IMG/VR virus record: IMGVR_UViG_3300035182_002586
Span: 248,001-312,000 of that record
Reading direction: 5' to 3' (one strand)
Length of the DNA stretch: 64,000 nt
Shown: in pieces, positions 1 through 64,000 of the stretch
How positions within the stretch are numbered: the first letter of the stretch is position 1
Layout: each line of letters starts with the position of its first letter
Notes under the pieces: generated by a model
Told to the model about the DNA's origin: nothing
What the model saw: only the letters and a program-made list of their open reading frames with translations
Databases searched by the model: none
Program-made: the position numbers and the translations under genes

Positions 1-1650
1 CGCGCTACCAGTCGGCTGCCCGCCACCAAGAGCGAACCATGAGCCGGCCTGGCGCGAGTAGAGCGCAGACGAAGCATCCGTGCCGTCCGTGCGAAGGAAG
101 AGGGATCCGTTCGCTTCGTTGGAGACGGGCACCCCCGTTCCCGAGGTGAGCGTGGGACCGCTCGTGGAAGCGACCTGGAGCTTCGCGCCCGTGATCGTGC
201 CGGTTGTCAGGATGTTCTGCGCACCGAAGTTCGGGGAGATCTTCGTACCAGCGATGCCCGCCCCGGAGGCGACGTTCGCATCCCCGATGTAGTCATAGGC
301 CAGCGCCGACACGCCCGAGACCTGGAGGACATGCCCTGTGGTCAGAGCACCGGAAGCGGGGACGGAGGCTCCGTTGATCTTCACGACCGCAGGGGTCGCC
401 GCACTTCCGGACAGGTCTCCGGCGAGGATGATGGCGCCCTGCGCGCCGACGGTCGCCGAGGGGAGGTCGCCCGCCGTGAGAGCGGCGTACGTGAGCGATG
501 TCGCACCGAGAGCCTTGAGGAACTGCCCGGCCAAGGGTGCGGAACCAGGGGCCGTCACCCCATTCAGCTTCGCGACTGTGGGGCTGGGGTACGTCCCCGA
601 GAGATCTCCGCCAGCGCTGCCCGAAGGTGTCGTGGAGACGGTTGCCCACGTGGGGTCTGCTCCGGCGCCGTTCGTCTGGAGGAGCTGCCCCGAAGAGCCT
701 GCCGCGAGTCGTGTCCACTGCGTACCATTGAAGAAGAGAACGTCCCCACGAGTCTGGCTGGTGATCGAGAGGTCGGTGATCCCGACGGTCGTAGCGCCGA
801 TCAGGTTCCCGGCAGCATTCGTACGAACGTAGGCGTTGGCCGCCAGAGAGACCGGGGCGACCCGCGAAACGAGCCAGTCGGTCCCGTCGTAGACCGCCTC
901 CGCGTCGTACACAGACGTCCCACTGACCGGGGCCGTGAAGGTGGCGATTGCCGGCCCCCCGACACCGTTGTGGAGCACGAACCCGCCCGAGGTCGAAGCG
1001 ATCGAGAGCAGGTAGCGGACCGTCTTGCCGATGGCAGTCCCGGTCGTCACCAGCTCCTCTGTGTAGGCACCGGTTCCTGTGGCGAGCAGGATGCGATAGG
1101 GCTTGTCCGTGCCATCCGTGTACGGAACGACCGACGCCGAGGAGCTGGTGTAGTTGATTCGTTGGACGTTGCCGACCCAACGGCCCACACGCGTGCGAAC
1201 GAACCTCAGATAGGCATCGAGCTGATCGTTCGTTGTAGCGTCCGCTCGACCTGCCCAACCCGCCGCGATCGCCAGTGTGGGCGTCGCGCCGATGTTGTGC
1301 ATGTTTGACGACTGGCCCGGACTCGGAAGGATCATCCCGTCTTCGTCAGCGACGCCGAAGAAGCGGATGTCCACCGTGGTCCCCGAGAGGTCCACACGCG
1401 TCAGCTTGACGAGGTATACGCCGTCGAGGGTCGGAGGGTCGACCGTGGCAACCTGTGCGGTGGGGTTCGTGATGCTAGGTGGCGACGACAGGGGGCTCGG
1501 CCAGGAGACGATCTGCCAGCTCCAGCTCGTCGCTCCAGGGCCGGCAGCGTCCGTGAGAGTGACGGGCAGGCCGCGCACGAAGCCGAGCACCGACTGGCCG
1601 TTGCCGCCGATGTTCGCACCCTGCGTGAACTGGATCATCGCCTGAGCCAT
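1..1650 (-). CDS. Tail fibre-like virion protein (3'-truncated by window edge)
   Basis: Not in the ORF track because there is no stop in the window. ATG at 1650 overlaps the upstream TGA (TGATG). Manual translation begins MAQAMIQFTQGANIGGNGQSVLGF, is Gly/Ala/Thr-rich and has repeated GDLSG..P.V.K[LI]NG motifs typical of fibre shafts. Confidence 0.7.
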   Translation of the reverse strand, partial: MAQAMIQFTQGANIGGNGQSVLGFVRGLPVTLTDAAGPGATSWSWQIVSWPSPLSSPPSITNPTAQVATVDPPTLDGVYLVKLTRVDLSGTTVDIRFFGVADEDGMILPSPGQSSNMHNIGATPTLAIAAGWAGRADATTNDQLDAYLRFVRTRVGRWVGNVQRINYTSSSASVVPYTDGTDKPYRILLATGTGAYTEELVTTGTAIGKTVRYLLSIASTSGGFVLHNGVGGPAIATFTAPVSGTSVYDAEAVYDGTDWLVSRVAPVSLAANAYVRTNAAGNLIGATTVGITDLSITSQTRGDVLFFNGTQWTRLAAGSSGQLLQTNGAGADPTWATVSTTPSGSAGGDLSGTYPSPTVAKLNGVTAPGSAPLAGQFLKALGATSLTYAALTAGDLPSATVGAQGAIILAGDLSGSAATPAVVKINGASVPASGALTTGHVLQVSGVSALAYDYIGDANVASGAGIAGTKISPNFGAQNILTTGTITGAKLQVASTSGPTLTSGTGVPVSNEANGSLFLRTDGTDASSALYSRQAGSWFALGGGQPTGSA

Positions 1651-2426
1651 CAGATCCTCGCACCCCCCGCTCGAAGCGGGGCTAGTCGTCGGTGGATGAA
1701 CGTTGCAGAGACCCCAAGCTGTTTGGCCACTTCCACTTTGGTCAACCCTTGGCTCAGAAGGGAGAGAATCTCAGACGTGCTCAGGTCTGAACGCCAAGCG
1801 TGGTGATTTTGTCCCCCGGCCTTCCCCCGTCGTGAAGCGGACACTTTAGCTCTGACTTCCGCCGACAGCTCTTTGCCCTTCATCGAAGAGGGGCGGCCAA
1901 GATTCGCCAGACGGACGGCATCACGAACATGCGGGGGTCGAGGGACACCGCGCTTTGCGGCTGCGAGCCGTTCGTAGTGTTCCGAAGGGTTCGGATTCCG
2001 ACCCTTCATAAGCTGGGACATCATCGCACACCACTCCGGCGTGTGCTTTGGTTTGGGTACACCTCGCTGAGCAGCCGCAGTCTTTTCTACGGATGCCTTT
2101 GAGGGGTGGAACCCTGCCCTCCCACCACCCCCGTCAGACAAGTTCACAAGGCGCACCCCGTCATGTCGAGCCTGTGTGATCATCTCGATCTCAGCTACAT
2201 CCAAATCCTCTTGCGAAGTGGCACACGCAAGAGACTGGATGATGGGCCGACCCCCTCGTCCCACTACCCCCTTGAGCCAGCGAGCCAAGTAGGAGTGGCG
2301 ACGGAGGCTCGAAGGGCACAGGTGGGCCTTGAGGCGAAGCTCCACTGGGTTCTTCGTCGTTTGCCCAATGTACCGCAGCTCTCCGCTGTCGGGGTCGTAG
2401 AGACCGTAGATAAAGCCGTGGAGCAA
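1650..2426 (-). CDS. GIY-YIG homing endonuclease with NUMOD3-like repeats and C-terminal HTH
   Basis: GFIYGLYDPDSGELRYIGQT motif, then LVNLSDGGGG, K-rich NUMOD3-like repeats and a C-terminal HTH (TKVEVAKQLGVS). Start moved to TTG 2426 after the upstream stop at 2431. Confidence 0.85.
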   Translation of the reverse strand: MLHGFIYGLYDPDSGELRYIGQTTKNPVELRLKAHLCPSSLRRHSYLARWLKGVVGRGGRPIIQSLACATSQEDLDVAEIEMITQARHDGVRLVNLSDGGGGRAGFHPSKASVEKTAAAQRGVPKPKHTPEWCAMMSQLMKGRNPNPSEHYERLAAAKRGVPRPPHVRDAVRLANLGRPSSMKGKELSAEVRAKVSASRRGKAGGQNHHAWRSDLSTSEILSLLSQGLTKVEVAKQLGVSATFIHRRLAPLRAGGARI

Positions 2427-2430
2427 GGGT

Positions 2431-2946
2431 CTACCCCACCTGTACGGAATATTGAATCGTGAGGGTGTCGTTCGTGAAGAGCGTGCGCTGGGGGAAGGGG
2501 ATCTCATGCGCCATGTTGCCCGCGACCGGCGCATCGAAGAGAGCCGTCTTCTGGATGCCCTGTGAGACGAGGCCCGTGTACGTGAAGACGTACTGGAGGA
2601 TCGTCTGGTTGCCGGACCCCGTGGGCAACGTGACCGTGCTAAGGGCTCGGGAGAGTCCGTTGCCAGACAGCTCTCCTGGAAGTGTTAGGTCTCCGGCCGC
2701 AGGGGCCGCAGGGTCGTTGGAGAGCGCGATGTAGTTCAGGCCCCCACCAAGGGAGGCGCGCTGTCCCGCCGAACCGTAGAGGTACGTGTGGAGGGTGACC
2801 CTGCCCGCATCGGTGAGGATGTTGAGCCCCTCACACTCGTCGATCGTCCTGTAGGTGTAGATCCCCGTGCGTTCGTCGTAGTCGACCGGACGCTGATGGG
2901 TGATCCGAGCCTTGGCGCGGCGGACAAGGGTGGTCTCGTTGAGCAT
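2431..2946 (-). CDS. Virion structural protein (tail fibre/baseplate-associated)
   Basis: ATG 2946 with a GGGGAGG SD. Sequence NYIALS...ELSGNGLSRA...TLTIQY resembles small fibre-proximal structural proteins. Confidence 0.6.
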   Translation of the reverse strand: MLNETTLVRRAKARITHQRPVDYDERTGIYTYRTIDECEGLNILTDAGRVTLHTYLYGSAGQRASLGGGLNYIALSNDPAAPAAGDLTLPGELSGNGLSRALSTVTLPTGSGNQTILQYVFTYTGLVSQGIQKTALFDAPVAGNMAHEIPFPQRTLFTNDTLTIQYSVQVG

Positions 2947-3007
2947 GTGGGCGGGTCCTCCCCCTCCCCGGGGGATAAGAAAACCAGCGGCCCCCACGCC
3001 CTAACGT

Positions 3008-3820
3008 TCAGAAATCGGAGCCGTGCGGCTCTCCCGTGACGGCCTGGCTCTTCTTCGCGCCGAGACGGTTGCGGTCCCGGATGCCAGCCCAGTACGAGCG
3101 AAAGTCGTCGTACCAGTAGGCTGACAGGTGCCACCGCATCGAGTCGAGGACCTTCCCGAAGGTGTCGTTCGGCTTGTACCGGTCGGTGAAGATGTACCGG
3201 ATCCGGAAGAGCGTGTGGGCGGGCCGGATGATGTCCAGTAGGATGCGGGTCGCCGAGTCGAGGGCGAAAACGTCCGTCGGGAAGGCCCCGCCAGTCAGCA
3301 CGTCCACCTGGAAGCCGAACTGGTCGGAGATGTCGTACCCACTGGCGCCAGCCCGAACGAGCAGAAAGTTCTCGGTGACCTGGATCGCGTCGTTCTTGAA
3401 GAAGAGCGCCACCGCGTCCGACATGGACTTCGGGACCGACCCTTGGAAGTAGATGCCGACTAGGGCGAGCAGGAAGTTGCGGAACTCCACGTCATCGAAG
3501 GCGAGCGGAGGGAGCTTGCCGTTCAGAAGCAAGAGGTAGCCGACGATGGAGTAGAGGAAGTCGCTGCGGGTCGTGGGGAAGGACCGGTCTCGGCCCACGT
3601 CCTCCAGGGACAGCTCGATGCGGGCCAGCTCTACGGCAACAGCTTTCAGCTCGTTCGTGTAGTTCGGGCCTTGGATCGTCGAGATGTAGTTGGACGGGAG
3701 GAGCCCGAGGAGGGTCGAGAGGATCGACTGGGCGCGACCGAGCAGACGGAGGTTGTACTCCTTGCCCGACTGTTCGATCGTATAGTTGAGCCGGTTCGGA
3801 TCGTTCTGAAACCGCGCCAT
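3008..3820 (-). CDS. Baseplate wedge protein (P2 gpI-like position)
   Basis: Lies immediately downstream of the J-like gene; LLDIIRPAHT motif; 270 aa. Confidence 0.55.
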   Translation of the reverse strand: MARFQNDPNRLNYTIEQSGKEYNLRLLGRAQSILSTLLGLLPSNYISTIQGPNYTNELKAVAVELARIELSLEDVGRDRSFPTTRSDFLYSIVGYLLLLNGKLPPLAFDDVEFRNFLLALVGIYFQGSVPKSMSDAVALFFKNDAIQVTENFLLVRAGASGYDISDQFGFQVDVLTGGAFPTDVFALDSATRILLDIIRPAHTLFRIRYIFTDRYKPNDTFGKVLDSMRWHLSAYWYDDFRSYWAGIRDRNRLGAKKSQAVTGEPHGSDF

Positions 3821-3834
3821 TCAGACCCTCCCCG

Positions 3835-6800
3835 TCACGTTGCCGACCTGTAAGTGATCGTGAAGTCACCCAGGGTGATGAACTCGACCATCGCCGCAGA
3901 GATGTCGTGGGCGCCCTTGTCCCCGTTGATGACGTAGCTAGCTGCGTACGCGTGGTTCCCGGGGTTGTCCGGGGGAAGCCCCGCACCCGACATGGAGACG
4001 ATGATGTGGTTTGCGGTCCGCTGGAGAAGAGCAGCGGCTCGGGTCTCCGGGGTCGTGTACCCCGCCGCGATCAGCGTCGCGTCGTCCGTGTATCCTGCGA
4101 TCACGGCACCCGTCGCACCGATGATGAACGCCTGCTTCGGTGCGAAGGCCACCTGGGAGAGCGTCGAGGCGAGCGCCATGCTCACGTCATCCTGGAAGAC
4201 CCCCTTATGCTGAGTCTTCGTCCCGCCCCCGTCCGTGGTCGGGTACTGGAGGGGGTTCGTCAGGATGTACGCGACGTTGGCTCCGATCGCGAGGGTCGGG
4301 AGGGCCAAGTAGGTGGAGAGGATCGACTCCCGTAGCTTGCGCGATCCGTTGGCGTAGGCCGTCTTGGCGTACGGCACAGGGGAGTAGTCCACGCCTGTCG
4401 TCGAGTCGATCACCCTGATGATGTCCGACTGCGCGATCCCCTGGCCGATCGTCTTGCTGTCCAGCTCGTTGCTCAGCCCCGTACGAACGGCCGGGTCCAC
4501 CTTGTCCTTAGTCGACCCCTTGAGGAGCTGGATGGTCGTCTCGATGTCGATGGGGTTCTCGACCGCCTGCTTCACGAGGACATCTGCCGTCACGTGTCGA
4601 CGGACGTTGACCGTCTGTTGCAACTCCAGGAGGAGGTCGTTGACGACGTATGTGACCGTGAAGTTCTCGTCGTGCACGTAGTCGACCGAGACCTGCTGCC
4701 CGTTCGAGATGGTGGACGCTGCGGTGCGCACGATCTTCACGGGGGTCGTTGCTGTACCGACGATGATGTCGAAGTCCGGGCTGACGGCGCTCGGCCCTGA
4801 GTACTCGATCGTGCGCGCCTGGTTGAAGACGCGAATCGTCTCGGTGTTGATGCCGATCGAGAGAAGGGGCTCCTGCACGAACCCTACAAGGACGTGGGCT
4901 TCGTCGTTGACGGTGAGGGTGTTCCCGCTCGGGACGCCGCTGACCTGGTTGATCGAGAGGTAGTCCTGAGCGATCGTGCTTTCACCCGTGAGAAGAGGGT
5001 CGTCTGTCTTGTAGAGGTCATAGCCGAGCGTGGTGTCGAGCGGCCCGGAGACCTCCCCGACGACAGAGACGACACGGCGGACCGGCTGGAGCGTGAACCG
5101 GAACTGGTTGATGACGCGGAAGCGGTAGTCCGCGATGATCACGTCATCGATGTGGGTGACCGGCTGCGCGATCGCGGTGTTGATCTTGAACGTCTGATAG
5201 TCGAGGATCGTCACGCCCGTGAGGTCGTACGTGAGACCCGTCGTGGCGTTGCGGACCCCAAGACCCTGCGCGGGGTTGTTGAGGACCTCGACGATGGGGG
5301 TCGTGGGCGTGACGCGTGAGTCGAGGACGCGGAAGACGAGGTTGGTCAGGTCGATGATCGCACACTGGATGTCACGTGCGATCTCGAAGGTGAACGCGAA
5401 GGTGTCCGAGACCTGGCGCTCTCGGAGGCCCTGCACCCAGATGTCGACTTTGCCCCCAATATGCTTGCCTCGAACGGGGTCGTAGTCCCGCATCATGAGG
5501 GGGTCGCCGCTCTTGACGACCTTGGCCTTGATGATGCCGATTTCCTCGGCTGCGGTGGCTGCGTAGCCGCCTTCCGTACCCGTGTCGACAGAGGAGTAGG
5601 CGAGCTGTGCGCGCGTCGCGAGGTCTGCGTTCGACTCTCGGTCCGTGCCGAAGACCGTCGACTCCGTGTTCGTGACCGACACCCCGGAGACCCCGGTGAT
5701 GTTCTTGATGGTCCCTGCGGATCGGTTCCCCGTGGAGCCAGTGTTCTCGGCCACGATGTCTACGATCAGCTCGTAGCGTTTGGTGTCGAAGTTGTAGAAG
5801 GCCGATGCGTTCGCAGCGGGCAGCGTGTACGAACCACCGATGCGGAAGCGAACGGAGGACAGGTTGTTCGTGGGGTCCGAGTCGGTCGACACGAACGACC
5901 CCGCCGGCACTACGATGTCCTGCGTGGGCTTGGCGTTCGTGTAAACCACTGCCTGACCCACGGCGGGGCGACCGGGGAGGCGCTTCTTGTTCTCGTTGGC
6001 CGCGAGCTTGTCGAACTGCTGATCGATGAGGTTCTGCACCGAGGCATCGTCAGGGAGGCCGAGAGCTGCCTTAAGGGCCTGCTTGTAGGCGCTGCTGGCG
6101 ACGGCATCCGACACACCCGTGCCGTTCACGTCGTCAACCTGGATCAGCGTCAAGAAGCTCTGCGAGCGGTGCACGAAGTCGACGATGAACCAGATGCGCT
6201 CGGCCTCTGAGGCGAAGGGGTCGATCGACACATCACGGGTCGTGGACCCAGGGATGAGCGCGATACTGCTGTTGACCTGCTGCACCTGCGTCAGGTAGTC
6301 GAGCGTGACCTGAAACTGCGTGCGTCCGGGCAGGTCCCGGATCGTGGTGTCGATGACGAGAGGGGCACCGAGGACTTCCTGCGAGTAGGAGGTCTCGATC
6401 TCCTTGTTGTTCGTCTTGTCGTAGTAGACGCCGGTGACGACGTAGTAGAGGGGCTGCGTGTCGTCCACGCCCGTGAACTGGTCGGAGTTCGTGATCCCTG
6501 CACCACCCGCGCGGTTGTGGCGGAAGTACACGTACTGGTCGAGCCGGTAGTTCTCCAGGGTGCTGGAGAACCGGAGGTTGTCGGTGAACGAACTCGTCAG
6601 GTAGACCCTGTTGAGACGCTCGTTGAGGACGTTGTTGAACGCGTCCTCCTCCGTCACCTTGACGCGCACGTAGGTGTAGGTCGGGTCCGTCCACGAGGTC
6701 TGATCCGAGAAGGTCGTGAAGACTGTCTCGCTGAACAAGGTCGTGGAGAGCACGGGCCTCTCATTGACCTTGAAGTACCCGGTCGAGCCACCGGGTGACG

Positions 6801-7296
6801 ATGAGGCGTAGAAGTTGAACCCCAAGAAGTCCAGGGTCAGGGGGATGACCGTTGCGACGTTGCCGAGGAAGGACACCGTGGGTACGGGCACGGCCGCGAG
6901 GATGTCCACCGTGTCCCGGCGGCGACGCACGCTCACGCCCGTAGGGATCGTAGCACCCGTGTCTGAGAGGATGCTGACTCTCGTGATCACGGCCGTGGAT
7001 GTGGCGCTCACGCCCCCCACGATGTCGATCGTTCGGATGGCGATGGTGTTGACGCCGAAGTCGAGGAGCAGCCCTGACGGGTAGGAGGCCGGGTTCGGGA
7101 TCGTGAACGTCAGCAGGTCCAGAAGAACGAGTGTCGGATCCGAAACGAAGGCAGCCCCGTTGATCGACACCTGGATCGCAGCCGTGTCTACTCCGACCGT
7201 ACCGGTCAGAACCACAGCCTCCTGGTTCGTGGTGAACACCAGGTTCGTAGTGAACCCGGTTCCGTCCCTGAGTGCGATCTGAGGAGCCGATGCCAT
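3835..7296 (-). CDS. Baseplate wedge J/gp6-like protein
   Basis: Central segment VPAGSFVST...AENTGSTGN..AGTI..ITGVSGVSVTN...GTDRESNADL...GTEGGY matches the Baseplate_J pattern; 1153 aa. Confidence 0.8.
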   Translation of the reverse strand: MASAPQIALRDGTGFTTNLVFTTNQEAVVLTGTVGVDTAAIQVSINGAAFVSDPTLVLLDLLTFTIPNPASYPSGLLLDFGVNTIAIRTIDIVGGVSATSTAVITRVSILSDTGATIPTGVSVRRRRDTVDILAAVPVPTVSFLGNVATVIPLTLDFLGFNFYASSSPGGSTGYFKVNERPVLSTTLFSETVFTTFSDQTSWTDPTYTYVRVKVTEEDAFNNVLNERLNRVYLTSSFTDNLRFSSTLENYRLDQYVYFRHNRAGGAGITNSDQFTGVDDTQPLYYVVTGVYYDKTNNKEIETSYSQEVLGAPLVIDTTIRDLPGRTQFQVTLDYLTQVQQVNSSIALIPGSTTRDVSIDPFASEAERIWFIVDFVHRSQSFLTLIQVDDVNGTGVSDAVASSAYKQALKAALGLPDDASVQNLIDQQFDKLAANENKKRLPGRPAVGQAVVYTNAKPTQDIVVPAGSFVSTDSDPTNNLSSVRFRIGGSYTLPAANASAFYNFDTKRYELIVDIVAENTGSTGNRSAGTIKNITGVSGVSVTNTESTVFGTDRESNADLATRAQLAYSSVDTGTEGGYAATAAEEIGIIKAKVVKSGDPLMMRDYDPVRGKHIGGKVDIWVQGLRERQVSDTFAFTFEIARDIQCAIIDLTNLVFRVLDSRVTPTTPIVEVLNNPAQGLGVRNATTGLTYDLTGVTILDYQTFKINTAIAQPVTHIDDVIIADYRFRVINQFRFTLQPVRRVVSVVGEVSGPLDTTLGYDLYKTDDPLLTGESTIAQDYLSINQVSGVPSGNTLTVNDEAHVLVGFVQEPLLSIGINTETIRVFNQARTIEYSGPSAVSPDFDIIVGTATTPVKIVRTAASTISNGQQVSVDYVHDENFTVTYVVNDLLLELQQTVNVRRHVTADVLVKQAVENPIDIETTIQLLKGSTKDKVDPAVRTGLSNELDSKTIGQGIAQSDIIRVIDSTTGVDYSPVPYAKTAYANGSRKLRESILSTYLALPTLAIGANVAYILTNPLQYPTTDGGGTKTQHKGVFQDDVSMALASTLSQVAFAPKQAFIIGATGAVIAGYTDDATLIAAGYTTPETRAAALLQRTANHIIVSMSGAGLPPDNPGNHAYAASYVINGDKGAHDISAAMVEFITLGDFTITYRSAT

Positions 7297-7297
7297 C

Positions 7298-7885
7298 TCA
7301 GGCTACCTTCCTGTGCAAGTGTGTACGAATTCGGTGGCAGTTGGCGCACACTACGTCGCACTTGGCGACTTCCGCCAAGATTCTGTCCTTCCGCCAACCC
7401 AACATCAGGCTGATAGATGCCACCTTGTCTCCGCGCACGTGGTCAAAGTCCATGACCACAGGAGGGAAGGTTTGTTGACAGTCAGCGCACGGGCGATCCT
7501 TAAGGGAGTCGATCCATCTCCTCCGTTCGGAAAGAGCTGCGCGTTTGTACCCTTGCTCTTTTCGGTAGGTCCTACAACAAACCAGACACCACGAGGATCT
7601 CCCAGATCCGGAAGACTTCTTTGGGTATTCCTTTAGCTTCTTTGAGGCCCCACACTTCGTGCAGGCTTTCTCCCCGAAAACAGGTGTAATCCTCCGTGAG
7701 ATTCCGGTTCTGGTTGCTGCCGCTGCCTTTACCCTAGCAGTGCGTGAAGCCACCGACTTCTCGCCATACCTTTGGATCCACCACACCCGAACCGTGCGGA
7801 ACCCTACACCTAGCCGAGCGGCCACCTTTTTGATGGGCTCATTGGTGTTGAACGCTGCGTAGGCACTTTCGAGAGGGGTTCGCAT
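7298..7885 (-). CDS. HNH homing endonuclease
   Basis: N-terminal HTH, CxxC pairs and CADC...FDHVRG...KCDVVCANCHRIRT HNH motif; codon usage differs from the flanking genes. Confidence 0.85.
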   Translation of the reverse strand: MRTPLESAYAAFNTNEPIKKVAARLGVGFRTVRVWWIQRYGEKSVASRTARVKAAAATRTGISRRITPVFGEKACTKCGASKKLKEYPKKSSGSGRSSWCLVCCRTYRKEQGYKRAALSERRRWIDSLKDRPCADCQQTFPPVVMDFDHVRGDKVASISLMLGWRKDRILAEVAKCDVVCANCHRIRTHLHRKVA

Positions 7886-7890
7886 GCATG

Positions 7891-9030
7891 TTACCCGGTG
7901 AGCACATAGTCGTTGAGTGATTGGCGGATCTGCCCTTGTGCGGCCGTTGGGTCAACGAGAGAAAGTGGTGTCGGAAGCCTCAAGCCCCGATCCAATTGGA
8001 TGGGATCCCCAGAACGGTTTTGCACAACCACTTTAACGAACACGACGGTAGGGTCCTTCGTGCTCTGTTGGAGGTTCACCGCAGTGAGGGCGAAGGGGTA
8101 CTCACGGTCGGACACGTACTGCCCGGCACTCGTCTCCTGCTGGTGCTTGACGCTCTGCCAGCGTCGGAACGCCTGGTAGATATCCGACACGATGAGGTTC
8201 TGGATGAAGTTGTTCGGTGTGAGTTTCTTGCCCACCGTGTCGAGGAGGTTCGTCCCGTACCAGTCGTGAAATTGGTTGGACCCCAACACCGTATAGAAGA
8301 GCTTCTGGATCTCCTGGATCAGGAGCGCCTCGTCCACGACCTGGACCACTTCACCGTTGACTGCGTAGCGCCAGTCGTTCTCGGTGCCCGTGCCCCCGCA
8401 CCGACGGCACTCGTTGCGCTCCGTCGTGTAGTTGATCTCCACGTAGTCGTTGAAGCCGTGGACTGGCTCGTCGAAGACGATGAGGCGTCGTGGGCGGTCT
8501 GCGAGCGTGCGGGGGTCGCTGATGAGCGTCCACCCGGGCGCCACGTTGACGCCTCGCACCTGACGGTTCAGGGGGAACCCAATGGTCTGGTTGAGCGTGC
8601 TCCCAGCGGAAAGAAAGACGGTAGCTCCCTTACCTTCGTCCGCGGAGGTCATTTTCACACGCGACCCTGCGGCCGAGAACGTGACGCCCGCCACTCCCTG
8701 GTTGAGGAGCAAGACCATCTGGTCCAACGGCATCTTGTGTGAAGCCGGAAGAACCACGGTCTGAACGGCGCCTGTCCCCACCTGAATACGGAAGACGTTG
8801 TTCGCCCCCGTCTTGATGTTGAAGGGCGCGTCTCGTGTCCCGGTGAGCGTGGCAGAGATACGAGCACCGGCTGAGGGCACGTCGATAACCCCGTTCAGCC
8901 GCACCTTGACGGAGAGAGCGTTCGCGATCGGCCGGATCGGGGCCACCGTCTGTCGGTCGTCCGCGAAGTAGAGAGCCTCTTGCAGCACCCCGTGCGTGCA
9001 AGTCTGGTCGATTTGCCGGTCGTAGCTCAT
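7891..9030 (-). CDS. Baseplate wedge initiator (gp25/W-like C-terminal domain)
   Basis: C-terminal LLIQEIQKLFYTVLGSNQFHDWYGTNL resembles gp25-like proteins; baseplate gene context. Confidence 0.65.
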   Translation of the reverse strand: MSYDRQIDQTCTHGVLQEALYFADDRQTVAPIRPIANALSVKVRLNGVIDVPSAGARISATLTGTRDAPFNIKTGANNVFRIQVGTGAVQTVVLPASHKMPLDQMVLLLNQGVAGVTFSAAGSRVKMTSADEGKGATVFLSAGSTLNQTIGFPLNRQVRGVNVAPGWTLISDPRTLADRPRRLIVFDEPVHGFNDYVEINYTTERNECRRCGGTGTENDWRYAVNGEVVQVVDEALLIQEIQKLFYTVLGSNQFHDWYGTNLLDTVGKKLTPNNFIQNLIVSDIYQAFRRWQSVKHQQETSAGQYVSDREYPFALTAVNLQQSTKDPTVVFVKVVVQNRSGDPIQLDRGLRLPTPLSLVDPTAAQGQIRQSLNDYVLTG

Positions 9031-9773
9031 ACCGCCGTCCCTCCCTTTGACCCGGGGCTGACGATACCCTCCTCGAACGTACGCTCGATGCTCGCAGCCG
9101 TAGCTCCCTTGCCTTCGGGATCGTAGGGGGCGTAGGGGGCGTAAGCCTTCTTTCCGAAGGGGTCCGTCGACGTCGTGATCGCGCGGTAGGACTTGTCGGC
9201 GATGAGGTTCTGGATCTGCACGAACAGCCCTTCGAGGGAGCCTGTCGTGGTAGCACTCTGGTTGATCACCTTGAGGACGGCGATCTCTTGCTGGAGCTGG
9301 TCGGAGTAGTCGAGCAGACGACGGATCTTCCGCTCCAGGTACTCCTTTCGGTAGTCCAGCGTATCCAAGAACGGGGCACGGGCCTGCCCGATGAGTCGTG
9401 CGGAAGGGGCGTCACCAAGCCCCGGAGACCCCATGACATCCCCGTTCGAGAAGGTCTGCGGGCTACCGGTCTCGTCCCCCTTGAGCAAGAATACAGGCTG
9501 CCCTGCACTGCGGAGGTTCAAGTCGTAGTACGCGTCTCCCCCTAGGATCTCGTAGACCGCCAGGAGCTTGCCCAGGTAGGAGTCCACGGGGTCGGCCGTG
9601 AACCTCTTCGGTGTCCCGTCGCTGTTGTAGGCGAAGGCCAAGACCCCGACACGTTCCAGCTCTGCGGAGAGGTGGTCGATTCGGGCCGGTACGGTCGCAA
9701 GCTGCCCTCGGACGAACGCCGCGAAGCGATCGAACTGGCCCTGCGTGAATGTACCGAGAAAGTCGAACGCCAC
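9027..9773 (-). CDS. Hypothetical virion protein
   Basis: AGGAG SD, 4-bp overlap with the next gene, coiled-coil segment. Confidence 0.6.
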   Translation of the reverse strand: MAFDFLGTFTQGQFDRFAAFVRGQLATVPARIDHLSAELERVGVLAFAYNSDGTPKRFTADPVDSYLGKLLAVYEILGGDAYYDLNLRSAGQPVFLLKGDETGSPQTFSNGDVMGSPGLGDAPSARLIGQARAPFLDTLDYRKEYLERKIRRLLDYSDQLQQEIAVLKVINQSATTTGSLEGLFVQIQNLIADKSYRAITTSTDPFGKKAYAPYAPYDPEGKGATAASIERTFEEGIVSPGSKGGTAV

Positions 9774-9810
9774 CTGGGTCTCCTGCTAGAGCGGGCGATT
9801 AAGAGGTTCC

Positions 9811-12273
9811 TCAGAATATCGCGTTGAAGGCGGTCACGTAGGGCCCCACGTCCGGGCCGAGGTACGCGAAGACCGTCCCCGCCGTGTAGCCGTTCGGGCC
9901 GCTGGTGGGAGGTGTGCCTCCGGCGGTGTCGATCGCCTGGATCCAGTCCTGGATGTCCCCTCCGGTCTCCGGGAGGCTAAGGAAGTACGCGCCCACGGAC
10001 AGGCTCGTGATGAAGTCGAGGAGCGAGATGAGGTACTGGAGGAAGCGCTCCAGGGTGTCGATCTTGCGTTCGATCAGGTTGATGAAGTCCTTGATCTCGT
10101 CCATCGTGCCGCGGTAGGCATCGAGCAGGGCATTGATCTTGGCGGAGAGGTCGTAGAGGAACTGCCCGCTCCACGGGATGATGTCGCGCAGGATGCTGAC
10201 CTGGATCCAGTCCGGCGGCGTCCCCTTGAGCGTGAACGTCTGGATGAGGTTGACGGCCTGGAGGATGTTCTGGCGCGTCGCTACGTCGGCGAAGATGTCG
10301 CTGTACAGCACGACCGTGTTGCGGTCGGTGTTGCCGTCCGCGTCTACCTTGACGATCGCTGCAATGAGCTTCTCCAGGGTGTTCGTCCCCGCAGGTAGCG
10401 TCGGAGCGTCCGCGGGCGCCCCCTTGGGCAGGGGTGGCGTCTGCATCAGGGTGCGGAATTGCTCGATGGTACCACTACCCGCTTGAAGCAGAGCGCTCGC
10501 GACCGTGGTGGCAAGTCGGGCCGACAAGCGGCGCACCTGCTTGTTCTGCCACGGCATCTCCGGGTACTTGCCGGTGGCCTCGTCGATCACGTAGTCGTTC
10601 TTGAAACCCCCAGGATCCGCCACACCAGCAGCCAGAGGGCCAATGAGGGGGATGTTGACGAGCTGCGAGAGAACGCCGCCCTGCCGCACGAGGGACCCCT
10701 TGCCGACCTCGCTGTTCAGCGTCGGGGCAACGGGGACCCCCGCGCTATCAAACTTGGCGTCCGAGGCAACGGGTTGGTGGAAGTTGAGCGAGAACGCCGC
10801 CTGGAAGATGTTCGTCAGGTTCCCGACCACATCGAAGTTCGACGGGAGCTTCACGAGGCGAACACGTGCTGTACCCGAAGCTCGGCCCATGACAGGGGGG
10901 TCGGAAGTGCCGAGGGCAGGCCACGAAAGAACCCATGTGTTGGTGATGGGGTCCTTTCGCTCCGGGATCTTGAAGTCGATGCTCTTGTCCGAGGCGACCG
11001 CAAGGTCGCCGCTGAACGCTCGCACTCGGTAGTAGTAGGTCTGGCCGAACTCGACCTCGTTGTCGATGTACCGGAACTTCCCGAGCTGCCCGAGCAAGAA
11101 GGTGCCCGTTGCATGCGTCGCGTCGATGACCGTGTACTTCTGAAACTTGACGAAGGGATCTCCGTACTCGTCGGTCACGCGCTCTTTGCGCTTCATCCTC
11201 TGACCGGGTTTCCCGCGCAGCTCGAAGTCGGTCTCATATGTCGTCGTGACAACCCCCACGGCGTGTGGGTTGTCGACCTCCGACATGTCGATCTCGGGTG
11301 TGACCGGGAAGTCCGACCGCTCGATGAGGAACTTCGGCGGGATGAACTCGGTCCCCACGCTCGTCACGAGGTCCGAGAACCCGGGGTCCGGTGACTGCTG
11401 GTTCGTCGGCAGAGACCACTCGATGGCGATCGCTTCGGGCTGCGTGCCGAACGCCTTGACCACGGAGAGGATGGGATCTCCCTTGGCTCCGACGGGCAGG
11501 ACCTTGACGTTGGACGGCGCCTGGTAGTGCGGTGCCGTGAGGTCCTTCCCGAAGAAGCGGAGTAGCTGCCTCGCCAGCCTGAGGAGCTGGAGAGAGGTGC
11601 TTGCATCGACGACGATCATCACGAACCCGCTTTTCGTGGCCCCGGCGACGGGCTGCGGGCGGTTCTGGTCCCGCTCGTCGTAGAGCGACGACTTGAAGCG
11701 GGTCGTGAACGCCTTGTATCCTCCGTAACTCTTTTTGAAGTTTGGGTCCGAGAAGGGGTTTGGGTAGTCGTTGAAGGCGTAGACGCCCGTTCGCTTGAGC
11801 AGCTCGAAGAGCTGGAGGATCAGCTTGACGAGCGCGTCGACGAGAGCCTTGATCGGGTTGCCGAAGTCGACGAGGAAGGTCTTGACCGTCTCCAGAACGG
11901 CTTTGACGACCTCCAGGTAGGTCATCAACGTTTCGAGGGCGCTGCGAGCCTTCTCGGTGAGGTCCTTCCCGGGGATCTGGAACGAGAAGTTGTGCCAGGC
12001 ACCGTCGAACGCGCCCGAGGAGGACGGGGTAGCCGGGGTCGTGGTGGCCGGCGTTGCCGTAGGCGAGGTTGTAGTGATCGCCCCTGCCGGGATGGCGGCA
12101 GTGACACGCACACCTGAGGCGTACGTCAACTCCGCGCTGACCGTAGCCCCCGCATCGAGAGCCACGGGCCCGAGACCGGGCGTAGTCAGCTCGGCCCCGG
12201 CGGCCAGGTTGGCCGTGATGGGGATCGTGACGGTTGCAACCGCTGTCAGGTGTGAGGTGCCTTCGTCAGCCAC
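9811..12273 (-). CDS. Large virion structural protein with FN3-like segment
   Basis: 820 aa; YIDNEVEFGQTYYYRVRAFS is an FN3-type strand; amphipathic helices at both ends. Confidence 0.6.
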   Translation of the reverse strand: MADEGTSHLTAVATVTIPITANLAAGAELTTPGLGPVALDAGATVSAELTYASGVRVTAAIPAGAITTTSPTATPATTTPATPSSSGAFDGAWHNFSFQIPGKDLTEKARSALETLMTYLEVVKAVLETVKTFLVDFGNPIKALVDALVKLILQLFELLKRTGVYAFNDYPNPFSDPNFKKSYGGYKAFTTRFKSSLYDERDQNRPQPVAGATKSGFVMIVVDASTSLQLLRLARQLLRFFGKDLTAPHYQAPSNVKVLPVGAKGDPILSVVKAFGTQPEAIAIEWSLPTNQQSPDPGFSDLVTSVGTEFIPPKFLIERSDFPVTPEIDMSEVDNPHAVGVVTTTYETDFELRGKPGQRMKRKERVTDEYGDPFVKFQKYTVIDATHATGTFLLGQLGKFRYIDNEVEFGQTYYYRVRAFSGDLAVASDKSIDFKIPERKDPITNTWVLSWPALGTSDPPVMGRASGTARVRLVKLPSNFDVVGNLTNIFQAAFSLNFHQPVASDAKFDSAGVPVAPTLNSEVGKGSLVRQGGVLSQLVNIPLIGPLAAGVADPGGFKNDYVIDEATGKYPEMPWQNKQVRRLSARLATTVASALLQAGSGTIEQFRTLMQTPPLPKGAPADAPTLPAGTNTLEKLIAAIVKVDADGNTDRNTVVLYSDIFADVATRQNILQAVNLIQTFTLKGTPPDWIQVSILRDIIPWSGQFLYDLSAKINALLDAYRGTMDEIKDFINLIERKIDTLERFLQYLISLLDFITSLSVGAYFLSLPETGGDIQDWIQAIDTAGGTPPTSGPNGYTAGTVFAYLGPDVGPYVTAFNAIF

Positions 12274-12274
12274 T

Positions 12275-12475
12275 TCAACCCCCGTACTGCGCCTTGGCCA
12301 GCTTCCGTCGAAGCGTCGCTAGCTCACTCTCGGTGGCACTGATCGCGAGGTGAATGACCTCACGCATCTTCCCGTGGATGGCGAATTCGGTCTTGTACTT
12401 CCACTCGACGCCGGGTTTCTCCTCTTCGGGGCAAGGCGGGGCCTCGCCCTCCACAGGCTTCTCTTCGGGGGTCAC
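12275..12475 (-). CDS. Small hypothetical protein
   Basis: GTG 12475 overlaps the upstream TGA (GTGA); 66 aa ending in a coiled coil. Confidence 0.5.
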   Translation of the reverse strand: MTPEEKPVEGEAPPCPEEEKPGVEWKYKTEFAIHGKMREVIHLAISATESELATLRRKLAKAQYGG

Positions 12476-15400
12476 GGAGACACCGCCAGCAGCTTCGTGA
12501 GCTGATTCACTACGTCCTGTTGCGCTTGGATCCGATCCGCCACGGCTCGGGTCTGCTTGACCAGGATGCCCGTCCCCAGGTTGATCCTCGCGTCGATCCA
12601 CGTGAACCTCTTGTCGTAGAGCCTCTCGGTGCCCGAGAGCGCGTTGGTGATGAGAGCGACGGGGCCGCTGGACGGGTTGTTGATGTACGTCTGACGGGTC
12701 GTGGCCTGCGTGTATCGCGTGTTCAGGTCCGTTGTGAGCGTGGCCCGAGCAAAGGCGAGAGGGTCGACCACCGGACCCGGCTTCACAACGGAGACAGGCG
12801 TTGTGACGAGCGTGAGGAACGACTGCGTGAGAACCAGGAACGCGTCCGCTTGCAGGAGGATAGCCACGAGGTACGTAAGTGTCTGGAATCCCACTCCAGA
12901 GAAGCTCACGACTCGATAGCCTGCGGCAAGATCGGGCGTCGGGAACGCGGACGCCACAGTGATGGAGGTATCCGAGACCACCGATGCGACCTGGTAGATG
13001 CCCGCAGCGGACCCGGTTCGGATGAACACGAGATCGTTCGTGGTCACCCCGCTCGACACGAAAGTGGCAGAGGGGTCCGTCAGAGTCGTCGCGGAGGCCG
13101 ATGCTGTCGAAGGCGTAACGATGTCCGTGAACACGAGGTTCAGGTACGCTTCGATGGCAGTGCGCTCGTTGCCAAGAGCGACGACTTCGCCTTGAAGATC
13201 AGGTACGAGGGACCCTTCCAAGAGCGAGGTCGGTGCACCCCCAAAGGCGATGAGCGAGTTCGTCACCCGGTAGGCGCCGGAGGAAGCCGTCGAAGCCAGC
13301 GTGAGCTGCGTGGTGGAGTCCACCGTGAGCACCTGACGACGCTCTCCGGTCGACACACCCGTCGTCAGGACCACCGTGTGCCCCGGCTGAACCCCCGCCG
13401 CCACGAAGTCGGCGAAGAGGTCCGTGAGTGTGGTCCCAGCGATCGCGGCCGCCCCCGTTATGAGGGCGGCCGACACCCCCACCACGAACGTGAAACCTGT
13501 GTCCACGGAGGCGAAAGCCGTGTCCACCGTGACGCTGTTCGCCGTAGCCGTGACCACGCGTCGGTACGAGGTGGTGCCGTTGACCCCGGAGGTGATGCGC
13601 ACGAGGTCGTGGGCAACCGGGACCGGCGAGGGGAAGGTTCCGGCCGTGAGGGTGATCGTCGTCTTCAGTGCGTCCAGGTTTCCGGTCCCCACGAAAGGCG
13701 CGGTCGTTGCGGTGCGCAGCGTACCGCTCGGGGACTGGATGAGCTGGATCTCGTTTGCCAAGAGCCCGCCTCCCACCGAGGTCAGCTCCGCGGCGAACGA
13801 GGGCCCGACCAGGGGGAGGGTCACCTCTCCGTCGTCGTCCACCGTCCCGCCATCGAGCGCCGGGAACCGTGCTGGCGTCGTCGACGTTGCGTTGTGGTAC
13901 ACGTCGGCAGACAGGGCTTGCCCCGCCGGGATCTGCTTCGTCACCAGCGCGTTCGGGACGGGGACGGGGGAGGCCGAGCCGTCGAGGGGCGGCATGGCCT
14001 TCACGTAGGTGAGCTGCCCTTGAGCGGGGGCAAACCCGTAGCTCGCGGGCGGGTAGTGCACGTTCTCGTTGACCCCCGGCTGCGGGGAACCGCTCGCGTT
14101 CGAGTCATCACTCGGGGCGCGGTAGATGGTTGCCCCCGCAGGGACCGCAACCGGCAGACCGGGGGCGAAGGCGATGCTGGTCGGAGACGTGGCCGAGACC
14201 ACGATGGGCGACCCATCCGGAACGAGGAACGTCCCGTTTGATAGCTGGACGACACACTTCATCCCCGTGAGGAACGGGGGGCGGATGGTCGTGGCCGAAC
14301 CCTGCGCGGCATCTACGGTAAGGGTCGTGGCCCCTACGACTGCCGGCTGGGTCACCCGCGCGAAGGCAGGCCGGGTCCTCACGTTCTCCACAGACGTGAG
14401 GTTCTTCGCCCCCGTGTCGAGGATGGCATCCCCCGTGGCCACTCCAGCGGCCGCTACCCCGAACGAGTGCCGGAATGTGGGGAAGAACCGGCTCACAGCC
14501 GAAGGCAGGTAGAGAGCCTGGTACGTTCCGACGGAGACGAGCGTGAAGGTCGGGAACGTGAACGAGACCTGGTAGGGGGCGTCGGAGACCTTGATCTGAT
14601 CGTCGATCTGGTTGGTCGCCGCCTGCATGGTCGTGACGGGCGCGTTGGTGGTCAGCCCGTCAAAGCGGAAGCGCCCGCTTCGGTGCCCAACCACACGGCC
14701 GTCGAGGTTCTGGAGGACATCCTCCAGGTAGTTGATCCCGTCGTTGTAGAAGACGAGGGTGGAGCGGGCAACGATGTCCTCGTTCGCGAGATGGCCCTCT
14801 GCGAAGAACACGGAGGGGCGTCCCTGATCCGAGAGCTTCGTCTGTCCCGCGTTCGAAGTGTTGGGCCCATTCGAGGGGACGGCCGACTTCGCGTCGTCTT
14901 CGTACTGCTGCGCCAGCTCCCCCTTGAAGTTCGTGAACGTCTCGACGCGGTAGTAGAACGAGTCCGGGGAATCGATCGTGTAGTCGGACTTGAGGACCTG
15001 ACCGAGCAGACCGTTCGAGGCCGTGGGTACGATGATCGAGGTGTATGAGGCACGCACTCGCGGACCCGGGCCCACGCTACGGTGACCCGTGTAGAGGATG
15101 CCGAACTCCTCGTTGGGGAGAAGCGCGGAAGCGAAGGTGATCCGCCCTGAGTCGTTGATCGCGTAGTCCGCGGGGGACGTGAGGATCGAACCCGGCTGAC
15201 CCATCACGCGTCGGTAGACCGTGTACGGCTGCGTGAGGATGGGGGTCAGACTCGTGGAGACGGCCGACGTGCTCGCTTCCAAGACCGGACGCACGGACCG
15301 GTACAGAAGGGCGCCTCCCGTGCCCGGCGCGTACTGCTTCGAGAAGTTCTCTGCCACGAGGACGGTGGTGGCCCCCGCAGCCTTGTCGTAAGTCGAACCC

Positions 15401-18400
15401 GTGACCTGGTAGAACTCGTTGAGCCCCGTGGCGTTCTGGAAGTAGACCACCGTGCCTGCGGGGTACGTAGCGGTACGGTCCCCGACCAACACGATGGACT
15501 GCGTACCCCTCGGCGCAGCGTTCCAGTTTGCAGCTTCCAGCACGAAGTACGACGGGCGCGCCGGTGTGCTCGATGTGGGCGTGGGGCCTGACGCGAGGAA
15601 GACGTTCGGGTTCGTCACGTCGTCACGGAAGGACTGTCCCGCGGCGAGCTGCACCGTCGTGACGTTGGACGTGGTGTCGTACGTCGCCGCGGAGATGAGG
15701 TAGACCTGCTCTTTCTCGATGCGGAAGAGCAGGTCCGGCCGGAACGTTGCCGTCCAATCTCCGCTAAGGAGGAACCCGGTGTCCCCCGCGCTGGCGATGA
15801 ACTGCGCGACCGTCATGGGGGGCTGAAGGACCGTCGTGGTCTTCTCCCCTCCGAAGGCTTGCGTGACGTAGTAGTCGATGTAGACGCGTTCCGTGGGCGC
15901 GACGATCGCCCCGTGAGGCAGTGCGTCCGTGACCTGGTTGTCCGGGAGGAACCGGATCGTCCCCGCGGTCGTGTCCACGACGCACTGGACGTTGAGCGTC
16001 TGCGGTCGACCACCTCGGTAGACCGCGGGTGCGGGCTGTGACGCTACGTGTTTCCCCGTGGGGTTGAAGTGCAGGATGGACGTCGGTGTCGTGTGGGGCT
16101 GCGTGACTTCCTTCCGCACAAGGAAGGTGGCCGGCTCCGTCACGGGGGCGGAGCCGGATGCCGGGAGGTACGTCAGGTACCCTTCGTCATCCGTGAGCGC
16201 CCGCTCCGTGTAGTCGATGAGGCCCAAGGGGGGCGTCAGTCGGTAGTCCTTGGACTGCTGGAGCTGGAAGACGCCGTAGACCGTCTCTCCCAGGTTCAGC
16301 TCGGAGAAGTTCAGGTTTCCGGTCGCTGCGCTCACCTGTACGACACCGCTCGGAATGCTGGTCGGAGGGGAGAAGTACCCATCGTTCGGTACGACGGTGA
16401 CCAACGTGGACATCGTGGTCGCCCCGAACCGGAAGCGAACGTGTCCCACCTGCGCGAGCATCACGGTCAGACGAGGTGCGTTCGACACAGCCCCGAGCGC
16501 CCGCACACGCTCGATGATCGTCTGCGGATCGGCGAGAACCAGAGGAGAGAAGAAACGGTCGGCGACGATCTCCCGGCCGTGGCGCACCTCGTAGCTCACG
16601 GACGCCGCCGTGGGCGCCGCTGCATCGAGGGTGAGGGTCGTGGTCCCAACGGCGGTGATCAGGTAGATCCCTGCCGCCGCCCCCGACGGCACAAGCAAGG
16701 AGTCACCCACCGCGACTCCTGCCAGCGCGAAGTTCTTCGCCGGATCCGTGAACGTCGTGGAGGCGGTGCTTCCTCCGGTCCCGCTCGTGACGAGAGTGCC
16801 TTGCGTGGAGGTGAAGGACACCGCCCCCGACGTGTTGTCGAAGAGTGCGTCCACCCCGACAGTCAGGGGCATGTAGATGCCGGTCCCTGTGCCCGTCTCC
16901 AGCTCCAACACGACGTTGGACGCGAGGACCAGCGGGTCCGGCAGCATGACGCCCCCGACGGGCTGCAAGGTCGGGATGAGAGCCTGGTTCTTGCGCTGCG
17001 CGTACTGGAGAAGACGCTGATCGAGGTCGAGTACGTAGCCGAGACCCGCAGGCGGAGAGGCTACGTCCAGGCGAGGGAGGGCCCCCGTGAAGGAACCTGT
17101 ACCTTGCTCGACTCGAACGGTGAGCGGGAGGGAGTCGACAGGTAGGGAGGGGAGGAACACCTGCGGAGCGCCGATCACAGGGTCCGCGAACGTGGCGTCT
17201 GTCACCGGGTACAGAGCCGTCACGTCTTTCAGTGAGGGATCGCCCGCACCGAGGTTGACCGGGTTCCGGAAGAGACGGAGCGAGATACCGTGGTCGACGG
17301 GGAGGTCGCCCGTCGTGAGGGTGACCGTCTGACCCGCGTAGGACGTGCGGTCTGCCAGGGAGAACCGGGCTTCTCCGCCCAAGCCCACTCGAAGCACCTG
17401 GACGACGCCAGCCTTGCCCACAGAATCCGCGAAGGACGTCACCATCTCGAACTGTGGGAACTGCACGGTCCCCGCACGGAAGACGAGATCCCCTCCATCC
17501 GGAGGAAGAGCTGCGATCGACAGGGACGTGTACCCCGCCGGCATCGAACCGAGGGTCGAGGACGGCAACGTCAGTGCGCGCCCAAGCACCACCCCGTCGT
17601 AGTAGACGGCCTTGCCGAGGTTCGCGGCGACGTCCACGGGGCTGAGGTTGATACGCCCCGTGGTGAGAGCCCACTCGAACGTACCCGCAGCGGGGCTCAG
17701 AGAGAAAGCCCCCTCATTCGGGACTTGGATCGGCGTGAGGGGGAGCCCGTAGCCGATCCGAACCACGGGGAACTGCCCCGTCGCGGGGAGGGGGTTCAGA
17801 ACCAGTGTAGCCGGCGGGACTCCGAGGTGGCCATTCGAGTCCGTGAACGAGAAGAACCCCTGCTGCTGGAACCTGACGATCTGCCCGGAGTAGGTCGTCA
17901 GGTCCGTGGTGTTCCAGTTCAGGTTCCCCGTGGTAAGGGAGAGCTGGACGGTTCCTGCGGACGGCGCGCTGAACGCCCCATCGTTCGGGACGAGAGCGAT
18001 GGTGAACGTCGTCCCGCTGCCCACCGATCCCACAGCGATGCGCATGGGGAACAGGGTCAGGTTGGAGAGCGCCGGCTTCGGGGCCGTCAGGCGGGTCGTG
18101 TTCGAGTTGGGCCCGAGAGGGGCCGCCGCCGTGCTCGGAGGACCTCCAGGAAGCAGCTTGAAGCGCTGCTCACGCCCTTCGTAGTCGAAGCGCTGGAAGC
18201 CGATCTGTGCACCGCCTACAACGGCGCCTTCGTTCTTCGTCCAGTCGAACGAGGCCGTGGGCAGGTTGCCGTCCTGATGTACGAGGACGAGGTAGTCGGC
18301 TCTGGGGTTCGGCTCACTGCCGGTGGGGTAGGCTGCGGCATACGCGACGGAATCCGAGACGTAGTTGTCCGGGGAAGCCGTGAACGGGGAGTTCGCTGAA

Positions 18401-18447
18401 CCCACCCGCGGTCGTTCGAGGACGTAGCCTTTCAGCGCGTAGCCCAT
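12472..18447 (-). CDS. Very large baseplate/tail structural protein
   Basis: 1991 aa, beta-rich, with repeated ~45-aa modules (T[FL]TD...F...GV...D/H...G...G.Y.V..V....TL). Confidence 0.7.
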   Translation of the reverse strand: MGYALKGYVLERPRVGSANSPFTASPDNYVSDSVAYAAAYPTGSEPNPRADYLVLVHQDGNLPTASFDWTKNEGAVVGGAQIGFQRFDYEGREQRFKLLPGGPPSTAAAPLGPNSNTTRLTAPKPALSNLTLFPMRIAVGSVGSGTTFTIALVPNDGAFSAPSAGTVQLSLTTGNLNWNTTDLTTYSGQIVRFQQQGFFSFTDSNGHLGVPPATLVLNPLPATGQFPVVRIGYGLPLTPIQVPNEGAFSLSPAAGTFEWALTTGRINLSPVDVAANLGKAVYYDGVVLGRALTLPSSTLGSMPAGYTSLSIAALPPDGGDLVFRAGTVQFPQFEMVTSFADSVGKAGVVQVLRVGLGGEARFSLADRTSYAGQTVTLTTGDLPVDHGISLRLFRNPVNLGAGDPSLKDVTALYPVTDATFADPVIGAPQVFLPSLPVDSLPLTVRVEQGTGSFTGALPRLDVASPPAGLGYVLDLDQRLLQYAQRKNQALIPTLQPVGGVMLPDPLVLASNVVLELETGTGTGIYMPLTVGVDALFDNTSGAVSFTSTQGTLVTSGTGGSTASTTFTDPAKNFALAGVAVGDSLLVPSGAAAGIYLITAVGTTTLTLDAAAPTAASVSYEVRHGREIVADRFFSPLVLADPQTIIERVRALGAVSNAPRLTVMLAQVGHVRFRFGATTMSTLVTVVPNDGYFSPPTSIPSGVVQVSAATGNLNFSELNLGETVYGVFQLQQSKDYRLTPPLGLIDYTERALTDDEGYLTYLPASGSAPVTEPATFLVRKEVTQPHTTPTSILHFNPTGKHVASQPAPAVYRGGRPQTLNVQCVVDTTAGTIRFLPDNQVTDALPHGAIVAPTERVYIDYYVTQAFGGEKTTTVLQPPMTVAQFIASAGDTGFLLSGDWTATFRPDLLFRIEKEQVYLISAATYDTTSNVTTVQLAAGQSFRDDVTNPNVFLASGPTPTSSTPARPSYFVLEAANWNAAPRGTQSIVLVGDRTATYPAGTVVYFQNATGLNEFYQVTGSTYDKAAGATTVLVAENFSKQYAPGTGGALLYRSVRPVLEASTSAVSTSLTPILTQPYTVYRRVMGQPGSILTSPADYAINDSGRITFASALLPNEEFGILYTGHRSVGPGPRVRASYTSIIVPTASNGLLGQVLKSDYTIDSPDSFYYRVETFTNFKGELAQQYEDDAKSAVPSNGPNTSNAGQTKLSDQGRPSVFFAEGHLANEDIVARSTLVFYNDGINYLEDVLQNLDGRVVGHRSGRFRFDGLTTNAPVTTMQAATNQIDDQIKVSDAPYQVSFTFPTFTLVSVGTYQALYLPSAVSRFFPTFRHSFGVAAAGVATGDAILDTGAKNLTSVENVRTRPAFARVTQPAVVGATTLTVDAAQGSATTIRPPFLTGMKCVVQLSNGTFLVPDGSPIVVSATSPTSIAFAPGLPVAVPAGATIYRAPSDDSNASGSPQPGVNENVHYPPASYGFAPAQGQLTYVKAMPPLDGSASPVPVPNALVTKQIPAGQALSADVYHNATSTTPARFPALDGGTVDDDGEVTLPLVGPSFAAELTSVGGGLLANEIQLIQSPSGTLRTATTAPFVGTGNLDALKTTITLTAGTFPSPVPVAHDLVRITSGVNGTTSYRRVVTATANSVTVDTAFASVDTGFTFVVGVSAALITGAAAIAGTTLTDLFADFVAAGVQPGHTVVLTTGVSTGERRQVLTVDSTTQLTLASTASSGAYRVTNSLIAFGGAPTSLLEGSLVPDLQGEVVALGNERTAIEAYLNLVFTDIVTPSTASASATTLTDPSATFVSSGVTTNDLVFIRTGSAAGIYQVASVVSDTSITVASAFPTPDLAAGYRVVSFSGVGFQTLTYLVAILLQADAFLVLTQSFLTLVTTPVSVVKPGPVVDPLAFARATLTTDLNTRYTQATTRQTYINNPSSGPVALITNALSGTERLYDKRFTWIDARINLGTGILVKQTRAVADRIQAQQDVVNQLTKLLAVSP

Positions 18448-18462
18448 GTGCGATCCCGTCTT

Positions 18463-19032
18463 TCATACGATCTGGCCGAACCCCACCCCTGCCGAGGGCG
18501 ACGGAGAAGGTGGTCCCGCTATAGCCACGGGTGATACAAGAGCACTAAAGAGTGCGTCGAGGGCGGTCCCCACCGCCAAAGCCAGCTTGTCGGTTCCTAG
18601 CCCGCTCACCCCCGCAGCCGAAAGTGCGGTCTGGATGAACGGAGATGCAGGCGGTGCGCGAAACGTACAGATGCCTGCTCCTACCCCCACGCTCGGGTGG
18701 GTCGTCATGATCTGGCCTTGCAGGAACGCCTGTGTAAGCCCGATCGAAAGCCCGAGAACCGTGGACGGTGCGAAGGGACCGATGATCTCATGCGCGAGGA
18801 AACCGGCTTGCACGACCGCCTGAACAACAGGCATCGCAACAACCAGTGGGGTCACCCCCGCTCCTACGCCTGCCGTTCCGGTGTCAACGGTTTGGACTTT
18901 GACCAGGGCGACCCAAGCCACTAGCCCGTTGGCGAGCCCCTGCGCCATCTTCGGAACGGCTGCGCCGAGATGTCCCGTCGAAGCCAGGTTCGAGAGAAGA
19001 GCACCCCGGACGCCGGTGGGTGTGAGAGCCAT
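18463..19032 (-). CDS. Hypothetical virion protein (Gly/Ala/Val-rich)
   Basis: Coupled to the upstream stop (TGATG); lies between the spike and the giant structural gene. Confidence 0.55.
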   Translation of the reverse strand: MALTPTGVRGALLSNLASTGHLGAAVPKMAQGLANGLVAWVALVKVQTVDTGTAGVGAGVTPLVVAMPVVQAVVQAGFLAHEIIGPFAPSTVLGLSIGLTQAFLQGQIMTTHPSVGVGAGICTFRAPPASPFIQTALSAAGVSGLGTDKLALAVGTALDALFSALVSPVAIAGPPSPSPSAGVGFGQIV

Positions 19033-19400
19033 CAGTACGTCTCCGGGGAACCAAGAGCGGTTTCAAGGTACTCCGCGATACGGCGGAAAACTTGAGGATC
19101 TGTGCAGTTGTTCTTGAGGGTGTTGGCAAGGTGACTGATAACAGCGATGTTTCCCTGTACGTACCCCAGGACAGGATCGATACGATCCAAAGACATGGAG
19201 TAGGGGTGGGCCTTCCCTTGGCCTAGTACGAATGCTTCTCGTGTGATGGGGCAATGACCATCGTTAGGAAGACACGCTCGGATGTCGTCGAGTGTGACAT
19301 TGAAAGGGAGCCCCTCTCTTGTGGCTCGCGCCCTCGCGTTCCGAAGCAGGTTCACCTCCGGGCGGTCATTGGCATTCGTAGCCTGTGTAGAGGCACTCAT
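19032..19400 (-). CDS. Small HNH-like endonuclease
   Basis: ARARATREGLPFNVT...CPIT...SLDRIDPVLGYVQGNIAVISHLANTLKN matches the common phage SLDRID/GY..GN beta-beta-alpha family; lower GC than neighbours. Confidence 0.75.
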   Translation of the reverse strand: MSASTQATNANDRPEVNLLRNARARATREGLPFNVTLDDIRACLPNDGHCPITREAFVLGQGKAHPYSMSLDRIDPVLGYVQGNIAVISHLANTLKNNCTDPQVFRRIAEYLETALGSPETY

Positions 19401-19403
19401 GTC

Positions 19404-21581
19404 TCAGATTGAGCGTACCATGGCAGCCCCCTGCAAGGGCAAACCGGTAATCCAGTCCAGCGAGGGAGAGCCGGGGGGCATCATCGGCGTCCCCCGGGCA
19501 ACCCCGAGCACAGCCGTTGGCCCGCCCAAGAGCACTTGCGGGGCGACGAGGGAGACCAGGACCGGAGAGGTAATGCTGACCGCGAGCCCGGCGACGAGAG
19601 AGATGGCTCCGGCCGCCGCGTTCATCGAGATGGCTCCGGCCGCCGCGGAGACGGCAACGGCCCCGGCTGTCGCCGTCATCGTGATGCCCCCTGCACCGAC
19701 CTGAACGGCGTAGGCACCCGCAGCGCTTGTGATGGAGGTGGTGCCTCCAAGGACGTTGATCGCGTAGGCACCCGCCGTGACGGTCTGAATCGAGCCCCCC
19801 GCCAGGATCGTGGAGAGCTTCCCGCCCGTAACGATGGTCTCCTGGACCTGTTGGGCGTAGTTGGCCTGCGTCTTCCCGGAAACGAGAGCGTTCCACTCCC
19901 CCGCGTTGAACGTGATGCCCGACTGCGCGTTGAGCTGCATTCGGTCGGCCATGAGGTTGTAGCCGCCGTTGACGGTCGTGCTCTTGGCTCCGAGGATGTT
20001 CTCGACCCAATCCGCCGAGCACAGCACCTCTCCGTTGCCCGTGACGGACATGGAGTAGGCCACATCGTTGATGTCCGGGACCCCCAGGTACTCCGCCGAG
20101 TAGGACGAGTGATACTTGACTTTGATCGCCTGCCCTGCCGACGACGAGCCGATGTCTGCGACGATGCCACCGTCGAGACGCAGGTTGAGCGACACGTTGT
20201 CCGGAGAAGACGCGCCGATGCGGGCCTTGATGCCACCCTCCGCGTTGATCTCGGCGGAGACGTTCTTCGCTGCGTCCGCGTACTTCTCGATGCGGCTGCC
20301 CGGGAGGTTGACGAACAGCTTGCCCTGCTTCGACACGGCGACTGCGAACGAGTCGTCCTCGGTCGTGCCAAGGGGGGAGCGGATCCGCATGAGGTAGGCG
20401 CCCGCCGTGGACTTCGACTCGTCGTCGCCTTCCAGGGGCGTGCGCGGCACTTCCTCCATGGAGAACTTGCCCGGTCCGAGCTGTCCCCATGCGTCGAAGA
20501 TCTTCGGCTTGAGGAGCCGGCCGTACTGCCTCTGCCCCATCCCCGAGAAGGCATCGTTCCCTACGATGGAGCCGAACACCTGCTCGATGAAGATGACGCG
20601 ACGGTCCATCTGGAAGCCGTCGATCTCACCGAGCACGTCCGTGGACGCGTCGGTCGTGTGGTACATCTCCAGCCGGTGCTCCGTGAAAGCGTCGGCGGCC
20701 CCTTTCGGGTCCTCGAAGTTCACGGCCGGTTCGGTGGCTGTATAGAACGTGCGCTTCCCGTTGGAGTACGTGACGGGCGGGAACTCGTTGGCGTCGTTGA
20801 AGGCGTCGAGCACCTTCCCGGAGGAGTTGGCGAACTTGGTTGCGGAGCCGGGGGAGCCGGGGCCCGCGTTCTGGAGGTCGTCTCGACCGAAGTACCGATC
20901 GGCCTCGGTCTTGAGCGTCACTCCGTCCTTGCCGAAAATGTCACCCGGGAGCCAGAACGCCCCTCGACGAGTAGGGCCGGACCAACGGTGAACGCCGGCT
21001 TCCGCCTCGACCCTGTGGGTCGCCTGCATGACGAGGGTTCGCTCCGAGTCGCGCAGCTCGATGAGGTCGCCTGCGCGGTTGCACATGCGAACGTCTTTCG
21101 ACAACGCCAGCTCCGCGCCGGAAGCCGACATGCCGCCCACGTCTCCGGGCTGGAGCTTGAGCCGCTTGTAGCGGATCATCGGGCCGTACACGGCGTCGTA
21201 GAGGGCCTTGTCGGACGAGGCGACGGCGGAGGGGTTCTCCGGTGAGAACGGGTCGAAGCGCAAGCCGCTTCGGTTCCCCACCGGGATGTACCCGAGGATC
21301 ATCGCCTCGTAGAGCTGCTTGTGCTTGCGCCGGTAGCCGATGATGACGAGGGAGTTGACCTCGGGGACGCCGCCCCAGAAGCTCCGGGGTCCGGCCATCG
21401 CCTGCGTGAGGTCGATCTCGAAGCGGTCCCCACCTCCCGTGAGGATCTTCACGTCAGCCTTGAGGTTGATCTCGTCGACGCGCGTGATCAGCCCCACCTT
21501 CATCCCGAAGGCGTCGCCCGAGCTGACGAACTCCTTGCCCGGGACGTGGCCGATAGGCGGGGCGGGGCTCTTGGGGATCAC
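19404..21581 (-). CDS. Baseplate central spike (gp5/VgrG/gpV-like)
   Basis: N-terminal OB-like GLITRVD...GGVPEVNSLVIIGY and C-terminal beta-helix repeats (AGAYAI, AGAVAV, AGAISM, AGAISL). Confidence 0.75.
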   Translation of the reverse strand: MIPKSPAPPIGHVPGKEFVSSGDAFGMKVGLITRVDEINLKADVKILTGGGDRFEIDLTQAMAGPRSFWGGVPEVNSLVIIGYRRKHKQLYEAMILGYIPVGNRSGLRFDPFSPENPSAVASSDKALYDAVYGPMIRYKRLKLQPGDVGGMSASGAELALSKDVRMCNRAGDLIELRDSERTLVMQATHRVEAEAGVHRWSGPTRRGAFWLPGDIFGKDGVTLKTEADRYFGRDDLQNAGPGSPGSATKFANSSGKVLDAFNDANEFPPVTYSNGKRTFYTATEPAVNFEDPKGAADAFTEHRLEMYHTTDASTDVLGEIDGFQMDRRVIFIEQVFGSIVGNDAFSGMGQRQYGRLLKPKIFDAWGQLGPGKFSMEEVPRTPLEGDDESKSTAGAYLMRIRSPLGTTEDDSFAVAVSKQGKLFVNLPGSRIEKYADAAKNVSAEINAEGGIKARIGASSPDNVSLNLRLDGGIVADIGSSSAGQAIKVKYHSSYSAEYLGVPDINDVAYSMSVTGNGEVLCSADWVENILGAKSTTVNGGYNLMADRMQLNAQSGITFNAGEWNALVSGKTQANYAQQVQETIVTGGKLSTILAGGSIQTVTAGAYAINVLGGTTSITSAAGAYAVQVGAGGITMTATAGAVAVSAAAGAISMNAAAGAISLVAGLAVSITSPVLVSLVAPQVLLGGPTAVLGVARGTPMMPPGSPSLDWITGLPLQGAAMVRSI

Positions 21582-21589
21582 GTGCTACC

Positions 21590-24500
21590 TCATCCGAGCT
21601 GAGACAGCTCAGCCTGCTTGTTGGCGATGTCCTGTTGCGTGCTGGCGATCTTCTTGTCGAGCGCGGCGATCTGGTCCGGGAGGCTAGGGTAGGCGATGGT
21701 GGTGCCACTTGCCGCCTGTTGTTCGAGTTGCGCTTTGTCCGACTTGTACCGCTGCAAAGCCTGCTGCTCGTTGGCGATGTCCTGCGAGAGTTGCGTCTTC
21801 TTGGCGTTGTTCTTGAGGTTGCTCCCGAAGCTGCTCCACGCGTTGCCGATGTCCTTGATCGCCGTGGAGGCGTTGCCGAGGGTCGCCTTCGTGTCCCCGA
21901 GTGCGTAGCGATCAGGCTCCGAGAAGGGCGGGGTGAGGTCACCGTAGGGCGTACCCGTGTCCGCAGTCGAACCGTCGACCTCTCCGGGCGTCAGTGCGAT
22001 CCCACCGTCACGGAGACGCTGCTCCAACGCCTGGTGGGGCCCATCGAGCGCCGTGTAGAGGTTGACGAGAAAGAGGTCGACACGCTTGATGACCTCCTCT
22101 CGGGAGGGAGAGAGAAGAGCGCCCGTCACGGGCACTGCATCCGAGATACTCGGTGCGGCCCCGAGACCCACGCCAATCCCACGCGCCTCGTTCAGTGCGG
22201 CGGCGGTAGCCGTGTCGCCCGCGATCACGCCAACGAGCCCCACCGTCTTCCCGTCGTAGAGCGCGGGAGCCGGGCTCGCGGGGGTGAGTACCTGCACCTG
22301 GTAGCCCGTGGAGATGAACGCCAGGTCGCTGCGCCCAAGAATACACGCACAGTCGGTGTCGACGATGGTGTTGCCGTCCTTGACCGTCAGTTCTGCGATC
22401 GTGAGAGCCTTCGAGAGCTGGGACGCCTCCACACTGGAGGGGAGACCCTGAGCTTCTGGTGACCCAAGAGGTGCCGAGTCGACGAAGTTCACGCTGCTGG
22501 TGACCATGCGAAGGTCGGGATCCTTCGAGTCTGGGTTCTGCACCCCGGCCGTCTGGAGGTCCTCCGGTTGGAGCCGGGCCAGGGCATCAGCCGGGTTGGC
22601 GTAGGCGGAGATGAGGGCGGTGATGCCTTGCGACTGCGCCTGGAGAGTCTCGAACAACCCCCCCGAGAGAGCGAGCTGCACGTCGACGTTGGCAGCCTTG
22701 TTCCTCTCACCTGAGTTGTAGACGAGTTGGCCGTCACGGAGAGCGACCCCGCGCCCGTATCGGAAGTGGCCGATGACCTCGAACCCCCGCTCATCGCTGA
22801 CGGGACGGATCATGCCCGTCGATCCCTCGAAGACTTTCGTGTCTGCTCCGGTTGCGTCCGTCGTATGGACGTTCTTCGCCGGGAGGAGCACAAGCTCTCC
22901 GATGGTCTTCTCTTTCTCGTAGGCGTAGACGTACACACCCGCCGAGTTGAGCCCGTACTGGTAGCGGTTGTTCGAGTGCTTCGCACGAAGCTCGTCGATG
23001 CTGTCCGTCATGAAACTAGAGGTCGTCTCATCGACCCTCTTGGCGTAGTTCTCACCCTCTTTCTTCGCATATGCGGCTGAATTCGGATTGGGCGTCGTTT
23101 TGATACCCGCGTCCTTTTTCAACTGATCGGGACTCGTCTTGAACGGGCGCGTGTAGACCATCACCGCATTGGGGTACCCGAGAATGCGGCCCGTCTTCGG
23201 GTGCTGCATGATCAGGGGTTCGTAGGGGTTCACAGCCCCCGGGGCGATGTCTGTGACAGGTGGGACCGTCGCCGCTGTCCCCACCTGCAAGTCGTACGAC
23301 CCGTAGTTGGACAGGGTGCGGGAGCTGTACGGGAAGGCCGCGTTCCCGGGGTTTGAGACGGCCCCACTGGACACACCCTTGAACTTGAGCGTTCCGATCC
23401 CTTTGGGAGCCAGGAACTTCTCCCGCTTCGCGGTCAAGGTCAGCGTGGTCGTAGCGCGCCCGCCGAACGCGATGTTGTGGGAGATGCCGGTGATGTACCA
23501 GATCTGGTCCTTCGGGGCGATGTAGATGGGGAACCCCAGACGCAGCTCCGGTCTGAACGGGATGGTCACCGAGCCGCGATGCCTGCGCGAGTTCTTCCGG
23601 TCCAGGATGTCCAGGCCGTGGTAGAACATGAGCGTGGTGTCGCCCATGAACTCAGAGCTGTAGTTCTCGGGCCTCCACCCGTACTTCCGCAGCAGGTGGT
23701 AGTCGGTGACGGACGTGAAGGGGGTGCACTCCTCGGAGAACCCATAGTCGACGTTCCCGCCGAAGAACCCTTGGAGCGTGAGCTGTGTGACGACTTCGGC
23801 CTCGGACACCGACAGGTTCCACTCGATGATGTCGATGTCTTGGATCCACGAGAGCGGCTTGTTCGACAGGATGTCGAGGTTGTAGAAGGGCGGCTTGAAA
23901 ACGATGGAGCCGTCCACGTCCATGTAGAACTCGAAGCCGATCGCTTCCTTCGCTGAGTTCGCCAGCTCCAGCTTGGTCTGGTACTCGCTCTGCCAGAAGT
24001 TGACCTGCCCTGCCTGTGAGAAGACCGTGTGGAACGCGGTCACCTGCGGATCTGAGGGGTCGAACACCATTTGGCCGCCCTGCGTGCCGCCGTTGGCGTT
24101 TGCCACCGCCGTGGACGCGAAGTGGCCAGGGTCATTCGGTTTCCCGCCCGTGCGGTACGGCTCGTAGAGGGAGTCGCCACGGACGGCGATCCCGTTGACG
24201 CCGTAGAGAAGCAGGTTCGAGCGTACGCGCCGGAACCGCTGTTCCCAGTAGAGCATGATGTCCGAGAAGGCGGAGTTGAACGTCGCCTGCTGCCCGGCTT
24301 CCTTGTAGAGCGACACGAGAGAGCCCGTGCCGATGATGGCGTCGCCGAACGACGACTGCGCCAGGGACCAGATCACGTCGTAGGGGTTCGAGCCGAAGAA
24401 GACGTTGCCGAAGATCGATCGCCCCTGCTGCCCGCTCGGGGCCGTGAACGCAGGGTTGATGTTCATGCGGCACAGCTCCCACCACTTGAGGATGTCGCTG

Positions 24501-24907
24501 CACGAGATCGAGACCGAGTGCTCCCCGCCTGAATAGTCGTCGCCCACTTCGGTGACGAGCCCCCAGAATATGGGGTAATACTGCGGGACACCCTCGACGA
24601 GGTAGAAGCCCTTCGCGTAGATCTCGACCTCCATCATCGGCGTGATGACAGGGTTGCCCTCGAAGTAAAAGTCGTCGATCGTGTGGCGGGGGATCGACAG
24701 CGAGATCGAGGCCGAGCCCGGGACGCTCTCGACGGAGAGGTCTACCTGAACCGACGTGATGTACTTGTTCAAGTCGAAGCGCCGCCTGCACGACGGGCAG
24801 CCGATCATGTCGACTTCCCCGTTGATGTAGACGATCGCGTCGGGCGCCGTCACCACGGTCTGCCGGACGTTCGGCTGGTAGGTCCCCTGAAACGGTCCTC
24901 GTGCCAT
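21590..24907 (-). CDS. Baseplate hub (gp27-like)
   Basis: Immediately upstream of the spike; FEFYMDVDGSIVFKPP and GSVTIPFRPELRLG...WYITGISHNI hub patterns. Confidence 0.7.
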   Translation of the reverse strand: MARGPFQGTYQPNVRQTVVTAPDAIVYINGEVDMIGCPSCRRRFDLNKYITSVQVDLSVESVPGSASISLSIPRHTIDDFYFEGNPVITPMMEVEIYAKGFYLVEGVPQYYPIFWGLVTEVGDDYSGGEHSVSISCSDILKWWELCRMNINPAFTAPSGQQGRSIFGNVFFGSNPYDVIWSLAQSSFGDAIIGTGSLVSLYKEAGQQATFNSAFSDIMLYWEQRFRRVRSNLLLYGVNGIAVRGDSLYEPYRTGGKPNDPGHFASTAVANANGGTQGGQMVFDPSDPQVTAFHTVFSQAGQVNFWQSEYQTKLELANSAKEAIGFEFYMDVDGSIVFKPPFYNLDILSNKPLSWIQDIDIIEWNLSVSEAEVVTQLTLQGFFGGNVDYGFSEECTPFTSVTDYHLLRKYGWRPENYSSEFMGDTTLMFYHGLDILDRKNSRRHRGSVTIPFRPELRLGFPIYIAPKDQIWYITGISHNIAFGGRATTTLTLTAKREKFLAPKGIGTLKFKGVSSGAVSNPGNAAFPYSSRTLSNYGSYDLQVGTAATVPPVTDIAPGAVNPYEPLIMQHPKTGRILGYPNAVMVYTRPFKTSPDQLKKDAGIKTTPNPNSAAYAKKEGENYAKRVDETTSSFMTDSIDELRAKHSNNRYQYGLNSAGVYVYAYEKEKTIGELVLLPAKNVHTTDATGADTKVFEGSTGMIRPVSDERGFEVIGHFRYGRGVALRDGQLVYNSGERNKAANVDVQLALSGGLFETLQAQSQGITALISAYANPADALARLQPEDLQTAGVQNPDSKDPDLRMVTSSVNFVDSAPLGSPEAQGLPSSVEASQLSKALTIAELTVKDGNTIVDTDCACILGRSDLAFISTGYQVQVLTPASPAPALYDGKTVGLVGVIAGDTATAAALNEARGIGVGLGAAPSISDAVPVTGALLSPSREEVIKRVDLFLVNLYTALDGPHQALEQRLRDGGIALTPGEVDGSTADTGTPYGDLTPPFSEPDRYALGDTKATLGNASTAIKDIGNAWSSFGSNLKNNAKKTQLSQDIANEQQALQRYKSDKAQLEQQAASGTTIAYPSLPDQIAALDKKIASTQQDIANKQAELSQLG

Positions 24908-24910
24908 GGT

Positions 24911-26809
24911 TCAGACCCCTACAGCAACTTCGGTGGCGGTCACAGGTAGTTCAGGGGGAGGAGGTGGAACCTTCTCGGCCCCCACATCGGTGACGGTCTT
25001 GGGGATGGCGGAAGAGGACTCGTTGAGGATGGGGTTGGGGGGCACGAAGGGCGGCGCCCCGAAGGTGAGGGCGGGATCGCTCACGTTGTCGAGGAGGAAC
25101 CACGCTCGGACCGTGAACGAGAACGAGTACTCCAGCGTGAACGGGCCCGTGTCGGCCTCGTTGATGCTGAGATTGTCGAAGCTCCCGATGTACAGGATGT
25201 TGTCGTAGTAGATGTAGATCGACCCCACGACAGAGAGCGTGGGAGCGCCCGTCTTCCCGACGATGCCCTCGTTGTTCAGCCACACGCCCCCGTTGTTCTT
25301 GTAGAGCAGGTAGAGGGACAGGAAGTTCTGGTAGCTGTCCGACATGTTGCGGCCCGTGCGGGTGAGCCCCCCACCGCCGGTGCTCATGCTGACTGCGTAG
25401 AAGCCGGCGAGCTTGCCGGACCCTTCGATCTTGTCCTGTTGTTCGCCCCAGTGCTCGATGATGGGTCCGTTACGGCCATAGTTGCCGTCGGAGATGATCT
25501 TCTCCCCGCTCACCTTGAAGCTCGTGGGGTTCACCAGGAGACGGAGAGGCGGCGTCTTCGCCATCTTGTCCAGCTCTCGCTGCGTCGCCTTGATCATCGC
25601 CTCCTGCGCAGCCTGGAAGCTCGTTCCGAGGTCGGTGAGGTTCAGGTCCTTGTTGGAGGTCTTCTCGATCGTCTTCTTCGCCGTGCTGGCGTCACCCGAC
25701 CCGCTCGGCTTCCAGTCCCCCGTCGTTGCTCCGCCAGTGGGGCCCGCACCAGGGTTGAGGGTGCCGTCGGCACCGCCCTTCAAGGCCGCCTCACCTTGCG
25801 CAATGCCGGCAGTGATCCAGTCAGGAAGGGGTTTGTTTGCGTACTCGGCCACCTGGTCGACGTTGATGGCTCCGATAGGCTCTTGGATGACCTTGCCCGT
25901 GGCGTCCTTCTTGGGTACGTCGAAGCCGGGGTTCTGCTGGTAAGCCAGGTCTTGGAAGTCCGCCCGTGGGAACTTGAACCCCGGGTGGTCCTCGATGTAC
26001 TTCTTCTGGTACGCCGCGCTGGCGTACAGGATCCCGGGGGGATTACCGGAGTTCTGGAAGCCCCCGAAATTACGGAGGTAGGCTTCCGTGGCGGTCATAC
26101 CCTTGACGCCACCCTTCGCGAAGAACTTTTCGGCCCAATAGAGCTGGTTGTCGGCCGAGGTGTTCTCGTAGTTCTTCCAGTCCTCTTCCGACATGCCGAT
26201 GCTCTTCGCGGGATCGAGCATCAACTGGTTGAGGCCCTTGGCCACGGGCACAGGGGGGTTACCCTGCTTGTTCACGGCCGTGGTCTTGAAGCCGCTCTCA
26301 CCCTTGATGACGGCAGCGAGGACCTTGGGGTCCACACCAAGGCGCTTACACATCGCCACATACTTCGTCCAGAAGTCCGGTGGTAGGGCTCCGTTGGGCA
26401 GACCCGCTCCACCACTGGTGTTCCCCTTGATGTTCAGCTCGTCGGCGAAGCCTGTGATCGAGGCTACGCTGGCCGAACGATCGAGGTGGCGTCCCGTGAC
26501 GTTGGAAGACGGGGGTAGCACCCCGATGATGAAGGGCTTGGCGTCCTTGTGGTACGCGTCTGACTGAGAGAACCCCACGAAGTCGGAGGTTGCGGGGTCG
26601 TCCTCCGTCCGGAGCCGGCTGTACTGCGTGAGGAGGTTGTAGACCTGCGGGGCGTAGGTGTCCGCCGTGTTCTCGATTTGCTGGTAGACGCGCTGCTCAG
26701 GGGAGGTGGGGGACGCCGTGGTGATGCCACCCGCAGGCACTCCTCCGGTCTCCGTGAGAACGGTGGGGGACGCGCTAGGGTCGACTCCGGTGCTTGTATT
26801 GAGTGCCAC
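24911..26809 (-). CDS. Tail-associated lytic transglycosylase fused to tube-initiator-like domain
   Basis: SLT motif VLAAVIKGESGF...AKGLNQL; the C-terminal LLVNPTSF...EHWGEQ domain is paralogous to the 26819-27550 protein. Confidence 0.7.
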   Translation of the reverse strand: MALNTSTGVDPSASPTVLTETGGVPAGGITTASPTSPEQRVYQQIENTADTYAPQVYNLLTQYSRLRTEDDPATSDFVGFSQSDAYHKDAKPFIIGVLPPSSNVTGRHLDRSASVASITGFADELNIKGNTSGGAGLPNGALPPDFWTKYVAMCKRLGVDPKVLAAVIKGESGFKTTAVNKQGNPPVPVAKGLNQLMLDPAKSIGMSEEDWKNYENTSADNQLYWAEKFFAKGGVKGMTATEAYLRNFGGFQNSGNPPGILYASAAYQKKYIEDHPGFKFPRADFQDLAYQQNPGFDVPKKDATGKVIQEPIGAINVDQVAEYANKPLPDWITAGIAQGEAALKGGADGTLNPGAGPTGGATTGDWKPSGSGDASTAKKTIEKTSNKDLNLTDLGTSFQAAQEAMIKATQRELDKMAKTPPLRLLVNPTSFKVSGEKIISDGNYGRNGPIIEHWGEQQDKIEGSGKLAGFYAVSMSTGGGGLTRTGRNMSDSYQNFLSLYLLYKNNGGVWLNNEGIVGKTGAPTLSVVGSIYIYYDNILYIGSFDNLSINEADTGPFTLEYSFSFTVRAWFLLDNVSDPALTFGAPPFVPPNPILNESSSAIPKTVTDVGAEKVPPPPPELPVTATEVAVGV

Positions 26810-26818
26810 TGTGCCCTC

Positions 26819-27550
26819 TCACTTCTTCGCGGGTGTGGGCAGTGGGGAGTTGACGACGCCCTGTGCGGAGCTGGTCACACGCAGACCCCGATCCGGCCCG
26901 GCCTGGAGGGCGTTCTTGCTCTGGAAGTCCGGGGTTGTGTAGTTCTTCGTGAGACCCGGGAAGGTCGGGATCTTCACGATCGTCTCTTGCACCTTGAACG
27001 ACCACGAGATGTGGAAGGCGAAGGGGCTCTCGTCCGTCTCTTCTGTCTCGAAGGTCGTGAAGTACCCGATGTAGGTCCCCCGATCGAACATGAGCATCAC
27101 GTTGCCCTGTAGGACGATGTTGCCGTAGGGGTCGTAGACGGAGCCGTTGTTTCGGAAGAGGTCATGCAGGTCCCGGTAGCGGTCCCATGCGATGGTCCTC
27201 TGGCGAAGCACGCTGGAGAGCCCCGTGTAGATGTTCATGAAGGCGCCCGTGGAGCCGTCCGCACTGATCTCCGCCAGGTCATCCCCCCAGTGCTGCTCGA
27301 CCCACCCTCCACGCGTCTGGATCCGTTCGACCTTCTTGTTCTCGGTAATGCCGAAGGTCGCCGGGTTCACGTGCATCACAAGCGCCGTGGGCAAGAGGCA
27401 CCGATGCGTGTCGAACGGCGACGTGATCTGGAACGCCATCGGGATGGGGATGGACTTCTGCTCGTCCAACCCATGCCGGTAGATCGGCGTCGTTGTGGGC
27501 AGTACCTTGTTCTGCTTGAAGTCCGGGTTAGGGGACGGGATTCTGGGCAT
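26819..27550 (-). CDS. Tail tube initiator (gp48/gp54-like)
   Basis: MHVNPATF...VEQHWGDD...YIGYFTTFE...FAFHISWSFKV; directly follows the tape measure gene. Confidence 0.6.
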   Translation of the reverse strand: MPRIPSPNPDFKQNKVLPTTTPIYRHGLDEQKSIPIPMAFQITSPFDTHRCLLPTALVMHVNPATFGITENKKVERIQTRGGWVEQHWGDDLAEISADGSTGAFMNIYTGLSSVLRQRTIAWDRYRDLHDLFRNNGSVYDPYGNIVLQGNVMLMFDRGTYIGYFTTFETEETDESPFAFHISWSFKVQETIVKIPTFPGLTKNYTTPDFQSKNALQAGPDRGLRVTSSAQGVVNSPLPTPAKK

Positions 27551-27565
27551 GTCTCACCCCTCCCC

Positions 27566-30500
27566 TCACTGGAACTTCTTGCGCCGCTCGTACTCGGCGA
27601 TCAGCTTGATAGTGCCGTTCTTGATATAGGACTCGAACTCCGCACTCGGCGGCCCGTTGAAGTTCTGGATGACGGCAGCGCCACCCTTCCCTCCCTTCGG
27701 TACGATGGTCTCGCCGGGCGCGACGGACGCGAACGCTTCGCCCGGGGCGGGGCGCATGACCGTGCCACCAGCCGCGTTGGGCTCTACGAGCTGGACGCCG
27801 GCCGTCTGAGGGTTGAACGTGGACCCCTGCTTTTTGGCGAGGTCCATCGTCTGCTCAGTGATGTCCTTGATACTCTTCCCGCTAGCCATAGCAGCCGCTA
27901 CGTCTTTGCGATCGAAGCCGCTGTACAGGTAGTACTCGAAGAGCGCCGTTCGGACCGACTCCAGGGTGGCGTCCTCGATCTTGCCCTTGAGGCTGTTCGC
28001 TCCCGACCCCTTGTCGAACTTCTTCGCAGCGACGGCTTCCTTGTGGATGTCGGTCAGGGTGTCGTTCGAGGCTTCCGCCTGCTTCCCTGTCGGAGGTGCG
28101 TCCTTCGACGACGCGGGCACAGGCGGACCCCCTGCCACGGGGACCTTGTTCGTAGCGGGGGTCCCACCAGTCCCGGTGGCGGTAGGGATCGTAACCGGAA
28201 CCTTGTTTGCAGCACCGCCTCCTACAGCGGGAGCGCCCCCAACAGGCATGGCAACGGTGGACATCTTACTCTCACCCGCCACCTCGGGGGGTGCGCCGCT
28301 CTCCTTGGCCGCCTTCTTGTGAAGCTGATCGAGGCTGTTGATCAGGTATTGAACCTGCTCGTCGTCTTCGAGACCACCTTCCCCGACATGTTCCCCATTC
28401 ATGTAGGTCGTAGGCCCCTGTTCCAACAGGGCTCCGAGGTAGGCCGCCTTGTCCTCTGCGTCCAGTTTGACCCCAGCGTTCTTAGCGATTACCTCGATGT
28501 CTGGAAGACCCATTTCGTCGCCGTTTTCGGCGTAGAAGTCCCTGGCCTCAGCAATGACCTTATCCATGTCCTTGCTATAGCCCTTCAAGCTACCGAGGGC
28601 GTCGAGCTTGGAACGGTCATCAAGGCGCGCCGAGTGCTCAATGTCCCCCTGCTCGCTGGCCTGTTGCTTCTTGAGGACGGCTGCTTGATCCAGTAGCTTC
28701 TTCTTCTCCTTGGGGTCACTCGTCTGGCCTGCCTGCTTCTCCAAGCGCTCGATGGTGTCCCCTCGCTCCTCGAACTGCTTCTTGAACCCAGAGACCAGTT
28801 CCGCACTCATTTTCTTCATGTCGCCGCCAGACTTCTTGTAGGCGGCTTGAACCGTCGGGTCGCTGCTCTTCTTGTTGTACTTCATGATGTTTCGCAGATT
28901 GATGGCCTCCATCTTTTTGGGGTCGACGAACGACTTGAAGATGGGGGCCTGTCCAAGCAGCGAGTAGATGTCTGCCAGTGTGTCGTAGATGTAGTTCAGG
29001 ATGTAGTCCATGATCGTATCCAGCTTATCCAGCAAGCTGGAGGTCAGGTCGGCCTGCTTCTTCGCGTAGTCGATTTGCTTACCTGCGTTCAGCAGCGTGT
29101 CCTTGTCTTCCTTCGACATGGTGTCGAGGACTTCATCGGTCTCCATCGAGTCGACCTTCTTCTTGTCCCAGCCCTGCGCGATCAACGCCTCTTTCTGGTC
29201 GTCAATGGCCTGCTCGAACTTGATCGCCTGGTCGAGTTGTTCCTGAGAGATGCCGAGGTTCTCGGCCATCATCTCTCCACCAAGGGACCCGGCTGCATCC
29301 TCCAGCTTCTTCCCTCCGAAGCGACCGATCGACTTCTTGTACATCTCGAACACGCCGCCAGCACCGAGGTTTCCGGTTGCTGTAGACAGTCCAAAGAGCC
29401 CTCGCTTGGAGCGCTTTGAGTCGATCTTGATCTGGCTGGCTGCCTCGGAAATCTCGCCCTGCATCTCCTTGGGTAGCTTCGAGATGATGTCCTTTGCGCC
29501 TTGTCCCCCCGCTTTGATGGCATTGGCAATGTCCTCGACGTTGCCCTTTCCACCCATCGCGTCCTTGATCTTCTCCGCAAGACTCTTAGTCTTGCGGTTC
29601 AAGTCGCGTTCGACGATATCCTTGGTAGCTCCTTGGCCAGCAAGGAGGGTCATGCGGAGCTTCTCAGCTCGACCCATCGTCTTGAAGCCCTGCATCGTCG
29701 TCTGGAGGAACTTCTGCGCGTTCCGGGGGCTCATCACCTTCCCGAGGAGGGTCAACATGTGCACGGCGTCTTCCATGCGCATGTTGTAGAGGGACAGGTC
29801 CGAGCTTACCCCCTTGATGATGTTGAAGAACTTGTTCGAGGCGATACCGGCCTCCGCCGCACCCATCTGCATGGCGGCGAAGTCCTTTGTGGTAGACGCC
29901 AGAGACCCACCAAGCTCCGTCATCATCTCCGCCTGTAGGGAGGAGATTTCGTTGAGGCTCACACCGAAGTTGCGTGAGTAGGCGACAGCCACGTGTGTCA
30001 TGGTCGCACTGAAGTTACCCATCGACTTGCCCGCACGCTCTGCTTCGTCCTTCATGTGCTTGAGGGACACGCCCTCAGCATTCAAGGTGTTCAGCACCGC
30101 GAGGTGGTCCTTGTTGTTGATACCCCAGTCGAGGTTGTCCAAGGAGAACGCAGCGTCACGCACCTCTCTGATCGTCTCCTCTAGGTCGGCAGCAGCAGCA
30201 GACGCATTACCCAGGTTGCTCGCGAGATACTCGGAGGTGCTCGTAGAAGACAGCAGGTCCTTGTTGAACTGCTTAGCCCCGGCTTCCGCGTCGAGGAACA
30301 GCTTGACAACTGCCATCATCACGCCGCTTACAGCCCCGAGGATCGGCCCGAGTTTAGACAGGGTTTCGAGCATGGGGCCCATTTTGCCCATGGCCTTGCC
30401 CATGGCCTTGCCAAACCCGCTCGCACCAGGGTCCGCCTGCTTCTTGGCGGCGTATCGAGTAGCGGCAGCACCTAGCCCCTTGAAGCCGCCGCTGATGCCC

Positions 30501-31081
30501 TTCAAGAAGCCCTTAGCGGCTCCTGCCATATCTCGTGAACCGATGCCGGAGAGGGCATCGGTGATGCCCTCTCCGACCTCGACACCTGCATCGGACCACT
30601 TGTACTTGACGATGGACTTGAAGGCGTCCTCCACCTCTCGCCGAAGATTCTCCCCCATCTCCTCAGTGGCTTCCTCGAAAGCCTTGCCGATGTTGGCGGT
30701 CTTCTGGAGCTTGCCGATCTCCTGCAACAGTTCGAGTTCTTTCTCGTGTTCTTTGATCTCCCTCTTGATTCCTTTGAGGGTCGCCCCAGAGGCCGAGATC
30801 GATGCCGCCTTGTTCTCGTTGATCTGCTGGTTCAACGTACGCAAACGCAAGTTGAGTTGATCGACCTGCTTGTACGAGAGCTTCAAGCCCTTGGCGTAGT
30901 CCGTCCCGAGCTTGTGGGAGACCTTCAGGAGCTTCTCTGTGAGTACGTTGACGCCCTTGGTCGCCTTGGCGATGCGATCAAACTCGCGCTTGTACTTCTT
31001 CTGGACAGCCGCGACCTGCGCCTGTGCGCGCTTGCCGTCGATGTCGAGTGTAAATGAGAGTACTTCGGTGTCTTCGGCCAC
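27566..31081 (-). CDS. Tape measure protein
   Basis: 1171 aa, helical, Ala/Gly/Lys-rich, located after two chaperone-like genes and the tube. Confidence 0.8.
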   Translation of the reverse strand: MAEDTEVLSFTLDIDGKRAQAQVAAVQKKYKREFDRIAKATKGVNVLTEKLLKVSHKLGTDYAKGLKLSYKQVDQLNLRLRTLNQQINENKAASISASGATLKGIKREIKEHEKELELLQEIGKLQKTANIGKAFEEATEEMGENLRREVEDAFKSIVKYKWSDAGVEVGEGITDALSGIGSRDMAGAAKGFLKGISGGFKGLGAAATRYAAKKQADPGASGFGKAMGKAMGKMGPMLETLSKLGPILGAVSGVMMAVVKLFLDAEAGAKQFNKDLLSSTSTSEYLASNLGNASAAAADLEETIREVRDAAFSLDNLDWGINNKDHLAVLNTLNAEGVSLKHMKDEAERAGKSMGNFSATMTHVAVAYSRNFGVSLNEISSLQAEMMTELGGSLASTTKDFAAMQMGAAEAGIASNKFFNIIKGVSSDLSLYNMRMEDAVHMLTLLGKVMSPRNAQKFLQTTMQGFKTMGRAEKLRMTLLAGQGATKDIVERDLNRKTKSLAEKIKDAMGGKGNVEDIANAIKAGGQGAKDIISKLPKEMQGEISEAASQIKIDSKRSKRGLFGLSTATGNLGAGGVFEMYKKSIGRFGGKKLEDAAGSLGGEMMAENLGISQEQLDQAIKFEQAIDDQKEALIAQGWDKKKVDSMETDEVLDTMSKEDKDTLLNAGKQIDYAKKQADLTSSLLDKLDTIMDYILNYIYDTLADIYSLLGQAPIFKSFVDPKKMEAINLRNIMKYNKKSSDPTVQAAYKKSGGDMKKMSAELVSGFKKQFEERGDTIERLEKQAGQTSDPKEKKKLLDQAAVLKKQQASEQGDIEHSARLDDRSKLDALGSLKGYSKDMDKVIAEARDFYAENGDEMGLPDIEVIAKNAGVKLDAEDKAAYLGALLEQGPTTYMNGEHVGEGGLEDDEQVQYLINSLDQLHKKAAKESGAPPEVAGESKMSTVAMPVGGAPAVGGGAANKVPVTIPTATGTGGTPATNKVPVAGGPPVPASSKDAPPTGKQAEASNDTLTDIHKEAVAAKKFDKGSGANSLKGKIEDATLESVRTALFEYYLYSGFDRKDVAAAMASGKSIKDITEQTMDLAKKQGSTFNPQTAGVQLVEPNAAGGTVMRPAPGEAFASVAPGETIVPKGGKGGAAVIQNFNGPPSAEFESYIKNGTIKLIAEYERRKKFQ

Positions 31082-31087
31082 GGGTCA

Positions 31088-32371
31088 TCACCTCCGGAAG
31101 GGAGTCTGCCTGGGCCGGCTCTGGTGCACCGGCATCGCGTTCGAGGGGTCGTCGTCGCTCATGGGGATGTTGCCAGGGGACAACCCCCACTTCTCCTTGA
31201 ACGCTTCGTCCTTTTCGGCGTCCGACCCGGGCTGATTGACAGGGACGATACGCTGCGCGGCGAGCTGCGCCTCGTAGGTCCGCTGACGTTCGGCCCGCTG
31301 ACGTACCTCTGCCGCTGTGATCCCTCGCATGTCAGTCCCACCGGAAAGAAAACGATTCCCCATCTCTTCCTGGTGGGTACGCGCGAGTTCCACGATCCGC
31401 TGCTTCTGTTCGTACTCGGCGCGTTTCACTTCGTGCTGCGCCTGGTCCACCACGAAGTCGTGGAAGTCCTTCTCTCCACGGAGGTCCCGTGTGAGCTGCT
31501 CTGCTAGTTCCTCCGCGGTGTGGGCGACGACCAAGACGGCTCCGTTCTTCTGAAGACGTTCGCCGTTGGGGTCCTCTCCAAGAACCACCTCCCGGAGAAC
31601 GGCGTCCTTACGTGCCAGCCGTTGCTCCCGGTCTTTCTGCCGACGGTCGCTATCTTGCTGGTAGACCTTGGAGATGCCCTTCCCGGCCATGCAGGAGCCG
31701 ATGAACTTCGCGTTCTCCCACTCCCGCTCGTGCTGCTCCTTGAGGTCCTCGAACTGGTTCACAGCCCTCCACGTGAGCTGCCCCCAGTTGAGACCTAGAC
31801 GATCCGTACCCTCGATGCCGGTGACAGCGGTGGTCGTCAGGTCGAGCCCCTTGAGCTGCACCCAGCGGTAGCGGGACTGCCACTCCATGGCGAACGCCTC
31901 CGTCAAACGGATGGCGTTCGTCGCTCGACGATTGACCTCAGAAAGCGGGCGGATAATCCGCTCTCTGGCCGGGCGTGGGATGTCGTCGAAGAGTCTGACG
32001 AGTTGCTGGACAGATTTCGCACGATCTGCCAGCACGTTGATCCCGTCGAAGAGGAACACGCTATACGCCAGGAACACGTTCCAGAACCTCTGCGTGTGCC
32101 CCTCGATGGTCCCCGAGACCATGTTGATCCGCTCGAACTCGTGGTGGTTGAGCGACTTGAACACGATCGGCACGTCGTTGACGGTGGCGTGTGCGGTGAG
32201 GAACCCGCGAAACAGGATCGGCTCCACGTCCTTGTAGACGATGGGGTTGACTTCGGGGTCCTTGGGGACCTCAATGACGAGATCCTCCTCCGAAGGCGTG
32301 CCTTCTTGCTGCCGGCGCAGTTTCGCCTGCTCGGCCTGATACTCGGGATCCCTTGCGTCAGCCGCGTTCAC
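31088..32371 (-). CDS. Tail assembly chaperone-like protein 2
   Basis: Position between the first chaperone and the tape measure gene; IVFKSLNHHEF resembles VVLRNLRPDEY of the upstream gene. Confidence 0.5.
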   Translation of the reverse strand: MNAADARDPEYQAEQAKLRRQQEGTPSEEDLVIEVPKDPEVNPIVYKDVEPILFRGFLTAHATVNDVPIVFKSLNHHEFERINMVSGTIEGHTQRFWNVFLAYSVFLFDGINVLADRAKSVQQLVRLFDDIPRPARERIIRPLSEVNRRATNAIRLTEAFAMEWQSRYRWVQLKGLDLTTTAVTGIEGTDRLGLNWGQLTWRAVNQFEDLKEQHEREWENAKFIGSCMAGKGISKVYQQDSDRRQKDREQRLARKDAVLREVVLGEDPNGERLQKNGAVLVVAHTAEELAEQLTRDLRGEKDFHDFVVDQAQHEVKRAEYEQKQRIVELARTHQEEMGNRFLSGGTDMRGITAAEVRQRAERQRTYEAQLAAQRIVPVNQPGSDAEKDEAFKEKWGLSPGNIPMSDDDPSNAMPVHQSRPRQTPFRR

Positions 32372-32377
32372 GGCCGA

Positions 32378-33541
32378 CTACCTCGGCGGCGGCCGGTACA
32401 GAGGATTCAGACCGGCCGGCGGAGCGGGGTCGATGGTGGGGAGAACGGCTGCGGGATCCGGGCGATCGTTCGACCGGCCCGTGAGCACAGGGATCTCCTG
32501 CGGTGCCTGCTGGCGGTCCATGGACGACCCCGCAAGAAGGTTGGCTACACCGGGATCGCCTTCGGCCTCCAGGGCGGCGATGCGTGCCGACCGGCTGAGG
32601 GCGACGGGCCCACCACCAGCCTGCGGAGTGTTGAGCACGGCCGGAGCCTGCACGTACGGCTGCTGACGCGCGACCGGGGCCTGCTGGACCGGGGCCTGCG
32701 CCTGTGGGGCCGGAGCCTGCGGAGCCCATCGAGGAACGGGGACAGGGGCGGGCTCTGCCTGACGGTTGAGCGGGACCCTCGTGCGCATGAGCTTCACGGG
32801 GTCCGCTGCCAGTGCAGCGGGGTCCACCTTCGGCGTCTGTTCCGGTGCGACCTCTTCGGGCGCCGGGTCGGCGGCTACCGGGGCCGGAGCCTGCGGAGTC
32901 GGGGCGACAGGGACCGGCGCGACCGAAGCGAGCTGGTCGTCGATGTTCTTGGCCTGCTCTGCCGTCGTGTGGTGCATGAACCCGAACTCGACGAGCGTGC
33001 GCTCCACCAGCTCCGGGGGCAGGTCACCCTCAGTGTCCTTGATCTCTCCGAGGAGGCGCCGGAAGCGCTCTTCCTGAGTCTCTTCCGAGACGATGAACTT
33101 GATGCCTTCCTTCGAGCGCCTCTCGGCCTCGGCAACGGCATCCCCGAACTTGCGGTAGGCCACGTACAGGATCTCTTTCGACCATGTGTCGACGAGGTAC
33201 TTCCGTACATAGGAGTGAAGCTCCAGCTTCACCGTCTTGATCTTGTTGATGTCCTTGGGGTCCGGTTCGTCGACCTCGACGAACTTCACATCCCGAAGGC
33301 TCTGCCCGTTGACCTCACAGAGGGCACGTGAGACGTGCGCCTTCTGGAAGGTGTACAGGTACTCCATCCCTTCGAGGCCCTTGCAGTCGTTGAGGGCGAG
33401 TTCGTACTCGTCGGGACGAAGGTTGCGGAGGACGACCTCGCAGTCGTCGCTCAGAGAGAACCGCTCCTCGTAGAGCCCGAGTCCACGCGCCTTGTCTACG
33501 GCCCCTGCGAGGGTCTTGGCCGAAATCGTGCTGCTCCCCAT
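32378..33541 (-). CDS. Tail assembly chaperone-like protein 1
   Basis: Directly downstream of the tube gene; Pro/Ala/Gln-rich C-terminal half. Confidence 0.5.
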   Translation of the reverse strand: MGSSTISAKTLAGAVDKARGLGLYEERFSLSDDCEVVLRNLRPDEYELALNDCKGLEGMEYLYTFQKAHVSRALCEVNGQSLRDVKFVEVDEPDPKDINKIKTVKLELHSYVRKYLVDTWSKEILYVAYRKFGDAVAEAERRSKEGIKFIVSEETQEERFRRLLGEIKDTEGDLPPELVERTLVEFGFMHHTTAEQAKNIDDQLASVAPVPVAPTPQAPAPVAADPAPEEVAPEQTPKVDPAALAADPVKLMRTRVPLNRQAEPAPVPVPRWAPQAPAPQAQAPVQQAPVARQQPYVQAPAVLNTPQAGGGPVALSRSARIAALEAEGDPGVANLLAGSSMDRQQAPQEIPVLTGRSNDRPDPAAVLPTIDPAPPAGLNPLYRPPPR

Positions 33542-33611
33542 TTGATCTCTTCTCCATCTGAGACGAGTGGGGTGGCAGAGCCATCGCTGGGGATCGACTG
33601 CTGCGGCTTAC

Positions 33612-33639
33612 GGGTGGACCTCCGAATGAAGGTCCACCC
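33612..33639 (-). other. Perfect 10-bp hairpin between tube and chaperone genes
   Basis: GGGTGGACCT-8 nt-AGGTCCACCC in a 159-bp intergenic gap; no U-tract. Confidence 0.55.
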
Positions 33640-33700
33640 TCTCCGCCGCGTTTCCATTCGATTCCATCTGTGGCTCCGCCACCATTCTCGTCGGTTACGA

Positions 33701-34402
33701 CTACAGAAGGGCGGACGATGCCGAGGTGCCGCCCGCGAAGCGGATGGACCACGTTTGCCCAGGGCCGCCGGTGCCGGCTGCCGCGAGGCCCGTGTCGACG
33801 AACTCGCCGTACTGCGAGGTGCCATCGATCACGTCGGTGACCGTGACGGAGCTGTTCTCGGCGACGACTGCCGCGTCGCTCGTGTAGCTCGCTGAGTACG
33901 AGTTCAGCCAGCAGCCCTCGAAGAACGTGAAGAGGGCCTTCACGGTCACGATCGGGCTCTCGGGGCCGGACTGGATGGTCGCGTTCTTCACGCCCGGGCC
34001 GACGCTCTCTTCCTTGGAAGAGATCTCGGAGAAGACGATCTCCTGCTTGATGTCGAACGGCCACCGGTGATGCCGGAGCGAACGCACCAAGCCGTCGATC
34101 CCGCCCTTGTACCCGACCACCTGGAACACGTTCGCGGCGTAGAGCAGCGTGCGGTTCAAGGTGAGGGTCATCGGTTCGGTGACACCGGGCACCAGCTCGG
34201 CGATCTGGTCGCCGAAGCCGACGCCACGCACCGGGTCGACCGCGCGGGACTCGTCGTGCCCGAACTCGGACACTGCCCCGAGCTGCTGGAAGGACTTGGA
34301 ACCTACGGAGTAACCGTAGATCTTGTTCTTCTGGGAGACGACGGCCCTGGTGTTCGGGGCGGTCCCCATGCGGTAGATGTAGTTGCTAGTGGGGACGGGC
34401 AT
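33701..34402 (-). CDS. Tail tube protein
   Basis: LGAVSEF...DPVRGVGFGDQIAELVPG...LTLNRTLLY...FDIKQEI...FEGCWLNSYSASY...VAENSSVTV is a typical myovirus tube pattern. Confidence 0.75.
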   Translation of the reverse strand: MPVPTSNYIYRMGTAPNTRAVVSQKNKIYGYSVGSKSFQQLGAVSEFGHDESRAVDPVRGVGFGDQIAELVPGVTEPMTLTLNRTLLYAANVFQVVGYKGGIDGLVRSLRHHRWPFDIKQEIVFSEISSKEESVGPGVKNATIQSGPESPIVTVKALFTFFEGCWLNSYSASYTSDAAVVAENSSVTVTDVIDGTSQYGEFVDTGLAAAGTGGPGQTWSIRFAGGTSASSALL

Positions 34403-34454
34403 GTTGATTCAATACCTTCCTACGGGGGTGCCGGTTGGTCCGTGGGGGAGAGGA

Positions 34455-35375
34455 TCAGGCGTCCGCCGGGAAGAGTGCGGCGATCTCGCTCGCGCTCTTC
34501 GAGAGCGCCTGGAGGTCGTCCTTGAGCCACGTGTTGGCGAGATCGACGCTTGCGCAGATCTCACTGACACGGGATGCGATCTTGGTGAGGTCACCCTTCG
34601 CCTTGGCGGCGTTGAAGCGCTTGCCCGCTGCGACGAGGCGATCGATCTTCCCGTTCGTCGCATCGAGGGTGCGGAGGGTCTGATCGACGAGTGCCGTGTT
34701 CGCCTTGAAGGCGTCGAACGACATCTTCGAGGTGCTCGCCTGCTTCTTGGCCTGCTCGGCCTGCTCTTCGGCGACCTGCTGCTCGGCAGCCTGCTTCTTG
34801 GCCTGCTCTTCGGCGACCTGCTGCTCGGCAGCCTGCTTCGCCTGCTCTTCGGCGACCTGCTGCTCGGCAGCCTGCTTGGCTGCACCGAACGAGCGCTCGG
34901 CCCAGGTGGCGATGGTACCGAGCTTCTGGACCCCGCCCTTCAGCAGCGCCGTCGCTGAGGCGTTGCCCAACGACGCTTCCTTCGCATGCTGGTTGAGGAG
35001 CGCGATGTGCTGCTCCAAATGGGCCGCCCATTGCTGGAGGGCTACCTTCTTTGCCTGGTCGATGTCCGCCATGGTGCTGCCTTCCCTCGGCTGTGAGGTC
35101 CGATCCCCCTGATAGATAAGTGGATCTGTGGACGAGCCGAAACGTGTGCGGGTAGGCGCCAGAAGCGCGAAAAACCGGTCGACATCGACCCGGATTCGGG
35201 CCTTGTCGCCGGCTAGGAACGCTTCAAGGGCTCGACGAGCCTCTCCCGTCGGAGCCAGCTCTGCTACGAGCTTGGACACAGAGGTCGTGCCGAGCATGTA
35301 CTTCGTACCGTCAGGCAACAGCGCCCAATCGCGCAGCCCGTCGGTCCCAAGCAACACGTCTACGAACGTCGCCAT
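34455..35375 (-). CDS. Hypothetical coiled-coil protein with AAEQQVAEEQ repeats (possible internal start at 35072)
   Basis: 306-aa ORF; in-frame ATG 35072 has a GAGGGAAGG SD-like sequence. Confidence 0.65.
   Translation of the reverse strand: MATFVDVLLGTDGLRDWALLPDGTKYMLGTTSVSKLVAELAPTGEARRALEAFLAGDKARIRVDVDRFFALLAPTRTRFGSSTDPLIYQGDRTSQPREGSTMADIDQAKKVALQQWAAHLEQHIALLNQHAKEASLGNASATALLKGGVQKLGTIATWAERSFGAAKQAAEQQVAEEQAKQAAEQQVAEEQAKKQAAEQQVAEEQAEQAKKQASTSKMSFDAFKANTALVDQTLRTLDATNGKIDRLVAAGKRFNAAKAKGDLTKIASRVSEICASVDLANTWLKDDLQALSKSASEIAALFPADA
34760..34878 (-). repeat. Three ~39-42-bp coding tandem repeats (AAEQQVAEEQAK[K]Q)
   Basis: Repeated gcctgctcttcggcgacctgctgctcggcagcctgcttc units. 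Confidence 0.85.
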
Positions 35376-35390
35376 CCCACCGCTTGGCGG

Positions 35391-35405
35391 CCGATGAGGA
35401 GATTA
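35391..35405 (-). promoter_or_regulatory. Candidate TA-N7-TATC-class promoter (TAATCTCCTCATCGG)
   Basis: 15 nt upstream of ATG 35375; matches a motif recurring before several genes. Confidence 0.4.
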
Positions 35406-35462
35406 GCGAGGCGCACGTTCAGGTAGGAGAGGCGGTGGCGGAGCCCCTCACGTTCGTTGGGG

Positions 35463-35669
35463 TCACCAGGGGAGGTCGTCGTCCTCTTCGAGGTCGATGT
35501 GGAACTCCACGTCATCCCCTTCAACGTGAACAACAGGGGGTGGGCAAGGCAGCGTGTCGCGCACGTAACACTCGTCACAAATGGCGTCACACTCGAACGT
35601 GCCCTCGTCAATAGACACCCGAGCATGGGTGAGTAGTGACGGGTTCTGCTTGCTGGTGATCATGTTCAT
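35463..35669 (-). CDS. Small protein with SSB-like acidic C-terminus (EEDDDLPW)
   Basis: GAGGGGG SD before ATG 35669; 68 aa; CxxxCxxC cluster. Confidence 0.5.
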   Translation of the reverse strand: MNMITSKQNPSLLTHARVSIDEGTFECDAICDECYVRDTLPCPPPVVHVEGDDVEFHIDLEEDDDLPW

Positions 35670-35703
35670 GCCCCCTCTACAACACGTGTACCCTTGTGAT
35701 CCA

Positions 35704-36567
35704 TCACACCCTTAGAAAAACTTCCATGAGGTGTGACAACAAGAGGGTCGTGCCCACAGAGGGTCCAGAGAGCCAGAGCCCATCCTCCCTCCACTCCGGA
35801 GGGCCTCCGATCGATCTCTCGATCTCGTTGAGGTACGCCGCAGCCCTCGTGAGATCGAATGCTACGTGGGGACTCTTGCGTGCAGCGAGCACGCGTCGCC
35901 GCCCATCTGCATCGGGCCCCACGACGAGCCCACGGAGAAACCCACGTCGGTACAGGTCGATCCAAGCATCGGGCAGAGGCCCGCTCGCCTGAGCCACCAC
36001 GAACCCGTTGGCCCCATGGTCGAGCACACGTGGCGGAGGTGCCTCAACACCCAGGTGTGGCAGAGTCCCGTCCATGAGGTACGACCTGACCCACCCCAAA
36101 GTCGTACCCAAGCGATCAGCGACCTCCCGCTTGCTGAGGGGTGTGTCCGGAAGGACGTAGGCGCGAAGAAGTCGCAGGAAGCGCTCGACGGGGACCTCGA
36201 CATGAGCGGCGTATGCGATACCGAGGCGGTGCGTTGCGTCCACGATCGCAACGAAAGGGGCCGTGGCGGGACTGATCGCTAGGTCCCGGTGCATGAACAA
36301 CGCGACCGCCACCACCGTGTCGATGCCCGCAATCGCACGCGTCTCGAACCGTAGAGGCAGGGCTCGGCCGAGGAGGAGGTCCTCGTAGAAGCGCTGGAGA
36401 GCCCCCGGGGAAGTCGTGTCGAACCCTGCGCCGTGGTGCTCGTAGGCGAACACCGAGGGGTCCCGCGTCTGCTCCGGGCTGGCACCGGTCTCGAAGGACA
36501 CGGCGCTTGTGGACGTGACCGGCACGTCCGGGCTCACGGACATCTCGAAGACCAGCTCGTGGGGCAT
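35704..36567 (-). CDS. Hypothetical protein, possibly DHH-superfamily phosphoesterase-like
   Basis: FAYEHHG (DHH-like) and IAGIDTVVAV (DxD-like) motifs. Confidence 0.5.
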   Translation of the reverse strand: MPHELVFEMSVSPDVPVTSTSAVSFETGASPEQTRDPSVFAYEHHGAGFDTTSPGALQRFYEDLLLGRALPLRFETRAIAGIDTVVAVALFMHRDLAISPATAPFVAIVDATHRLGIAYAAHVEVPVERFLRLLRAYVLPDTPLSKREVADRLGTTLGWVRSYLMDGTLPHLGVEAPPPRVLDHGANGFVVAQASGPLPDAWIDLYRRGFLRGLVVGPDADGRRRVLAARKSPHVAFDLTRAAAYLNEIERSIGGPPEWREDGLWLSGPSVGTTLLLSHLMEVFLRV

Positions 36568-36577
36568 GAGGTGAGCC

Positions 36578-36584
36578 TACACCG
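36578..36584 (-). promoter_or_regulatory. CGGTGTA candidate promoter (TA at -12, leaderless)
   Basis: CGGTG-TAGGCT-CACCTC-ATG; no SD between the motif and the start. Confidence 0.5.
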
Positions 36585-36595
36585 TCGTTAAAGGC

Positions 36596-36623
36596 CAAGG
36601 GCCGACGATCCCGCCGGCCCTTG
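36596..36623 (-). terminator. Hairpin downstream of HU gene
   Basis: CAAGGGCCG/CGGCCCTTG 9-bp stem 21 nt after the stop; weak U-tract. Confidence 0.45.
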
Positions 36624-36644
36624 AGTCCTTCCCACCGAAGGGAC

Positions 36645-36980
36645 CTACTGAACGCCGTCCTTGAGCGCCTTGACCGGCGTGGCCTTCACCTTCGTGGAGG
36701 CCGGCTTCGCCGCGATCTTGATCGGCTGCTTCGTGAACGGGTTCACGCCGTCCCGCGCGGGAGTCGCGGCCTTGTGGACCGCCTTGAGGCGGAGCAGGCC
36801 GGGGAGGACGACGACGCCCGGGCCCTTCGGACCCAACTCGCCACGCACGATGTCGGCGATGGCCGAGAGCGTCTGCTCGATGCTCGCCTTCGAGGTGCCG
36901 AGCTTCTCGGCGATCTCGCCGACGAACGCGCTCTTGGTCATGGGCTTCTTGGTGGGCGCCTTGCTGTTCTTGCTGGCCAT
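36645..36980 (-). CDS. hup: HU-like DNA-binding protein
   Basis: MTKSAFVGEIAEK...LPGLLRLK...ARDGVNPFTKQPIKIAAKPA..VK is the HU/IHF fold signature; AGAAGGA SD before ATG 36980. Confidence 0.9.
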   Translation of the reverse strand: MASKNSKAPTKKPMTKSAFVGEIAEKLGTSKASIEQTLSAIADIVRGELGPKGPGVVVLPGLLRLKAVHKAATPARDGVNPFTKQPIKIAAKPASTKVKATPVKALKDGVQ

Positions 36981-37084
36981 TTCGGTCCTTCTGGTTGAGT
37001 GGTGAGCCTGTGGTGCTACCCGCAGGCCGGGGTTGGATGCACGACCCCTACACCACACTGAGCCGATTTGGAGGGCAAAATGCG

Positions 37085-37306
37085 TCAGTCCAGGTCGGCC
37101 CCGTTCGTCAGAGCCCACTTTTCCACAGAAAACAGGTTCACCCGCTGGATTCGCACCTGGTTCTTCGCCAGCATCCGATGCAACAGGTGCGACGCCTTCG
37201 ATGGGGTCAGACCACTCAGCTCAGCTATCTCGGCGGTCGTTCGAGCACAGTCCGGGCGCAAGCAGGTCCGCACGAACGTCGTGATGTCTGCCTCCGTTTC
37301 CTGCAT
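37085..37306 (-). CDS. Small winged-helix DNA-binding protein
   Basis: TTAEIAELSGLTPSKASHLLHRM..KNQVRI; AAGGA SD. Confidence 0.55.
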   Translation of the reverse strand: MQETEADITTFVRTCLRPDCARTTAEIAELSGLTPSKASHLLHRMLAKNQVRIQRVNLFSVEKWALTNGADLD

Positions 37307-37392
37307 GGTTCACGTTCCTTGGAGCGGGTACACTTTCACCTGCCGGGTGGTTCCAGCACTCCTACTACCGCGCCAAGGGGGGCCGATCCATC

Positions 37393-37399
37393 CGGTGTA
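37393..37399 (+). promoter_or_regulatory. CGGTGTA candidate promoter
   Basis: Upstream of ATG 37414 and followed by a GAGGTGAGG SD. Confidence 0.4.
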
Positions 37400-37413
37400 T
37401 CGAGGTGAGGGCG

Positions 37414-37611
37414 ATGGCGATTCGGAAACCGCTCAAGAAAGGCGAGGACGTGGAGATCGTCCCCACAGGCCAGAAGTACGTCGTGCTCGCCGATCAGGAT
37501 GGGGATCAGATCCGCTGCAAGCCCAAGGAGGGTGGGGTCGAGATCGTCCTGCACCTACGGGCCATCCGTCGTGTGCGCACACGCGCAACGACCGTCATGA
37601 TCAAGAGGTAG
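37414..37611 (+). CDS. Small SH3/KOW-like hypothetical protein
   Basis: LKKGEDVEIVPTGQKYVVL is a beta-barrel-like pattern; good SD. Confidence 0.55.
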   Translation: MAIRKPLKKGEDVEIVPTGQKYVVLADQDGDQIRCKPKEGGVEIVLHLRAIRRVRTRATTVMIKR

Positions 37612-37613
37612 CT

Positions 37614-37973
37614 GTGGCTCGGATCGTAGTCTGCGCTGTCGATGTGACGGCGAAACAGCTTCTCTCCCTAGGGACAGACGAACGCCTTCGGTCGGTCACG
37701 GACGCCTTGAAGGTGGAACGGGTCGGTGGACGCCTCACCGTTTCGGTCGATGAAGCGGGGCGGATCCACATAGAGTTCGATGCCCACGGGGCCAGTGACC
37801 CTGTTGTGGAGGCTCAGACTCCACCGATCGAAGAGCCCGGAGAGAAGCTGGAGACGGAGGATCTGCGGCTCACCGTTGACCCTCCGGAGATCTTGATCGC
37901 CGTGCCCACAGAGGAAGAGATGCAGCAGTACGGCACCCTGGAGCCGGACAAGGGCACCACCTCGACGACATGA
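37614..37973 (+). CDS. Hypothetical protein
   Basis: GTG 37614 with a GAGG SD, 2 nt after the upstream stop; acidic C-terminal half. Confidence 0.55.
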   Translation: MARIVVCAVDVTAKQLLSLGTDERLRSVTDALKVERVGGRLTVSVDEAGRIHIEFDAHGASDPVVEAQTPPIEEPGEKLETEDLRLTVDPPEILIAVPTEEEMQQYGTLEPDKGTTSTT

Positions 37974-37980
37974 CCCCCCT

Positions 37981-37987
37981 CGGTGTA
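37981..37987 (+). promoter_or_regulatory. CGGTGTA candidate promoter
   Basis: TA at -13 relative to ATG 37999. Confidence 0.45.
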
Positions 37988-37998
37988 AGAGGGGGGTC

Positions 37999-39696
37999 AT
38001 GGAAGCAACCAAGAAATCCCGTCGTCCCCGATGGTCGGTCGTTCTAGGTACCGTCGCGGGAGTGGTCGCCGTTGCTCTTGTCGTGGCCTGGTTCGTCGCA
38101 CCTGTGATGGTGCGACGCTACGTGGAGCAGCACTACAAGGGGGTCCACATCCAAGGCGGGGTGACCCTATCGTTCCGTGGTGTCGCACTCCACGGGGTCG
38201 AGATCGACAGGGAGGGGGTCAAAGCACAGCTACCCCTCGTGCGTGTGCTCCCGGATGAGAGCGTCGTCGTAGAGGGCGGGACGGCTACCCTCACCCTGAC
38301 GGAAAAGCCAGGGGGCGGTAACAGCGACACGAAGAGACGGGTCGTGGGGTGGTTGGATGCGGCCACGGTCGTGCAGGGGGACGTCAAGGGGACTGCCACG
38401 AAGGTCACGTTCGACGACTTTCGCGTCTGCGCCGAGAAGGTGGAGGCGCAGCACCCAAAGGGTTCGGTGTCTGGTGCCACCGTCTGCGTGAGGAAAGACC
38501 GCACGCTCGTCACGGCCGAGGCGCTGACGGCCACACCGAGCTTCAAGCTCCCCTACATCGACAAGCTGCCGGCCCCGACCCCCAAGGACATCACCGTCAC
38601 TGGCGTCGAGTTCAAACCGAAAGAGCCGAGCGTATCGGTCAAGACGGCCACCTTTGGGCCGGTGTCGGTCAAGTCCGGGTACGCAGCGATCAAGTCCGCG
38701 ACCGTGTATCTCATGGGGGACGTGACTCTGGACCTGGCGGTTCTGCACACGGGGCCGATCACGTTGAAGGACGTGAGCACCAAGATCCCTGTGGCGGATC
38801 TGGCGAACCTGACGAAGATCCCGGTTCAGATCGGCCCCGCTCGGGTGGTGATCAGCCCGGGGGACATGTCCCTCGAAGGGGATGCGAAGTGCCAGGCGTG
38901 GGTCGATGCGTTGCCCACGGAGCTGCGTACGGGCCCCCTTGCCACGATGCGCCTGGAGGGGTCCTTGTCCTTCACAGTCGCCGTGAAGCCCCCCACGCCC
39001 ACGTTCAAGATGAAGGCGGACTGCCACGCCTCGTGTGAGGGGTTCAAGCCTCTGTCGGGGAAGTTCACCTACACGGCCTACGATGCTGACGGAAAGGAGT
39101 TCGTGCGCACGACGGGTCCGGGCACGAAGGACTGGACCCCGATCGGCGAAGTGAGCGCCACGCTTCCGGCCGCCGTGATGTCGACGGAAGACCCCGGGTT
39201 CCTCGGGCACAAGGGGGTCATCCCCGAGGCCATCGAGAACTCGCTGCGGGACGACCTCAAGGCCGACCGCTTCGTGCGCGGGGGCTCCACCATCACGATG
39301 CAGCTCGTGAAGAACGTCTGGCTCCGACGGACCAAGACGCTTGGACGCAAGACCCAAGAGGTCCTGCTGTCGCTCGCGATCGAGTCGTGTCTGTCGAAAG
39401 ACGTGATCATGGAGACGTACCTGAACGTCGTCGAGTTCGGCCCCAATCTCTACGGGGTGGGGCCCGCGTCGCAGCACTACTTCGGAGAAGCTGCGATGAC
39501 TCTCGACCCTGTGCGGTCGTACTACCTGGCTTCGATCCTCCCCGCCCCTCGAAAGGCTCCGCCCCCGAACACCGAGACCTTGGAGCGCATTCGCTCGCTG
39601 ATGATCCGTGTGTCGAAAGAGAGTGGACAGCTCTCGGACACGTTCGGAGCACCTAGCCCTCAGGACGAAGAGGGGTGGGTCGTCAACAAGCCGTAG
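37999..39696 (+). CDS. Membrane-anchored peptidoglycan glycosyltransferase (GT51, monofunctional)
   Basis: N-terminal basic stretch plus TM helix; C-terminal EDPGFLGHKG, RGGSTITMQLVKN, RKTQE and YLNVVEFG GT51 motifs; no transpeptidase domain. Confidence 0.9.
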   Translation: MEATKKSRRPRWSVVLGTVAGVVAVALVVAWFVAPVMVRRYVEQHYKGVHIQGGVTLSFRGVALHGVEIDREGVKAQLPLVRVLPDESVVVEGGTATLTLTEKPGGGNSDTKRRVVGWLDAATVVQGDVKGTATKVTFDDFRVCAEKVEAQHPKGSVSGATVCVRKDRTLVTAEALTATPSFKLPYIDKLPAPTPKDITVTGVEFKPKEPSVSVKTATFGPVSVKSGYAAIKSATVYLMGDVTLDLAVLHTGPITLKDVSTKIPVADLANLTKIPVQIGPARVVISPGDMSLEGDAKCQAWVDALPTELRTGPLATMRLEGSLSFTVAVKPPTPTFKMKADCHASCEGFKPLSGKFTYTAYDADGKEFVRTTGPGTKDWTPIGEVSATLPAAVMSTEDPGFLGHKGVIPEAIENSLRDDLKADRFVRGGSTITMQLVKNVWLRRTKTLGRKTQEVLLSLAIESCLSKDVIMETYLNVVEFGPNLYGVGPASQHYFGEAAMTLDPVRSYYLASILPAPRKAPPPNTETLERIRSLMIRVSKESGQLSDTFGAPSPQDEEGWVVNKP

Positions 39697-39735
39697 CCAG
39701 TCGGAACAATACTCTACTTATGTCTTGTTCCGGCT

Positions 39736-40170
39736 ATGCGACTCTGTACCTGCGGCAACCCTGCGATTTCCGATCGACGTATTTGCACTGCGTGCCGGAA
39801 CAGCAAGCTCCGAGAGCGTTACCAGAACGATACGGAGTTCCGTATGAAACGCCTGTCTGATATGAAAGACAGGTTCAACCCTCAGGTGCGGAGAGAGCGT
39901 TACTACGCACTACAAAGTAAAGCTCTCGCAGTGCTTGGGGGGCCCAAGTGTCGGGTGTGTGGATTTGCTGACCCCAGAGCACTTCAAATCGATCACGTTG
40001 CTGTGGACGGGTACCAACGAAGACGGCAAGGAGAGTCGGGGGAAGCTCTATATCGTAAAGTGATCCGGACTCAAGGGGTTGGGTACCAGATTCTCTGTGC
40101 AAACTGCAACTGGATCAAGAGAGTGGAAGAGGGTAACGGCGGGGGGTCAAAGTCAGGGAGGCTGGGTTAA
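39736..40170 (+). CDS. Small HNH endonuclease
   Basis: CRVCG..DPRALQIDHVAVDG...YQILCANCNWIK; lower GC. Confidence 0.8.
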   Translation: MRLCTCGNPAISDRRICTACRNSKLRERYQNDTEFRMKRLSDMKDRFNPQVRRERYYALQSKALAVLGGPKCRVCGFADPRALQIDHVAVDGYQRRRQGESGEALYRKVIRTQGVGYQILCANCNWIKRVEEGNGGGSKSGRLG

Positions 40171-40182
40171 TCGACCTATACA
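40168..40182 (+). promoter_or_regulatory. Candidate TA-N7-TAT promoter (TAATCGACCTATACA)
   Basis: Upstream of ATG 40217. Confidence 0.35.
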
Positions 40183-40216
40183 AGCGCCTCGACGTACGCC
40201 CACGAAAGGTCTACCG

Positions 40217-40618
40217 ATGCGCCCTGACGACCCCCGCTGGAAGATCGCATCCACCAGCGCCGCTGCTGTCCACGCCGCTCTCGAACACCAGTTCAAGGCC
40301 GTCAAGACGGACCCAAAGGCACTCGGAGAAGCTGCGGCGCAGACGGCGAGGAAGTTCACAGCGGCCGTCCGGGCGTTTCACACCAAGATCGAGGCGTTCG
40401 ACAAGTGGCGGAACCTCCCCGAAGGCGCCTACGAGCTGCCGGAGTTCGCGACCACGTTCGTGTGGGCGGTCGAGAAGGCGGGACCTACACCCGTAGCTCT
40501 CGAACTACGCATGAAAGAGGCGCTGGCGGAGACCCTGCTCGTCGCCCACATCACGGAAGCGTGGTTCGCGGAAGCCCTCACGGCGGTCGGCGGGACGGTC
40601 TGGACCTGGCGCCTCTGA
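40217..40618 (+). CDS. Hypothetical protein (N-terminal WKIAS motif)
   Basis: GAAAGG SD before ATG 40217; helical. Confidence 0.6.
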   Translation: MRPDDPRWKIASTSAAAVHAALEHQFKAVKTDPKALGEAAAQTARKFTAAVRAFHTKIEAFDKWRNLPEGAYELPEFATTFVWAVEKAGPTPVALELRMKEALAETLLVAHITEAWFAEALTAVGGTVWTWRL

Positions 40619-40625
40619 GCTGACG

Positions 40626-40632
40626 TGGTGTA
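40626..40632 (+). promoter_or_regulatory. TGGTGTA candidate promoter for rplL
   Basis: In the intergenic gap, 30 nt before the ATG; a GGAGG SD follows. Confidence 0.45.
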
Positions 40633-40662
40633 TACCTCCGAGTCCACCGGAGGCACCACGCC

Positions 40663-41049
40663 ATGTCGAACGTCAACACGGATCAGATCGCAGAACAGCT
40701 CGGCCAGCTCTCCGTCATGGAGCTGATTGGCCTCACAAAGAAGCTGGAGACCGCCTGGGGCGTTTCGGCGGCGCCTGCCGTCAACCTGGCCCCGCCGACC
40801 CCGTTGCCGGGCACCCCGGTCGTCGCAGAGCAGACGGAGTTCGAGGTCGCCCTCACGGGCCTCGCCGCCCCGGACAAGAAGATCTCGGTCATCAAGGTCA
40901 TCCGGGAAGTCACGGGCCTCGGCCTCAAGGAGGCGAAGGACCTCGTGGAAGCCCTCCCGAAGACCGTGAAGGAAGGCATCGCGAAGGCGGAGGCGGAAGA
41001 CCTCACGAAGAAGCTGCGTGAGGCCGGCGCCACGGTCGAGATGAAGTGA
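40663..41049 (+). CDS. rplL: 50S ribosomal protein L7/L12 (full length)
   Basis: [25 protein letters not shown] and [34 protein letters not shown]...AE.L.KKL.EAGA.VE.K; GGAGG SD. Confidence 0.97.
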
Positions 41050-41069
41050 TCGCTCCCTCGGGGCGTGTC

Positions 41070-41076
41070 CGGTGTA
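41070..41076 (+). promoter_or_regulatory. CGGTGTA candidate promoter for pyrB
   Basis: CCGGTGTACCGGCGCGCCCCGATG; no SD. Confidence 0.45.
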
Positions 41077-41089
41077 CCGGCGCGCCCCG

Positions 41090-42043
41090 ATGACGGACAT
41101 CAAACACGCAGTCTCCATCGACCAGTTCGACAACCCCTCGATCGAGAGGTTGTTCCTACGAGCCAGGACTCTTCGGGACGCCGACGTGCAGGCGAGCAGC
41201 CTCGCGGGCAAGGTCCTCGCCTGCCTCTTCTACGAGCCCTCGACCCGCACCTCGTCCAGCTTCATCGCTGCGATGACTCGGGCCGGGGGCTCGGTCATTC
41301 CGATCACTCAAGGGGTGCAGTTCTCCAGCGTCTCGAAGGGCGAGACGCTGGAAGACACGATCGTCACCCTCGGTCAGTACGCCGATGCGATCGTTCTTCG
41401 TCACCCGGAGGTGGGCGCAGCCGCACGGGCGGCCGCTGTCTCCCCGGTCCCGGTCATCAACGCCGGAGACGGTGCCGGAGAACACCCGACGCAGGCGCTC
41501 CTGGACCTCTTCACAATCCAAGAGGAGTGTGGCGGCCGCCTCGACGAGCTGAACGTGACGTTCGTGGGCGACCTTGCGCACGGCCGTACGGTGCACTCGC
41601 TGGCGAAGCTCCTCGCACGGCACAACACGAAGATCAACCTCGTCTCCCCCTTCCTTCTCCGCCTCAACCGGATCGGGGATGACGACCCTACCTACCGGGC
41701 CGTCAAGCATCGGATCGGACGGGAGCGCACCGTCAAGAACGGGCTCCACGAGGCGCAGGACATCCTGAACGATTCGGATGTCATCTACATGACGAGGGTG
41801 CAGAGGGAGCGCTTCACGTACGCGGAAGGGTACGCGGAGGTGAAGGACTCCTGCCTGCTCACGGACGAGATCGTCGCGGGGCTGAAACCTCGTGCGCGCA
41901 TCCTCCACCCGTTCCCGCGCGTGAACGAGATCCCGACCACCATCGACAAGGACCCTCGCGCGGCCTACTTCCGGCAGATTCGCAACGGGCTGTGGGTCCG
42001 GATGGCCCTTCTCGAAAGCGTCATCCTCGGGAGGACGCCGTGA
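41090..42043 (+). CDS. pyrB: Aspartate carbamoyltransferase catalytic subunit
   Basis: FYEPSTRT carbamoyl-phosphate site, SSVSKGETLEDT, NAGDG..EHPTQALLD, VGDL.HGRTVHSL, YMTRVQRER and LHPFPRVNEI. Confidence 0.95.
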   Translation: MTDIKHAVSIDQFDNPSIERLFLRARTLRDADVQASSLAGKVLACLFYEPSTRTSSSFIAAMTRAGGSVIPITQGVQFSSVSKGETLEDTIVTLGQYADAIVLRHPEVGAAARAAAVSPVPVINAGDGAGEHPTQALLDLFTIQEECGGRLDELNVTFVGDLAHGRTVHSLAKLLARHNTKINLVSPFLLRLNRIGDDDPTYRAVKHRIGRERTVKNGLHEAQDILNDSDVIYMTRVQRERFTYAEGYAEVKDSCLLTDEIVAGLKPRARILHPFPRVNEIPTTIDKDPRAAYFRQIRNGLWVRMALLESVILGRTP

Positions 42044-42074
42044 TCGTCGGCATCCTCGGTCTCGCAGGCTTTGG

Positions 42075-42089
42075 TAGTCTGGTTATAGG
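42075..42089 (+). promoter_or_regulatory. Candidate TA-N7-TAT promoter (TAGTCTGGTTATAGG)
   Basis: 11 nt upstream of ATG 42101. Confidence 0.4.
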
Positions 42090-42100
42090 ACGTCCTGAGT

Positions 42101-42931
42101 ATGGCGCTCACGAGTCACATCTACGCCCTCGTTCACCCTATATCTGGTGAGATCCGCTACGTTGGGAAGTGTGTGACGTCGCTCAAGAGACGACTTCACA
42201 ACCACGAGTACCGAGCACGTAGTGGTCGCGACAAAACCCCCAAAGGGGAGTGGATCCGGCAGCTACACCTGAGGGGGTTACACCCCCTCACCCGGCCACT
42301 CGAAGTAACCACAGAGCTTCGATGGCAGGACGCCGAACGACGGTGGATCGCCAAACTACGAGCAGAGGGACACCCGCTTCTGAACTTGCACGCTGGCGGC
42401 AACGGGGCTCACACACGTGCTGCCCTCGCCCCGCAGTATGCAAGCCTTCTCGGAACGATCTCCGACGCTCGAATCGCGGAAATGGCTGGATTGTGTCGAG
42501 AGACGGTAACGTACCACAGAAGAAGGGCTGGTATCCACGCCTCCAACGATCGCAGTCGGGTCAAGTGCACCTTCCAGAAGGGGGCACCCCCTCCTAACAA
42601 GATCGAGATCCCGTCTGCCCTGCTCGGTCAACTGGGAAAGCTGAGTGACGGGGAACTGGCCAAAACCTGCGGTGTGTCGCGAGGGCTGATTAAGCAGCGC
42701 AGAAAGAAAGCCGGGATCGCCCCTGCTCTCCCGAAAGGCAAAACGCCACATGGGACAGACCACCCCAACGCAAAGTTGACTGAGGAAGTCGTCCGTCAGA
42801 TTCGAGCAAGATACAAGCGATACAGCCGGACAGATGGGTGTGGAGTGATGGCCAAGGAACTGGGGATCGATCGCTCCACCGTGCACGACGTGGTGACGGG
42901 TAAGATATGGAGGGTAAGATATGGAGGGTAA
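42101..42931 (+). CDS. GIY-YIG homing endonuclease with repeated HTH modules
   Basis: HIYALVHP..GEIRYVGK motif; two LLG..SD..IA...G HTH repeats; C-terminal HPNAKLTEE.VR.IR. Confidence 0.85.
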   Translation: MALTSHIYALVHPISGEIRYVGKCVTSLKRRLHNHEYRARSGRDKTPKGEWIRQLHLRGLHPLTRPLEVTTELRWQDAERRWIAKLRAEGHPLLNLHAGGNGAHTRAALAPQYASLLGTISDARIAEMAGLCRETVTYHRRRAGIHASNDRSRVKCTFQKGAPPPNKIEIPSALLGQLGKLSDGELAKTCGVSRGLIKQRRKKAGIAPALPKGKTPHGTDHPNAKLTEEVVRQIRARYKRYSRTDGCGVMAKELGIDRSTVHDVVTGKIWRVRYGG

Positions 42932-42944
42932 GATATGGAGGGTA
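42898..42944 (+). repeat. 3 x 14-bp tandem repeat GGGTAAGATATGGA
   Basis: Units at 42898, 42912 and 42926, plus a partial GGGTA. Confidence 0.95.
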
Positions 42945-42949
42945 GTAGG

Positions 42950-43720
42950 ATGCTTCTAGGTATCAGCGGGTTAGCGAACAGCGGCAAGGACACGGTGGCG
43001 AAGTTCCTCGGGGAAGACCTCCGGTTCGTTGGCATCGCGTTCGCTGATCCCCTCAAGCAGATCGCGAAGACGGTCTACCGCTTCACGGACGACCAGCTCT
43101 GGGGGCCGTCCCACATGCGCAACACCCCCGACAAGCGCTACCCTCGGTCTCACACCTGGGTCCTGGCCGATCGGCTCGCCGAGCACGAGATGACGTGCGC
43201 CTGCTGTGGGGCTGGAGCCAACCGCCGACTCGTCGAAGACGACCTGCTCGTGGTCAATGAGGAAGACGTCTCCCCGTGCTACCTCACGCCGAGGTATGCC
43301 CTCCAGCTTCTCGGCACGGAGTGGGGGCGGCAGTGCTACCCCGACACGTGGGCGCTCCTTGGCGTCACCAACGCCAAGGAGCTGCTCGGGCCCAACGGAG
43401 CTGGACTTCGTTACGACAGGGCGCGTGGCATCTGGCGCTCGGACCGGCACCCGACGGAGAAGGCGGCAGGCGTCGCGATCACGGACGTGCGCTTCAAGAA
43501 CGAGATGAGGGTCATCCGTGAAGGCGGCGGGAAGGTCATCCGCGTTCGTCGACCCGGGGCTGGACTTGGGGGCGGGGCCGGGCTCCACCCCTCAGAGGCA
43601 GAGCAGGCGAGCATCCCGGATTCGGCGTTCGACGCGATCATCGAGAACGACGAGACCCTCGACGTTCTGCGTGCGCGGTCGCACGACACCCTGGTGAGCC
43701 TCGGGGCCACGGGTTACTGA
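42950..43720 (+). CDS. Deoxynucleoside monophosphate kinase
   Basis: LLGISGLANSGKDT P-loop, FADPLKQ, TPRYALQLLGTEWGR, ITDVRFKNE and HPSE are the phage dNMP kinase pattern. Confidence 0.9.
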   Translation: MLLGISGLANSGKDTVAKFLGEDLRFVGIAFADPLKQIAKTVYRFTDDQLWGPSHMRNTPDKRYPRSHTWVLADRLAEHEMTCACCGAGANRRLVEDDLLVVNEEDVSPCYLTPRYALQLLGTEWGRQCYPDTWALLGVTNAKELLGPNGAGLRYDRARGIWRSDRHPTEKAAGVAITDVRFKNEMRVIREGGGKVIRVRRPGAGLGGGAGLHPSEAEQASIPDSAFDAIIENDETLDVLRARSHDTLVSLGATGY

Positions 43721-44559
43721 CCCACGGCGGCTCGGCCAGCTTGAAGCAGTTGCGCTGAGATCGCAGGATCGAACGAAACTGGGTTCACGTACGTCATCGA
43801 TGCGGGGGCGAAGACTCGGATACGAGGGGCCTGCCTACCCTTGAACTCCTGCTTCGTCCACGCGTCGATGTCCCCTTCCATCACCCCATCGAGAGCATAG
43901 ATCAGGGCTGCAACAGCGATGGTGGTCAACGTGAGTGCCCGCTTCGGGGGCACCACCATCCAGTCCCCGAGGCCACGCGGAAAGCAGAGGATGATGTCGA
44001 TCTCGTCGGCACCCTCTGCAACGGCCACAGACACAGGGTCGTTGCGTCGGATACCCCCATCAACGTAAGAGGCCCCGTCGATCTCTACGGGCGGGAATAC
44101 GAGCGGGATCGCCGCAGAGGCGAGCACCCACTTGGCGAACGAGGCGTCTTCGCTGCTGCTCGTGTGGACCCGGCCGCTTTGCAGCTCCACCGCGCTCACG
44201 ATGCACTTTGTGTGGAAGGTCGAGCTGCCGGTGATGTACCGCTCGACCAGGTGGCGCAGCGGGGTGGTGCTTCGGAACGAAGGCTTGGCTCGAAGCCAGG
44301 GGACGATCCCGGCAAGGGCTCCGAACCAATTCGCACGATGTACGTGACGGGTGTGGAGTTGTGACCAAAGGGCAACGAGTTCGGCCGCCCGGGCCCTCTG
44401 TTCGTCCTTCGGTGCACACGCAAGGAAGGCTCCGTTGAGGGCACCTACACTGGTGCCAACGACGAGATCCCACGTCGCCCCTTGTTCAGCAAGCCCTTGG
44501 ATAGCGCCTGCCTGGAAGGCTCCGAGAGACCCGCCGCCGCTGAGGACGAGGGCTCGCAT
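43714..44559 (-). CDS. Patatin-like phospholipase
   Basis: LSGGGSLGAFQAG glycine loop, GTSVG nucleophile elbow and VDGG catalytic Asp. Confidence 0.92.
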   Translation of the reverse strand: MRALVLSGGGSLGAFQAGAIQGLAEQGATWDLVVGTSVGALNGAFLACAPKDEQRARAAELVALWSQLHTRHVHRANWFGALAGIVPWLRAKPSFRSTTPLRHLVERYITGSSTFHTKCIVSAVELQSGRVHTSSSEDASFAKWVLASAAIPLVFPPVEIDGASYVDGGIRRNDPVSVAVAEGADEIDIILCFPRGLGDWMVVPPKRALTLTTIAVAALIYALDGVMEGDIDAWTKQEFKGRQAPRIRVFAPASMTYVNPVSFDPAISAQLLQAGRAAVGQ

Positions 44560-44570
44560 ACCCTCTCAGG

Positions 44571-44585
44571 CCGATAGGAGGGCTA
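44571..44585 (-). promoter_or_regulatory. Candidate TA-N7-TATC promoter (TAGCCCTCCTATCGG)
   Basis: 11 nt upstream of the patatin ATG. Confidence 0.45.
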
Positions 44586-44620
44586 GCAGGACCCGGATCC
44601 TCTTGTCGCCGCCCCCTGAC

Positions 44621-45418
44621 ATGACCTGGCTCCTCGGACTCGATGCCGCTCGTTGGCAAGGCAAGCTCAAGGGAAACGCACTCGACGGGTGTGTGGTGAA
44701 AGACAACGCCGGCAAGGTCGTCGGCCCCGTCAAGTTCGCGTACTTCAAGGCCACCCACGGCACCGGCGGCGTCGACGAGCAGTTCGTCTGGAACGCTACG
44801 TCGAGCGCGCCGATGAAGCGTCGCGGCTTCTACATGTGGCTCGTCCCGACGCAGGACCCTCTCAAGCAGGCGGATCACTTCTGCGATGTGGTCAGCGAGT
44901 TCGATCGTCCGACGGACCTCCCTCCGGCGATCGACTTCGAGGACGACGGGAATGGCCGTGTTCGAGGGAAAGCGCTTCTCGACATCGCACGCGCTTGTGT
45001 GATGCGTGTGGAAGAGCGCCTCGGTCTGCGCCGGTCGGTTCTCTACACGGGCAAGTGGTTCTGGCAGCAGGCGTGTGCGGACATCGACGACGACTTCTTC
45101 GCGAAGCGTCCCCTCTGGCACGCGCAGTACCCCGGACACGTGGTGAGCGAAGGCGAGAAGCCCGCCATCGCAAAGCCTTGGGCGTCACGGAACATCGCCG
45201 AGACGTTCTGGCAGTTCGACGGGGACAAGGGCCTCTTCCTCCCTGGTGAGGCAACGGCTCTCGGCAAGCCTGTCGATGCCGACTTCAACCGCTTCATGGG
45301 CAGCGAGGAAGACCTCGACACCTTCACGATGTGGGCCCGGACGCCCTCCGTGGCAGCTTGCCCGCCGGACCCGGATGCGATGGCAGACGATTGGCGCAAG
45401 CCTCCCCCCGCAGTCTGA
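44621..45418 (+). CDS. GH25 muramidase (probable endolysin)
   Basis: GLDAARWQG, FAYFKATHG, LPPAIDFE (DxE), LYTG, LWHAQY, FWQF and VDADFN are GH25 motifs. Confidence 0.88.
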   Translation: MTWLLGLDAARWQGKLKGNALDGCVVKDNAGKVVGPVKFAYFKATHGTGGVDEQFVWNATSSAPMKRRGFYMWLVPTQDPLKQADHFCDVVSEFDRPTDLPPAIDFEDDGNGRVRGKALLDIARACVMRVEERLGLRRSVLYTGKWFWQQACADIDDDFFAKRPLWHAQYPGHVVSEGEKPAIAKPWASRNIAETFWQFDGDKGLFLPGEATALGKPVDADFNRFMGSEEDLDTFTMWARTPSVAACPPDPDAMADDWRKPPPAV

Positions 45419-45438
45419 AGGGTAGGGTAGACACGAAG

Positions 45439-45467
45439 AAGGGCACCCTCTCGGGGGTGCCCTTTTT
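45439..45467. terminator. Intrinsic terminator between convergent genes
   Basis: AAGGGCACCC-TCTCG-GGGTGCCCTT stem followed by T-tract. Confidence 0.85.
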
Positions 45468-45489
45468 GCGTTAGCGCGGGCCTGTCAGA

Positions 45490-45993
45490 TCAGTTCCGCT
45501 TCTTCTTCCCCTCGGGGGCCTTGGCCTTCACGGGCTCTGCCTCCGGGGCGGCTTCGACGACGGGCTCTGCCTCCGCCGGTGCGGGCTCCTCCGCCGGTGC
45601 GGGCTCGGGAGCGGGTTCCTCCGCCTTCACGGGCTCGGGAGCGGGTTCCTCCGCCTTCACGGGCTCGGGAGCGGGCTCGGGAGCGGGCTCGGGAGCGGGC
45701 TCGGGAGCGGGCTCGGGAGCGGGCTCGGGCTCGGGCTTGGGGGCAGGGGCCTTCACGGGCTCGGGAGCGGGCTTGGGGGCACGGGGTGCTGCCTTCGGTG
45801 CAGCCCGTAGCGCTTCCGCCTGTGCGATGAGCGCGAGGAGCCCGTCGATCGACACATCGATCATCCCCGAGGCACCCACCTCCGAGGCGAGCTGCTTCGC
45901 GTACTCCTTTGCGTGGCCGACCTGAAAGCCGTGGGTACGAGCGTACAGGCAGCGAGCCTTGAGTGCAGCGAGTTCGTGGCTGTCCATCGACAT
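45490..45993 (-). CDS. Pro/Glu/Ala-rich (PEPA repeat) protein
   Basis: GAGGAG SD; short helical N-terminus, (PEPA)n linker and basic KKKRN C-terminus. Confidence 0.7.
   Translation of the reverse strand: MSMDSHELAALKARCLYARTHGFQVGHAKEYAKQLASEVGASGMIDVSIDGLLALIAQAEALRAAPKAAPRAPKPAPEPVKAPAPKPEPEPAPEPAPEPAPEPAPEPAPEPVKAEEPAPEPVKAEEPAPEPAPAEEPAPAEAEPVVEAAPEAEPVKAKAPEGKKKRN
45545..45775 (-). repeat. 12-bp coding repeat (gcgggctcggga; PEPA) and longer AEEPAPEP duplications
   Basis: Directly visible tandem units. Confidence 0.9.
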
Positions 45994-46043
45994 GGGGTAC
46001 TCCTCGTTTTCCGATAGACAGCCCTATAAGAACTCTCTCCAGC

Positions 46044-46802
46044 CTAGAGGCTGCTGATCGACACGTCAGCGAGCCAGTTCGAGAACGCGCTCACCTTCTT
46101 CGGGCCCGTGACCACAGGGACGACCGGCACGAAGACCGTGGGGTTCGCCTTCGGCTTGAGAAGGTCTGCGATGGCGTCGTCACTGAGGGGCGCCGGGTTG
46201 TTCGCGTACCACTTGGTCGCGAGGTTCATGCGACGTGCAGACGCCTCTCCGCCTGCGTTCGCGTTGCCACTCGCGTAGACGCGCAAGCGGTCGGACAGGG
46301 GCATGTTGACCGTCGCGTCGAATGAGATGCGCATCACCCGAAGACCGGCCGTGATGCACTTCTTGCGGTCGGCGACCAACTCCTTGCCGGTCCACCCCTT
46401 CACGACTTCCGACGAGGGGTCGCTGTCATAGGCAGCGCGGCCCTTCACCGTGTTCCATGAGAACGTGCGGCCTTCACCGACGTTGAGCTGCATGAGACAC
46501 CACGAGCGCCCGCTGTCCCCCTTGGCACCCTTCCCAAGCCCGAAGTCGACATCCTTCCGGAAGCCGCTCTCGTGGCTCATGATGCTGAGGATCACAGCAA
46601 CCGTGCGTGCTCGACCGTTGGGGCCCGCGAAGAGAGGGGGCTGAGGATCTGCCCACACCACTTCGGTGACATCCCTCGCGATCGAGTTGTATCGGACGAG
46701 AGCCTCATCCTTGGTTTCCTTCGCGTCCTTGACGAACTGCGGGCGGTCTGCCGGGGCAACCGCAACGATGAAGCTCACGATCCAGGCGACGACAGGTTCC
46801 AC
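46044..46802 (-). CDS. Lysozyme-fold (SLT-like) protein
   Basis: ILSIMSHESGF...GDSGRSWCLMQL resembles SLT motifs I (E-S) and II (GLMQ); hydrophobic N-terminus could be a signal sequence. Confidence 0.6.
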   Translation of the reverse strand: MEPVVAWIVSFIVAVAPADRPQFVKDAKETKDEALVRYNSIARDVTEVVWADPQPPLFAGPNGRARTVAVILSIMSHESGFRKDVDFGLGKGAKGDSGRSWCLMQLNVGEGRTFSWNTVKGRAAYDSDPSSEVVKGWTGKELVADRKKCITAGLRVMRISFDATVNMPLSDRLRVYASGNANAGGEASARRMNLATKWYANNPAPLSDDAIADLLKPKANPTVFVPVVPVVTGPKKVSAFSNWLADVSISSL

Positions 46803-47018
46803 TTCGACCTCCTACGGGTTTGACCCCCACCGATCAACCTGTCCAACCTCAAGTTGGACGGTCTTGTGTGTTGCATGTGCTGCCCTCTTACGAGGATGGG
46901 GAGGGGCCTAGATAATGGACGTAACGCGGACACGCAAGGGTGGATCGACCTTAATCGTCGATCCTGGGGTCCCGTACGTCACTTTTTCTTGCCTATTGAA
47001 CGACTACTGGCATCCCCT

Positions 47019-47087
47019 GAGGGTCATTGAAACCCAATAGAGGGTCATTGAAACCCAATAGAGGGTCATTGAAACCCAATAGAGGGT
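47019..47087. repeat. 3 x 21-bp tandem repeat GAGGGTCATTGAAACCCAATA (iteron-like)
   Basis: Identical units at 47019, 47040 and 47061, plus GAGGGT; located in the ~500-bp divergent intergenic region. Confidence 0.95.
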
Positions 47088-47282
47088 AGCCTGGGGGGTC
47101 CTCTTAGAGAGGATCCTCACCTTGCCCTGTGGGCATTTCGACACAACCTGCGACGAGACCCCTCGCAAGAAGCACACGTACGCGACGAGGGGGGACGAGA
47201 GCCCCACGGGAAGTCGTCGGAGTACGGGCAGACAAGGGGTGCATGCGGAGCGGTGGTCCCTGTACACCAGGTCGCCCCTAGC

Positions 47283-47289
47283 TGGTGTA
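47283..47289 (+). promoter_or_regulatory. TGGTGTA candidate promoter (TA at -12 of GTG 47300)
   Basis: TGGTG-TATTCT-CGCACC-GTG; a mirror TGGTGTA lies on the minus strand at 47263-47269. Confidence 0.5.
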
Positions 47290-47299
47290 TTCTCGCACC

Positions 47300-47803
47300 G
47301 TGAGCAACTCGTACTCGATCGCGAAGTTCCACGAGAACTGTTTCGGCACGCCTCCCACGCCCGAACACTGCCAGCTCTACGACGCGTACCCTGCTTCGCG
47401 CGGCTACTCGGATCGGAAGTTGAACCGAGAGCGGTTCCGCGCAGCCTTTGTGTTGGCGCTCTACCAGACCATCGTGTTCGGCCAGAAGAAGACGGCGAAG
47501 TCGTACCTCATCATCCCCCGTGCACACGACGCGTGGGTCACGAAAGAGATGCGGTCCCTCATCCAGGAGATCTTCGACCAGATCAAGGTAGTCCGAGCCT
47601 CGGGGAAGGACGTACGAGGGATCACCGACTACATCACGGGGTGCATCAAGTCCCTGCTCATCGGCCACTTGGCCTTCCAACTGAGCGGAGAACCCGAGCA
47701 CTGGTCGGTCTTCGGTATCTCCTCGAAGGACCCCGTGCCCGAATGGATTCCAGATCGGTTGCTGCATGTGGAGAAGCCGGGCCGTAGCGGTTCCGACGAG
47801 TAG
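47300..47803 (+). CDS. Hypothetical protein
   Basis: Start chosen from motif spacing; phage-like codon usage. Confidence 0.6.
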   Translation: MSNSYSIAKFHENCFGTPPTPEHCQLYDAYPASRGYSDRKLNRERFRAAFVLALYQTIVFGQKKTAKSYLIIPRAHDAWVTKEMRSLIQEIFDQIKVVRASGKDVRGITDYITGCIKSLLIGHLAFQLSGEPEHWSVFGISSKDPVPEWIPDRLLHVEKPGRSGSDE

Positions 47804-47813
47804 AGCAGGAGGC

Positions 47814-47820
47814 CGGTGTA
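47814..47820 (+). promoter_or_regulatory. CGGTGTA candidate promoter (TA at -12 of GTG 47831)
   Basis: CGGTG-TACTAA-CACCAG-GTG. Confidence 0.5.
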
Positions 47821-47830
47821 CTAACACCAG

Positions 47831-48634
47831 GTGGATCCCGACGACATCGAGAGCTGGTGGGCCTTGGTCCATCCTCCCGAGCCCCCCACGCCAGGGGAGG
47901 TCCTCCAGGCTGCGCTCCCCTCCGGGTACAACATCAGACCTCCCATCCTCTTGACGGCCGTGGGGTCCGCGAAGGACTTCCGAGATGCCGTTGGGCATGT
48001 GAGCGCTCGCCACAAGCTCGTGCTTGAAGGGCCCGTTGACGAGTACCTGCGCAACCTCTTGCGGCTCTTGGTATCGGAGCAGGGGCCGAAACCGAGACCT
48101 CACCCCGTGTCCCTCGTCCTCCGGGCCATGCGCCGTTTGGCCCGAGAGAAGGACATCCTCTACAACTGGGTGCGACGCAGCTCTCAGCTCCCGGTGAACT
48201 TCAAAGCCCTCCTGGATTCTGTCGTGCATGTCGACCCGGACGAGGAGACCCGTCTCCACGACATCGCCAGGAAGTGGTTCGAGGGTCAAGAGCTGACTGC
48301 CGAAGAAACCTACGATCTCTTCAACAGTGACCGGTGGGCACCACAGCTACCCGCCGTAGCAGCCACCGAGCGGGTAGACCGAGCATGGGGTCTGCTGCTT
48401 CTGGCGTACGCGTCCATTCCACACCTACCCATGCTACTCATCGTCTGTAGTCTGCACGAGGTCCGACACGCTCCGGCCACCCTCCTCTTCGGATGGGACG
48501 GCCAGGATCCACAGAGAGTGAGTTCCGAACTCCTCGGTATCCTCCGGGAGACGGAACTTGTTCTAAGACCTGAACATAGAGATGCAGAAAAGCGAATCCA
48601 CCCTGAGGGTCGTTCCTCCAGTAGCCTCCGTTGA
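47831..48634 (+). CDS. Hypothetical protein
   Basis: 267-aa helical ORF. Confidence 0.6.
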   Translation: MDPDDIESWWALVHPPEPPTPGEVLQAALPSGYNIRPPILLTAVGSAKDFRDAVGHVSARHKLVLEGPVDEYLRNLLRLLVSEQGPKPRPHPVSLVLRAMRRLAREKDILYNWVRRSSQLPVNFKALLDSVVHVDPDEETRLHDIARKWFEGQELTAEETYDLFNSDRWAPQLPAVAATERVDRAWGLLLLAYASIPHLPMLLIVCSLHEVRHAPATLLFGWDGQDPQRVSSELLGILRETELVLRPEHRDAEKRIHPEGRSSSSLR

Positions 48635-49541
48635 GGTCGAGCCGGAACGAGCGGCGCGCGCCAAGCCCCTGCGGCACGCAGACATGCGTGCACGCACGGC
48701 GCAGAGTGGGACGCGTGAAGTCGCTGTGGCACCGCTCTTCCGATGGACCATGAACTTCCACCGACCCGACCGACCCACCGTCGCGGTCCTTTCCGGGCCC
48801 ACCATGGTCCGAGCTGCGATGATCGCCAGCTACCTTTCGCCCCGGTTCGAAACACTTCGTACGGGAGCGATCGAAGAGCTAGCGGAAGGCCGCACGTGGT
48901 TGGAGGGCAACGTCACGAGAGCCTTCCTGGAGAAGATCTCCAAAGCTCGCATCCCTGCGGAATGTCGAGACGGCGACGAGTCCCCTGAGGAAACGTGGAA
49001 CCTCCTGTGGGGCCTACTTCGGACCGAGACGCTGATCGTGGAGGAGACCCTTCGCGACCTCCTCGATCAGGCTACCCCTCTCATCACGAGTGTTCATCGG
49101 GCGCTGTGGGAAGCCCGTTTCCTGCTCAGAGAGCATGCCGACGACCGCATTGCGCGGGCGTTCGTCTGTGCTTTCTCTCGGTGGATCTCCGGCCACCCCC
49201 TCTCCGTCGAGGATGTCGCTGCCCTTCGGAGCGCTGACATCGAGCCCTTCCCGTTGTACGCCGTGGATCAAGTCGAAGCCGCCTGCTTCCTCCTCACCCT
49301 CGCAGCGCAGAACGCGCTCTTGAGTCGGTTCGTAGTCTTGTTCGACGGACTGGAGGACGCTGACTACGCGACCGTCTGCGGGCTGGGGGAGCTTCTCTCC
49401 GTGCTCGACAAGTGGGTGGCAAGGGATGGTTCCCCCCTTGGCGTCCTGGTTGGCTTCGAGGGTACGACCTACCAGCGCCGGGCTCTGCGTCAAAAACACC
49501 CGGTGCTTGCGAAACGGGTCGAGCAAAGCCCGACGGCGTAG
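48582..49541 (+). CDS. Degenerate P-loop ATPase-like protein resembling DUF2791/BrxD (start uncertain)
   Basis: VAVLSGPTMVRAAMI (Walker A-like position, lacking GKT), FSRWISG and RFVVLFDGLE (Walker B-like). Confidence 0.45.
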   Translation: MQKSESTLRVVPPVASVEVEPERAARAKPLRHADMRARTAQSGTREVAVAPLFRWTMNFHRPDRPTVAVLSGPTMVRAAMIASYLSPRFETLRTGAIEELAEGRTWLEGNVTRAFLEKISKARIPAECRDGDESPEETWNLLWGLLRTETLIVEETLRDLLDQATPLITSVHRALWEARFLLREHADDRIARAFVCAFSRWISGHPLSVEDVAALRSADIEPFPLYAVDQVEAACFLLTLAAQNALLSRFVVLFDGLEDADYATVCGLGELLSVLDKWVARDGSPLGVLVGFEGTTYQRRALRQKHPVLAKRVEQSPTA

Positions 49542-49553
49542 GCCACTTATCGG
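49539..49553 (+). promoter_or_regulatory. Candidate TA-N7-TATC promoter (TAGGCCACTTATCGG)
   Basis: 14 nt upstream of ATG 49568. Confidence 0.45.
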
Positions 49554-49567
49554 AAGCACCTTGTGCC

Positions 49568-50089
49568 ATGCCCGAGATCTTCCGCACACGGGACGTGATC
49601 GTCTTCGCCAAGACCCATGCGATCCCGGTGGCCGTCTCCACAACGTTGAAGACCGGCGGTTGGACCGGCGGCCAGGGTGTGCAGTGGGCAGACGTTCCCG
49701 GCGTCGACCAGTTCCTCGTCACCTACTCGGACGGCCCCTACGGCGGGTTCCTTCTGTGGGGGTCGGACGAACCCGCCGACCAGTACGTGTCGTACGTCGA
49801 GAACCAGCCAACCTACGGCTTCGCCGTCCTCTGCACGGGGAACTGGCTCATCGCAACGTCCACCTTCGAGCGCTACACGTACGCGTCACGCACTGGAGGG
49901 GGCCCCCTCGTCCCTCTCGTGTACGCCCCTGGTGATGCTCTCCGGTTCAGCCTTCGGGGCTTCTTCACGAAGGAAGACGAGTGGACTCTCTCGGCGGACC
50001 CACGGGCACCGAACCGCTACATCGTGGGGCGCGTCGCGCAACCCAACACGCTCAACCCGACGTTCCTCTCGGTTCAGACGATCTTGTAG
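49568..50089 (+). CDS. Probable virion structural (head decoration-like) protein
   Basis: Beta/Gly-rich 173 aa; preceded by the putative late motif. Confidence 0.5.
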   Translation: MPEIFRTRDVIVFAKTHAIPVAVSTTLKTGGWTGGQGVQWADVPGVDQFLVTYSDGPYGGFLLWGSDEPADQYVSYVENQPTYGFAVLCTGNWLIATSTFERYTYASRTGGGPLVPLVYAPGDALRFSLRGFFTKEDEWTLSADPRAPNRYIVGRVAQPNTLNPTFLSVQTIL

Positions 50090-50570
50090 CCTGAACGGCG
50101 GCCAGGGCCATCCCCCGCGCGTACTCGATGACCGTGTGCGCGATCGCCTCCAGGTTCCGTGTGGCGAGGTCGGCCTGGAAGCGATCGACTTCCGTAGCGT
50201 CCTCGGCACCGGCCCTCATGCGAGCCCGCTCGCACTGGAGATCCGCTCGCCCGAGACGGAGCATGAGCGTTTCCAAGATCTGACGGTGGATGGACGACAC
50301 CTCCTCGTCTTCGGAACGAGGGCGGTTACGCGCCACGGCGGTCCAGAAGTCCCGCGCCGCTTCGTCGGGCTGGTAGCCTCCCTCGAAGCCCACCTCCCCC
50401 GCAGGAGAGATTCGAACGAGGTACTTGCCCTGACGCGCGATCACGACTTCACCGGGCGCAACCGGCGAGCCGTCACCAAGGAGAACGGGGGGTGCCTCCT
50501 CGGGGAACAGCTCCGGGTGCTGCGACCGCCAGAAGACTTCCAGCTCGGATTTGTCGTCCTCGGAGGGCAT
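50052..50570 (-). CDS. Hypothetical protein
   Basis: AGGAG SD; CGGTGTA at 50595-50601. Confidence 0.6.
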   Translation of the reverse strand: MPSEDDKSELEVFWRSQHPELFPEEAPPVLLGDGSPVAPGEVVIARQGKYLVRISPAGEVGFEGGYQPDEAARDFWTAVARNRPRSEDEEVSSIHRQILETLMLRLGRADLQCERARMRAGAEDATEVDRFQADLATRNLEAIAHTVIEYARGMALAAVQATRSSEPRGTSG

Positions 50571-50602
50571 GGGTCGACTCCTGTACGACCCTTCTACACC
50601 GC

Positions 50603-50902
50603 CTAGTCCGTCTCGTCATCATCCGAGTCAGGTGCGTCGTCGTCGGACGGCTCGGTGGGTACGGGGGTTCCAGCACGAGAGAAGATTGCTGCCTTCACCC
50701 GCCGGGACATCGTGAGCATCTTCCTGGTGGTCTCGTCGAGCACGAAGTCCAAGGGGCCCGCAGCCGACTCGAACAGGATCACGTCGCCCACGCGAACGAC
50801 GCATACCCACCAGTCATCTCGGTCGGGAATTCCGCGCACGATCACTTCCCCACCGGGAGAAATGGCTCGTGTTGCTTCACACAGGCGTCGTAGCTTACGC
50901 AT
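50603..50902 (-). CDS. Hypothetical protein with acidic tail
   Basis: GAGG SD; 99 aa. Confidence 0.55.
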   Translation of the reverse strand: MRKLRRLCEATRAISPGGEVIVRGIPDRDDWWVCVVRVGDVILFESAAGPLDFVLDETTRKMLTMSRRVKAAIFSRAGTPVPTEPSDDDAPDSDDDETD

Positions 50903-51119
50903 GGGTCCTCACCCGTGTGAGGAGACAAGAGATTCCTCGACAACTTTGCTGGGGGTCATCTTCGTGTCACGGCAGAGGATAGGTCAGGCCAAGCTCACCG
51001 CCGAAGGGGCGGGGACACCAGCCTTCTGGAGGCCCTGTCCTACCTAGCGAATTTCGCGGGCAAGTACGGCCACGGTTCGCGATAGCGCTGCGGTAACGCT
51101 CTTGTGCGCGGGCGTAGGT

Positions 51120-52052
51120 ATGCCCACCCCGTCCGCGCTCGTCTCGCGCGTCGCCCACCGTTACGCGCTCGTCTCGCGCGTCGCCCACCGGTTTGCAGCC
51201 TCCCACGAGGTCTTCGCGAGCAAGGCCCTGGCGCGTTCCTGGCCAGAGTTGGTCAGCATGGTCGAGAAGGATGCGCAGGCCGTGGGGCACTGGCGTAAGA
51301 AGTTCGTCTCGGAGTCCTTGGCCATTCTCAAGAAGGGCCGGGCCGATAGCGAGGCCATGGTCAAGGGGCCGTGGTGGGAGCGCTATCCGGACGCCGTGAA
51401 AGGGAACTTGAAGGACATCGAGTTCGTGTTCTCGACGGTCGAGAAGAACGTCAAGAAGCTCGAAACGAAGATGATCGACGAGCCTCTGGCGGGGCACGAG
51501 GTCAGCCAGATCCACATGGACCACTGGGACCCCGAGATGTTCGCAGACGGTCAGACGAAGGCTGACTACGGCCGCAAGCCCATCGACCCGATCTTCGAGG
51601 CCGTGCAAGCGGTCACCACGAAGTACCACGAGTTCTGGAAGCGCTTCAACGCGAAGTACGACCTCGGGAGCCTGAACGTCACCCTCTATGGCCTTCTCCC
51701 CGCCAGCTTGAACAAGAAGAGCCGCCTGAACTTCGAGCTGATCCAGAAGCTCGACGGGGAGGACCTGGAGAAGGCCCTCCACTGGTACAGCGGCGAGCTG
51801 GAGAAGCTCGCGAAGGAAGTCGAGAAAGAAGGTCCTCCCGGTGCCGCGAACGCGCTGTCCGTCGGTGCCGGCCTCTCGGCCCTCATGGGCGAGGCCAAGA
51901 AGAAGGGCGATCAGTGGACCGCCGACTTCGCCAAGTCCCTGATGGGCCAGGCCGAAAGAAGGCACCCGTTCTCCGACAAGCAGCGGAGCCTGCTCGATGC
52001 GAAGCTGCACGAGTACCACGTGCCACCCGTCAACTACACGATCTGGTGGTGA
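51120..52052 (+). CDS. Hypothetical protein with duplicated ALVSRVAHR[YF] N-terminus
   Basis: AGGT SD before ATG 51120; 30-bp tandem duplication at about 51134-51190. Confidence 0.7.
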   Translation: MPTPSALVSRVAHRYALVSRVAHRFAASHEVFASKALARSWPELVSMVEKDAQAVGHWRKKFVSESLAILKKGRADSEAMVKGPWWERYPDAVKGNLKDIEFVFSTVEKNVKKLETKMIDEPLAGHEVSQIHMDHWDPEMFADGQTKADYGRKPIDPIFEAVQAVTTKYHEFWKRFNAKYDLGSLNVTLYGLLPASLNKKSRLNFELIQKLDGEDLEKALHWYSGELEKLAKEVEKEGPPGAANALSVGAGLSALMGEAKKKGDQWTADFAKSLMGQAERRHPFSDKQRSLLDAKLHEYHVPPVNYTIWW

Positions 52053-52056
52053 CCCG

Positions 52057-52770
52057 ATGGCATTCCTCGGCCTCCGCGTTCCTCTCGAAACCGCCCGCCT
52101 CTTGTCCGAGGTGCCGGACGTCGCCAAGTACGGTGATCCGGAGCCGCTCGATCGGTTCCACGTGACCCTGCTCGTCCTCGGGGACATCCCCATCGAGGAC
52201 GTAGCGCGCACTATCGAACCTGTCTTCAAGGTTGTCTCCGAGACCCGGCCCTTCACGGTCTCGACGTCACACATCACGACGTTCCCGCCCGGTGAGACGA
52301 CCCCGATCATCGGGCTCATCGACTCTCCCGAGATCCACGTCCTCAGGGCCCGCCTCACCGAGGCGCTCGGGGAAGCCGACATCGAGTACAACCGCAAGTT
52401 CAAGGACTACGTACCCCACGTCACGCTTGGGTACTCCGCCCCCGACCTGCACTACGATGGTGGGATCAACGTGCACCTCCCCGTCCCGATCTCGTGGGGC
52501 GCTCACGAGCTGGTGCTGTGGGGTGGGCACGTCGACGATCAGGTCATGACCCGGGTGATCGTGACCTTCCCGTTCTCGCTCGGTCTTCCTCGTCCGGGAG
52601 ACGAACCGGAGCAAGAGAAGGCGGAAGAGCCGGAGAAGGTCAAGGACAGCATCCGCTACAAGGCTGCCGTGCGTCTCGCGATGCACGAGGGGCAGACCGG
52701 GTGGCCCTCACGCTCTAGTACGGCGAGTCGTGTGCTCAAGCGCTACCTCGGAGCCGTTCGAGGAGGCTGA
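52057..52770 (+). CDS. 2H phosphoesterase, Acb1/T4 gp57B-like
   Basis: Two H-x-T-h motifs (FHVTLL and PHVTLGY) in a context PEPLDRFHVT...KFKDYVPHVTLGY resembling Acb1 (PVPREKIHST...DFDDYTPHITLSY, recalled from memory). Confidence 0.75.
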   Translation: MAFLGLRVPLETARLLSEVPDVAKYGDPEPLDRFHVTLLVLGDIPIEDVARTIEPVFKVVSETRPFTVSTSHITTFPPGETTPIIGLIDSPEIHVLRARLTEALGEADIEYNRKFKDYVPHVTLGYSAPDLHYDGGINVHLPVPISWGAHELVLWGGHVDDQVMTRVIVTFPFSLGLPRPGDEPEQEKAEEPEKVKDSIRYKAAVRLAMHEGQTGWPSRSSTASRVLKRYLGAVRGG

Positions 52771-52774
52771 TCCC

Positions 52775-53686
52775 ATGCCGATGCAGATCGAGTGGTGCTC
52801 AAGGTGCAGTGCAGCGATCTACGACGTAGACGACGTGCCCGGAGCCTGCGGTTGCCCTGATGGGCAGCTTCGGGGCCTCCTCGCCATGCGCCGGATCGCA
52901 GCCGGAACCCCCGCCCCTCAACCCGTGGCGTCCCCGCCCCCGGTCGTGACGCCCTCTTGGGACACCATCCAGGTGGCCGTTCAGAAGGCCGTGCGAGCTG
53001 CCGTGCAGGCTCCTGCACGGGCCCCGCTCGTCACTCCGATCGCCACTCCGATCGCCCCCACCTCCGGTTTGCCGGACCTCACCCCCGACATACTGATGTC
53101 CGGCAACGCACTCGCTGAGTACCAAGCGATGCGATCTGGAGTCATCCCGAGCAGCAGCCAGGCACCCGTTCGAGGGCGTCGTGGGGACGAGCCCGTCGAA
53201 GTCTCGTGGGACGACAACGGTGAGGACGCCCCGCCTGTCACGGGGGCGCTCGAAGAGCTGTGGCTCGGGCGCGCCGAGATGGAGCAAATCGCGAGCAGTG
53301 GGGTGGACATCGAGTTCTCGACTCCCGACGAGTACGAAGCTCCCTCTCGCCCTCGCTACAGCGAAGCCGCCCGCTTCCGTGTTGATCGACCCCCGCCCCG
53401 TGCCCCCACTCCTACTGGACCTCGGGTAGGCGGAGTCGTTCGACAAGACGGGGAGGTCGTGGGGAGCCGTCAGGCACTTCGACAGACGGCCGCATCGGCC
53501 CCCCCTTCCCTGCGCGAGATCCGGCAACGGGCTCGTGAAGGCGTCGTCTCACCGCCCCAAGAAGTTCGGGTAGCCGTCCGAACGGCCCCTGTTCGAACCG
53601 CCCCTGCCCGAACGGTCCCCGCGGAGCCCCCGCCCATGTCCGCGTACGAGCGGATCATCAACGGGCAAGGCCCCCTCGACGACTAG
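52775..53686 (+). CDS. Hypothetical protein, N-terminal Zn ribbon, Pro-rich disordered body
   Basis: WCSRC...ACGC; GGAGG SD. Confidence 0.6.
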   Translation: MPMQIEWCSRCSAAIYDVDDVPGACGCPDGQLRGLLAMRRIAAGTPAPQPVASPPPVVTPSWDTIQVAVQKAVRAAVQAPARAPLVTPIATPIAPTSGLPDLTPDILMSGNALAEYQAMRSGVIPSSSQAPVRGRRGDEPVEVSWDDNGEDAPPVTGALEELWLGRAEMEQIASSGVDIEFSTPDEYEAPSRPRYSEAARFRVDRPPPRAPTPTGPRVGGVVRQDGEVVGSRQALRQTAASAPPSLREIRQRAREGVVSPPQEVRVAVRTAPVRTAPARTVPAEPPPMSAYERIINGQGPLDD

Positions 53687-54048
53687 TTCGGCTTCTTCGC
53701 GGGCGGCTTGTCCTGCGGGGGGAGGTCGGAGACCGGGCTGACGCCCTTACGCACGGCGACCTGTCTGATCGCTGGATAGAAGGCCCTGGCGACACGAAGG
53801 GCGGCCTGCTCGTATTCGAGCCTCACGTGAGCGAGTTCGTTCAGCATTTGGTGCGCTCCCTCCGGCACTTCGAGGAGGAAGTCCATCACGTCCTCAGCCA
53901 CGATGTCGGACAGCTCGATCATCAGTTGCTTGCGTTCGACTGGATCGTTCGTCTCCGCGATCGTCATCGCGAGGCGGAGAGCGTCATCTGAGAACACGCC
54001 GTCGTCTTGGGTCGGGGCTCCACAGGTCGGGCAAGATTCGTCGCTCAT
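53683..54048 (-). CDS. Hypothetical protein with N-terminal CPTC
   Basis: 121 aa; convergent 4-bp overlap with the preceding gene. Confidence 0.55.
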   Translation of the reverse strand: MSDESCPTCGAPTQDDGVFSDDALRLAMTIAETNDPVERKQLMIELSDIVAEDVMDFLLEVPEGAHQMLNELAHVRLEYEQAALRVARAFYPAIRQVAVRKGVSPVSDLPPQDKPPAKKPN

Positions 54049-54226
54049 GACCAGAGGATAGCCGCTACCCGGTGTACCGGCACGCCCATGCGACGGGTTG
54101 GGTTACCCGTTCTGGGGAAATCGACATCGACCCCCATCAGCTTCCTTGACAACACCTACGCTGTTGAGGAAACACTACAACCCTCCGTGACCTAATCGGA
54201 ATCGGATCAGAACAAGGAGACGTCTC

Positions 54227-54457
54227 ATGCCCGCTGCGAAGAAGACCACCGCCAAGAAGACCACCGCCAAGAAGACCACCGCCAAGAAGGCCCCCGCGAA
54301 GAAGGCCGCCCGCAAGACCACCGCGAAGAAGGCCCCCGCGCGCAAGACCGCGGCCAAGAAGGCGCCGGCCAAGAAGGCCGCGCGCAAGCCCGCCGCCAAG
54401 AAGGCCGCGCGCAAGCCCGCCGCCAAGAAGACGGTCGTGGCGCCCCCGGCGATCTGA
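54227..54457 (+). CDS. Histone H1-like Lys/Ala-rich DNA-binding protein
   Basis: (A/T)AKK and PAKKAARK repeats across 76 aa; AAGGAG SD; own terminator. Confidence 0.85.
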   Translation: MPAAKKTTAKKTTAKKTTAKKAPAKKAARKTTAKKAPARKTAAKKAPAKKAARKPAAKKAARKPAAKKTVVAPPAI

Positions 54458-54478
54458 TCGTCGCGGTCCGACACGTTG

Positions 54479-54517
54479 AAGGCCCGCCCCTGAAAAAGGA
54501 GCGGGCCTTCGGTTTTT
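54479..54517 (+). terminator. Intrinsic terminator after H1-like gene
   Basis: AAGGCCCGC...GCGGGCCTT stem followed by CGGTTTTT. Confidence 0.75.
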
Positions 54518-54532
54518 CCGGGCCTTGGGAGG

Positions 54533-55591
54533 TCAGAAGTCCTTTCGGTCGACCTCGTGGTACCCGCACACTCCATCATCCAGGACGACGAACCGCTTCC
54601 CGTTGTTCGTGTCCTTCTCGTCGATACGGGTCCAGAACCGGATCTTGCGCCCCGCCCGATGGGGCAGGACGTAGAGGCACTTCTTGATGCCGGGGTTCAC
54701 GGGGTTCTCGTACGAGATGAAGAGGACGTTGCCCTTGTCCCGTACGATCATGCTCTCGGGGATGTCCCGGATCGACCGGTAGGGGACGATCGTGAAGTTG
54801 ATGTTGATGCTCCTGCCCTTGAGCGTCCCCGAGGGGATCGTCCCATGGGCGGACCCGATGGCGACGTAGCGGGCGCCCTGGAACTCGAACGTCTCCAGGA
54901 ACGGGTGGGACATCTTCGGTGCATAGCTCTCGCGCATGATGGTCCAGAGCGGCCCCTCCGACCGCATGAACGGGTGCTCGCTGAACTGCGCGAACTCGTC
55001 GTGTTCCGCCTCGTTGATCAGGTCGTAAAACTCCTCGTCGCTGATGTAGACGTGGGAGTCCGAGGGCCGGGGACCGGGGATGATCTCCGGGGAGGCCGCC
55101 AGCTCGTCCACCAGTTCCTCGTCCGACTTGCCGAGGAACCGGGTCGGAGTGCTGTCCGTGACGGGCAGCCATTGCAGACCGGGGTTCGGCGTGTTCAAGG
55201 AGGGCTTCGAGGGACCTGCGCTATCGATGGGTGCAGGCACCGGAGGAGCAGCCTCCACAGGCGCGGGCGACACTACCGCGTCTTCCCTCGCCCACTCGGG
55301 AAGACCAGTGCCCCCAATGCGGACGATAGCGTCCTGGTAGGTCGTCCTCGCGTACTTCTTGTCCGTCGAGTCCGCGTCCTTGCTCGTGAGCACCGTCCGC
55401 AGGAAGTCGTCGAGAACCCCCTTGAGGGTGCCGGCCTTGATGGCGGCGTCGATGACCTTCTCGCGGAACACCCTGACGACGAACTTCTCCGTGCCGATCT
55501 TCCTCTGCTCGCGGCTACGCCGCGACGTGGCCTCGTGGGCCTCACGCTCTTCCATGGGATCCTCGCTTGCTTGCAGCACTTGCAGAGGCAT
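54533..55591 (-). CDS. Hypothetical protein
   Basis: 352 aa; two domains joined by a Pro-rich linker; start may be 55555. Confidence 0.6.
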   Translation of the reverse strand: MPLQVLQASEDPMEEREAHEATSRRSREQRKIGTEKFVVRVFREKVIDAAIKAGTLKGVLDDFLRTVLTSKDADSTDKKYARTTYQDAIVRIGGTGLPEWAREDAVVSPAPVEAAPPVPAPIDSAGPSKPSLNTPNPGLQWLPVTDSTPTRFLGKSDEELVDELAASPEIIPGPRPSDSHVYISDEEFYDLINEAEHDEFAQFSEHPFMRSEGPLWTIMRESYAPKMSHPFLETFEFQGARYVAIGSAHGTIPSGTLKGRSININFTIVPYRSIRDIPESMIVRDKGNVLFISYENPVNPGIKKCLYVLPHRAGRKIRFWTRIDEKDTNNGKRFVVLDDGVCGYHEVDRKDF

Positions 55592-55668
55592 CCCGTTGCT
55601 TGCGTGGGGTGCCTCGGAGCAACGGACCTTGCCGCCGCTCCGAGGTCAGAGGTACACCGGAAACCCGT

Positions 55669-56262
55669 TCAGAGCTGATCGTCTGTGTCGAGTAGGCGCT
55701 CTTGCCAGGTAGGGGGTGTCAGGTCTCTACCCGCTGGCTCGAAGGTCCGCGTGAAGATGTACCCGTCCATCAGCTCGGGCGTTCGATCCCCCTCAACCCA
55801 CACGAAGCGGACTCGTACGAAAGGGCCCGTAACGACCTCCACGACACGAGCCAGGCGACCGCTGCGCCGCTCCTGCACGAGCATTTCCACGGTAGCCCAC
55901 AAGGGCTCGTGTAGGTCCGGAATGGGACCCGGATGGTGCAGGGCCTCACGGAGCTGGCGATCACGGTCCGCCTCTTGGGTTCGGCGGACGAACTCCCGCA
56001 GCTTGGGTGAGGTGAGAGACCGGTCGTGGGCGTACCGTAGATGTAGGCCGTGTAGCTCTCGCTGTTGCGGCCGTGTAGCCCCTTCGACGAAGACCACCTC
56101 AAAGTCGAAGGCGTCTGGATGGTCTATGACCTCGTGGAAGCTCACGTCTTGCACATGAGGATCACGTCGAAGCTGATCGAAGTGCCGGCGCATGAGTGTG
56201 TGATCCTCGGCCGAGAGAACCACGTACCGGAGCTGCCATCGGGCGGGGGTGGGGGTAGGCAC
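55669..56262 (-). CDS. Hypothetical protein with C-terminal PPTWQERLLDTDDQL
   Basis: GGAGGT SD; C-terminal SH3-like segment. Confidence 0.6.
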   Translation of the reverse strand: MPTPTPARWQLRYVVLSAEDHTLMRRHFDQLRRDPHVQDVSFHEVIDHPDAFDFEVVFVEGATRPQQRELHGLHLRYAHDRSLTSPKLREFVRRTQEADRDRQLREALHHPGPIPDLHEPLWATVEMLVQERRSGRLARVVEVVTGPFVRVRFVWVEGDRTPELMDGYIFTRTFEPAGRDLTPPTWQERLLDTDDQL

Positions 56263-56275
56263 GTCACCTCCGAAG

Positions 56276-56614
56276 CTATTCGTCGAAGCGGGTATCGTCG
56301 AGAACCCTCTCCCACGTGGATAGCGGGACGGGACAAGGACCGAACCCTACAACAAGAAGCACCTGGTGACGCTTCTCCCCGCCCTCCTCGTAGGTGACGT
56401 GGAAGCTCGTGTAGCCCGACCAGTGCTCTACCTGCGAGACAGCGAAGTCCTCTACGTTGAGCGCCGTCTTCACGTAGTGCGTGGCGTCGGCGTAGATCGC
56501 GGGCCCCCCCGGATCCGACAAGTGGTAGATGCGAGGAAGTTTCGAGGAAGGGCGCTCCACCCCGAGCTGCGTGAAGAGGTGCTCGGCTAGCTCCCCTTGG
56601 TCTACCGCTGCCAT
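56276..56614 (-). CDS. Hypothetical protein with C-terminal LSTWERVLDDTRFDE
   Basis: ATG 56614 chosen downstream of the upstream stop. Confidence 0.6.
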   Translation of the reverse strand: MAAVDQGELAEHLFTQLGVERPSSKLPRIYHLSDPGGPAIYADATHYVKTALNVEDFAVSQVEHWSGYTSFHVTYEEGGEKRHQVLLVVGFGPCPVPLSTWERVLDDTRFDE

Positions 56615-56676
56615 CGAGCCCCACGCCTCCGGAAAGGGGGTCAAGACAGCGTAGACCGGTGGGGATCGACGGATTC

Positions 56677-57258
56677 TCACGCCTCTTCCTCCAAGAGACG
56701 CGTCCACGCGTCCAAGGCGGGGGGCGACACTTCTTCTGCAAGCGCCTCCACATCCGTCGTGTCGGGAACCGGGGCGCGATCCCCGAAGAGGTCCGGGACG
56801 CGACGCGTCGGGGAGTAGTCCGGTAGAGGAAGTGCGACCTCGAAGCAAGCGCTGCGCTGTGCGAGCACCACCTGCCACCGGAGGCTCTCCCGTCCGTCGA
56901 GGGCCATGTAGGGTTCCGCTTGCAACGTGACCGTCAGATGCCGTGCGTGCGCACTGAAGACCCCCTCCACGTCGTGGGCCGACTCCAAGGAGAACACGTA
57001 GTCGTTGCCCTCGCCGGGCTGACCCACGGAGTCCGCGTCGAGAACCCAGTACCCACCTCGCTCAATGGTTCTTCGCGCGAAGTCGAACTGGAGTCGAGGC
57101 AACATGAGGGTGCTCGGAAGGTCTCCCATCAGAGAACGCGTGTTCTCCACGAGAACCTGAGCGGGAAGGTCATGCGTTGCCCCGAGCTGGAGAACGAGTG
57201 CCCCGGGGAAGGAATCGGGGTGGACGCGAACAACGAGCGCGGTGAAGTCGATTAGCAT
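56677..57258 (-). CDS. Hypothetical protein with C-terminal PPALDAWTRLLEEEA
   Basis: ATG 57258 overlaps the upstream stop. Confidence 0.6.
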   Translation of the reverse strand: MLIDFTALVVRVHPDSFPGALVLQLGATHDLPAQVLVENTRSLMGDLPSTLMLPRLQFDFARRTIERGGYWVLDADSVGQPGEGNDYVFSLESAHDVEGVFSAHARHLTVTLQAEPYMALDGRESLRWQVVLAQRSACFEVALPLPDYSPTRRVPDLFGDRAPVPDTTDVEALAEEVSPPALDAWTRLLEEEA

Positions 57259-57731
57259 TGAAGTTCGTTCACGATGAGGTGATCCCACAGCGAGATGCGC
57301 TTGCCCCATCCCGGCACAAGGGCCCGAAGCGCTGCGCTTACAGGCCAGAAGAACGAGTCGTAATACTGGTCGGGCCAGTGGAACTGGCCTCGGTCGTCCG
57401 TCACCCACAGCTCTTTGCCCGAGGCGTCGATGCCGATCGGGCTAACGCCAGTCGCGAAGAGCCAGCCGTAGCGCACTTCCTGGATGCGGAGAACCGCAGG
57501 GCGCCGCCGCTCGACGACGCAGTTGTGTGCGTAGTCGACCTCCTCCCCTACGGCCAACCACGAAGGGGCGGTGACACCTCGTTCGATCGGCGGTCGATAG
57601 CGCTGCCACCGGGCTCGAATCTCATCGTCCGTCAGGAAGAGGATCTGCGTGTGGCACCCCTCGATGTGACAAGGGCGCCGCCGTTTCTGGCCCGGCCGAA
57701 CCACAGGCTCCGTACCGATACCGATCGCCAT
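57252..57731 (-). CDS. Hypothetical protein with C-terminal ISLWDHLIVNELQC (start uncertain)
   Basis: ATG 57731 preferred because ATG 57797 would overlap the divergent start at 57796. Confidence 0.5.
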   Translation of the reverse strand: MAIGIGTEPVVRPGQKRRRPCHIEGCHTQILFLTDDEIRARWQRYRPPIERGVTAPSWLAVGEEVDYAHNCVVERRRPAVLRIQEVRYGWLFATGVSPIGIDASGKELWVTDDRGQFHWPDQYYDSFFWPVSAALRALVPGWGKRISLWDHLIVNELQC

Positions 57732-57778
57732 CCGCCGGCCGTGGCGGTCAACCCACCAGGATCCTCGGGGTAGCGTTG

Positions 57779-57785
57779 CGGTGTA
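57779..57785 (+). promoter_or_regulatory. CGGTGTA candidate promoter (TA at -12 of ATG 57796)
   Basis: CGGTG-TACAGC-TTGGGC-ATG; no SD. Confidence 0.5.
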
Positions 57786-57795
57786 CAGCTTGGGC

Positions 57796-58089
57796 ATGAG
57801 CCAGGTCTTGTTCCGGGGTGTGCTCTCCAACAATACACCGGTGGAGGTCATGGCCGGGTGGGACCACCCGCTCCAGCACTTCTACCTGACGATCTTCGAT
57901 CTCAGCGAAGACGCGGAGGAAGAGACCGTCTGGTCGACCATCGCGTACCCGAATACGGCAGACTCCAAGGGGACGGCCAGGCTTCGTGCGAAGCTGGTCG
58001 AAATGGGCCTTCGGGCGCCGCCGACCTTCTGGGAGCTGGTCGAAAAGAAGGAAGGGAACGCGCAGTACCACCTGTCGGTGTCGTCGTAG
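57796..58089 (+). CDS. Hypothetical protein (GWDHPLQHFYL family)
   Basis: Motif seen in small phage/plasmid hypothetical proteins. Confidence 0.55.
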   Translation: MSQVLFRGVLSNNTPVEVMAGWDHPLQHFYLTIFDLSEDAEEETVWSTIAYPNTADSKGTARLRAKLVEMGLRAPPTFWELVEKKEGNAQYHLSVSS

Positions 58090-58134
58090 GCGGGGCCCGG
58101 ATGGATCATCCCCGCGTCACGAGGTAGTAGGGTC

Positions 58135-58665
58135 ATGCGGTTTCAGGGCATCCCCCAATTCACGCGTCACCCGGGCTACGCCGTCGATCAGTCGTGGGAC
58201 GACCTCAACCTGACGATCGAGAAGTACGTGAAGGACTACGGGCTCGACCTGAACCCCGACTTCCAGCGTGGCTACGTCTGGACCCCCGAGCAGCAGACCC
58301 GCTTCATCGAGTACGGTCTCAAGGGCGGGCAGTCGGGCCGCAGCATCTACTTCAACCACCCCAACTGGAACACGGGCATCAAGCGCGAGCCGAAGAAGTT
58401 CGTCATCGTCGACGGCAAACAGCGCCTCGAAGCGGTCCTCGCCTTCCTGCGCAACGAGGTCCCCATCTTCGGCGGGCACTACTACCGCGACTTCGAGGAC
58501 AGCATGAATTGGGTCCGGCACAACTTCCGGTTCCACATCAACGACCTCAAGACGCGCGCCGAGGTCCTCCAGTGGTACCTCGATCTGAACTCGGGCGGCA
58601 CCGTCCACTCGGATGACGAGCTGAACCGCGTGCGTGCCTTGCTGGCTACGGCCAAGGGGTCGTGA
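58135..58665 (+). CDS. Stand-alone DUF262 (GmrS/SspE N-terminal ParB-like) protein
   Basis: LNPDFQRGYVW, IVDGKQRL and YLDLNSGGT are DUF262 signature motifs; no nuclease domain. Confidence 0.85.
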   Translation: MRFQGIPQFTRHPGYAVDQSWDDLNLTIEKYVKDYGLDLNPDFQRGYVWTPEQQTRFIEYGLKGGQSGRSIYFNHPNWNTGIKREPKKFVIVDGKQRLEAVLAFLRNEVPIFGGHYYRDFEDSMNWVRHNFRFHINDLKTRAEVLQWYLDLNSGGTVHSDDELNRVRALLATAKGS

Positions 58666-58666
58666 C

Positions 58667-59068
58667 GTGGTTGCCAGCTACTCGGACGAAGACAGACACT
58701 ACCTCGGCTGCATCACGGCGTGCGATGAGAAGCACCCGGAGCTGAACGTAGGGTACAACCCGTTCCGTTGGACCTACTACTCCCCGAAGTACGAACCCAA
58801 CTTCGAGTCGGAGATCCCTCGGGCGCGCAACCACCACGAACGGCGTGTGTTGGAGTCGCTTGATCCGAAGCGTGTCGAACTCGTGCGGCGCGCAGTCGGC
58901 AAGGGACGATCGGTTGCGGCGTGCAACCAAGCGTTCTTCGACATGATCGGCCACGAAGCTCCCTCGAAACCGCGCGCGCAGGCTCGCCCGACCAACCTAC
59001 CGCAGAGCCGTCAGCCTCGGTGGAAGCGAGTTGGAGCAGCCGTGATTCGGTGTACCGGCGAACGTTGA
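58667..59068 (+). CDS. Hypothetical protein
   Basis: GTG directly after the DUF262 stop. Confidence 0.45.
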   Translation: MVASYSDEDRHYLGCITACDEKHPELNVGYNPFRWTYYSPKYEPNFESEIPRARNHHERRVLESLDPKRVELVRRAVGKGRSVAACNQAFFDMIGHEAPSKPRAQARPTNLPQSRQPRWKRVGAAVIRCTGER

Positions 59069-59138
59069 CGCTCCTCGTCACGGACGCCAACGAAGGCATC
59101 ATCCGTGGACCTCAGGGCGTTGCCCGGAGGAATCACGG

Positions 59139-59456
59139 ATGGCGAAGCCGCCCTCAGACATGACCATGCTGCGCGCAGTGCTCGGGACGCAGAACTTGAA
59201 CCCGAGTGAGCGCAAGGCGTTTCAGGGGATGTACGACGACCTGGAGTTCGGCAAGCAGACGTGCCTCTCAAAGGCACAGAAGGCGTGGGTCGAGAAGAAG
59301 TTCACGGACCTCAACCTCGCGAACAAGCCACTCCCGCCGCCCCCGCCGCCGCGCACGCCGAGAGAGCGGCCGAAGATGCCGTGGGAGACCGGAGACAAGC
59401 CCCTCAAGCCCCCGGTCAGACGCTCGCCCTCTTCGGGGGGCGAAAACGAATCCTAG
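59139..59456 (+). CDS. Hypothetical protein with Pro-rich tail
   Basis: GGAGGA SD. Confidence 0.55.
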   Translation: MAKPPSDMTMLRAVLGTQNLNPSERKAFQGMYDDLEFGKQTCLSKAQKAWVEKKFTDLNLANKPLPPPPPPRTPRERPKMPWETGDKPLKPPVRRSPSSGGENES

Positions 59457-59556
59457 TAGGGAGAGGTGGGCTAGCGCTGCTGTCGCGCCAGATCCTTTCA
59501 CTTCCGCGCTCTTACAAGAGCTGGACTTCGCAGCTCAGACACAGGAGCGAGGATCG

Positions 59557-59904
59557 GTGGCGACCCGTAAGAAGACAGCCGCAACCGAGAAGGCCAAACC
59601 GAAGGCGAAAGCCAAGGCCAAGCCGAAAGTGGAGGCTCCGCCCCCGCCCGAGAAGACGCGCGACCTGATCCAGGTGTGGCTCGTGGCGCTCAAGCGTGAG
59701 CACTACGATGATGTGCCTCTGGACTGGCCCGAGCAGCTCATCTCGCCCATCCCCACGGTGGTCCTCCGTCCCCGTCCGAAGCAACAGCAGGTGTTGCCCC
59801 GGCCCGTGAGCGTTGAAGTTCTCGGGCCGGAGTCACAGATGCCGGAGCTGCGCTCCCGTCTTGGGAGCAAGTTCCAGGTCACCGTGGTGTCGGACGGAAC
59901 GTGA
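59557..59904 (+). CDS. Hypothetical protein with Lys/Ala-rich N-terminus
   Basis: GAGGA SD before GTG 59557. Confidence 0.55.
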   Translation: MATRKKTAATEKAKPKAKAKAKPKVEAPPPPEKTRDLIQVWLVALKREHYDDVPLDWPEQLISPIPTVVLRPRPKQQQVLPRPVSVEVLGPESQMPELRSRLGSKFQVTVVSDGT

Positions 59905-59936
59905 CAAGACGGAGGGTACGCCCTACCCTCTCGGCC

Positions 59937-60119
59937 ATGAGCGACGACGCGATGATCATCCTCGTGGCCGTGGGGTTCATCGTGTTCGTCACCCTTCTTG
60001 TGGTGATCCTTCGACGCGGCGATTCGGGCTCCGGGTGGTCCTCCGGCAGCTCAGGAGATCACGTCGGAGACAGCGTAGATCTCGTGGGAGATCTGATCGA
60101 CGTTTTCCTCGACGACTAG
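59937..60119 (+). CDS. Small single-pass membrane protein
   Basis: IILVAVGFIVFVTLLVVIL TM helix followed by RR, a GS linker and an acidic amphipathic tail. Confidence 0.55.
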   Translation: MSDDAMIILVAVGFIVFVTLLVVILRRGDSGSGWSSGSSGDHVGDSVDLVGDLIDVFLDD

Positions 60120-60123
60120 CTCG

Positions 60124-60894
60124 TCACACCTCTGCGTAGACGATGCAGTCCTGGTTCCAGAGGAGCCCCTCGCAGTGCACCTTGTCGGGCGGCTGGATGA
60201 TACAGACCCCGCCCTCTCCGAAGTTGTTGTTCGCCTCGCGACCGTAGCGGTTCGAGACGACGAGGGTGCAGCGGTTGCTCTCCACGAAGTCCATCCAAGC
60301 GGTCGCGGGGAAGCCCCCGTCACCGAAGTTGGCGCTGAACGCCACGATGTCGGCGTCACCCCTCTCGTAGAGGGAGGTCCACTTGTCGTTGACCCGATCC
60401 CGGATGTCACGGCAGATGAGTAGTCCGACCTTCTTCTCGACCCCACCGAGGTCGAGGGTAGCGACCGGGGGGTTGGCCCTGCCCGGTTTGGCCCAACAGT
60501 GATCCTGGCCCCAACGGTTAATTTTTCGGTACGAGTACATCTCCCCCGTGGGGGTCACGAGAGCCTGTGCATTGTAGAGGTCACCGTTACCTACGTCGAC
60601 TTCCACGAGACCCCACGCAATGTGGACTCCAAGATTTCGGGCCAGCTTGGACATCACGAGAACGCTGTCCCCGCCTTCGAACTCGTCCGCGCCAAAGTGC
60701 GCAATGGGTTCGGCGAACGGCCGAGCCTCAGCGGGCGACATCATCGAGTAGCCGGTCGTGCACAGCTCAGGGAGGACGACGAGCTTCGCTCCGCCCGCCG
60801 CAGCCTCCGTAACAAGGGAAGCCAGACGGCGAAGGTTCTCCATCTTCTGACCGTACTTGGCGGCGAATTGGACGGCAGCGACGCGCACCTTCAT
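60124..60894 (-). CDS. Carbon-nitrogen hydrolase (nitrilase superfamily)
   Basis: VAAVQF, LVVLPEL (Glu), YRKIN (Lys) and GLLICRD (Cys) give an intact E-K-C triad. Confidence 0.9.
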   Translation of the reverse strand: MKVRVAAVQFAAKYGQKMENLRRLASLVTEAAAGGAKLVVLPELCTTGYSMMSPAEARPFAEPIAHFGADEFEGGDSVLVMSKLARNLGVHIAWGLVEVDVGNGDLYNAQALVTPTGEMYSYRKINRWGQDHCWAKPGRANPPVATLDLGGVEKKVGLLICRDIRDRVNDKWTSLYERGDADIVAFSANFGDGGFPATAWMDFVESNRCTLVVSNRYGREANNNFGEGGVCIIQPPDKVHCEGLLWNQDCIVYAEV

Positions 60895-60896
60895 AC

Positions 60897-61280
60897 CTAC
60901 CCCCCTCTGATAGAAGAGTTCTTCGTGTGCTCTGCGATCAGAGCACACCACCGTGTGAACTCAGACACAGGGAGTGCGTTGCGCATCAAGTTCACCACCT
61001 TGTGGACCCACTGAACGTTCCCAGGCACGTAGCCTTTCGTGTTGTCAACACGGTCTAGGGATGCAGTCGTCCGTGAGTTCCTCCCCGCCTCAAATATAAG
61101 AGGCTCTCCCGAGATCGCGCACTTGCGTTCCTGCCTCTCGAACAGGCTCCACGCGTGCTCCATGGTGAGGTTGAACTCAATACCCCTACGAGCAGCCCCT
61201 TCGATGTACCCCGTCCAAAAGCTCGCTCGTATCTCTTTGAACCCCTTGAAGGTAGCTGTGGGAGAAGGCGCCGAGGACAC
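60897..61280 (-). CDS. Small HNH-like endonuclease
   Basis: AARRGIEFNLT...CAISG...SLDRVDNTKGYVPGNVQWVHKVVNLMRN; same family as 19032-19400; overlaps the 3' end of the upstream gene. Confidence 0.75.
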   Translation of the reverse strand: MSSAPSPTATFKGFKEIRASFWTGYIEGAARRGIEFNLTMEHAWSLFERQERKCAISGEPLIFEAGRNSRTTASLDRVDNTKGYVPGNVQWVHKVVNLMRNALPVSEFTRWCALIAEHTKNSSIRGG

Positions 61281-63009
61281 CGAGGGCGAGGGAGAAGCGG
61301 GGGGCCGCTGCCGTCTTCGACGTGGGCCCGAGCGTTGCGTTCAGCTCCTCGTGGAGGGCGTCGAACATGTTGTAGTGCGCCTTGGGCGAGCCCTTGCGGC
61401 TGACGAACTCCCGCACCTCGCTCGCCGAAGGCTTTCGACCGCCCTGCCACTCGGCGAGGAGACGCTCGCAGAGAGCGCGGTCACCGGGGGCATCCGCGTC
61501 GAAGCGCCGGAACGTCTCCGCAACGTTGAACCCGAGGTCGTGACTCATGCGCTCGACGACCTTCAAGCCCACCTTCTCGACCCGCACGCTGTGGAGATCG
61601 TCGACTGCATCGATCAGGATGGTGACGAGCTTCGGGTTGTGCATCTCGATGAGCCGGCCGAGGTCCTGAATCGCCTTGCCGCCCTTCTCTTCGGGCAGGA
61701 TGAGGCTGTCGTCGGCAGCCTGGTAGACGGCAGCCTGGAACCCGGCCTCGTCCTTGATCATCACCTGGAAAGCCAGGGAGGCGACCTTCAACATCGGCTT
61801 CCAGTGGCCCTGTCGAACGTCATGCACGAACTCGACGACGTTCGCGGCCGCGCGTGCGCGCGCATCGGGGTTCGACCGGAGATCCGCCTCGGGGAAGAAG
61901 GTGGTCACGTCGAACGTGTCGGCCGGGTACTTCGCTGGGTTCGCGATGATGCGCTCCACGAGGCCCCGGTCCATCACCCCGACCTCGTACTCTTTCAACC
62001 GGGTGGCGTACGCATCCCTCAGAGCCCCGATGCCGGCCTCCATCACGAAGGACAGGTACTCGTAGCTGGAGAGCGTCGTGAGCACGTCGTGGTACTTCTC
62101 GCGCAGGTTCGTCTTGAGGCGCTCCACGTGCCCGTGCGCGGCCGAGACGAGCCCCGTTCGGTAGTGCGCCAGGTCATCGTAGATGCGGATGATCACGTCG
62201 TTGGGCGCGCGGCCCTGGAAGACCTTCCCGAGCTGTGACTTGAGCGTCTGGAGCTGCTCCGCCTTGCCCTTGTTGCCGCGCTTCGTGAGGATCCCCTGCA
62301 CGATCTCCATGACCCCCGTGTTGTCGGAGGAGGGGAGCTTCAACCGGGTCGCGAGCTGACGGATCTCGATGCAGGCGTTGACGGCCTTCATCGCATCGGA
62401 GCGCGCTGCGGAGTCGATCTTCAACGCGTTCAGGACTCGAACGCCGTTGTTGACCTCGACCATGTGCTTGAAGATGTGGAAGTCCCCGCCCGTGCCGGCG
62501 GCGTGGACCATCGCACGAAGGGAGGCTTCGAGGTCCGCCAGCTCGGAGGACTCGACGATCTCGCCGCCCTTCTGGACCCCCTCCTGCCGCCGCTTGAGGA
62601 TCTTGATCTCGTTGGAGATCAGCGAGCGGAGGCGCTCCACGTCGGTCTTGTAGTGGATGTTGAGGAAGTTGACGATGCACTCGGAGCCGATGTGGAGCGT
62701 CCGCTTCCGGATCTTGTTCTGGATCGGGAAGTTCCAGGCGATGGGCTCTTTCCCGCACAGCTCACAGTGCGAGTGGGGGGCCCAGTAGGGGGCCCCCTTC
62801 CTCGCCCACTCCTTGATCGCCGTGGCGAGATCCTGGCTGGAAGACTCGGAGAGGAGCTTCGCGCGGATGCGCTGCCAGTAGGCGTCCCCTGTCCCGGCCG
62901 GGCGTAGGTGGGCGTCGTCCAGCTCTTCGAGAGCCCGCTCGTACTCAGGGAGGTCGTGGACCGTCCCGTGGAGCGGACCCTGGCCTTCGGCGGCGTAGAA
63001 GAGGAACAT
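61186..63009 (-). CDS. Hypothetical helical protein with CxxC...HxxxxC Zn site
   Basis: HCELCGK...HIGSEC; 607 aa; KTAA motif near the C-terminus. Confidence 0.65.
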   Translation of the reverse strand: MFLFYAAEGQGPLHGTVHDLPEYERALEELDDAHLRPAGTGDAYWQRIRAKLLSESSSQDLATAIKEWARKGAPYWAPHSHCELCGKEPIAWNFPIQNKIRKRTLHIGSECIVNFLNIHYKTDVERLRSLISNEIKILKRRQEGVQKGGEIVESSELADLEASLRAMVHAAGTGGDFHIFKHMVEVNNGVRVLNALKIDSAARSDAMKAVNACIEIRQLATRLKLPSSDNTGVMEIVQGILTKRGNKGKAEQLQTLKSQLGKVFQGRAPNDVIIRIYDDLAHYRTGLVSAAHGHVERLKTNLREKYHDVLTTLSSYEYLSFVMEAGIGALRDAYATRLKEYEVGVMDRGLVERIIANPAKYPADTFDVTTFFPEADLRSNPDARARAAANVVEFVHDVRQGHWKPMLKVASLAFQVMIKDEAGFQAAVYQAADDSLILPEEKGGKAIQDLGRLIEMHNPKLVTILIDAVDDLHSVRVEKVGLKVVERMSHDLGFNVAETFRRFDADAPGDRALCERLLAEWQGGRKPSASEVREFVSRKGSPKAHYNMFDALHEELNATLGPTSKTAAAPRFSLALGVLGAFSHSYLQGVQRDTSELLDGVHRRGCS

Positions 63010-63038
63010 GTGCGCAGAGGTCTCCCTTCACCTGCCCC

Positions 63039-63053
63039 GCGATAAGTGCCTTA
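63039..63053 (-). promoter_or_regulatory. Candidate TA-N7-TATC promoter (TAAGGCACTTATCGC)
   Basis: 29 nt upstream of ATG 63009. Confidence 0.45.
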
Positions 63054-63103
63054 CCAGACAGGCTTTTCCTAGGGGTCCCAGGTGAAGGGTGTGCTCTGAG
63101 GGC

Positions 63104-64000
63104 CTAGCGGTGCTCTCCGATCGCGTCCGGTCTGATCGCCCGGTTCCACGGCATGAGCGTCGGGTAGCAGACCCTTGCCAGCTCAGCCATCTCCCAGGCG
63201 ACGCGGCGATACGAGATGTGGCCCTGCGGCTGCGTGCGCAGCTCGGTGATGTAGTACAGCTCACGCATGTCCATCTGGAAGATGGACCGGTGAAGGTAGC
63301 CGAGCGGTACGGCGTACTGGACGATCGAGGAGGACACGCCAGACGAGATCATCGTCCGGCACGCAGTGCCCACTTCGTCCATCGCCGAGCGGTAGGGGGC
63401 CTCGAACTCCGTGCCTTTGAGGTCGTCCGGCACGAGGTAGCCGTAGTCCGTCCCGAGGGGTTCGACGTACTGCTCGCACCGTCTGTGGCGCTGGAGGTCG
63501 CGGAAGGCGCCATAGTCCATCATCACGTCGAACGTGATCGGGACCGTCTTGAAGATCTCCGGGACCGGGTGCTTGCCCCGCGTCTCCATGAGTGCTCCGA
63601 ACGCCCCCCGGTCGAGCCCGTGCCAGTCGGAGACCCTCTGCCAGAAGCGCGTCTCGTGGCGGAACGCGTCGTCTGCGGTCATGGGGTCCTCGATGGTGAC
63701 CCGCCACTCGCTGCTCTTCGTACGGGGGACTCGACCCCTGCCGAGGTCTCGGATCGGGGGCTCGAACGTGTTCGCCTTCGCCCCCATCGCGAAGACCGGA
63801 GCGAACTTCGAGGCTGCCGCCACCATGCGCTCGCCGATGGCCCTCAGCTCGGGGTTCGAGCTACCGAGGAGGTCAGACATGACGTAGCGGGCATCGCGCG
63901 CGTTGAACACGCCTGCGAGGTTCGTCCCCGTGCCTGCGGGCAGCAGATAGCGGAGGTTGTCGAAGGCGCGGGCCTTGACCGAGGGCTTCTTCATCAGCTC
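63104..64000 (-). CDS. thyX: FAD-dependent thymidylate synthase (ThyX/Thy1-type), 5'-truncated by window edge
   Basis: FRDLQRHR ThyX-type motif and RELYYITELRTQPQGHISYR; the reading frame stays open to the window end. Confidence 0.75.
   Translation of the reverse strand, partial: ELMKKPSVKARAFDNLRYLLPAGTGTNLAGVFNARDARYVMSDLLGSSNPELRAIGERMVAAASKFAPVFAMGAKANTFEPPIRDLGRGRVPRTKSSEWRVTIEDPMTADDAFRHETRFWQRVSDWHGLDRGAFGALMETRGKHPVPEIFKTVPITFDVMMDYGAFRDLQRHRRCEQYVEPLGTDYGYLVPDDLKGTEFEAPYRSAMDEVGTACRTMISSGVSSSIVQYAVPLGYLHRSIFQMDMRELYYITELRTQPQGHISYRRVAWEMAELARVCYPTLMPWNRAIRPDAIGEHR

What the first reader, a model, noticed from the sequence alone, without database searches (positions are those of the whole stretch)
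34455..63009. Recurring R/K-[VIT]-A-x-(R-F/Y) motif on unrelated proteins: candidate capsid-packaging or maturation tag
Examples near protein termini or domain boundaries: ALVSRVAHRY-ALVSRVAHRFAAS (51120, a perfect 30-bp duplication), STASRVLKRYLG (C-terminus of the 2H protein, 52057), PRWKIAS (40217), TKIASRV (34455), MRRIAAG (52775) and TSKTAAAPRF (61186). Several of these genes (35375, 40217, 63009, loosely 51120) also carry the TA-N7-TATC motif. Large phages process and package internal head proteins via short motifs, so this may mark an injected cargo set. The matches are short and some may be chance.
Basis: inference. Interest (0 to 1): 0.6.

Follow-up and report, generated by a model that had tools for sequence, protein, structure and literature searches.

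The report
Shared docking tag on huge-phage proteins
About twenty unrelated proteins of this 529-kb phage, and their relatives across a worldwide clade of huge phages, carry the same short helical tag at an end; it most likely loads them into the phage head for injection with the DNA, but that is not proven.

Summary
Read literally, [RK][VIT]A.R[FY] occurs 13 times in the 689 predicted proteins of this 528,957-bp phage. Residue shuffles give 1.2 and reversed or scrambled motifs give 2. Ten of the 13 lie within 45 residues of a terminus.

The consensus is [ST]-[LI]-A-x-R-V-[ALV]-x-[RK]-[FY]-[LQ]. It is selected at protein level and sits on flexible extensions outside the catalytic domains. About 22 proteins carry it: topoisomerase IB (both ends), a 2H phosphoesterase, a HAD phosphatase, four zincin-like metallopeptidases, a large head-operon protein and many unknowns.

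In the window, only the 51120 gene (two tandem copies, a real 30-bp duplication) and the 52057 gene (C-terminus) carry it. The other four examples lack the core.

The tag is enriched in four related phage records (GC 0.37-0.60). It is absent from a cultured jumbo phage whose capsid protein is 49% identical.

Tagged genes cluster around the portal and capsid genes. In one relative, tag and topoisomerase sit in a 2108-residue protein inside the head operon.

Best reading (about 0.5): a head-loading tag for injected enzymes. Binding and cleavage are untested.

The parts
51120..52052 (+). Gene for a 310-aa all-alpha protein of unknown fold, carrying two tandem N-terminal tags
   Evidence: Gene call. 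The AF2 model has residues 1-33 helical but at pLDDT below 50 and detached, and the rest above 80. No PDB fold match and no Pfam or PHROG family. Nine of ten homologues keep one N-terminal tag.
51135..51164 (+). Tag copy 1 (residues 6-15, core R-V-A-H-R-Y)
   Evidence: Part of the perfect 30-bp-period tandem repeat at 51134-51190.
51165..51194 (+). Tag copy 2 (residues 16-25, core R-V-A-H-R-F)
   Evidence: The duplication is crossed without gaps by contigs of runs X1, X3 and X4. Homologues elsewhere have a single copy, so the duplication is recent.
51100..51106 (+). Core TCTTGTG of the promoter-like motif class C, 14-20 nt upstream of the ATG
   Evidence: The class is found before 6 of 22 tagged genes against 19 of 667 others (Fisher p 6e-5).
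52057..52770 (+). Gene for a 237-aa 2H (LigT-like) phosphoesterase with a C-terminal tag
   Evidence: Pfam 2_5_RNA_ligase2 E 1.8e-15 and LigT_PEase E 2.6e-11, covering residues 14-156. The tag lies beyond the domain. The syntenic orthologue in L021 also ends in a tag.
52717..52749 (+). C-terminal tag (residues 221-231, core R-V-L-K-R-Y at 52729-52746)
   Evidence: matrix score 30.8 bits; none at or above that in 5 shuffled proteomes.

Best explanation
The feature is a modular docking tag of about 12 residues that probably forms a helix. Its consensus is [ST]-[LI]-A-x-R-V-[A/L/V]-x-[R/K]-[F/Y]-[L/Q]. It is attached by flexible linkers to the N-terminus, the C-terminus or both ends of unrelated phage proteins, sometimes in two copies.

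Shown: the tag is real, selected at protein level, terminal, outside the catalytic domains, and conserved across a clade of huge phages that share a nearly invariant HK97-type capsid protein.

Inferred:
- The tag binds a conserved component of the assembling head (capsid protein interior, scaffold or portal).
- Tagged proteins are thereby enclosed in the procapsid and leave with the DNA at infection.
- The cargo (topoisomerase IB, 2H phosphoesterase, HAD phosphatase, zincin-like peptidases, small unknown proteins) then acts before any phage gene is expressed.

On this reading the tag does non-covalently what fusion to MuF or portal domains does in phage polyvalent proteins, and what the capsid targeting sequence does for T4 internal proteins. 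Copies at both ends and tandem copies would add avidity for a repetitive lattice.
For: 1. Enrichment and position.
2. Protein-level selection: all synonymous codons are used at R, V, A and R. The tag persists from GC 0.37 to 0.64.
3. Outside the domains: the Pfam domains end before or start after the tags in TopoIB, 2H and HAD. Both AF2 models put the tags in detached low-confidence helices.
4. Unrelated carriers: all-against-all BLAST finds no similarity apart from one short local match between two of the zincin-like proteins (they align as a distant family).
5. Clade-wide: 9 of 10 homologues of the 51120 protein keep the tag. Of 120 TopoIB homologues, 103 have a tag on the N side, 52 at the C-terminus and 7 have none. 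It is enriched in G001, G002, G003, G004 and L021. It is absent from the cultured Tunturi_5, whose MCP is 49% identical.
6. Head linkage: 9 of 22 tagged genes lie in the portal block or the MCP-protease block, which hold 51 of 689 genes (p 8e-6; portal; MCP and protease).
7. Head operon of G001: the order is portal, a 988-aa tagged protein, an 88-aa tagged protein, protease, scaffold, MCP.
8. Fusion: in G004 a 2108-aa ORF directly upstream of the protease carries an N-terminal tag, a TopoIB domain (Pfam E 3.8e-28), a conserved linker module and a second tag. The same module plus tag forms the N-terminus of the G000 1403-aa and G001 988-aa head-operon proteins.
9. Cargo type: all four proteins with the HE-x-GH zincin signature are tagged. 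Their weak profile and fold matches all go to Zn metalloproteases of the lethal-factor/PPEP type. Zincin peptidases and 2H domains are typical of head-packaged polyvalent proteins (PMC5512222).
10. Promoter-like motif C is shared with head- and tail-region genes and a GH25 lysin gene.
11. The MCP is the most conserved protein by far: 95% between G000 and G001, against a median of 47%. That fits a receptor for an invariant tag.
Against: - No direct evidence of binding or of virion content.
- The single complex prediction (MCP with the tagged N-terminus) gave no verdict.
- No common protease site follows the tags, unlike T4.
- The prohead protease has its own, different conserved C-terminal motif, so at least one head-internal protein does not use this tag.
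- Thirteen of 22 tagged genes lie outside the head blocks, and those blocks were delimited after seeing the data.
- Calling motif C 'late' is an inference.
- RNA-repair-type enzymes could equally act in the cytoplasm.
- No cultured member of the tagged clade was found, so there is no proteome to consult.
Confidence: 0.5

Rival explanations
1. The tag is a short linear motif that docks the proteins on some other hub. Candidates are a replication or repair factory, a phage cytoskeletal filament (the genome has a conserved actin-like protein), a chaperonin, or a host protein. It would work as clamp-binding or PIP-box motifs do on DNA enzymes.
For: Terminal, linker-separated and position-independent motifs on nucleic-acid enzymes (TopoIB, 2H, HAD) are typical of hub-binding motifs. 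Thirteen of 22 tagged genes lie outside the head blocks. The phage encodes well-conserved non-head proteins that could serve as hubs.
Against: No polymerase, helicase or ligase is among the tagged set. The tag shares nothing with the known clamp-binding consensus sequences (own knowledge). The fusion of tag and TopoIB into a head-operon protein and the clustering at the portal and MCP are not explained.
Confidence: 0.25
2. The tag is a recognition element for a protease. It could be a processing signal for the tagged zincin peptidases or the prohead protease in polyproteins, or a degron that times the removal of these proteins.
For: In the large head-operon proteins the tags sit at domain boundaries: G000 1403 aa at residues 58 and 1134, and G004 2108 aa after the TopoIB domain. 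A whole family of zincin peptidases travels with the tag. Polyvalent proteins are thought to be processed by their own zincins (PMC5512222). Known degrons sit at either terminus (own knowledge).
Against: Most tags are 3-9 residues from the very N-terminus or 9-30 from the C-terminus, where cutting would release nothing. No conserved scissile-site pattern flanks them. Tandem and double-ended copies are unusual for degrons.
Confidence: 0.12
3. The tag is an amphipathic membrane-binding helix that brings the proteins to the cell membrane or to a lipid compartment.
For: Its hydrophobic positions (-3, -2, +1, +2, +5, +6) fall on one face of a helix and are flanked by arginines. Such helices occur at either terminus (own knowledge).
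Against: Membrane-targeting helices conserve a pattern, not an identity. Here R, V, R and F/Y are conserved at 75-98% across a GC range of 0.37-0.64. The helix is short and rich in Ala.
Confidence: 0.05
4. There is no functional tag. The matches are chance in an Ala/Arg/Val-rich proteome, or the by-product of a DNA or RNA element at gene starts.
For: The loose tripeptide is not enriched.
Against: z is 11 against shuffles, and reversed or scrambled controls give 2 against 13. Synonymous codons vary freely and C-terminal copies exist. The tag is conserved in orthologues at 34-59% identity and across GC 0.37-0.64. A natural proteome of similar GC has none.
Confidence: 0.02

Closest known systems
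Capsid targeting sequence (CTS) of phage T4 internal proteins (IPI-III, Alt)
   Same: A short conserved peptide is the only thing shared by a diverse set of defence-countering proteins. It loads them into the prohead so that they are injected with the DNA, and foreign proteins can be loaded with it (PMC3012670).
   Different: - The CTS is strictly N-terminal and is cut off by the gp21 protease at a Glu site (own knowledge). Here tags are N-terminal, C-terminal, internal or doubled, with no common cleavage site.
- The sequences are unrelated.
- The capsid protein here is HK97-type (phrog_2522), not gp23-type.
Encapsulin cargo-loading (targeting) peptides
   Same: Short conserved peptides sit on flexible linkers at the C- or N-terminus of unrelated enzymes and bind the inside of an HK97-fold shell. 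Some cargos repeat the motif between domains and at the very C-terminus (PMC8346489).
   Different: - Different consensus (for example TVGSL or GPTGLGT types).
- Encapsulins are DNA-free cell compartments, whereas this is a tailed phage with portal, scaffold and protease.
- Binding to the shell is not shown here.
Phage polyvalent proteins and MuF- or portal-fused effectors
   Same: The same kind of cargo (zincin-like peptidases, 2H phosphoesterases and other early-acting enzymes) is encoded among head genes and predicted to be packaged and injected (PMC5512222). The G004 2108-aa head-operon protein looks like one.
   Different: There the domains are covalently joined to one another or to MuF or portal domains. 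Here most are separate small proteins that share only a peptide tag. No MuF domain was detected, apart from weak structural leads.
Coat-binding C-terminal helices of phage scaffolding proteins, and the C-terminal tail of the HK97 prohead protease
   Same: Short terminal helical or basic segments that dock a protein to the capsid interior during assembly (own knowledge).
   Different: Those act for one dedicated assembly protein each. Here the scaffold (Q-rich, 503 aa) and the protease have other conserved C-termini, and the tag is spread over about 20 proteins.
Bacterial microcompartment encapsulation peptides
   Same: Amphipathic helices at the N- or C-terminus, joined by linkers, that target unrelated enzymes into a protein shell (own knowledge).
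   Different: They conserve a hydrophobic pattern rather than residues, the shell fold is unrelated, and no such shell genes were seen here.

Membership tests
T4-type capsid targeting sequence | Located only at the extreme N-terminus of the cargo | tested here: not met
   About 13 proteins carry it N-terminally, but about 6 carry it C-terminally and about 5 internally. Two proteins carry it at both ends.
T4-type capsid targeting sequence | Followed by a prohead-protease site (Leu/Ile-x-Glu) and removed at maturation | tested here: not met
   No common residue pattern at positions +6 to +11 beyond L/Q and A. Actual cleavage cannot be tested here.
T4-type capsid targeting sequence | T4-type head genes (gp23 capsid protein, gp21 protease) | tested here: inconclusive
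   Pfam Gp23 and Peptidase_S77 were not found, but the control genomes did not ring either. The MCP matches HK97-type phrog_2522.
T4-type capsid targeting sequence | Sufficient to load a foreign protein into heads | not testable with these tools
   Needs an expression experiment.
Encapsulin cargo-loading peptide | The shell protein has the HK97 fold | tested here: met
   phrog_2522 major head protein E 3.9e-53, weak Pfam Phage_capsid. Sources name homologues as HK97 family.
Encapsulin cargo-loading peptide | Short conserved terminal peptide on a flexible linker, on unrelated cargo | tested here: met
Encapsulin cargo-loading peptide | Known consensus (Gly/Ser/Leu-rich motifs) | tested here: not met
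   The consensus here is Arg-Val-Ala-x-Arg-Phe/Tyr; compare PMC8346489.
Encapsulin cargo-loading peptide | The peptide binds the luminal face of the shell protein | tested here: inconclusive
   The complex prediction gave no verdict.
Encapsulin cargo-loading peptide | The shell lacks portal, tail and packaged genome | tested here: not met
   Portal, protease, scaffold, baseplate and tail genes are present.
Phage polyvalent protein / MuF-fused effector | Several effector domains in one polypeptide, or fusion to a MuF or portal domain | tested here: not met
   Not met for the window genes or for most tagged genes, which are single-domain proteins. Met only by the G004 2108-aa protein. No MuF Pfam hit.
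Phage polyvalent protein / MuF-fused effector | Effector repertoire with zincin peptidase, 2H and similar domains, encoded among head genes | tested here: met
   with PMC5512222.
Clamp-binding / PIP-box type hub motif | Gln-based consensus, and replisome enzymes as carriers | tested here: not met
   No Gln in the core. No polymerase, helicase or ligase among the carriers with a Pfam family. The consensus of the known motifs is from my own knowledge.

The most novel reading that the evidence does not exclude
A globally distributed clade of huge phages (contigs up to about 620 kb, capsid protein 81-96% identical) uses one portable peptide tag of about 12 residues to load a changeable set of separate enzymes into the capsid. 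The tag would then define each phage's injected protein set from sequence alone. It would replace the covalent polyvalent-protein strategy with non-covalent docking, and would give a natural cargo-loading tag for very large capsids.
Probability: 0.4. Interest if true: 0.8.

Novelty: new variant of a known kind. Interest (0 to 1): 0.72.

Why it matters
Huge phages are known almost only from metagenomes, and most of their genes have no assigned role.

- A tag readable from sequence would mark a functional class (probably the proteins delivered with the DNA). That would assign a role to about 3% of the genes of each such phage.
- It would single out the enzymes that act first against host defences.
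- It would explain why the capsid protein is nearly frozen while the rest of the genome diverges.
- It gives a simple experiment: fuse the tag to a reporter and test loading.
- If it works, it is a cargo-loading handle for very large capsids.

Even if the partner is not the head, the tag reveals a hub-and-spoke protein network shared by the whole clade.

Tried and rejected
- Complex prediction of the capsid protein (alignment A2) with residues 1-42 of the 51120 protein returned 'no answer', score 0.00. It is evidence neither way, and no further job was available.
- Fold search of the 310-aa protein against PDB found no match. Pfam and PHROGs give nothing for it or for most tagged proteins.
- Relatives of the 51120 protein: none in IMG/VR other than the window's own record and only two short metagenome loci. 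The 129-kb record behind L021 is not held for whole-record search, and the ENA contigs had no DNA on hand.
- Nucleotide search of the window against phage records found no match.
- Pfam Gp23, Peptidase_S77 and Terminase_6C were not found in the genome. For the first two the control genomes were silent too, so nothing follows.
- Literature searches for the motif strings, and for huge phages with topoisomerase IB or targeting signals, found nothing relevant.
- A DNA-level explanation was rejected because of free synonymous variation.
- The ThyX-like instance (residue 83, inside the Thy1 domain and outside the window) is probably not a tag.
- The capsid protein's own C-terminal R-x4-R-F was considered as a tag copy and rejected, because the spacing is one residue longer.
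- The 590-aa ORF g_85097 was a gene-calling error. Its first 280 codons lack coding signal, so the tag there is N-terminal.
- Phage G was scanned only over its 25-kb head region, with no convincing tag. It was not tested genome-wide.


Full report
**What the window is.** The window is bases 248,001-312,000 of a single 528,957-bp contig with GC 0.64. It is an IMG/VR virus record rated complete.
- It carries an array of 55 tRNA genes, including one with anticodon TTA, and a tmRNA.
- The first 35 kb of the window hold baseplate and tail genes.
- Elsewhere in the genome are a portal, an HK97-type major capsid protein (MCP), a head maturation protease and a Gln-rich scaffold-like protein.
- It is therefore a huge contractile-tailed phage.
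- I called 689 genes with a simple codon-usage caller.

**Checking the observation.** All six strings exist.
- The 30-bp tandem duplication in the 51120 gene is perfect over 57 nt.
- Contigs of other sequencing runs cross it without gaps, including a diverged strain from a groundwater study.
- Taken literally, [RK][VIT]A.R[FY] occurs 13 times in the proteome. Residue shuffles give 1.23 +/- 1.03. Ten hits lie within 45 residues of a terminus, against 0.37 expected.
- Reversed and scrambled motifs occur twice.
- The five non-coding frames together hold 14 relaxed matches against 25 in the coding frame.
- The prefix [RK][VIT]A alone is not enriched.
- So the core is real and the halo around it is chance.

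**Anatomy.** A position matrix finds about 22 carriers.
- Thirteen carry the tag 3-9 residues after the initiator Met. This includes g_85097, whose true start is an internal Met.
- About six carry it 9-30 residues from the C-terminus.
- TopoIB and a 435-aa peptidase-like protein carry it at both ends. The 51120 protein carries two tandem copies.
- The consensus from more than 160 instances is [ST]-[LI]-A-x-R-V-[ALV]-A/x-[RK]-[FY]-[LQK]. R, V, R and F/Y are each at 75-98%.
- Every synonymous codon is used at the conserved residues, so selection acts on the peptide.
- Where a Pfam domain is known, the tag lies outside it: TopoIB 47-245 of 295, 2H 14-156 of 237, HAD 7-118 of 151.
- Two AF2 models place the tags in detached, low-confidence helices.
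- The carriers are unrelated by BLAST, except for one family of zincin-like peptidases that only an alignment reveals.

**Who carries it.**
- Topoisomerase IB, a LigT-like 2H phosphoesterase and a HAD phosphatase of the RNA-repair type.
- All four proteins in the genome with an HE-x-GH signature. Their profile and fold matches are weak, but all go to zinc metalloproteases of the lethal-factor/PPEP kind.
- A 1403-aa protein of the head operon.
- A dozen proteins without any family.

**Beyond this genome.**
- Nine of ten homologues of the 51120 protein (34-59% identity) keep one N-terminal tag while the flanks diverge.
- In the syntenic contig L021, the orthologue keeps an N-terminal tag, the 2H orthologue keeps a C-terminal tag, and an extra 597-aa protein has one at each end.
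- Of the 120 closest TopoIB homologues, many on contigs of 200-570 kb, 103 have a tag N-terminal to the domain, 52 have one at the C-terminus and 7 have none.
- I fetched four related IMG/VR records whole: G001 (350 kb, GC 0.60), G002 (128 kb), G003 (102 kb, GC 0.37) and G004 (36 kb). G002 is nearly the same phage as G001. The tag is enriched in each.
- These phages share an MCP that is 81-95% identical, while the median protein identity between G000 and G001 is 47%. More than 2000 database proteins belong to this MCP family, the listed top 120 at 84-96% identity.
- The cultured Tunturiibacter phage Tunturi_5 (GC 0.58, MCP 49% identical) has no strict match and no terminal relaxed match. It serves as a natural negative control.

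**Link to the head.**
- In G000 the portal block (48-69 kb) holds five tagged genes and the MCP-protease block (335-354 kb) holds four. That is 9 of 22 tagged genes against 51 of 689 genes overall (p 8e-6). I drew the blocks after seeing the data.
- In G001 the two blocks form one operon: portal, a 988-aa tagged protein, an 88-aa tagged protein, protease, scaffold, a 209-aa protein (probably a decoration protein by position, compare phage G) and MCP.
- In G004 the gene before the protease is a 2108-aa ORF. It carries an N-terminal tag, a TopoIB domain, a conserved Lys/Pro-rich module, an acidic linker and a second tag.
- In G003 a separate TopoIB with the same module and tag sits two genes before the protease.
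- The same module plus tag opens the 1403-aa and 988-aa head-operon proteins of G000 and G001.
- This fusion and fission ties the most consistently tagged enzyme to the head operon.

**Co-regulation.**
- Three promoter-like motifs recur at fixed distances from start codons.
- Class C is an A/T-rich patch followed by TCTT[AG]T[CG].
- It precedes 6 of 22 tagged genes against 19 of 667 others (p 6e-5). A seventh appears once the g_85097 start is corrected.
- It also precedes the head-operon 1403-aa gene, several genes of the tail region and a GH25 lysin gene.
- That class C is a late promoter is my inference.

**Mechanism.** I think the tag most likely docks its carriers to a conserved part of the assembling head, so that they are enclosed and later injected.
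- Known parallels are the T4 capsid targeting sequence (PMC3012670), encapsulin targeting peptides at either terminus and sometimes repeated (PMC8346489), and head-packaged polyvalent proteins rich in zincin and 2H domains (PMC5512222).
- Shown: a real, modular, conserved tag; the kinds of proteins that carry it; its genomic association with head genes.
- Inferred: the binding partner, enclosure and injection.
- Against: no binding or virion data, no verdict from the complex prediction, no cleavage motif, and a protease that uses a different C-terminal motif.
- I put this reading at about 0.5. Docking to another hub is about 0.25, a protease or degron signal about 0.12, a membrane helix about 0.05 and chance about 0.02.

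**Novelty.** Targeting peptides for protein shells are a known kind. This sequence, its use at either end and in multiple copies, and its spread over a clade of uncultured huge phages did not turn up in the searchable literature. I file it as a new variant of a known kind, conditional on the partner being the head.

Noticed in passing
whole genome; in the window e.g. upstream of 37414, 37999, 41090, 47831: Two further promoter-like motifs sit at fixed distances from start codons. CGGTGTA has 114 sites, 73 of them at -20 to -10. GATGGAT has 54 sites, 40 of them at -40 to -30. No tagged gene has the first and only one has the second.
   Followed up: partly
window 42898-42944 and 47019-47087: Perfect intergenic tandem repeats: 14 bp x 3.4 copies and 21 bp x 3.3 copies, both at 100% match. 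Function unknown.
   Followed up: no
window 40663-41049, 36645-36980, 41090-42043, 37999-39696: The phage encodes ribosomal protein bL12 (both Pfam domains), an HU-type DNA-binding protein, an aspartate/ornithine carbamoyltransferase and a protein with a peptidoglycan transglycosylase domain.
   Followed up: partly
genome 123-176 kb (outside the window): An array of 55 tRNA genes, including one with anticodon TTA (it would read UAA), plus a tmRNA with tag peptide ANDNGTVITALKAAA. Coding density under table 11 is 87%, so no recoding was assumed.
   Followed up: no
genome 343027-343959 (L025:8030-8959, minus strand): The major capsid protein is far more conserved than anything else: 95% identity to G001 against a median of 47%, with the next full-length proteins near 70%. 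The annotated start is probably about 18 codons too early, since homologues are 291-293 aa.
   Followed up: partly
L063:1854-8177 (relative G004): A 2108-aa ORF in the head operon contains a topoisomerase IB domain (residues 413-608) between two tags, followed by about 1400 residues with no match. It looks like a polyvalent head protein.
   Followed up: partly
window 54227-54457: A 76-aa protein made almost entirely of Lys/Ala/Thr repeats (15-bp period, 9 copies). It is conserved in position in L021 and may be a histone-H1-like DNA binder.
   Followed up: no
window 34750-34877 and 45581-45777: In-frame tandem repeats inside genes: 39 bp x 3.2 in the 34455-35375 gene, and 30- and 12-bp repeats (Pro/Ala/Glu-rich) in the 45490-45993 gene.
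   Followed up: no
window 49568-50089; genome 59836-60885; G001 202592-204171: A family of about 173-aa paralogues with a conserved N-terminal M-P-E-I-x-R-x-R-D lies next to the portal in G000 and G001, and just upstream of the tagged 51120 gene in the window. It has no Pfam or PHROG family.
   Followed up: no
genome 346326-347993 and G001/G003/G004 orthologues: The prohead protease ends in its own conserved motif (A-L-L-x-K-G-x-L-F-x-L-G). This may be a separate head-targeting signal.
   Followed up: no
genome 85097-86869: The long ORF here is a gene-calling artefact. Its first 280 codons have the composition of an antisense frame. The real gene starts at the internal Met and has the tag at its N-terminus, with two class C promoter-like cores just upstream.
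   Followed up: yes

What the first reader, a model, noticed from the sequence alone, without database searches (positions are those of the whole stretch)
36578..57785. (C/T)GGTGTA promoter motif positioned to make leaderless mRNAs
In four genes with no evident SD between motif and start, the TA of the motif lies exactly 12 nt before the start codon: 36567 (-), 47300, 47831 and 57796. It lies at -13 for 37999 and 54088 and at -15 for pyrB. Where there is room for a clear SD it sits further upstream: 37414 (-16), 37306 (-24, AAGTGTA variant), 50570 (-26) and rplL (-32). This is the geometry of an extended -10 element, with transcription starting at or near the start codon. A leaderless-mRNA programme in a phage that also encodes its own L7/L12 would be notable; that link is speculative.
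Basis: partly seen in the sequence, partly recalled or inferred. Interest (0 to 1): 0.65.

Follow-up and report, generated by a model that had tools for sequence, protein, structure and literature searches.

The report
Huge-phage promoter heptamer making leaderless mRNAs
A seven-base signal, (C/T)GGTGTA, sits about 12 bases before the start codon of about one gene in five in this half-megabase phage and in its relatives, so those genes are very probably transcribed from the first letter of the start codon and translated without a ribosome-binding leader.

Summary
The window belongs to a 529-kb, 63% GC huge phage. All eleven sites and distances check out.

- **Position:** genome-wide, 137 of 250 YGGTGTA copies lie 11-15 nt (mode 12) before a start codon. 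One-mismatch variants and unrelated phages show about 6%.
- **Location:** 182 of 250 copies are intergenic, against about 15 expected.
- **Gene features:** motif genes prefer ATG, lack Shine-Dalgarno sequences, and carry C at -1.
- **Divergent pairs:** nine pairs are separated by only 24-39 nt holding two back-to-back motifs.
- **Non-coding targets:** the motif also precedes tRNA genes, and it lies 16-120 nt upstream of SD-led genes.
- **Conservation:** it is kept at orthologous genes in relatives of 49-66% GC.
- **Sequence limits:** nothing is conserved outside the heptamer, with no -35 and no T at -7. It is therefore a -10-only promoter, not a canonical extended -10.

The phage shows no RNA polymerase but encodes a divergent sigma factor.

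A second leaderless class (ATGGATC-N15/16-GTAG...C-ATG) and a candidate leadered late class also turned up.

No RNA data exist, so transcription starts remain inferred. I rate this a new variant of a known kind; Thermus phage phiYS40 and Deinococcus are the precedents.

The parts
36578..36584 (-). Class-1 motif CGGTGTA; T of TA 12 nt before ATG 36567 (287-aa gene 35704-36567). C at -1, no SD.
   Evidence: The ortholog in relatives L157 and L154 also has GGTGTA 12-13 nt before its start.
37981..37987 (+). Class-1 motif CGGTGTA; 13 nt before ATG 37999 (565-aa protein with a transglycosylase domain, 37999-39696).
   Evidence: Orthologs in L157 and L158 have GGTGTA 11 nt before ATG.
41070..41076 (+). 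Class-1 motif CGGTGTA; 15 nt before ATG 41090 of pyrB (41090-42043).
   Evidence: The Pfam OTCace_N match starts at residue 5, so the start codon is right.
47283..47289 (+). Class-1 motif TGGTGTA; 12 nt before GTG 47300 (167 aa). It sits back to back with the copy at 47263-47269 on the other strand.
47814..47820 (+). Class-1 motif CGGTGTA; 12 nt before GTG 47831 (267 aa).
54070..54076 (+). Class-1 motif CGGTGTA; 13 nt before ATG 54088. The ORF is only 35 aa, so the target gene is doubtful.
57779..57785 (+). Class-1 motif CGGTGTA; 12 nt before ATG 57796 (97 aa). C at -1.
37393..37399 (+). Motif CGGTGTA 16 nt before ATG 37414 (65 aa), with GAGGTGAGGG between. This gives a very short leader with an SD. 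It abuts the class-2 -35 box of the opposite strand.
40626..40632 (+). Motif TGGTGTA 32 nt before ATG 40663 of rplL (L7/L12, 40663-41049). Leadered arrangement.
50595..50601 (-). Motif CGGTGTA 26 nt before ATG 50570 (172 aa), with an SD between. Leadered arrangement.
37049..37055 (-). Motif TGGTGTA 70 nt before ATG 36980 of the HU-like gene (36645-36980). Leadered with an SD. The same arrangement, at 46-52 nt, is conserved in five relatives.
55653..55659 (-). Motif CGGTGTA 63 nt before ATG 55591 (352 aa). Probably a leadered promoter.
59048..59054 (+). Motif CGGTGTA 86 nt before ATG 59139 (105 aa, SD). Possibly a leadered promoter.
47263..47269 (-). Motif TGGTGTA, divergent partner of 47283-47289. 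The nearest ORF (ATG 47244, 46 aa) is 20 nt away, so the target is unclear.
1146..1152 (+). YGGTGTA copy inside a large gene of the opposite strand. Probably chance. The copies at 32546-32552(-) and 57834-57840(-), both inside genes, are likewise probably chance.
   Evidence: About 67 genome copies are intragenic, near expectation.
58101..58134 (+). Class-2 promoter ATGGATC-N16-GGTAGTAGGGTC directly before ATG 58135 (GmrSD_N protein).
35670..35704 (-). Class-2 promoter ATGGATC-N16-TGTAGAGGGGGC directly before ATG 35669 (68 aa).
37360..37391 (-). Class-2 promoter ATGGATC-N16-GGTAGTAGG, followed by a leader of about 50 nt to ATG 37306 (73 aa).

Best explanation
**What it is.** YGGTGTA is the whole core promoter of one transcription class of this huge phage and its clade. 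It is a -10-type element with the TA at about -12/-11, and it needs no -35 element.

**How it most likely works.** RNA polymerase melts the DNA at the motif and starts about 12 nt (range 11-15) downstream of the T, on a purine preceded by C.
- In roughly 135 genes that purine is the A or G of the start codon. The mRNA then has no leader and no Shine-Dalgarno sequence and is translated by 5'-terminal-AUG (leaderless) initiation.
- Where the same motif lies 16-120 nt upstream, it drives ordinary SD-led mRNAs (rplL, the HU-like gene) or tRNA transcripts.

**Which genes.** The class covers non-structural genes:
- pyrB;
- ArgRS;
- DNA methylases;
- an SNF2 helicase;
- adenosine deaminase.

It is absent from the long SD-led structural operons, so it probably marks a temporal class, possibly the middle one.

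**Which enzyme (inferred).** I infer host core RNA polymerase directed by a phage-encoded divergent sigma factor. The candidate is the 393-aa protein at genome 93299-94480.

**Status of each step.**
- Shown: motif statistics, geometry, context and conservation.
- Inferred: the transcription start, the polymerase and sigma, and the timing.
For: **Position.** 137 of 250 copies have a start codon with an ORF of at least 60 aa at 11-15 nt, with the mode at 12.

**Specificity.** The positioned share is 54% for CGGTGTA, 48% for TGGTGTA and 24% for AGGTGTA. All other one-mismatch variants give 4-12% apart from CAGTGTA (2 of 9). Unrelated viral loci give 7 of 112.

**Start codons chosen blind.** In 89 of 127 genes the motif-linked start equals the coding-score start picked without motif knowledge.

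**Enrichment upstream of genes.** GGTGTA is the most enriched hexamer upstream of gene starts, at 18.7-fold.

**Location.** 182 of 250 copies are intergenic against about 15 expected.

**Features of motif genes.**
- ATG in 85% against 64% of other genes.
- SD-like sequence in 13% against 44%.
- Upstream gaps mostly 10-30 nt, rarely overlapping.
- C at -1 in 100 of 136 against 48%, matching the pyrimidine(-1)/purine(+1) start preference of multisubunit RNA polymerases (established knowledge).

**No room for other elements.** Nine divergent pairs have spacers of only 24-39 nt made of two back-to-back motifs.

**Not tied to translation.** The motif lies 15 and 17 nt before tRNA-Thr and tRNA-Ser, 45 nt before tRNA-Ala and 115 nt before the tmRNA. 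36 intergenic copies lie 16-120 nt upstream of co-oriented genes, 21 of them with an SD.

**Conservation.**
- Relatives with 36-53% identity in a tail protein and 49-64% GC keep GGTGTA 11-16 nt before orthologous starts (transglycosylase, PolyA_pol, UvrD) and 46-52 nt before the HU-like gene.
- In those loci 19 of 53 copies are positioned, against 3 of 55 for a control hexamer.

**Polymerase and sigma.**
- No beta, beta-prime or T7-type RNAP was found, and no DxDGD motif.
- The 393-aa protein belongs to a family of 155 proteins. Of the 40 members aligned, 17 hit Pfam Sigma70_r2.
- Its model's best structural matches are sigma-2 domains.
- Contigs carrying homologs are packed with positioned GGTGTA, 14 of 17 in L173.
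- Five Anaerolineae genomes, the likely host class by pyrB, show no excess of the motif.
Against: - **No RNA evidence.** No RNA run holds this DNA, so no 5' end has been seen.
- **Unusual for sigma-70.** The motif lacks the T at -7 that sigma-70-family -10 recognition normally uses, and TG abuts TA. The molecular reading as a -10 element rests on geometry alone.
- **Closely spaced promoters.** Many motif genes lie only 11-40 nt behind a same-strand gene with no detectable terminator. Read-through transcripts would then carry these SD-less starts internally.
- **Weak sigma assignment.** Z is at most 7.3, Foldseek gave no significant hit, and Pfam fails on the protein itself. Nothing ties this sigma to this promoter class rather than to class 2 or the late class.
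- **Methods and host.** Gene calls come from a home-made caller, and the host is unknown.
Confidence: 0.8

Rival explanations
1. Same promoter function and leaderless output, but the motif is read by a host sigma factor (primary or alternative) without any phage-encoded specificity factor. This is how Thermus phage phiYS40 uses host RNA polymerase.
For: - No phage RNA polymerase was found.
- The phiYS40 precedent exists (PMC3594737).
- Chloroflexi have TA-led leaderless genes (PMC3160421).
- The sigma assignment of the 393-aa protein is only moderate.
Against: - Five Anaerolineae genomes show fewer YGGTGTA than the reversed control.
- A 400-kb sample of one of them is SD-led, with TATAAT-like rather than GGTGTA signals.
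- The motif lacks T at -7, which primary sigmas use.
- The motif is kept in phages of 49-66% GC that presumably infect different hosts.
- The phage does encode a sigma-like protein.
Confidence: 0.2
2. The motif acts in RNA rather than DNA. It would be either a non-SD translation-initiation signal or a recognition site for an endonuclease that cuts about 10 nt downstream and so creates leaderless mRNAs from longer transcripts.
For: - It lies at a fixed short distance from start codons in genes without an SD.
- Many motif genes follow another gene by only 11-40 nt, with no terminator seen.
- GGUG resembles part of an extended SD.
Against: - Nine divergent gene pairs have spacers of 24-39 nt holding only the two motifs, so the transcripts must originate there.
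- The motif precedes tRNA genes and the tmRNA.
- It lies 46-120 nt upstream of SD-led genes, conserved across six phages for the HU-like gene.
- No other conserved promoter-like sequence exists upstream of it.
- Ten nucleotides between the motif and AUG is too far for an SD that pairs with the GAUCACC part of 16S rRNA (established knowledge of SD spacing).
Confidence: 0.07
3. The motif is an operator or another protein-binding or recombination site that merely accumulates in intergenic DNA, for example a cassette-boundary repeat. It would not itself be a core promoter.
For: - Some copies form the palindrome GGTGTACACC in divergent spacers.
- The motif is very short and strictly conserved.
Against: - Most copies are single and oriented with the downstream gene.
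- The distance to the start codon follows the 7 > 8 > 6 ~ 9 nt start-site preference of bacterial RNA polymerase (established knowledge).
- C(-1)/A(+1) is enriched at the start.
- No other candidate promoter exists in the 24-39-nt spacers.
Confidence: 0.04

Closest known systems
Middle/late promoters of Thermus thermophilus phage phiYS40 (Sevostyanova et al. 2007, as summarised in PMC3594737)
   Same: A large phage in which a temporal class of genes has a single -10-region promoter element and produces mostly leaderless mRNAs.
   Different: - phiYS40's element is described as resembling the host extended -10 consensus and being read by host RNA polymerase (my recollection of the paper, which is not held here).
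- Here the heptamer YGGTGTA has no T at -7 and no resemblance to TATAAT.
- It is not enriched in candidate host genomes.
- The structural (late) genes are SD-led rather than leaderless.
- phiYS40's transcript 5' ends were mapped; these are not.
TANNNT '-10 motif adjacent to ORFs' of Deinococcus-Thermus and Actinobacteria (PMC12340547; PMC3160421)
   Same: The TA lies about 12 nt before the translation start, counted from the first T. The genes lack an SD, and the signal is read as a promoter -10 region giving leaderless mRNA.
   Different: The conserved part lies upstream of TA (YGGTG) rather than downstream, with no T at the sixth position. It is a phage-clade signal, not a cellular housekeeping one.
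Canonical extended -10 promoters (TGnTATAAT) of sigma-70
   Same: No -35 element is needed. A TG sits just upstream of a TA at about -12/-11.
   Different: TG abuts TA with no intervening base. The remaining four hexamer positions carry no information. Two further upstream G and a Y are required.
T4 late promoters (TATAAATA, read by gp55 with host core RNA polymerase)
   Same: A short, -10-only phage promoter read, by inference here, by a minimal phage sigma on host core enzyme.
   Different: The sequence is different, and T4 late mRNAs are leadered. The fold match of the 393-aa protein to the T4 late transcription complex chain (7d7d_F) is only Z 5.8.
Jumbo phages AR9 and phiKZ
   Same: Very large phages with their own promoter classes.
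   Different: They encode their own multisubunit RNA polymerases. Their 5' UTRs are 26-491 nt (AR9, PMC5312081), and no leaderless transcripts were detected (phiKZ, PMC8244752). No RNAP genes were found here.
Start-associated sequences (SAS) of Cluster K mycobacteriophages (from memory)
   Same: A short conserved motif repeated immediately upstream of many phage start codons.
   Different: SAS overlaps the ribosome-binding site a few bases from the start. This motif lies 10 nt away, excludes an SD, and also occurs before tRNAs and far upstream of SD-led genes.

Membership tests
Canonical extended -10 promoter (TGnTAtaaT, sigma-70 family) | TG at -15/-14, separated by one base from the -10 hexamer | tested here: not met
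   TG is directly adjacent to TA in all copies (motif GGTGTA).
Canonical extended -10 promoter (TGnTAtaaT, sigma-70 family) | Conserved A at -11 and T at -7 of the hexamer | tested here: not met
   The A is invariant by definition of the motif. The position five bases after the T shows A/C/G/T = 19/37/61/20, with no T preference.
Canonical extended -10 promoter (TGnTAtaaT, sigma-70 family) | No requirement for a -35 element | tested here: met
   Information content is no more than 0.09 bits at every position from -62 to -18. Divergent spacers of 24-39 nt leave no room for one.
Bacterial leaderless genes with a -10 signal next to the ORF (TA-led genes) | TA-like signal about 12 nt upstream of the translation start, counted from the first T | tested here: met
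   Offsets 11/12/13/14/15 give 24/51/35/21/9 sites.
Bacterial leaderless genes with a -10 signal next to the ORF (TA-led genes) | Absence of a Shine-Dalgarno sequence and preference for AUG | tested here: met
   SD-like sequence in 13% against 44%; ATG in 85% against 64%.
Bacterial leaderless genes with a -10 signal next to the ORF (TA-led genes) | TANNNT / TAtaaT consensus | tested here: not met
   There is no conservation after TA; the conserved bases lie upstream.
Bacterial leaderless genes with a -10 signal next to the ORF (TA-led genes) | mRNA 5' end at, or within a few nt of, the start codon | not testable with these tools
   No RNA run holds this DNA. The only indirect support is C(-1)/purine(+1) enrichment.
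phiYS40-type phage leaderless programme | A temporal class of phage genes sharing one -10-region element, with leaderless transcripts | tested here: inconclusive
   The shared element and geometry are shown. Timing and transcript ends are not measurable here.
phiYS40-type phage leaderless programme | Shift in initiation factors favouring leaderless translation (IF2 up, IF3 down) | not testable with these tools
   No phage IF1, IF2 or IF3 genes were found. Host expression is unknown.
Sigma-70 family (for the 393-aa candidate specificity factor) | Sigma region 2 (-10 recognition, core binding) | tested here: inconclusive
   - Pfam r2 scores only E = 0.024 on the protein itself.
- 17 of 40 family members pass at E of 0.01 or better, best 4.9e-6.
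- VIA-align top hits are sigma-2 domains, at Z 5.6-7.3.
- Foldseek gave no significant hit.
Sigma-70 family (for the 393-aa candidate specificity factor) | Sigma region 4 (helix-turn-helix) | tested here: inconclusive
   - PHROG sigma factor family matches at E = 1.2e-4 over residues 244-371.
- Full-length alignments to ECF sigmas in holoenzyme structures have high rmsd.
ECF-type two-block promoter (for the class-2 motif seen in passing) | A -35 block (GGAAC-like) and a -10 block (GTC/GTT-like) at a fixed 16-17 nt spacing | tested here: inconclusive
   The two blocks ATGGATC and KGTAG lie at a spacing of 15-16 nt in 55 of 57 sites. The likeness to ECF consensus sequences is recalled from memory, not tested.

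The most novel reading that the evidence does not exclude
A whole clade of huge phages of Chloroflexota-type hosts runs its early and middle gene expression largely through leaderless mRNAs. It would use its own divergent sigma factor(s), which recognise promoters unlike any described consensus. One is a -10-only heptamer, YGGTGTA, with no T at -7. The other is a two-block ATGGATC/GTAG promoter. Only the structural genes would remain on SD-led operons. The phage would thus separate its translation from the host's by mRNA architecture. Its own L7/L12, about 53 tRNAs and a tmRNA could be part of the same takeover.
Probability: 0.35. Interest if true: 0.8.

Novelty: new variant of a known kind. 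Interest (0 to 1): 0.66.

Why it matters
- **Annotation.** Huge phages known only from metagenomes have almost no described regulatory logic. Here a seven-base signal predicts the exact start codon of about 135 genes. It also marks transcription units and appears to split the genome into temporal classes from sequence alone. This should improve gene-start annotation across a clade that reaches 660 kb.
- **Scale of leaderless use.** If the starts are confirmed, this is the largest leaderless gene set described in any phage. Leaderless expression would then be a strategy of a whole phage clade rather than a curiosity of one Thermus phage.
- **A testable sigma-promoter pair.** The promoter lacks the T at -7 that sigma-70-family factors use, and a candidate sigma is available to test against it. 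That makes it a tractable new specificity problem.
- **A practical use.** The motif could serve as a compact, portable promoter for high-GC hosts.

Tried and rejected
- **Hairpins.** I suspected hairpins around the motif after seeing a few cases such as 37981 and 41070. Folding -40..+3 gives a mean z of -0.45 for class 1, with 15% of sites at z < -2, and +0.25 for class 2, with 4%. Controls give -0.01 and 8%. This is not a general feature.
- **Close relatives.**
  - Megablast of 22 kb against the phage collection found nothing.
  - The search for related loci with the transglycosylase protein found nothing in IMG/VR.
- **Class-2 pattern scan of IMG/VR.** It returned 41 single, unrelated hits, which served only as a negative control.
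- **RNA evidence.** No RNA run holds the stretch.
- **Strain variation.** Laying metagenome contigs showed a 95-97% variant strain. None of its listed differences fall in the three motifs its contigs cover, and a compensated indel at 36573/36575 keeps the 12-nt spacing. The list is truncated, so this is weak evidence.
- **Phage RNA polymerase.**
  - Pfam beta, beta-prime and T7-type searches were all negative.
  - A six-frame search for the D[FYW]DGD motif was also negative.
- **Sigma and initiation factors.**
  - Pfam Sigma70_r2 in six frames was negative at E of 0.01 or better.
  - IF1, IF2 and IF3 were absent.
- **Host promoter idea.**
  - There is no motif excess in five Anaerolineae genomes.
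  - One sampled genome is SD-led.
  - No sigma-70 consensus promoters occur in 35-55 kb of the window, 0 against 2.1 expected.
- **Sigma candidate by other routes.**
  - Foldseek on the model found nothing significant.
  - PDB sequence searches with the single proteins found nothing.
  - The ESM Atlas gave only a weak lead to a viral sigma-r2 cluster.
- **AAGTGTA at 37306.** I rejected it as a class-1 variant, because a class-2 promoter lies upstream.

Full report
**What the window is.** The window is bases 248001-312000 of a 528,957-bp IMG/VR virus record with 63% GC.
- Bases 1-33 kb of the window hold a minus-strand tail and baseplate module.
- The rest holds non-structural genes. These include L7/L12, aspartate carbamoyltransferase (pyrB), an HU-like protein, a dNMP kinase, a GH25 lysozyme and a 2H phosphoesterase.
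- A tail protein (27566-31081, minus strand) has 174 homologs on metagenomic contigs of up to 659 kb, so the phage belongs to a large clade of huge phages.
- pyrB is closest to Chloroflexota of class Anaerolineae at 53-57% identity, which is the best available host hint.
- The DNA occurs in sediment, microbial-mat, groundwater and hot-spring metagenomes. No RNA run holds it.

**Checking the observation.**
- The window has 17 YGGTGTA against 6.8 +/- 2.6 in shuffles.
- The genome has 250 against 81 for the reversed pattern.
- Position is decisive. Measured from the T of the terminal TA, a start codon opening an ORF of at least 60 aa lies at offsets 11, 12, 13 and 14 in 24, 51, 35 and 21 sites. 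The background is about 4 per offset.
- The signal is strictly sequence-specific. The positioned share is 54% for CGGTGTA, 48% for TGGTGTA and 24% for AGGTGTA, but only 4-12% for every other one-mismatch variant except CAGTGTA (2 of 9).
- In 41 unrelated viral loci the share is 7 of 112.
- 182 of the 250 copies lie in the 13.5% of the genome that is intergenic, where same-composition permutations predict about 15. Copies inside genes are near expectation on the sense strand and depleted on the antisense strand.

**Anatomy of the motif.** Aligned on the motif, no position outside YGGTGTA carries information. There is no -35 element and no T at the position of -7. Aligned on the start codon, one further feature appears. 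C occupies -1 in 100 of 136 motif genes, against 48% of other genes. The full pattern is therefore YGGTGTA-N9-12-C-ATG.

**Are these real gene starts?** I called genes with a codon-usage model blind to the motif (705 genes).
- In 89 of 127 motif genes the motif-linked start is exactly the start that the coding score prefers. In 74 it is the first start codon of the open frame.
- Pfam domains begin within the first 5-9 residues in pyrB, adenosine deaminase and the D12 methylase.
- GGTGTA is the most enriched hexamer upstream of all gene starts, at 18.7-fold.

**Promoter or translation signal?** Five observations favour a DNA-level promoter.
- Motif genes use ATG in 85% of cases against 64%, and show SD-like sequences in 13% against 44%. 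That is what leaderless initiation requires.
- Nine divergent gene pairs are separated by only 24-39 nt. The spacer consists of two back-to-back motifs, each 11-14 nt from its own ATG. In one spacer the two motifs overlap as GGTGTACACC. Both transcripts must arise there, and there is room for neither a -35 element nor a leader.
- The motif lies 15 and 17 nt before the mature 5' ends of tRNA-Thr and tRNA-Ser, 45 nt before tRNA-Ala and 115 nt before the tmRNA.
- 58 of the 73 intergenic copies that are not next to a start still point at a co-oriented downstream gene. 36 of these lie at 16-120 nt, and 21 have an SD between. In the window these are 37414, rplL, 50570 and the HU-like gene.
- The spread of distances (12 > 13 > 11 ~ 14 > 15) and the C(-1)/purine(+1) pair match the known start-site preferences of bacterial RNA polymerase once TA is placed at -12/-11 (established knowledge).

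Hairpins, which I suspected from a few cases, are not a general feature.

**Conservation.**
- Seven loci from relatives (36-53% identity in the tail protein, 49-64% GC) keep GGTGTA 11-16 nt before the starts of orthologous genes. These include the transglycosylase protein, the 287-aa gene, PolyA polymerase and UvrD helicase.
- In those loci 19 of 53 copies are positioned, against 3 of 55 for a control hexamer.
- The HU-like gene keeps a leadered arrangement in six phages, with the motif 46-70 nt upstream and an SD between.
- One ortholog alternates between a motif-driven leaderless start and a terminator-plus-SD start in different phages.
- A strain at about 95-97% identity in a groundwater metagenome shows no listed change in the three motifs its contigs cover. 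A compensated indel there preserves the 12-nt spacing at 36567. The list is truncated, so this is weak evidence.

**Who reads it?**
- Six-frame searches found no RNA polymerase beta or beta-prime, no T7-type enzyme and no DxDGD catalytic motif. The phage therefore probably uses host core enzyme.
- Five Anaerolineae genomes show no excess of the motif, and one sampled genome is SD-led.
- No sigma-70 consensus promoters occur in 20 kb of the window.
- The phage encodes two proteins carrying only sigma region 4.
- It also encodes a 393-aa protein (genome 93299-94480) that belongs to a family of 155 proteins.
  - Of the 40 members aligned, 17 match Pfam Sigma70_r2.
  - Its AlphaFold model (pLDDT 80) matches sigma-2 domains in about 25 of the top 36 VIA-align rows, but only at Z 5.6-7.3. 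Foldseek found nothing significant.
  - Three contigs carrying homologs are dense in positioned GGTGTA, 14 of 17 in L173.

I infer a phage sigma on host core enzyme. The pairing of this sigma with this promoter class is not shown.

**Other classes seen.**
- A second promoter-like class, ATGGATC-N15/16-KGTAGwrGGnnC-ATG, has 57 full copies with very rigid geometry. The T of GTA lies 10 nt before ATG, and C occupies -1 in 49 of 55.
  - It is concentrated at 415-525 kb and drives small ORFan genes. Here it also drives the sigma-like gene itself, through a leader of about 20 nt.
- A third candidate, ttCTTATC, lies upstream of SD-led genes in the structural blocks.
- Class-1 genes are enzymes: ArgRS, two DNA methylases, an SNF2 helicase, adenosine deaminase and pyrB.
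- A three-step programme is plausible: class 2 early, class 1 middle, and a leadered late class. Timing has not been measured.

**Comparison with what is known.**
- A TA signal about 12 nt before the start, marking leaderless genes, is established in Actinobacteria, Deinococcus-Thermus and others (PMC3160421, PMC12340547).
- Thermus phage phiYS40 makes most middle and late mRNAs leaderless (PMC3594737).
- The well-studied jumbo phages differ. AR9 has UTRs of 26-491 nt (PMC5312081), and phiKZ shows no leaderless transcripts (PMC8244752).
- I found no paper describing GGTGTA as a phage promoter, nor any describing leaderless expression in jumbo or huge phages.
- This is therefore a new variant of a known kind. 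The logic is the same, but the recognition sequence is new, it spans a whole clade of huge phages, and the structural genes are excluded.

**Limits.**
- No transcription start has been observed.
- The gene calls are my own.
- The host is unknown.
- The record may be incomplete, because the same sigma-like protein lies on a 620-kb contig.
rplL is itself leadered, and no initiation-factor genes were found.

Noticed in passing
window 58101-58134(+), 35670-35704(-), 37360-37391(-); genome-wide, mostly 415-525 kb: A second, longer promoter-like class: ATGGATC-N15/16-KGTAGwrGGnnC directly before ATG. It has 57 full copies. The T of GTA lies 10 nt before the start, and C at -1 occurs in 49 of 55. It mostly drives small ORFan genes. 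Its two-block layout recalls ECF-sigma promoters (from memory).
   Followed up: partly
window 2974-2979(-), 35115-35120(-), 63041-63046(-); genome structural blocks 210-400 kb: A T-rich ttCTTATC motif recurs 25-60 nt upstream of SD-led genes in the structural regions. It is a candidate third (late, leadered) promoter class.
   Followed up: no
genome 123254-176528 (outside the window): About 53 tRNA genes, a tmRNA (175160-175517) and a tRNA with anticodon tta that would read TAA. The standard code still gives 87% coding density, so no recoding was assumed.
   Followed up: partly
genome 93299-94480(+); also 479437-479790(+) and 71524-72171(-): A divergent sigma-like 393-aa protein with an insertion inside the sigma-2 domain. 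It belongs to a family of 155 proteins found on contigs packed with the GGTGTA motif. There are also two proteins made only of sigma region 4, one carrying two copies.
   Followed up: partly
whole record: The identical sigma-like protein is on record on a 620,031-bp contig, while the IMG/VR record is 528,957 bp and is classed as a provirus. The genome may be larger, and the provirus call is doubtful for a tailed phage of this size.
   Followed up: no
locus L173 (relative, JGI metagenome): A related contig carries type I-C cas genes (Cas5d, Csd1, Cas7 and a DEAD/ResIII-helicase gene, possibly Cas3) next to its sigma-like gene. 14 of its 17 GGTGTA copies are positioned before starts.
   Followed up: no
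genome 15573-16565(-) and class-2 -35 boxes: A D12 (Dam-like) adenine methylase is driven by a class-1 promoter, and every class-2 -35 box (ATGGATC) contains GATC. Methylation could switch class 2 off or on. However, GATC is 2.2-fold over-represented genome-wide, so this is only an idea.
   Followed up: no
window 52057-52770(+) and 58135-58665(+): A 2H phosphoesterase/LigT-family protein with a weak match to the anti-CBASS protein Acb1, and a protein with a GmrSD_N domain. These are possible counter-defence or defence genes.
   Followed up: no
genome, nine sites (e.g. 56495-56520, 120317-120356, 333948-333987): Divergent gene pairs whose entire 24-39-nt spacer is two back-to-back class-1 motifs. 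Two polymerases cannot occupy both at once, which implies competition or alternation between the paired genes.
   Followed up: partly

What the first reader, a model, noticed from the sequence alone, without database searches (positions are those of the whole stretch)
37999..39696. Phage-encoded peptidoglycan polymerase (GT51) with intact catalytic motifs
Phages usually encode wall-degrading enzymes. This gene instead encodes a membrane-anchored monofunctional transglycosylase with the catalytic ED and the GxSTITxQL and RKxxE motifs, behind a long periplasmic beta-rich domain. It could repair the entry lesion, delay lysis, or remodel the wall to exclude superinfecting phages. It co-occurs with three muralytic enzymes in this window.
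Basis: partly seen in the sequence, partly recalled or inferred. Interest (0 to 1): 0.7.

Follow-up and report, generated by a model that had tools for sequence, protein, structure and literature searches.

The report
Huge-phage peptidoglycan polymerase with lipid-groove domain
A 529-kb bacteriophage genome carries an intact, membrane-anchored cell-wall glycan polymerase (GT51) fused to a lipid-transfer-like beta-groove domain; the gene belongs to a conserved, so far undescribed family found in many huge phages, so some phages appear to build host cell wall as well as degrade it.

Summary
All catalytic motifs are intact.

The contig is a huge phage, not host chromosome. It is an IMG/VR virus record of 528,957 bp with no 16S gene, 53 clustered tRNAs, a baseplate module 4.5 kb away, and many genes shared with other 300-512 kb viral contigs.

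- The gene belongs to a family of at least 70 divergent full-length homologues (26-44% identity) on huge-phage contigs. The catalytic residues are invariant and dN/dS is low.
- On a careful tree all phage copies form one clade (100/99) nested among Polyangiaceae/Labilithrix (Myxococcota) proteins. This points to one old capture, although the gene is accessory: at least one complete relative lacks it.
- The beta-rich domain resembles AsmA/TamB/Lpt-type lipid-groove proteins. Uncharacterised chromosomal proteins in Myxococcota and Bacteroidota share this domain arrangement.

The phage has no transpeptidase, SEDS, Mur ligase or MraY gene, so it must rely on host lipid II and host cross-linking. 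Enzyme activity and physiological role are untested. Only two muralytic domains in the window were verified, not three.

The parts
37999..39696 (+). Complete gene for the 565-aa AsmA-like/GT51 protein (P0001)
   Evidence: ORF and translation. Full-length homologues align from about residue 5 to about residue 550, so the start codon is supported.
37999..38112 (+). Basic cytoplasmic tail (residues 1-11) and single TM anchor (residues about 12-38); predicted N-in, C-out (type II) topology
   Evidence: Sequence. AF2 models a helix at residues 12-45. Topology is inferred from the positive-inside rule.
38134..38889 (+). Beta-groove domain (residues about 46-297) with an AsmA/TamB/Lpt-like fold
   Evidence: AF2 model of the domain alone has pLDDT 92. 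Foldseek against Swiss-Prot AFDB puts YicH, TamB, AsmA, YdbH, YhjG, YhdP, Atg2, BLTP2 and LptD near the top at probability 1.0 (top row: an uncharacterised Treponema protein). VIA Z-scores: LptD 10.1 with the whole model; LPD-3 8.2, LptC 8.1 and TamB 7.5 with the domain alone. Homologues pass the Pfam thresholds for LmeA and YdbH-like.
38890..39114 (+). Alpha/beta linker subdomain (residues 298-372) with invariant C298 and C342; shared with the bacterial homologues
   Evidence: Invariant columns in A1. Matches to bacterial proteins begin at about residue 296.
39115..39648 (+). GT51 peptidoglycan glycosyltransferase domain (residues 373-550); catalytic E397 (39187-39189) and E454 (39358-39360)
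   Evidence: Pfam PF00912. Foldseek and VIA match Aquifex PBP1a GT and S. aureus MtgA at Z 18-19. Motif alignment to 2oqo. Catalytic residues invariant in 71 sequences.
37969..38001 (+). Perfect 13-bp palindromic hairpin whose 3' arm holds the GAGGGGGG Shine-Dalgarno-like run and the ATG start codon
   Evidence: Folded as RNA: -28.8 kcal/mol, z -4.4, and 0 of 200 shuffles fold as well. Function not tested.
44351..45418 (+). Context: GH25 muramidase, the likely endolysin, next to a patatin-like phospholipase at 43714-44559(-)
   Evidence: Pfam PF01183 at 1.1e-18 and PF01734 at 1.1e-33. The same gene neighbourhood is present in the related locus L002.
3835..26809 (-). Context: baseplate and tail module, with baseplate J/wedge at 3835-7296, a hub-like protein at 19404-21581 and an SLT-domain protein at 24911-26809
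   Evidence: Pfam PF04865 and PF01464. PHROGs phrog_6, phrog_694 and lytic tail families.

Best explanation
The gene encodes a functional, phage-borne monofunctional peptidoglycan glycosyltransferase, that is, a lipid II polymerase.

How it most likely works:
- After infection the protein inserts into the host cytoplasmic membrane through its N-terminal signal-anchor. The rest of the protein lies in the periplasm. This step is inferred from the sequence.
- The C-terminal GT51 domain polymerises host-made lipid II into glycan strands. E397 (motif 1) and E454 (motif 3) are predicted to act as in MtgA and class A PBPs. The catalytic machinery is shown to be intact; activity is inferred.
- The 250-300 residue AsmA/Lpt-like beta-groove between the anchor and the catalytic domain most likely binds a lipid. 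The candidates are the undecaprenyl tail of the substrate or product, or a membrane lipid. Alternatively it acts as a stalk or docking platform. This step is inferred from the fold alone.
- The phage encodes no transpeptidase, SEDS protein or lipid II synthesis enzyme. Its strands must therefore be made from host lipid II and cross-linked, if at all, by host PBPs or LD-transpeptidases.

Origin: the gene descends from one old capture of a Polyangia-type (Myxococcota) chromosomal AsmA-like/GT51 gene. It has since been kept under purifying selection in one clade of huge phages as a frequent but dispensable accessory gene.

Most likely role (about 40-45%, inference only): sustaining or reinforcing the sacculus during the long infection cycle of a very large phage, independent of host regulation, and so avoiding premature lysis until the phage's own GH25 endolysin acts.
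For: GT51 identity and intact motifs:
- Pfam PF00912 scores 148 bits.
- NCBIfam models for MtgA and PBP1 families all match the same region.
- Motifs align with the solved Aquifex PBP1a GT domain.
- The AF2 model (pLDDT 91.5) superposes on 2oqo and 3vmq at Z 18.8 and 18.5.

Conservation and selection:
- E397, D398, G428, S430, T431, Q435, R450, K451, E454, K467, N476, Y485 and G486 are invariant in 71 homologues that share only 26-44% identity with the query.
- dN/dS for pairs whose dS is not saturated is 0.00-0.14 in the GT51 part and 0.10-0.17 in the N-domain.

Phage origin:
- The genome is an IMG/VR virus record with CheckV completeness 100%.
- It has no 16S gene and 53 tRNAs plus a tmRNA clustered in 54 kb.
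- Baseplate genes end about 4.5 kb upstream of the gene.
- Phage-type DNA polymerase, helicases and RNR are present, plus a protein conserved in more than 500 cultured phages.
- Loci carrying the homologues share many other genes with this genome. Polyangiaceae and Labilithrix loci share only this gene.
- Read depth is even and the sequence is identical in an independent assembly of the likely source sample. Fragments also occur in metagenomes from three other studies.

Family and phylogeny:
- 53 IMG/VR loci carry relatives, mostly on 200-512 kb contigs.
- The phage sequences form one clade at 100/99 support. Their sister group is four Polyangiaceae sequences (98/95).

N-domain fold.

No partner genes were found: PF00905, PF03734, PF01098, PF08245 and PF00953 are all absent from the genome.
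Against: - No biochemical evidence exists for any phage or bacterial member of this AsmA-like/GT51 architecture. No literature on it was found.
- Canonical GT51 enzymes sit on the membrane, next to their TM helix. How the active site reaches membrane-embedded lipid II is therefore unresolved.
- Motif 5 (RRxxVL) is degenerate (IRSLMIRV). The first Q of the TITQQ motif is M.
- The gene is not essential to the clade. A complete 447,761-bp relative with direct terminal repeats lacks it, as do several others.
- The N-domain fold matches are of middling strength (Z 8-10, TM 0.2-0.35). P0001 itself has no Pfam match in that region.
- The physiological role rests on inference only. Expression timing is unknown, and no RNA runs were found.
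Confidence: 0.72

Rival explanations
1. The gene is a host chromosomal gene. On this reading the contig, or this part of it, is bacterial DNA, a host flank of a provirus or a chimeric assembly, so no phage encodes a GT51.
For: IMG/VR classes the record as 'provirus'. The nearest cellular relatives are chromosomal Myxococcota genes. The neighbouring genes look cellular: L7/L12, aspartate carbamoyltransferase and HU.
Against: - The gene lies in the middle of the record, at 286 kb of 529 kb, and 4.5 kb from baseplate genes.
- Homologues sit on more than 40 other viral contigs whose flanking genes match genes spread over 5-423 kb of this genome.
- The locus L002 is syntenic over window 31.4-50.4 kb, including the HU gene.
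- There is no rRNA gene and no tyrosine integrase.
- Depth is even, and one contig from an independent assembly of what is probably the source sample, so not fully independent, covers 34848-39441 without a single difference.
- The phage copies form their own clade, separate from all bacterial copies.
Confidence: 0.03
2. The enzyme is active but serves lysis or host takeover rather than wall maintenance. An unregulated polymerase would drain lipid II and undecaprenyl phosphate into uncross-linked strands in a futile cycle. This would weaken the wall or starve other envelope pathways and so prime the cell for the GH25 endolysin and the patatin-like phospholipase encoded nearby.
For: - The phage has no transpeptidase partner.
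- The gene lies within 6 kb of a GH25 muramidase and a patatin-like phospholipase, and this arrangement is kept in the related locus L002.
- From general knowledge: uncoupling glycan polymerisation from cross-linking is toxic in E. coli, as in the beta-lactam-induced futile cycle.
Against: - Phages with holin/endolysin systems do not need this step.
- The strong conservation of a large extra lipid-groove domain (dN/dS 0.10-0.17 in unsaturated pairs) is not explained by a simple lipid II sink.
- Host PBPs could cross-link the strands.
- No data exist on expression timing.
Confidence: 0.12
3. The enzyme remodels or thickens the wall to protect the infected cell from competitors. It would seal the entry lesion made by the tail SLT or lysozyme, or alter the sacculus so that superinfecting phages cannot penetrate.
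For: The virion carries an SLT-domain tail protein that must cut the wall at entry. Huge phages carry many superinfection and defence-related genes; the window holds GmrSD_N and Acb1/LigT-like genes. The gene's accessory, dispensable status fits a conflict function.
Against: No direct evidence supports it. A single entry hole is small compared with what host repair synthesis can handle. A glycosyltransferase does not change the chemistry of the wall, only how much is made and where.
Confidence: 0.1
4. The GT51 domain is a binding module or pseudo-enzyme, or acts on a lipid-linked substrate other than lipid II. On this reading the real function lies in the AsmA-like domain, for example lipid transport between the membranes.
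For: The AsmA-like fold is typical of lipid transporters. Motif 5 is degenerate. The architecture has not been characterised even in bacteria.
Against: All residues known to be catalytic or substrate-binding in GT51 enzymes are invariant across 71 divergent sequences, and dN/dS in the GT51 part is 0.00-0.14 in unsaturated pairs. A pseudo-enzyme would be expected to lose them. GT51 has no known substrate other than lipid II (general knowledge). The groove is only 250-300 residues long, much shorter than the periplasm-spanning AsmA-like transporters (600-1260 aa).
Confidence: 0.05

Closest known systems
Monofunctional peptidoglycan glycosyltransferase MtgA (E. coli; S. aureus, PDB 3vmq/3hzs)
   Same: Both have a single N-terminal membrane anchor, a GT51 domain with no transpeptidase domain, and the same catalytic motifs. 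The fold match is Z 17.5-18.5.
   Different: MtgA is 240-270 aa, and its TM helix leads directly into the GT51 domain. Here about 330 extra residues (beta-groove plus Cys-containing linker) lie between the two. The score against the MtgA equivalog model TIGR02070 is 135 bits, below the 182.65 cut-off, so the protein is not an MtgA orthologue. It is also encoded by a phage.
GT domain of class A PBPs (Aquifex aeolicus PBP1a, PDB 2oqo/3nb6; E. coli PBP1b)
   Same: This is the best match among solved structures by both sequence and structure: 35% identity, E 2.3e-25, Z 18.8. Motifs 1 to 4 align.
   Different: There is no transpeptidase domain and no UB2H or OB regulatory domain. The accessory domain is N-terminal to the GT domain and of a different fold.
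Uncharacterised bacterial AsmA-like/GT51 proteins (Polyangiaceae and Labilithrix luteola, 800-920 aa; Bacteroides xylanisolvens, 650 aa; AFDB clusters named 'GT51/DUF748 domain-containing protein')
   Same: The domain order is the same: TM anchor, beta-groove, Cys linker, GT51. Identity is 36-47% over residues about 296-550. The phage clade nests among the Polyangia sequences.
   Different: The bacterial proteins are longer, with a larger groove. They sit in ordinary chromosomal contexts and share no flanking genes with the phage. None appears to have been studied.
AsmA-like and bridge-like lipid transfer proteins (TamB, YhdP, YdbH, AsmA, YicH; Atg2/BLTP) and the Lpt beta-jellyroll proteins (LptC, LptD N-terminal domain)
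   Same: An N-terminal TM helix is followed directly by a repeating beta-groove. They are among the top Foldseek hits for the isolated N-domain at probability 1.0 (the top row is an uncharacterised Treponema protein), and VIA gives Z 7.5-10. Family members pass the Pfam thresholds for LmeA and YdbH-like.
   Different: The groove is much shorter (about 250-300 residues against 600-1260) and ends in an enzyme instead of an outer-membrane-docking segment. P0001 itself has no Pfam match in this region, and TM-scores are low (0.2-0.35). Lipid binding is not shown.
GT51 genes annotated in deposited phage records (for example 'mtgA' in Microcystis phage MaAM05, 273,876 bp; 'penicillin-binding protein' in MW462191; PHROG 33002)
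   Same: These are GT51 domains in phage records. Together with this finding they show that the finding is not unique in kind.
   Different: They match only the GT51 part (24-35% of the query, 30-44% identity). None covers the N-domain (0 of 57 records reach 80% coverage). Many of the 57 records are short or unannotated, or are bacterial WGS contigs within the collection. No publication discussing them was found.

Membership tests
GT51 peptidoglycan glycosyltransferase (Pfam PF00912 Transgly) | Profile match above the curated threshold | tested here: met
   148.4 bits against a cut-off of 27, E 1.9e-43, covering residues 374-534 and profile positions 11-172 of 178. Confirmed in six-frame search at 151.8 bits.
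GT51 peptidoglycan glycosyltransferase (Pfam PF00912 Transgly) | Motif 1 EDxxFxxHxG with the catalytic Glu, and motif 3 RKxxE with the second Glu | tested here: met
   EDPGFLGHKG (E397) and RKTQE (E454) align with TEDRNFWHHFG and RKIKE of Aquifex PBP1a. Both are invariant in 71 homologues.
GT51 peptidoglycan glycosyltransferase (Pfam PF00912 Transgly) | Motif 2 GxSTITQQ, motif 4 KxxILxxYxN and motif 5 RRxxVL | tested here: inconclusive
   Motif 2 is present as GGSTITMQL, with M in place of the first Q; G428, S430, T431 and Q435 are invariant. Motif 4 is present as KDVIMETYLN, with K467 and N476 invariant. Motif 5 is degenerate: IRSLMIRV aligns to RRNLVLKRM.
GT51 peptidoglycan glycosyltransferase (Pfam PF00912 Transgly) | Lysozyme-like head-plus-jaw fold | tested here: met
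   The AF2 model (pLDDT 91.5) matches 2oqo at Z 18.8 (178 of 181 residues), 3vmq at Z 18.5 and 3nb6 with TM-by-target 0.79.
GT51 peptidoglycan glycosyltransferase (Pfam PF00912 Transgly) | Lipid II polymerisation that is sensitive to moenomycin | not testable with these tools
   This needs biochemistry.
MtgA orthologue (NCBIfam TIGR02070 equivalog) | Score above the equivalog cut-off, and a length of about 240 aa with the TM helix directly before the GT51 domain | tested here: not met
   135.3 bits against a cut-off of 182.65. The protein is 565 aa with a roughly 330-residue insertion between anchor and GT51. It works like an MtgA but is not a member of that orthologous group.
Class A penicillin-binding protein | A transpeptidase (PF00905) domain C-terminal to the GT51 domain | tested here: not met
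   No PF00905 match in the protein or anywhere in the 529-kb genome. Scores against PBP1a, 1b and 1c models are far below their cut-offs.
AsmA-like / repeating beta-groove lipid-transfer superfamily (N-domain only) | N-terminal TM helix followed by a beta-groove (taco) fold | tested here: met
   For the isolated domain model (pLDDT 92), the top Foldseek Swiss-Prot hits are dominated by YicH, TamB, AsmA, YdbH, YhjG, YhdP, Atg2, BLTP2 and Hobbit, beginning at their residue about 38 just after the TM helix, at probability 1.0 and E 2e-7 to 1e-4; the top row itself is an uncharacterised Treponema protein. VIA gives LPD-3 8.2, LptC 8.1, LptD 8.0-10.1 and TamB 7.5. The strength is middling, with TM-scores of 0.2-0.35.
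AsmA-like / repeating beta-groove lipid-transfer superfamily (N-domain only) | Sequence-profile membership (Pfam AsmA, DUF748, YdbH-like or LmeA) | tested here: inconclusive
   P0001 itself has no Pfam hit in residues 1-373. Family member P0019 passes the LmeA threshold (35.3 against 27.3). The longer homologue P0121 passes YdbH-like (29.5 against 26.3). DUF748 hits are below the cut-off.
AsmA-like / repeating beta-groove lipid-transfer superfamily (N-domain only) | A hydrophobic groove that binds or transfers lipid | not testable with these tools
The strands are only moderately amphipathic, with mean Kyte-Doolittle values of +1.9 and -0.4 on alternate faces, which does not discriminate between the possibilities.
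Bona fide (huge) tailed phage genome | Phage structural and replication genes, no cellular core genes, and kinship to other viral genomes | tested here: met
   Baseplate wedge/J, hub-like and SLT tail proteins. DNA polymerase, helicases and RNR PHROGs, plus a protein shared with more than 500 cultured phages. No 16S gene. A tRNA array and tmRNA. IMG/VR virus record with CheckV 100%. Gene sharing with 300-512 kb viral contigs. Terminase and sheath were not recognised by the Pfam models tried. The major capsid protein was not searched for.

The most novel reading that the evidence does not exclude
The AsmA/Lpt-like groove may be a functional lipid slide. It would lift the undecaprenyl tail of lipid II, or of the growing strand, out of the inner membrane, so that the GT51 domain polymerises glycan at a distance from the membrane, near the sacculus. 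That would be a mode of wall synthesis unlike any characterised PBP, SEDS or MtgA system. It would be used by Myxococcota and Bacteroidota, and taken over by a clade of huge phages to build wall independently of host regulators.
Probability: 0.12. Interest if true: 0.9.

Novelty: new variant of a known kind. Interest (0 to 1): 0.62.

Why it matters
Phages are known for cutting or blocking peptidoglycan. A polymerase kept under purifying selection in dozens of huge phages, with GC contents from 36 to 68%, implies that maintaining or re-shaping the host wall can pay off during infection. This widens the picture of how very large phages manage their host.

The finding also points to a widespread, unstudied bacterial architecture: a lipid-groove domain fused to a GT51 domain, present in Myxococcota and in common gut Bacteroides. 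Its mechanism bears on how lipid II reaches polymerases and on moenomycin-type drug targets.

The phage versions are the shortest natural forms of this architecture (520-600 aa). They are therefore convenient for structural and biochemical work.

Tried and rejected
- Nucleotide search of 18 kb around the gene against 50,697 deposited phages found no match.
- Pfam terminase (PF03237) and sheath (PF04984) models found nothing in the genome. I take this as divergence rather than absence, because baseplate and replication genes are present.
- The idea that the Polyangiaceae sister sequences are themselves mis-binned phage contigs was rejected. They share no other gene with this genome, they have the long bacterial architecture, and Labilithrix luteola carries its copy on a 12.2-Mb chromosome.
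- Conversely, the only two 'bacterial' full-length matches are on short MAG contigs: L060 (Omnitrophota, 10.8 kb) and L061 (Ignavibacteria, 3.6 kb). Both fall inside the phage clade, and L060 also carries the phage marker gene. I treat them as phage contigs binned into MAGs.
- Congruence between GT51 distances and one phage marker protein (15 contigs) was weak: Spearman 0.27, with 86 of 2000 permutations as high. One marker ORF was probably chosen wrongly. The test is inconclusive on vertical versus horizontal spread among phages.
- A search for RNA-seq runs found only DNA metagenomes, so expression timing is unknown.
- The sigma-70 promoter scan found nothing near the gene.
- Eight literature searches and three papers read found nothing on phage GT51 or on AsmA-GT51 fusions.
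- No attempt was made to assign the present host. GC content (64%) and the Polyangia sister group are suggestive only.
- The AF2 coordinates could not be read, so the distance between the anchor and the active site, and the polarity of the groove, were not measured.
Full report
**Observation**

Third-position GC is 0.83, typical of real genes in this 64% GC sequence. The translation begins with a basic tail (MEATKKSRRPRW) and a hydrophobic stretch at residues 12-38, and ends in a GT51 domain. Pfam PF00912 scores 148 bits against a cut-off of 27 (E 1.9e-43, residues 374-534). The NCBIfam models for MtgA, PBP1a, PBP1b and PBP1c all hit the same region but fall below their equivalog cut-offs.

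They align column for column with the solved GT domain of Aquifex aeolicus PBP1a (2oqo): EDPGFLGHKG, GGSTITMQL, RKTQE, KDVIMETYLN and YG. Only motif 5 is degenerate. There is no transpeptidase domain.

**Is it a phage?**

The window is positions 248,001-312,000 of a single 528,957-bp contig that IMG/VR holds as a virus record. It is classed 'provirus', with CheckV completeness 100%. The evidence that it is a phage:
- The contig has no 16S rRNA gene and no tyrosine integrase.
- It carries 53 tRNA genes plus a tmRNA, packed into 123-177 kb. From general knowledge, this is a hallmark of huge phages.
- Window 1-33.5 kb is a minus-strand run of very large genes: a baseplate J/wedge protein, a hub-like protein and an SLT-domain tail protein.
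- Elsewhere the genome encodes phage-type DNA polymerase, helicases and ribonucleotide reductase. It also encodes a protein (phrog_2426) with homologues in more than 500 cultured phages.
- An independent Logan assembly of what is probably the source sample (X1) holds window 34848-39441 on one contig with no differences and even depth. Identical fragments occur in two microbial-mat metagenomes, and a roughly 95% relative occurs in groundwater.

Pfam models for terminase and sheath found nothing, which I attribute to divergence.

**A family, not a singleton**

A search of 5.8 billion proteins returned about 70 full-length homologues of 520-610 aa, with more than 85% coverage and 26-44% identity. 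Many are on contigs of 200-460 kb. Their neighbourhoods are phage-like, with mostly unannotated genes. One locus, L002, is syntenic with window 31.4-50.4 kb.

A scan of IMG/VR found 53 loci, most on contigs of 200-512 kb. Their flanking genes match genes spread across this genome, and their GC content ranges from 0.36 to 0.68.

In the 71-sequence alignment the following are invariant: E397, D398, F401, H404, G406, R427, G428, S430, T431, Q435, R450, K451, E454, K467, N476, Y485 and G486, together with two cysteines, C298 and C342. Conserved cysteine pairs fit an oxidising, extracytoplasmic location; that is an inference.

For phage pairs whose dS is not saturated, dN/dS is 0.00-0.14 in the GT51 part and 0.10-0.17 in the N-terminal part. 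Both domains are therefore under purifying selection in phages.

**How widespread within the clade?**

As a marker I used the conserved protein at G000:114076-115596. I found 14 marker-positive IMG/VR contigs of at least 300 kb:
- Nine carry the GT51 gene.
- Four lack it, but these are only 68-86% complete.
- One lacks it and is a complete 447,761-bp genome with direct terminal repeats.

Two smaller marker-positive genomes, 90% and 100% complete, also lack it. The gene is thus frequent but dispensable.

**Origin**

In 185,579 species-representative prokaryotic genomes, full-length matches occur only on two short MAG contigs. Both fall inside the phage clade and are probably mis-binned phage DNA. 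Genuine bacterial matches cover only residues about 296-550, at 36-47% identity. They belong to longer proteins: 800-920 aa in Polyangiaceae and Labilithrix, including the 12.2-Mb Labilithrix luteola chromosome, and about 650 aa in Bacteroidota, including Bacteroides xylanisolvens. These sit in ordinary chromosomal contexts and share no other gene with the phage.

I built a careful maximum-likelihood tree of the shared region: 90 rows, 281 columns, model LG+C20+F+G4, with three long rows, redundant Bacteroidota and four near-duplicates left out. Its main results (the quick 124-row tree agrees):
- All 42 phage rows form one clade (ultrafast bootstrap 100, SH-aLRT 99).
- Their sister group is four Polyangiaceae sequences (98/95), and the next group out is other Polyangia (90/96).
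- The roughly 550-aa architecture is a derived subclade (100/100). The basal phage members are 620-720 aa.

Caveats: only the 80 best bacterial hits were sampled. The outgroup of short MtgA-like proteins was not monophyletic. The bootstrap had not fully converged. Congruence with a single phage marker was weak.

**The beta-rich domain**

AF2 with the family alignment gives a confident model (pLDDT 91.5, pTM 0.82). It shows a TM helix at 12-45, about 20 strands at 49-297, an alpha/beta linker at 298-372 and the GT51 domain at 388-550. The GT51 part superposes on Aquifex PBP1a GT and S. aureus MtgA at Z 18-19.

The N-domain gives the following matches:
- With the whole model, it hits the LptD N-terminal jellyroll (Z 10.1), LptC, LPD-3, TamB and Vps13.
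- Modelled alone (pLDDT 92), its top Foldseek hits in Swiss-Prot are dominated by E. coli AsmA-family proteins (YicH, TamB, AsmA, YdbH, YhjG, YhdP), beginning just after their own TM helix. Eukaryotic bridge-like lipid transfer proteins and LptD follow. The top row itself is an uncharacterised Treponema protein. All are at probability 1.0 but with low TM-scores.
- VIA gives Z 7.5-8.2 for the domain alone.

At the sequence level, P0001 has no Pfam hit in this region. However, the family member P0019 passes the LmeA threshold, the longer homologue P0121 passes YdbH-like, and several others show sub-threshold DUF748. AFDB clusters hold cellular proteins with the same two-domain build, named only 'GT51' or 'DUF748 domain-containing'.

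I conclude that the domain is an AsmA/Lpt-like beta-groove. Lipid binding is inferred, not shown.

**Mechanism**

Shown: intact catalytic machinery, a signal-anchor, conservation and purifying selection, and a phage context. Also shown is the absence from the genome of transpeptidase (PF00905), LD-transpeptidase (PF03734), SEDS (PF01098), Mur ligase (PF08245) and MraY (PF00953) genes.

Inferred: the protein inserts N-in and C-out into the host inner membrane and polymerises host lipid II, and host enzymes cross-link the strands.

What the groove does is open. It may hold the undecaprenyl tail of the substrate or product, act as a stalk, or dock on the envelope. The geometry could not be measured.

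The role I think most likely is keeping wall synthesis going, unregulated by the host, through a long infection until the phage's own GH25 endolysin acts. That endolysin lies at 44351-45418, next to a patatin-like phospholipase. The alternatives are a lipid II sink that aids lysis, and entry-lesion repair or superinfection exclusion. None can be decided here.

**Comparison with what is known, and novelty**

The protein works like an MtgA but fails the MtgA equivalog test. It is not a class A PBP. A few deposited phage records carry GT51 genes annotated 'mtgA' or 'penicillin-binding protein', and PHROG 33002 exists. These match only the catalytic part.

I found no paper on phage GT51 enzymes or on AsmA-like/GT51 fusions. 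The huge-phage survey by Al-Shayeb et al. (PMC7162821) and the jumbo-phage comparative analysis (PMC7824862) do not mention them. One marine survey (PMC10732071) lists 'peptidoglycan biosynthesis' AMGs only in passing.

I rate the finding as a new variant of a known kind. The enzyme family is classical. The fusion architecture, its conservation in a huge-phage clade and the implied wall-building activity of phages are not described.

Noticed in passing
window:37969-38001: A perfect 13-bp GC-rich palindrome (CATGACCCCCCTC, 7 nt, GAGGGGGGTCATG) ends exactly on the ATG of the GT51 gene, so the Shine-Dalgarno-like run and the start codon are sequestered. Folded as RNA it gives -28.8 kcal/mol, z -4.4. 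Because it is palindromic, the minus strand carries the same SD+ATG arrangement. It could be a translational control element, a protein-binding site or a terminator for the upstream gene.
   Followed up: partly
G000:123254-176528 (outside the window): An array of 53 tRNA genes plus a tmRNA (tag ANDNGTVITALKAAA). It includes a predicted suppressor tRNA with anticodon TTA, which reads TAA, at 123254-123328. All ORFs studied here read normally under table 11, and no recoding was assumed.
   Followed up: no
window:40663-41049 (+) and 41072-42043 (+): A phage-encoded ribosomal protein L7/L12 (both Pfam domains) and an aspartate/ornithine carbamoyltransferase lie directly downstream of the GT51 gene. 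The carbamoyltransferase is also present near the GT51 gene in the related phage locus L029, at 59% identity.
   Followed up: partly
window:36645-37118 (-): An HU-like DNA-binding protein (PF00216) with an N-terminal extension of about 60 residues. It is conserved at the syntenic position in L002.
   Followed up: no
window:43714-44559 (-) and 44351-45418 (+): A patatin-like phospholipase lies beside a GH25 muramidase. The two overlap as called, so the start of the GH25 gene is probably further downstream. The same pair, patatin plus a PG_binding_1 protein, follows the GT51 gene in L002. This may be an envelope-disruption cassette.
   Followed up: partly
window:51997-52770 (+), 58135-58665 (+), 63104-63994 (-): A LigT/2',5'-RNA-ligase-type phosphoesterase with a weak Acb1 (anti-CBASS) match, a GmrSD_N-domain protein and a ThyX thymidylate synthase. 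These are candidates for counter-defence and nucleotide metabolism.
   Followed up: no
window:39697-40160: A roughly 95%-identical relative in a groundwater metagenome (run X4) joins 39696 directly to 40161. It therefore lacks the small, weakly coding ORF(s) just downstream of the GT51 gene. Codon-phase signal is also weak across 39700-40500.
   Followed up: partly
L060 (Omnitrophota MAG contig), L061 (Ignavibacteria MAG contig), L080 (MAG labelled Enterobacteriaceae): L060 and L061 are short contigs carrying the phage-type full-length gene, and L060 also carries the phage marker gene. They are probably phage DNA binned into MAGs. L080 is nearly identical to a Myxococcota MAG sequence (L076), so its taxonomic label is doubtful.
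   Followed up: partly
L108:4768-6720 (Bacteroides xylanisolvens XB1A) and L189: Gut Bacteroides carry a conserved chromosomal 650-aa protein with the same TM, beta-groove (weak DUF748) and GT51 build. The exact sequence is indexed in about 3000 assembly blocks. It seems to be uncharacterised.
   Followed up: partly
window:12472-18447 (-): A 1991-aa protein in the tail/baseplate module has no PHROG match and only a sub-threshold Pfam hit (Poly_export). Several other very large structural-module genes (820, 1105 and 1171 aa) also have no recognisable domains.
   Followed up: no
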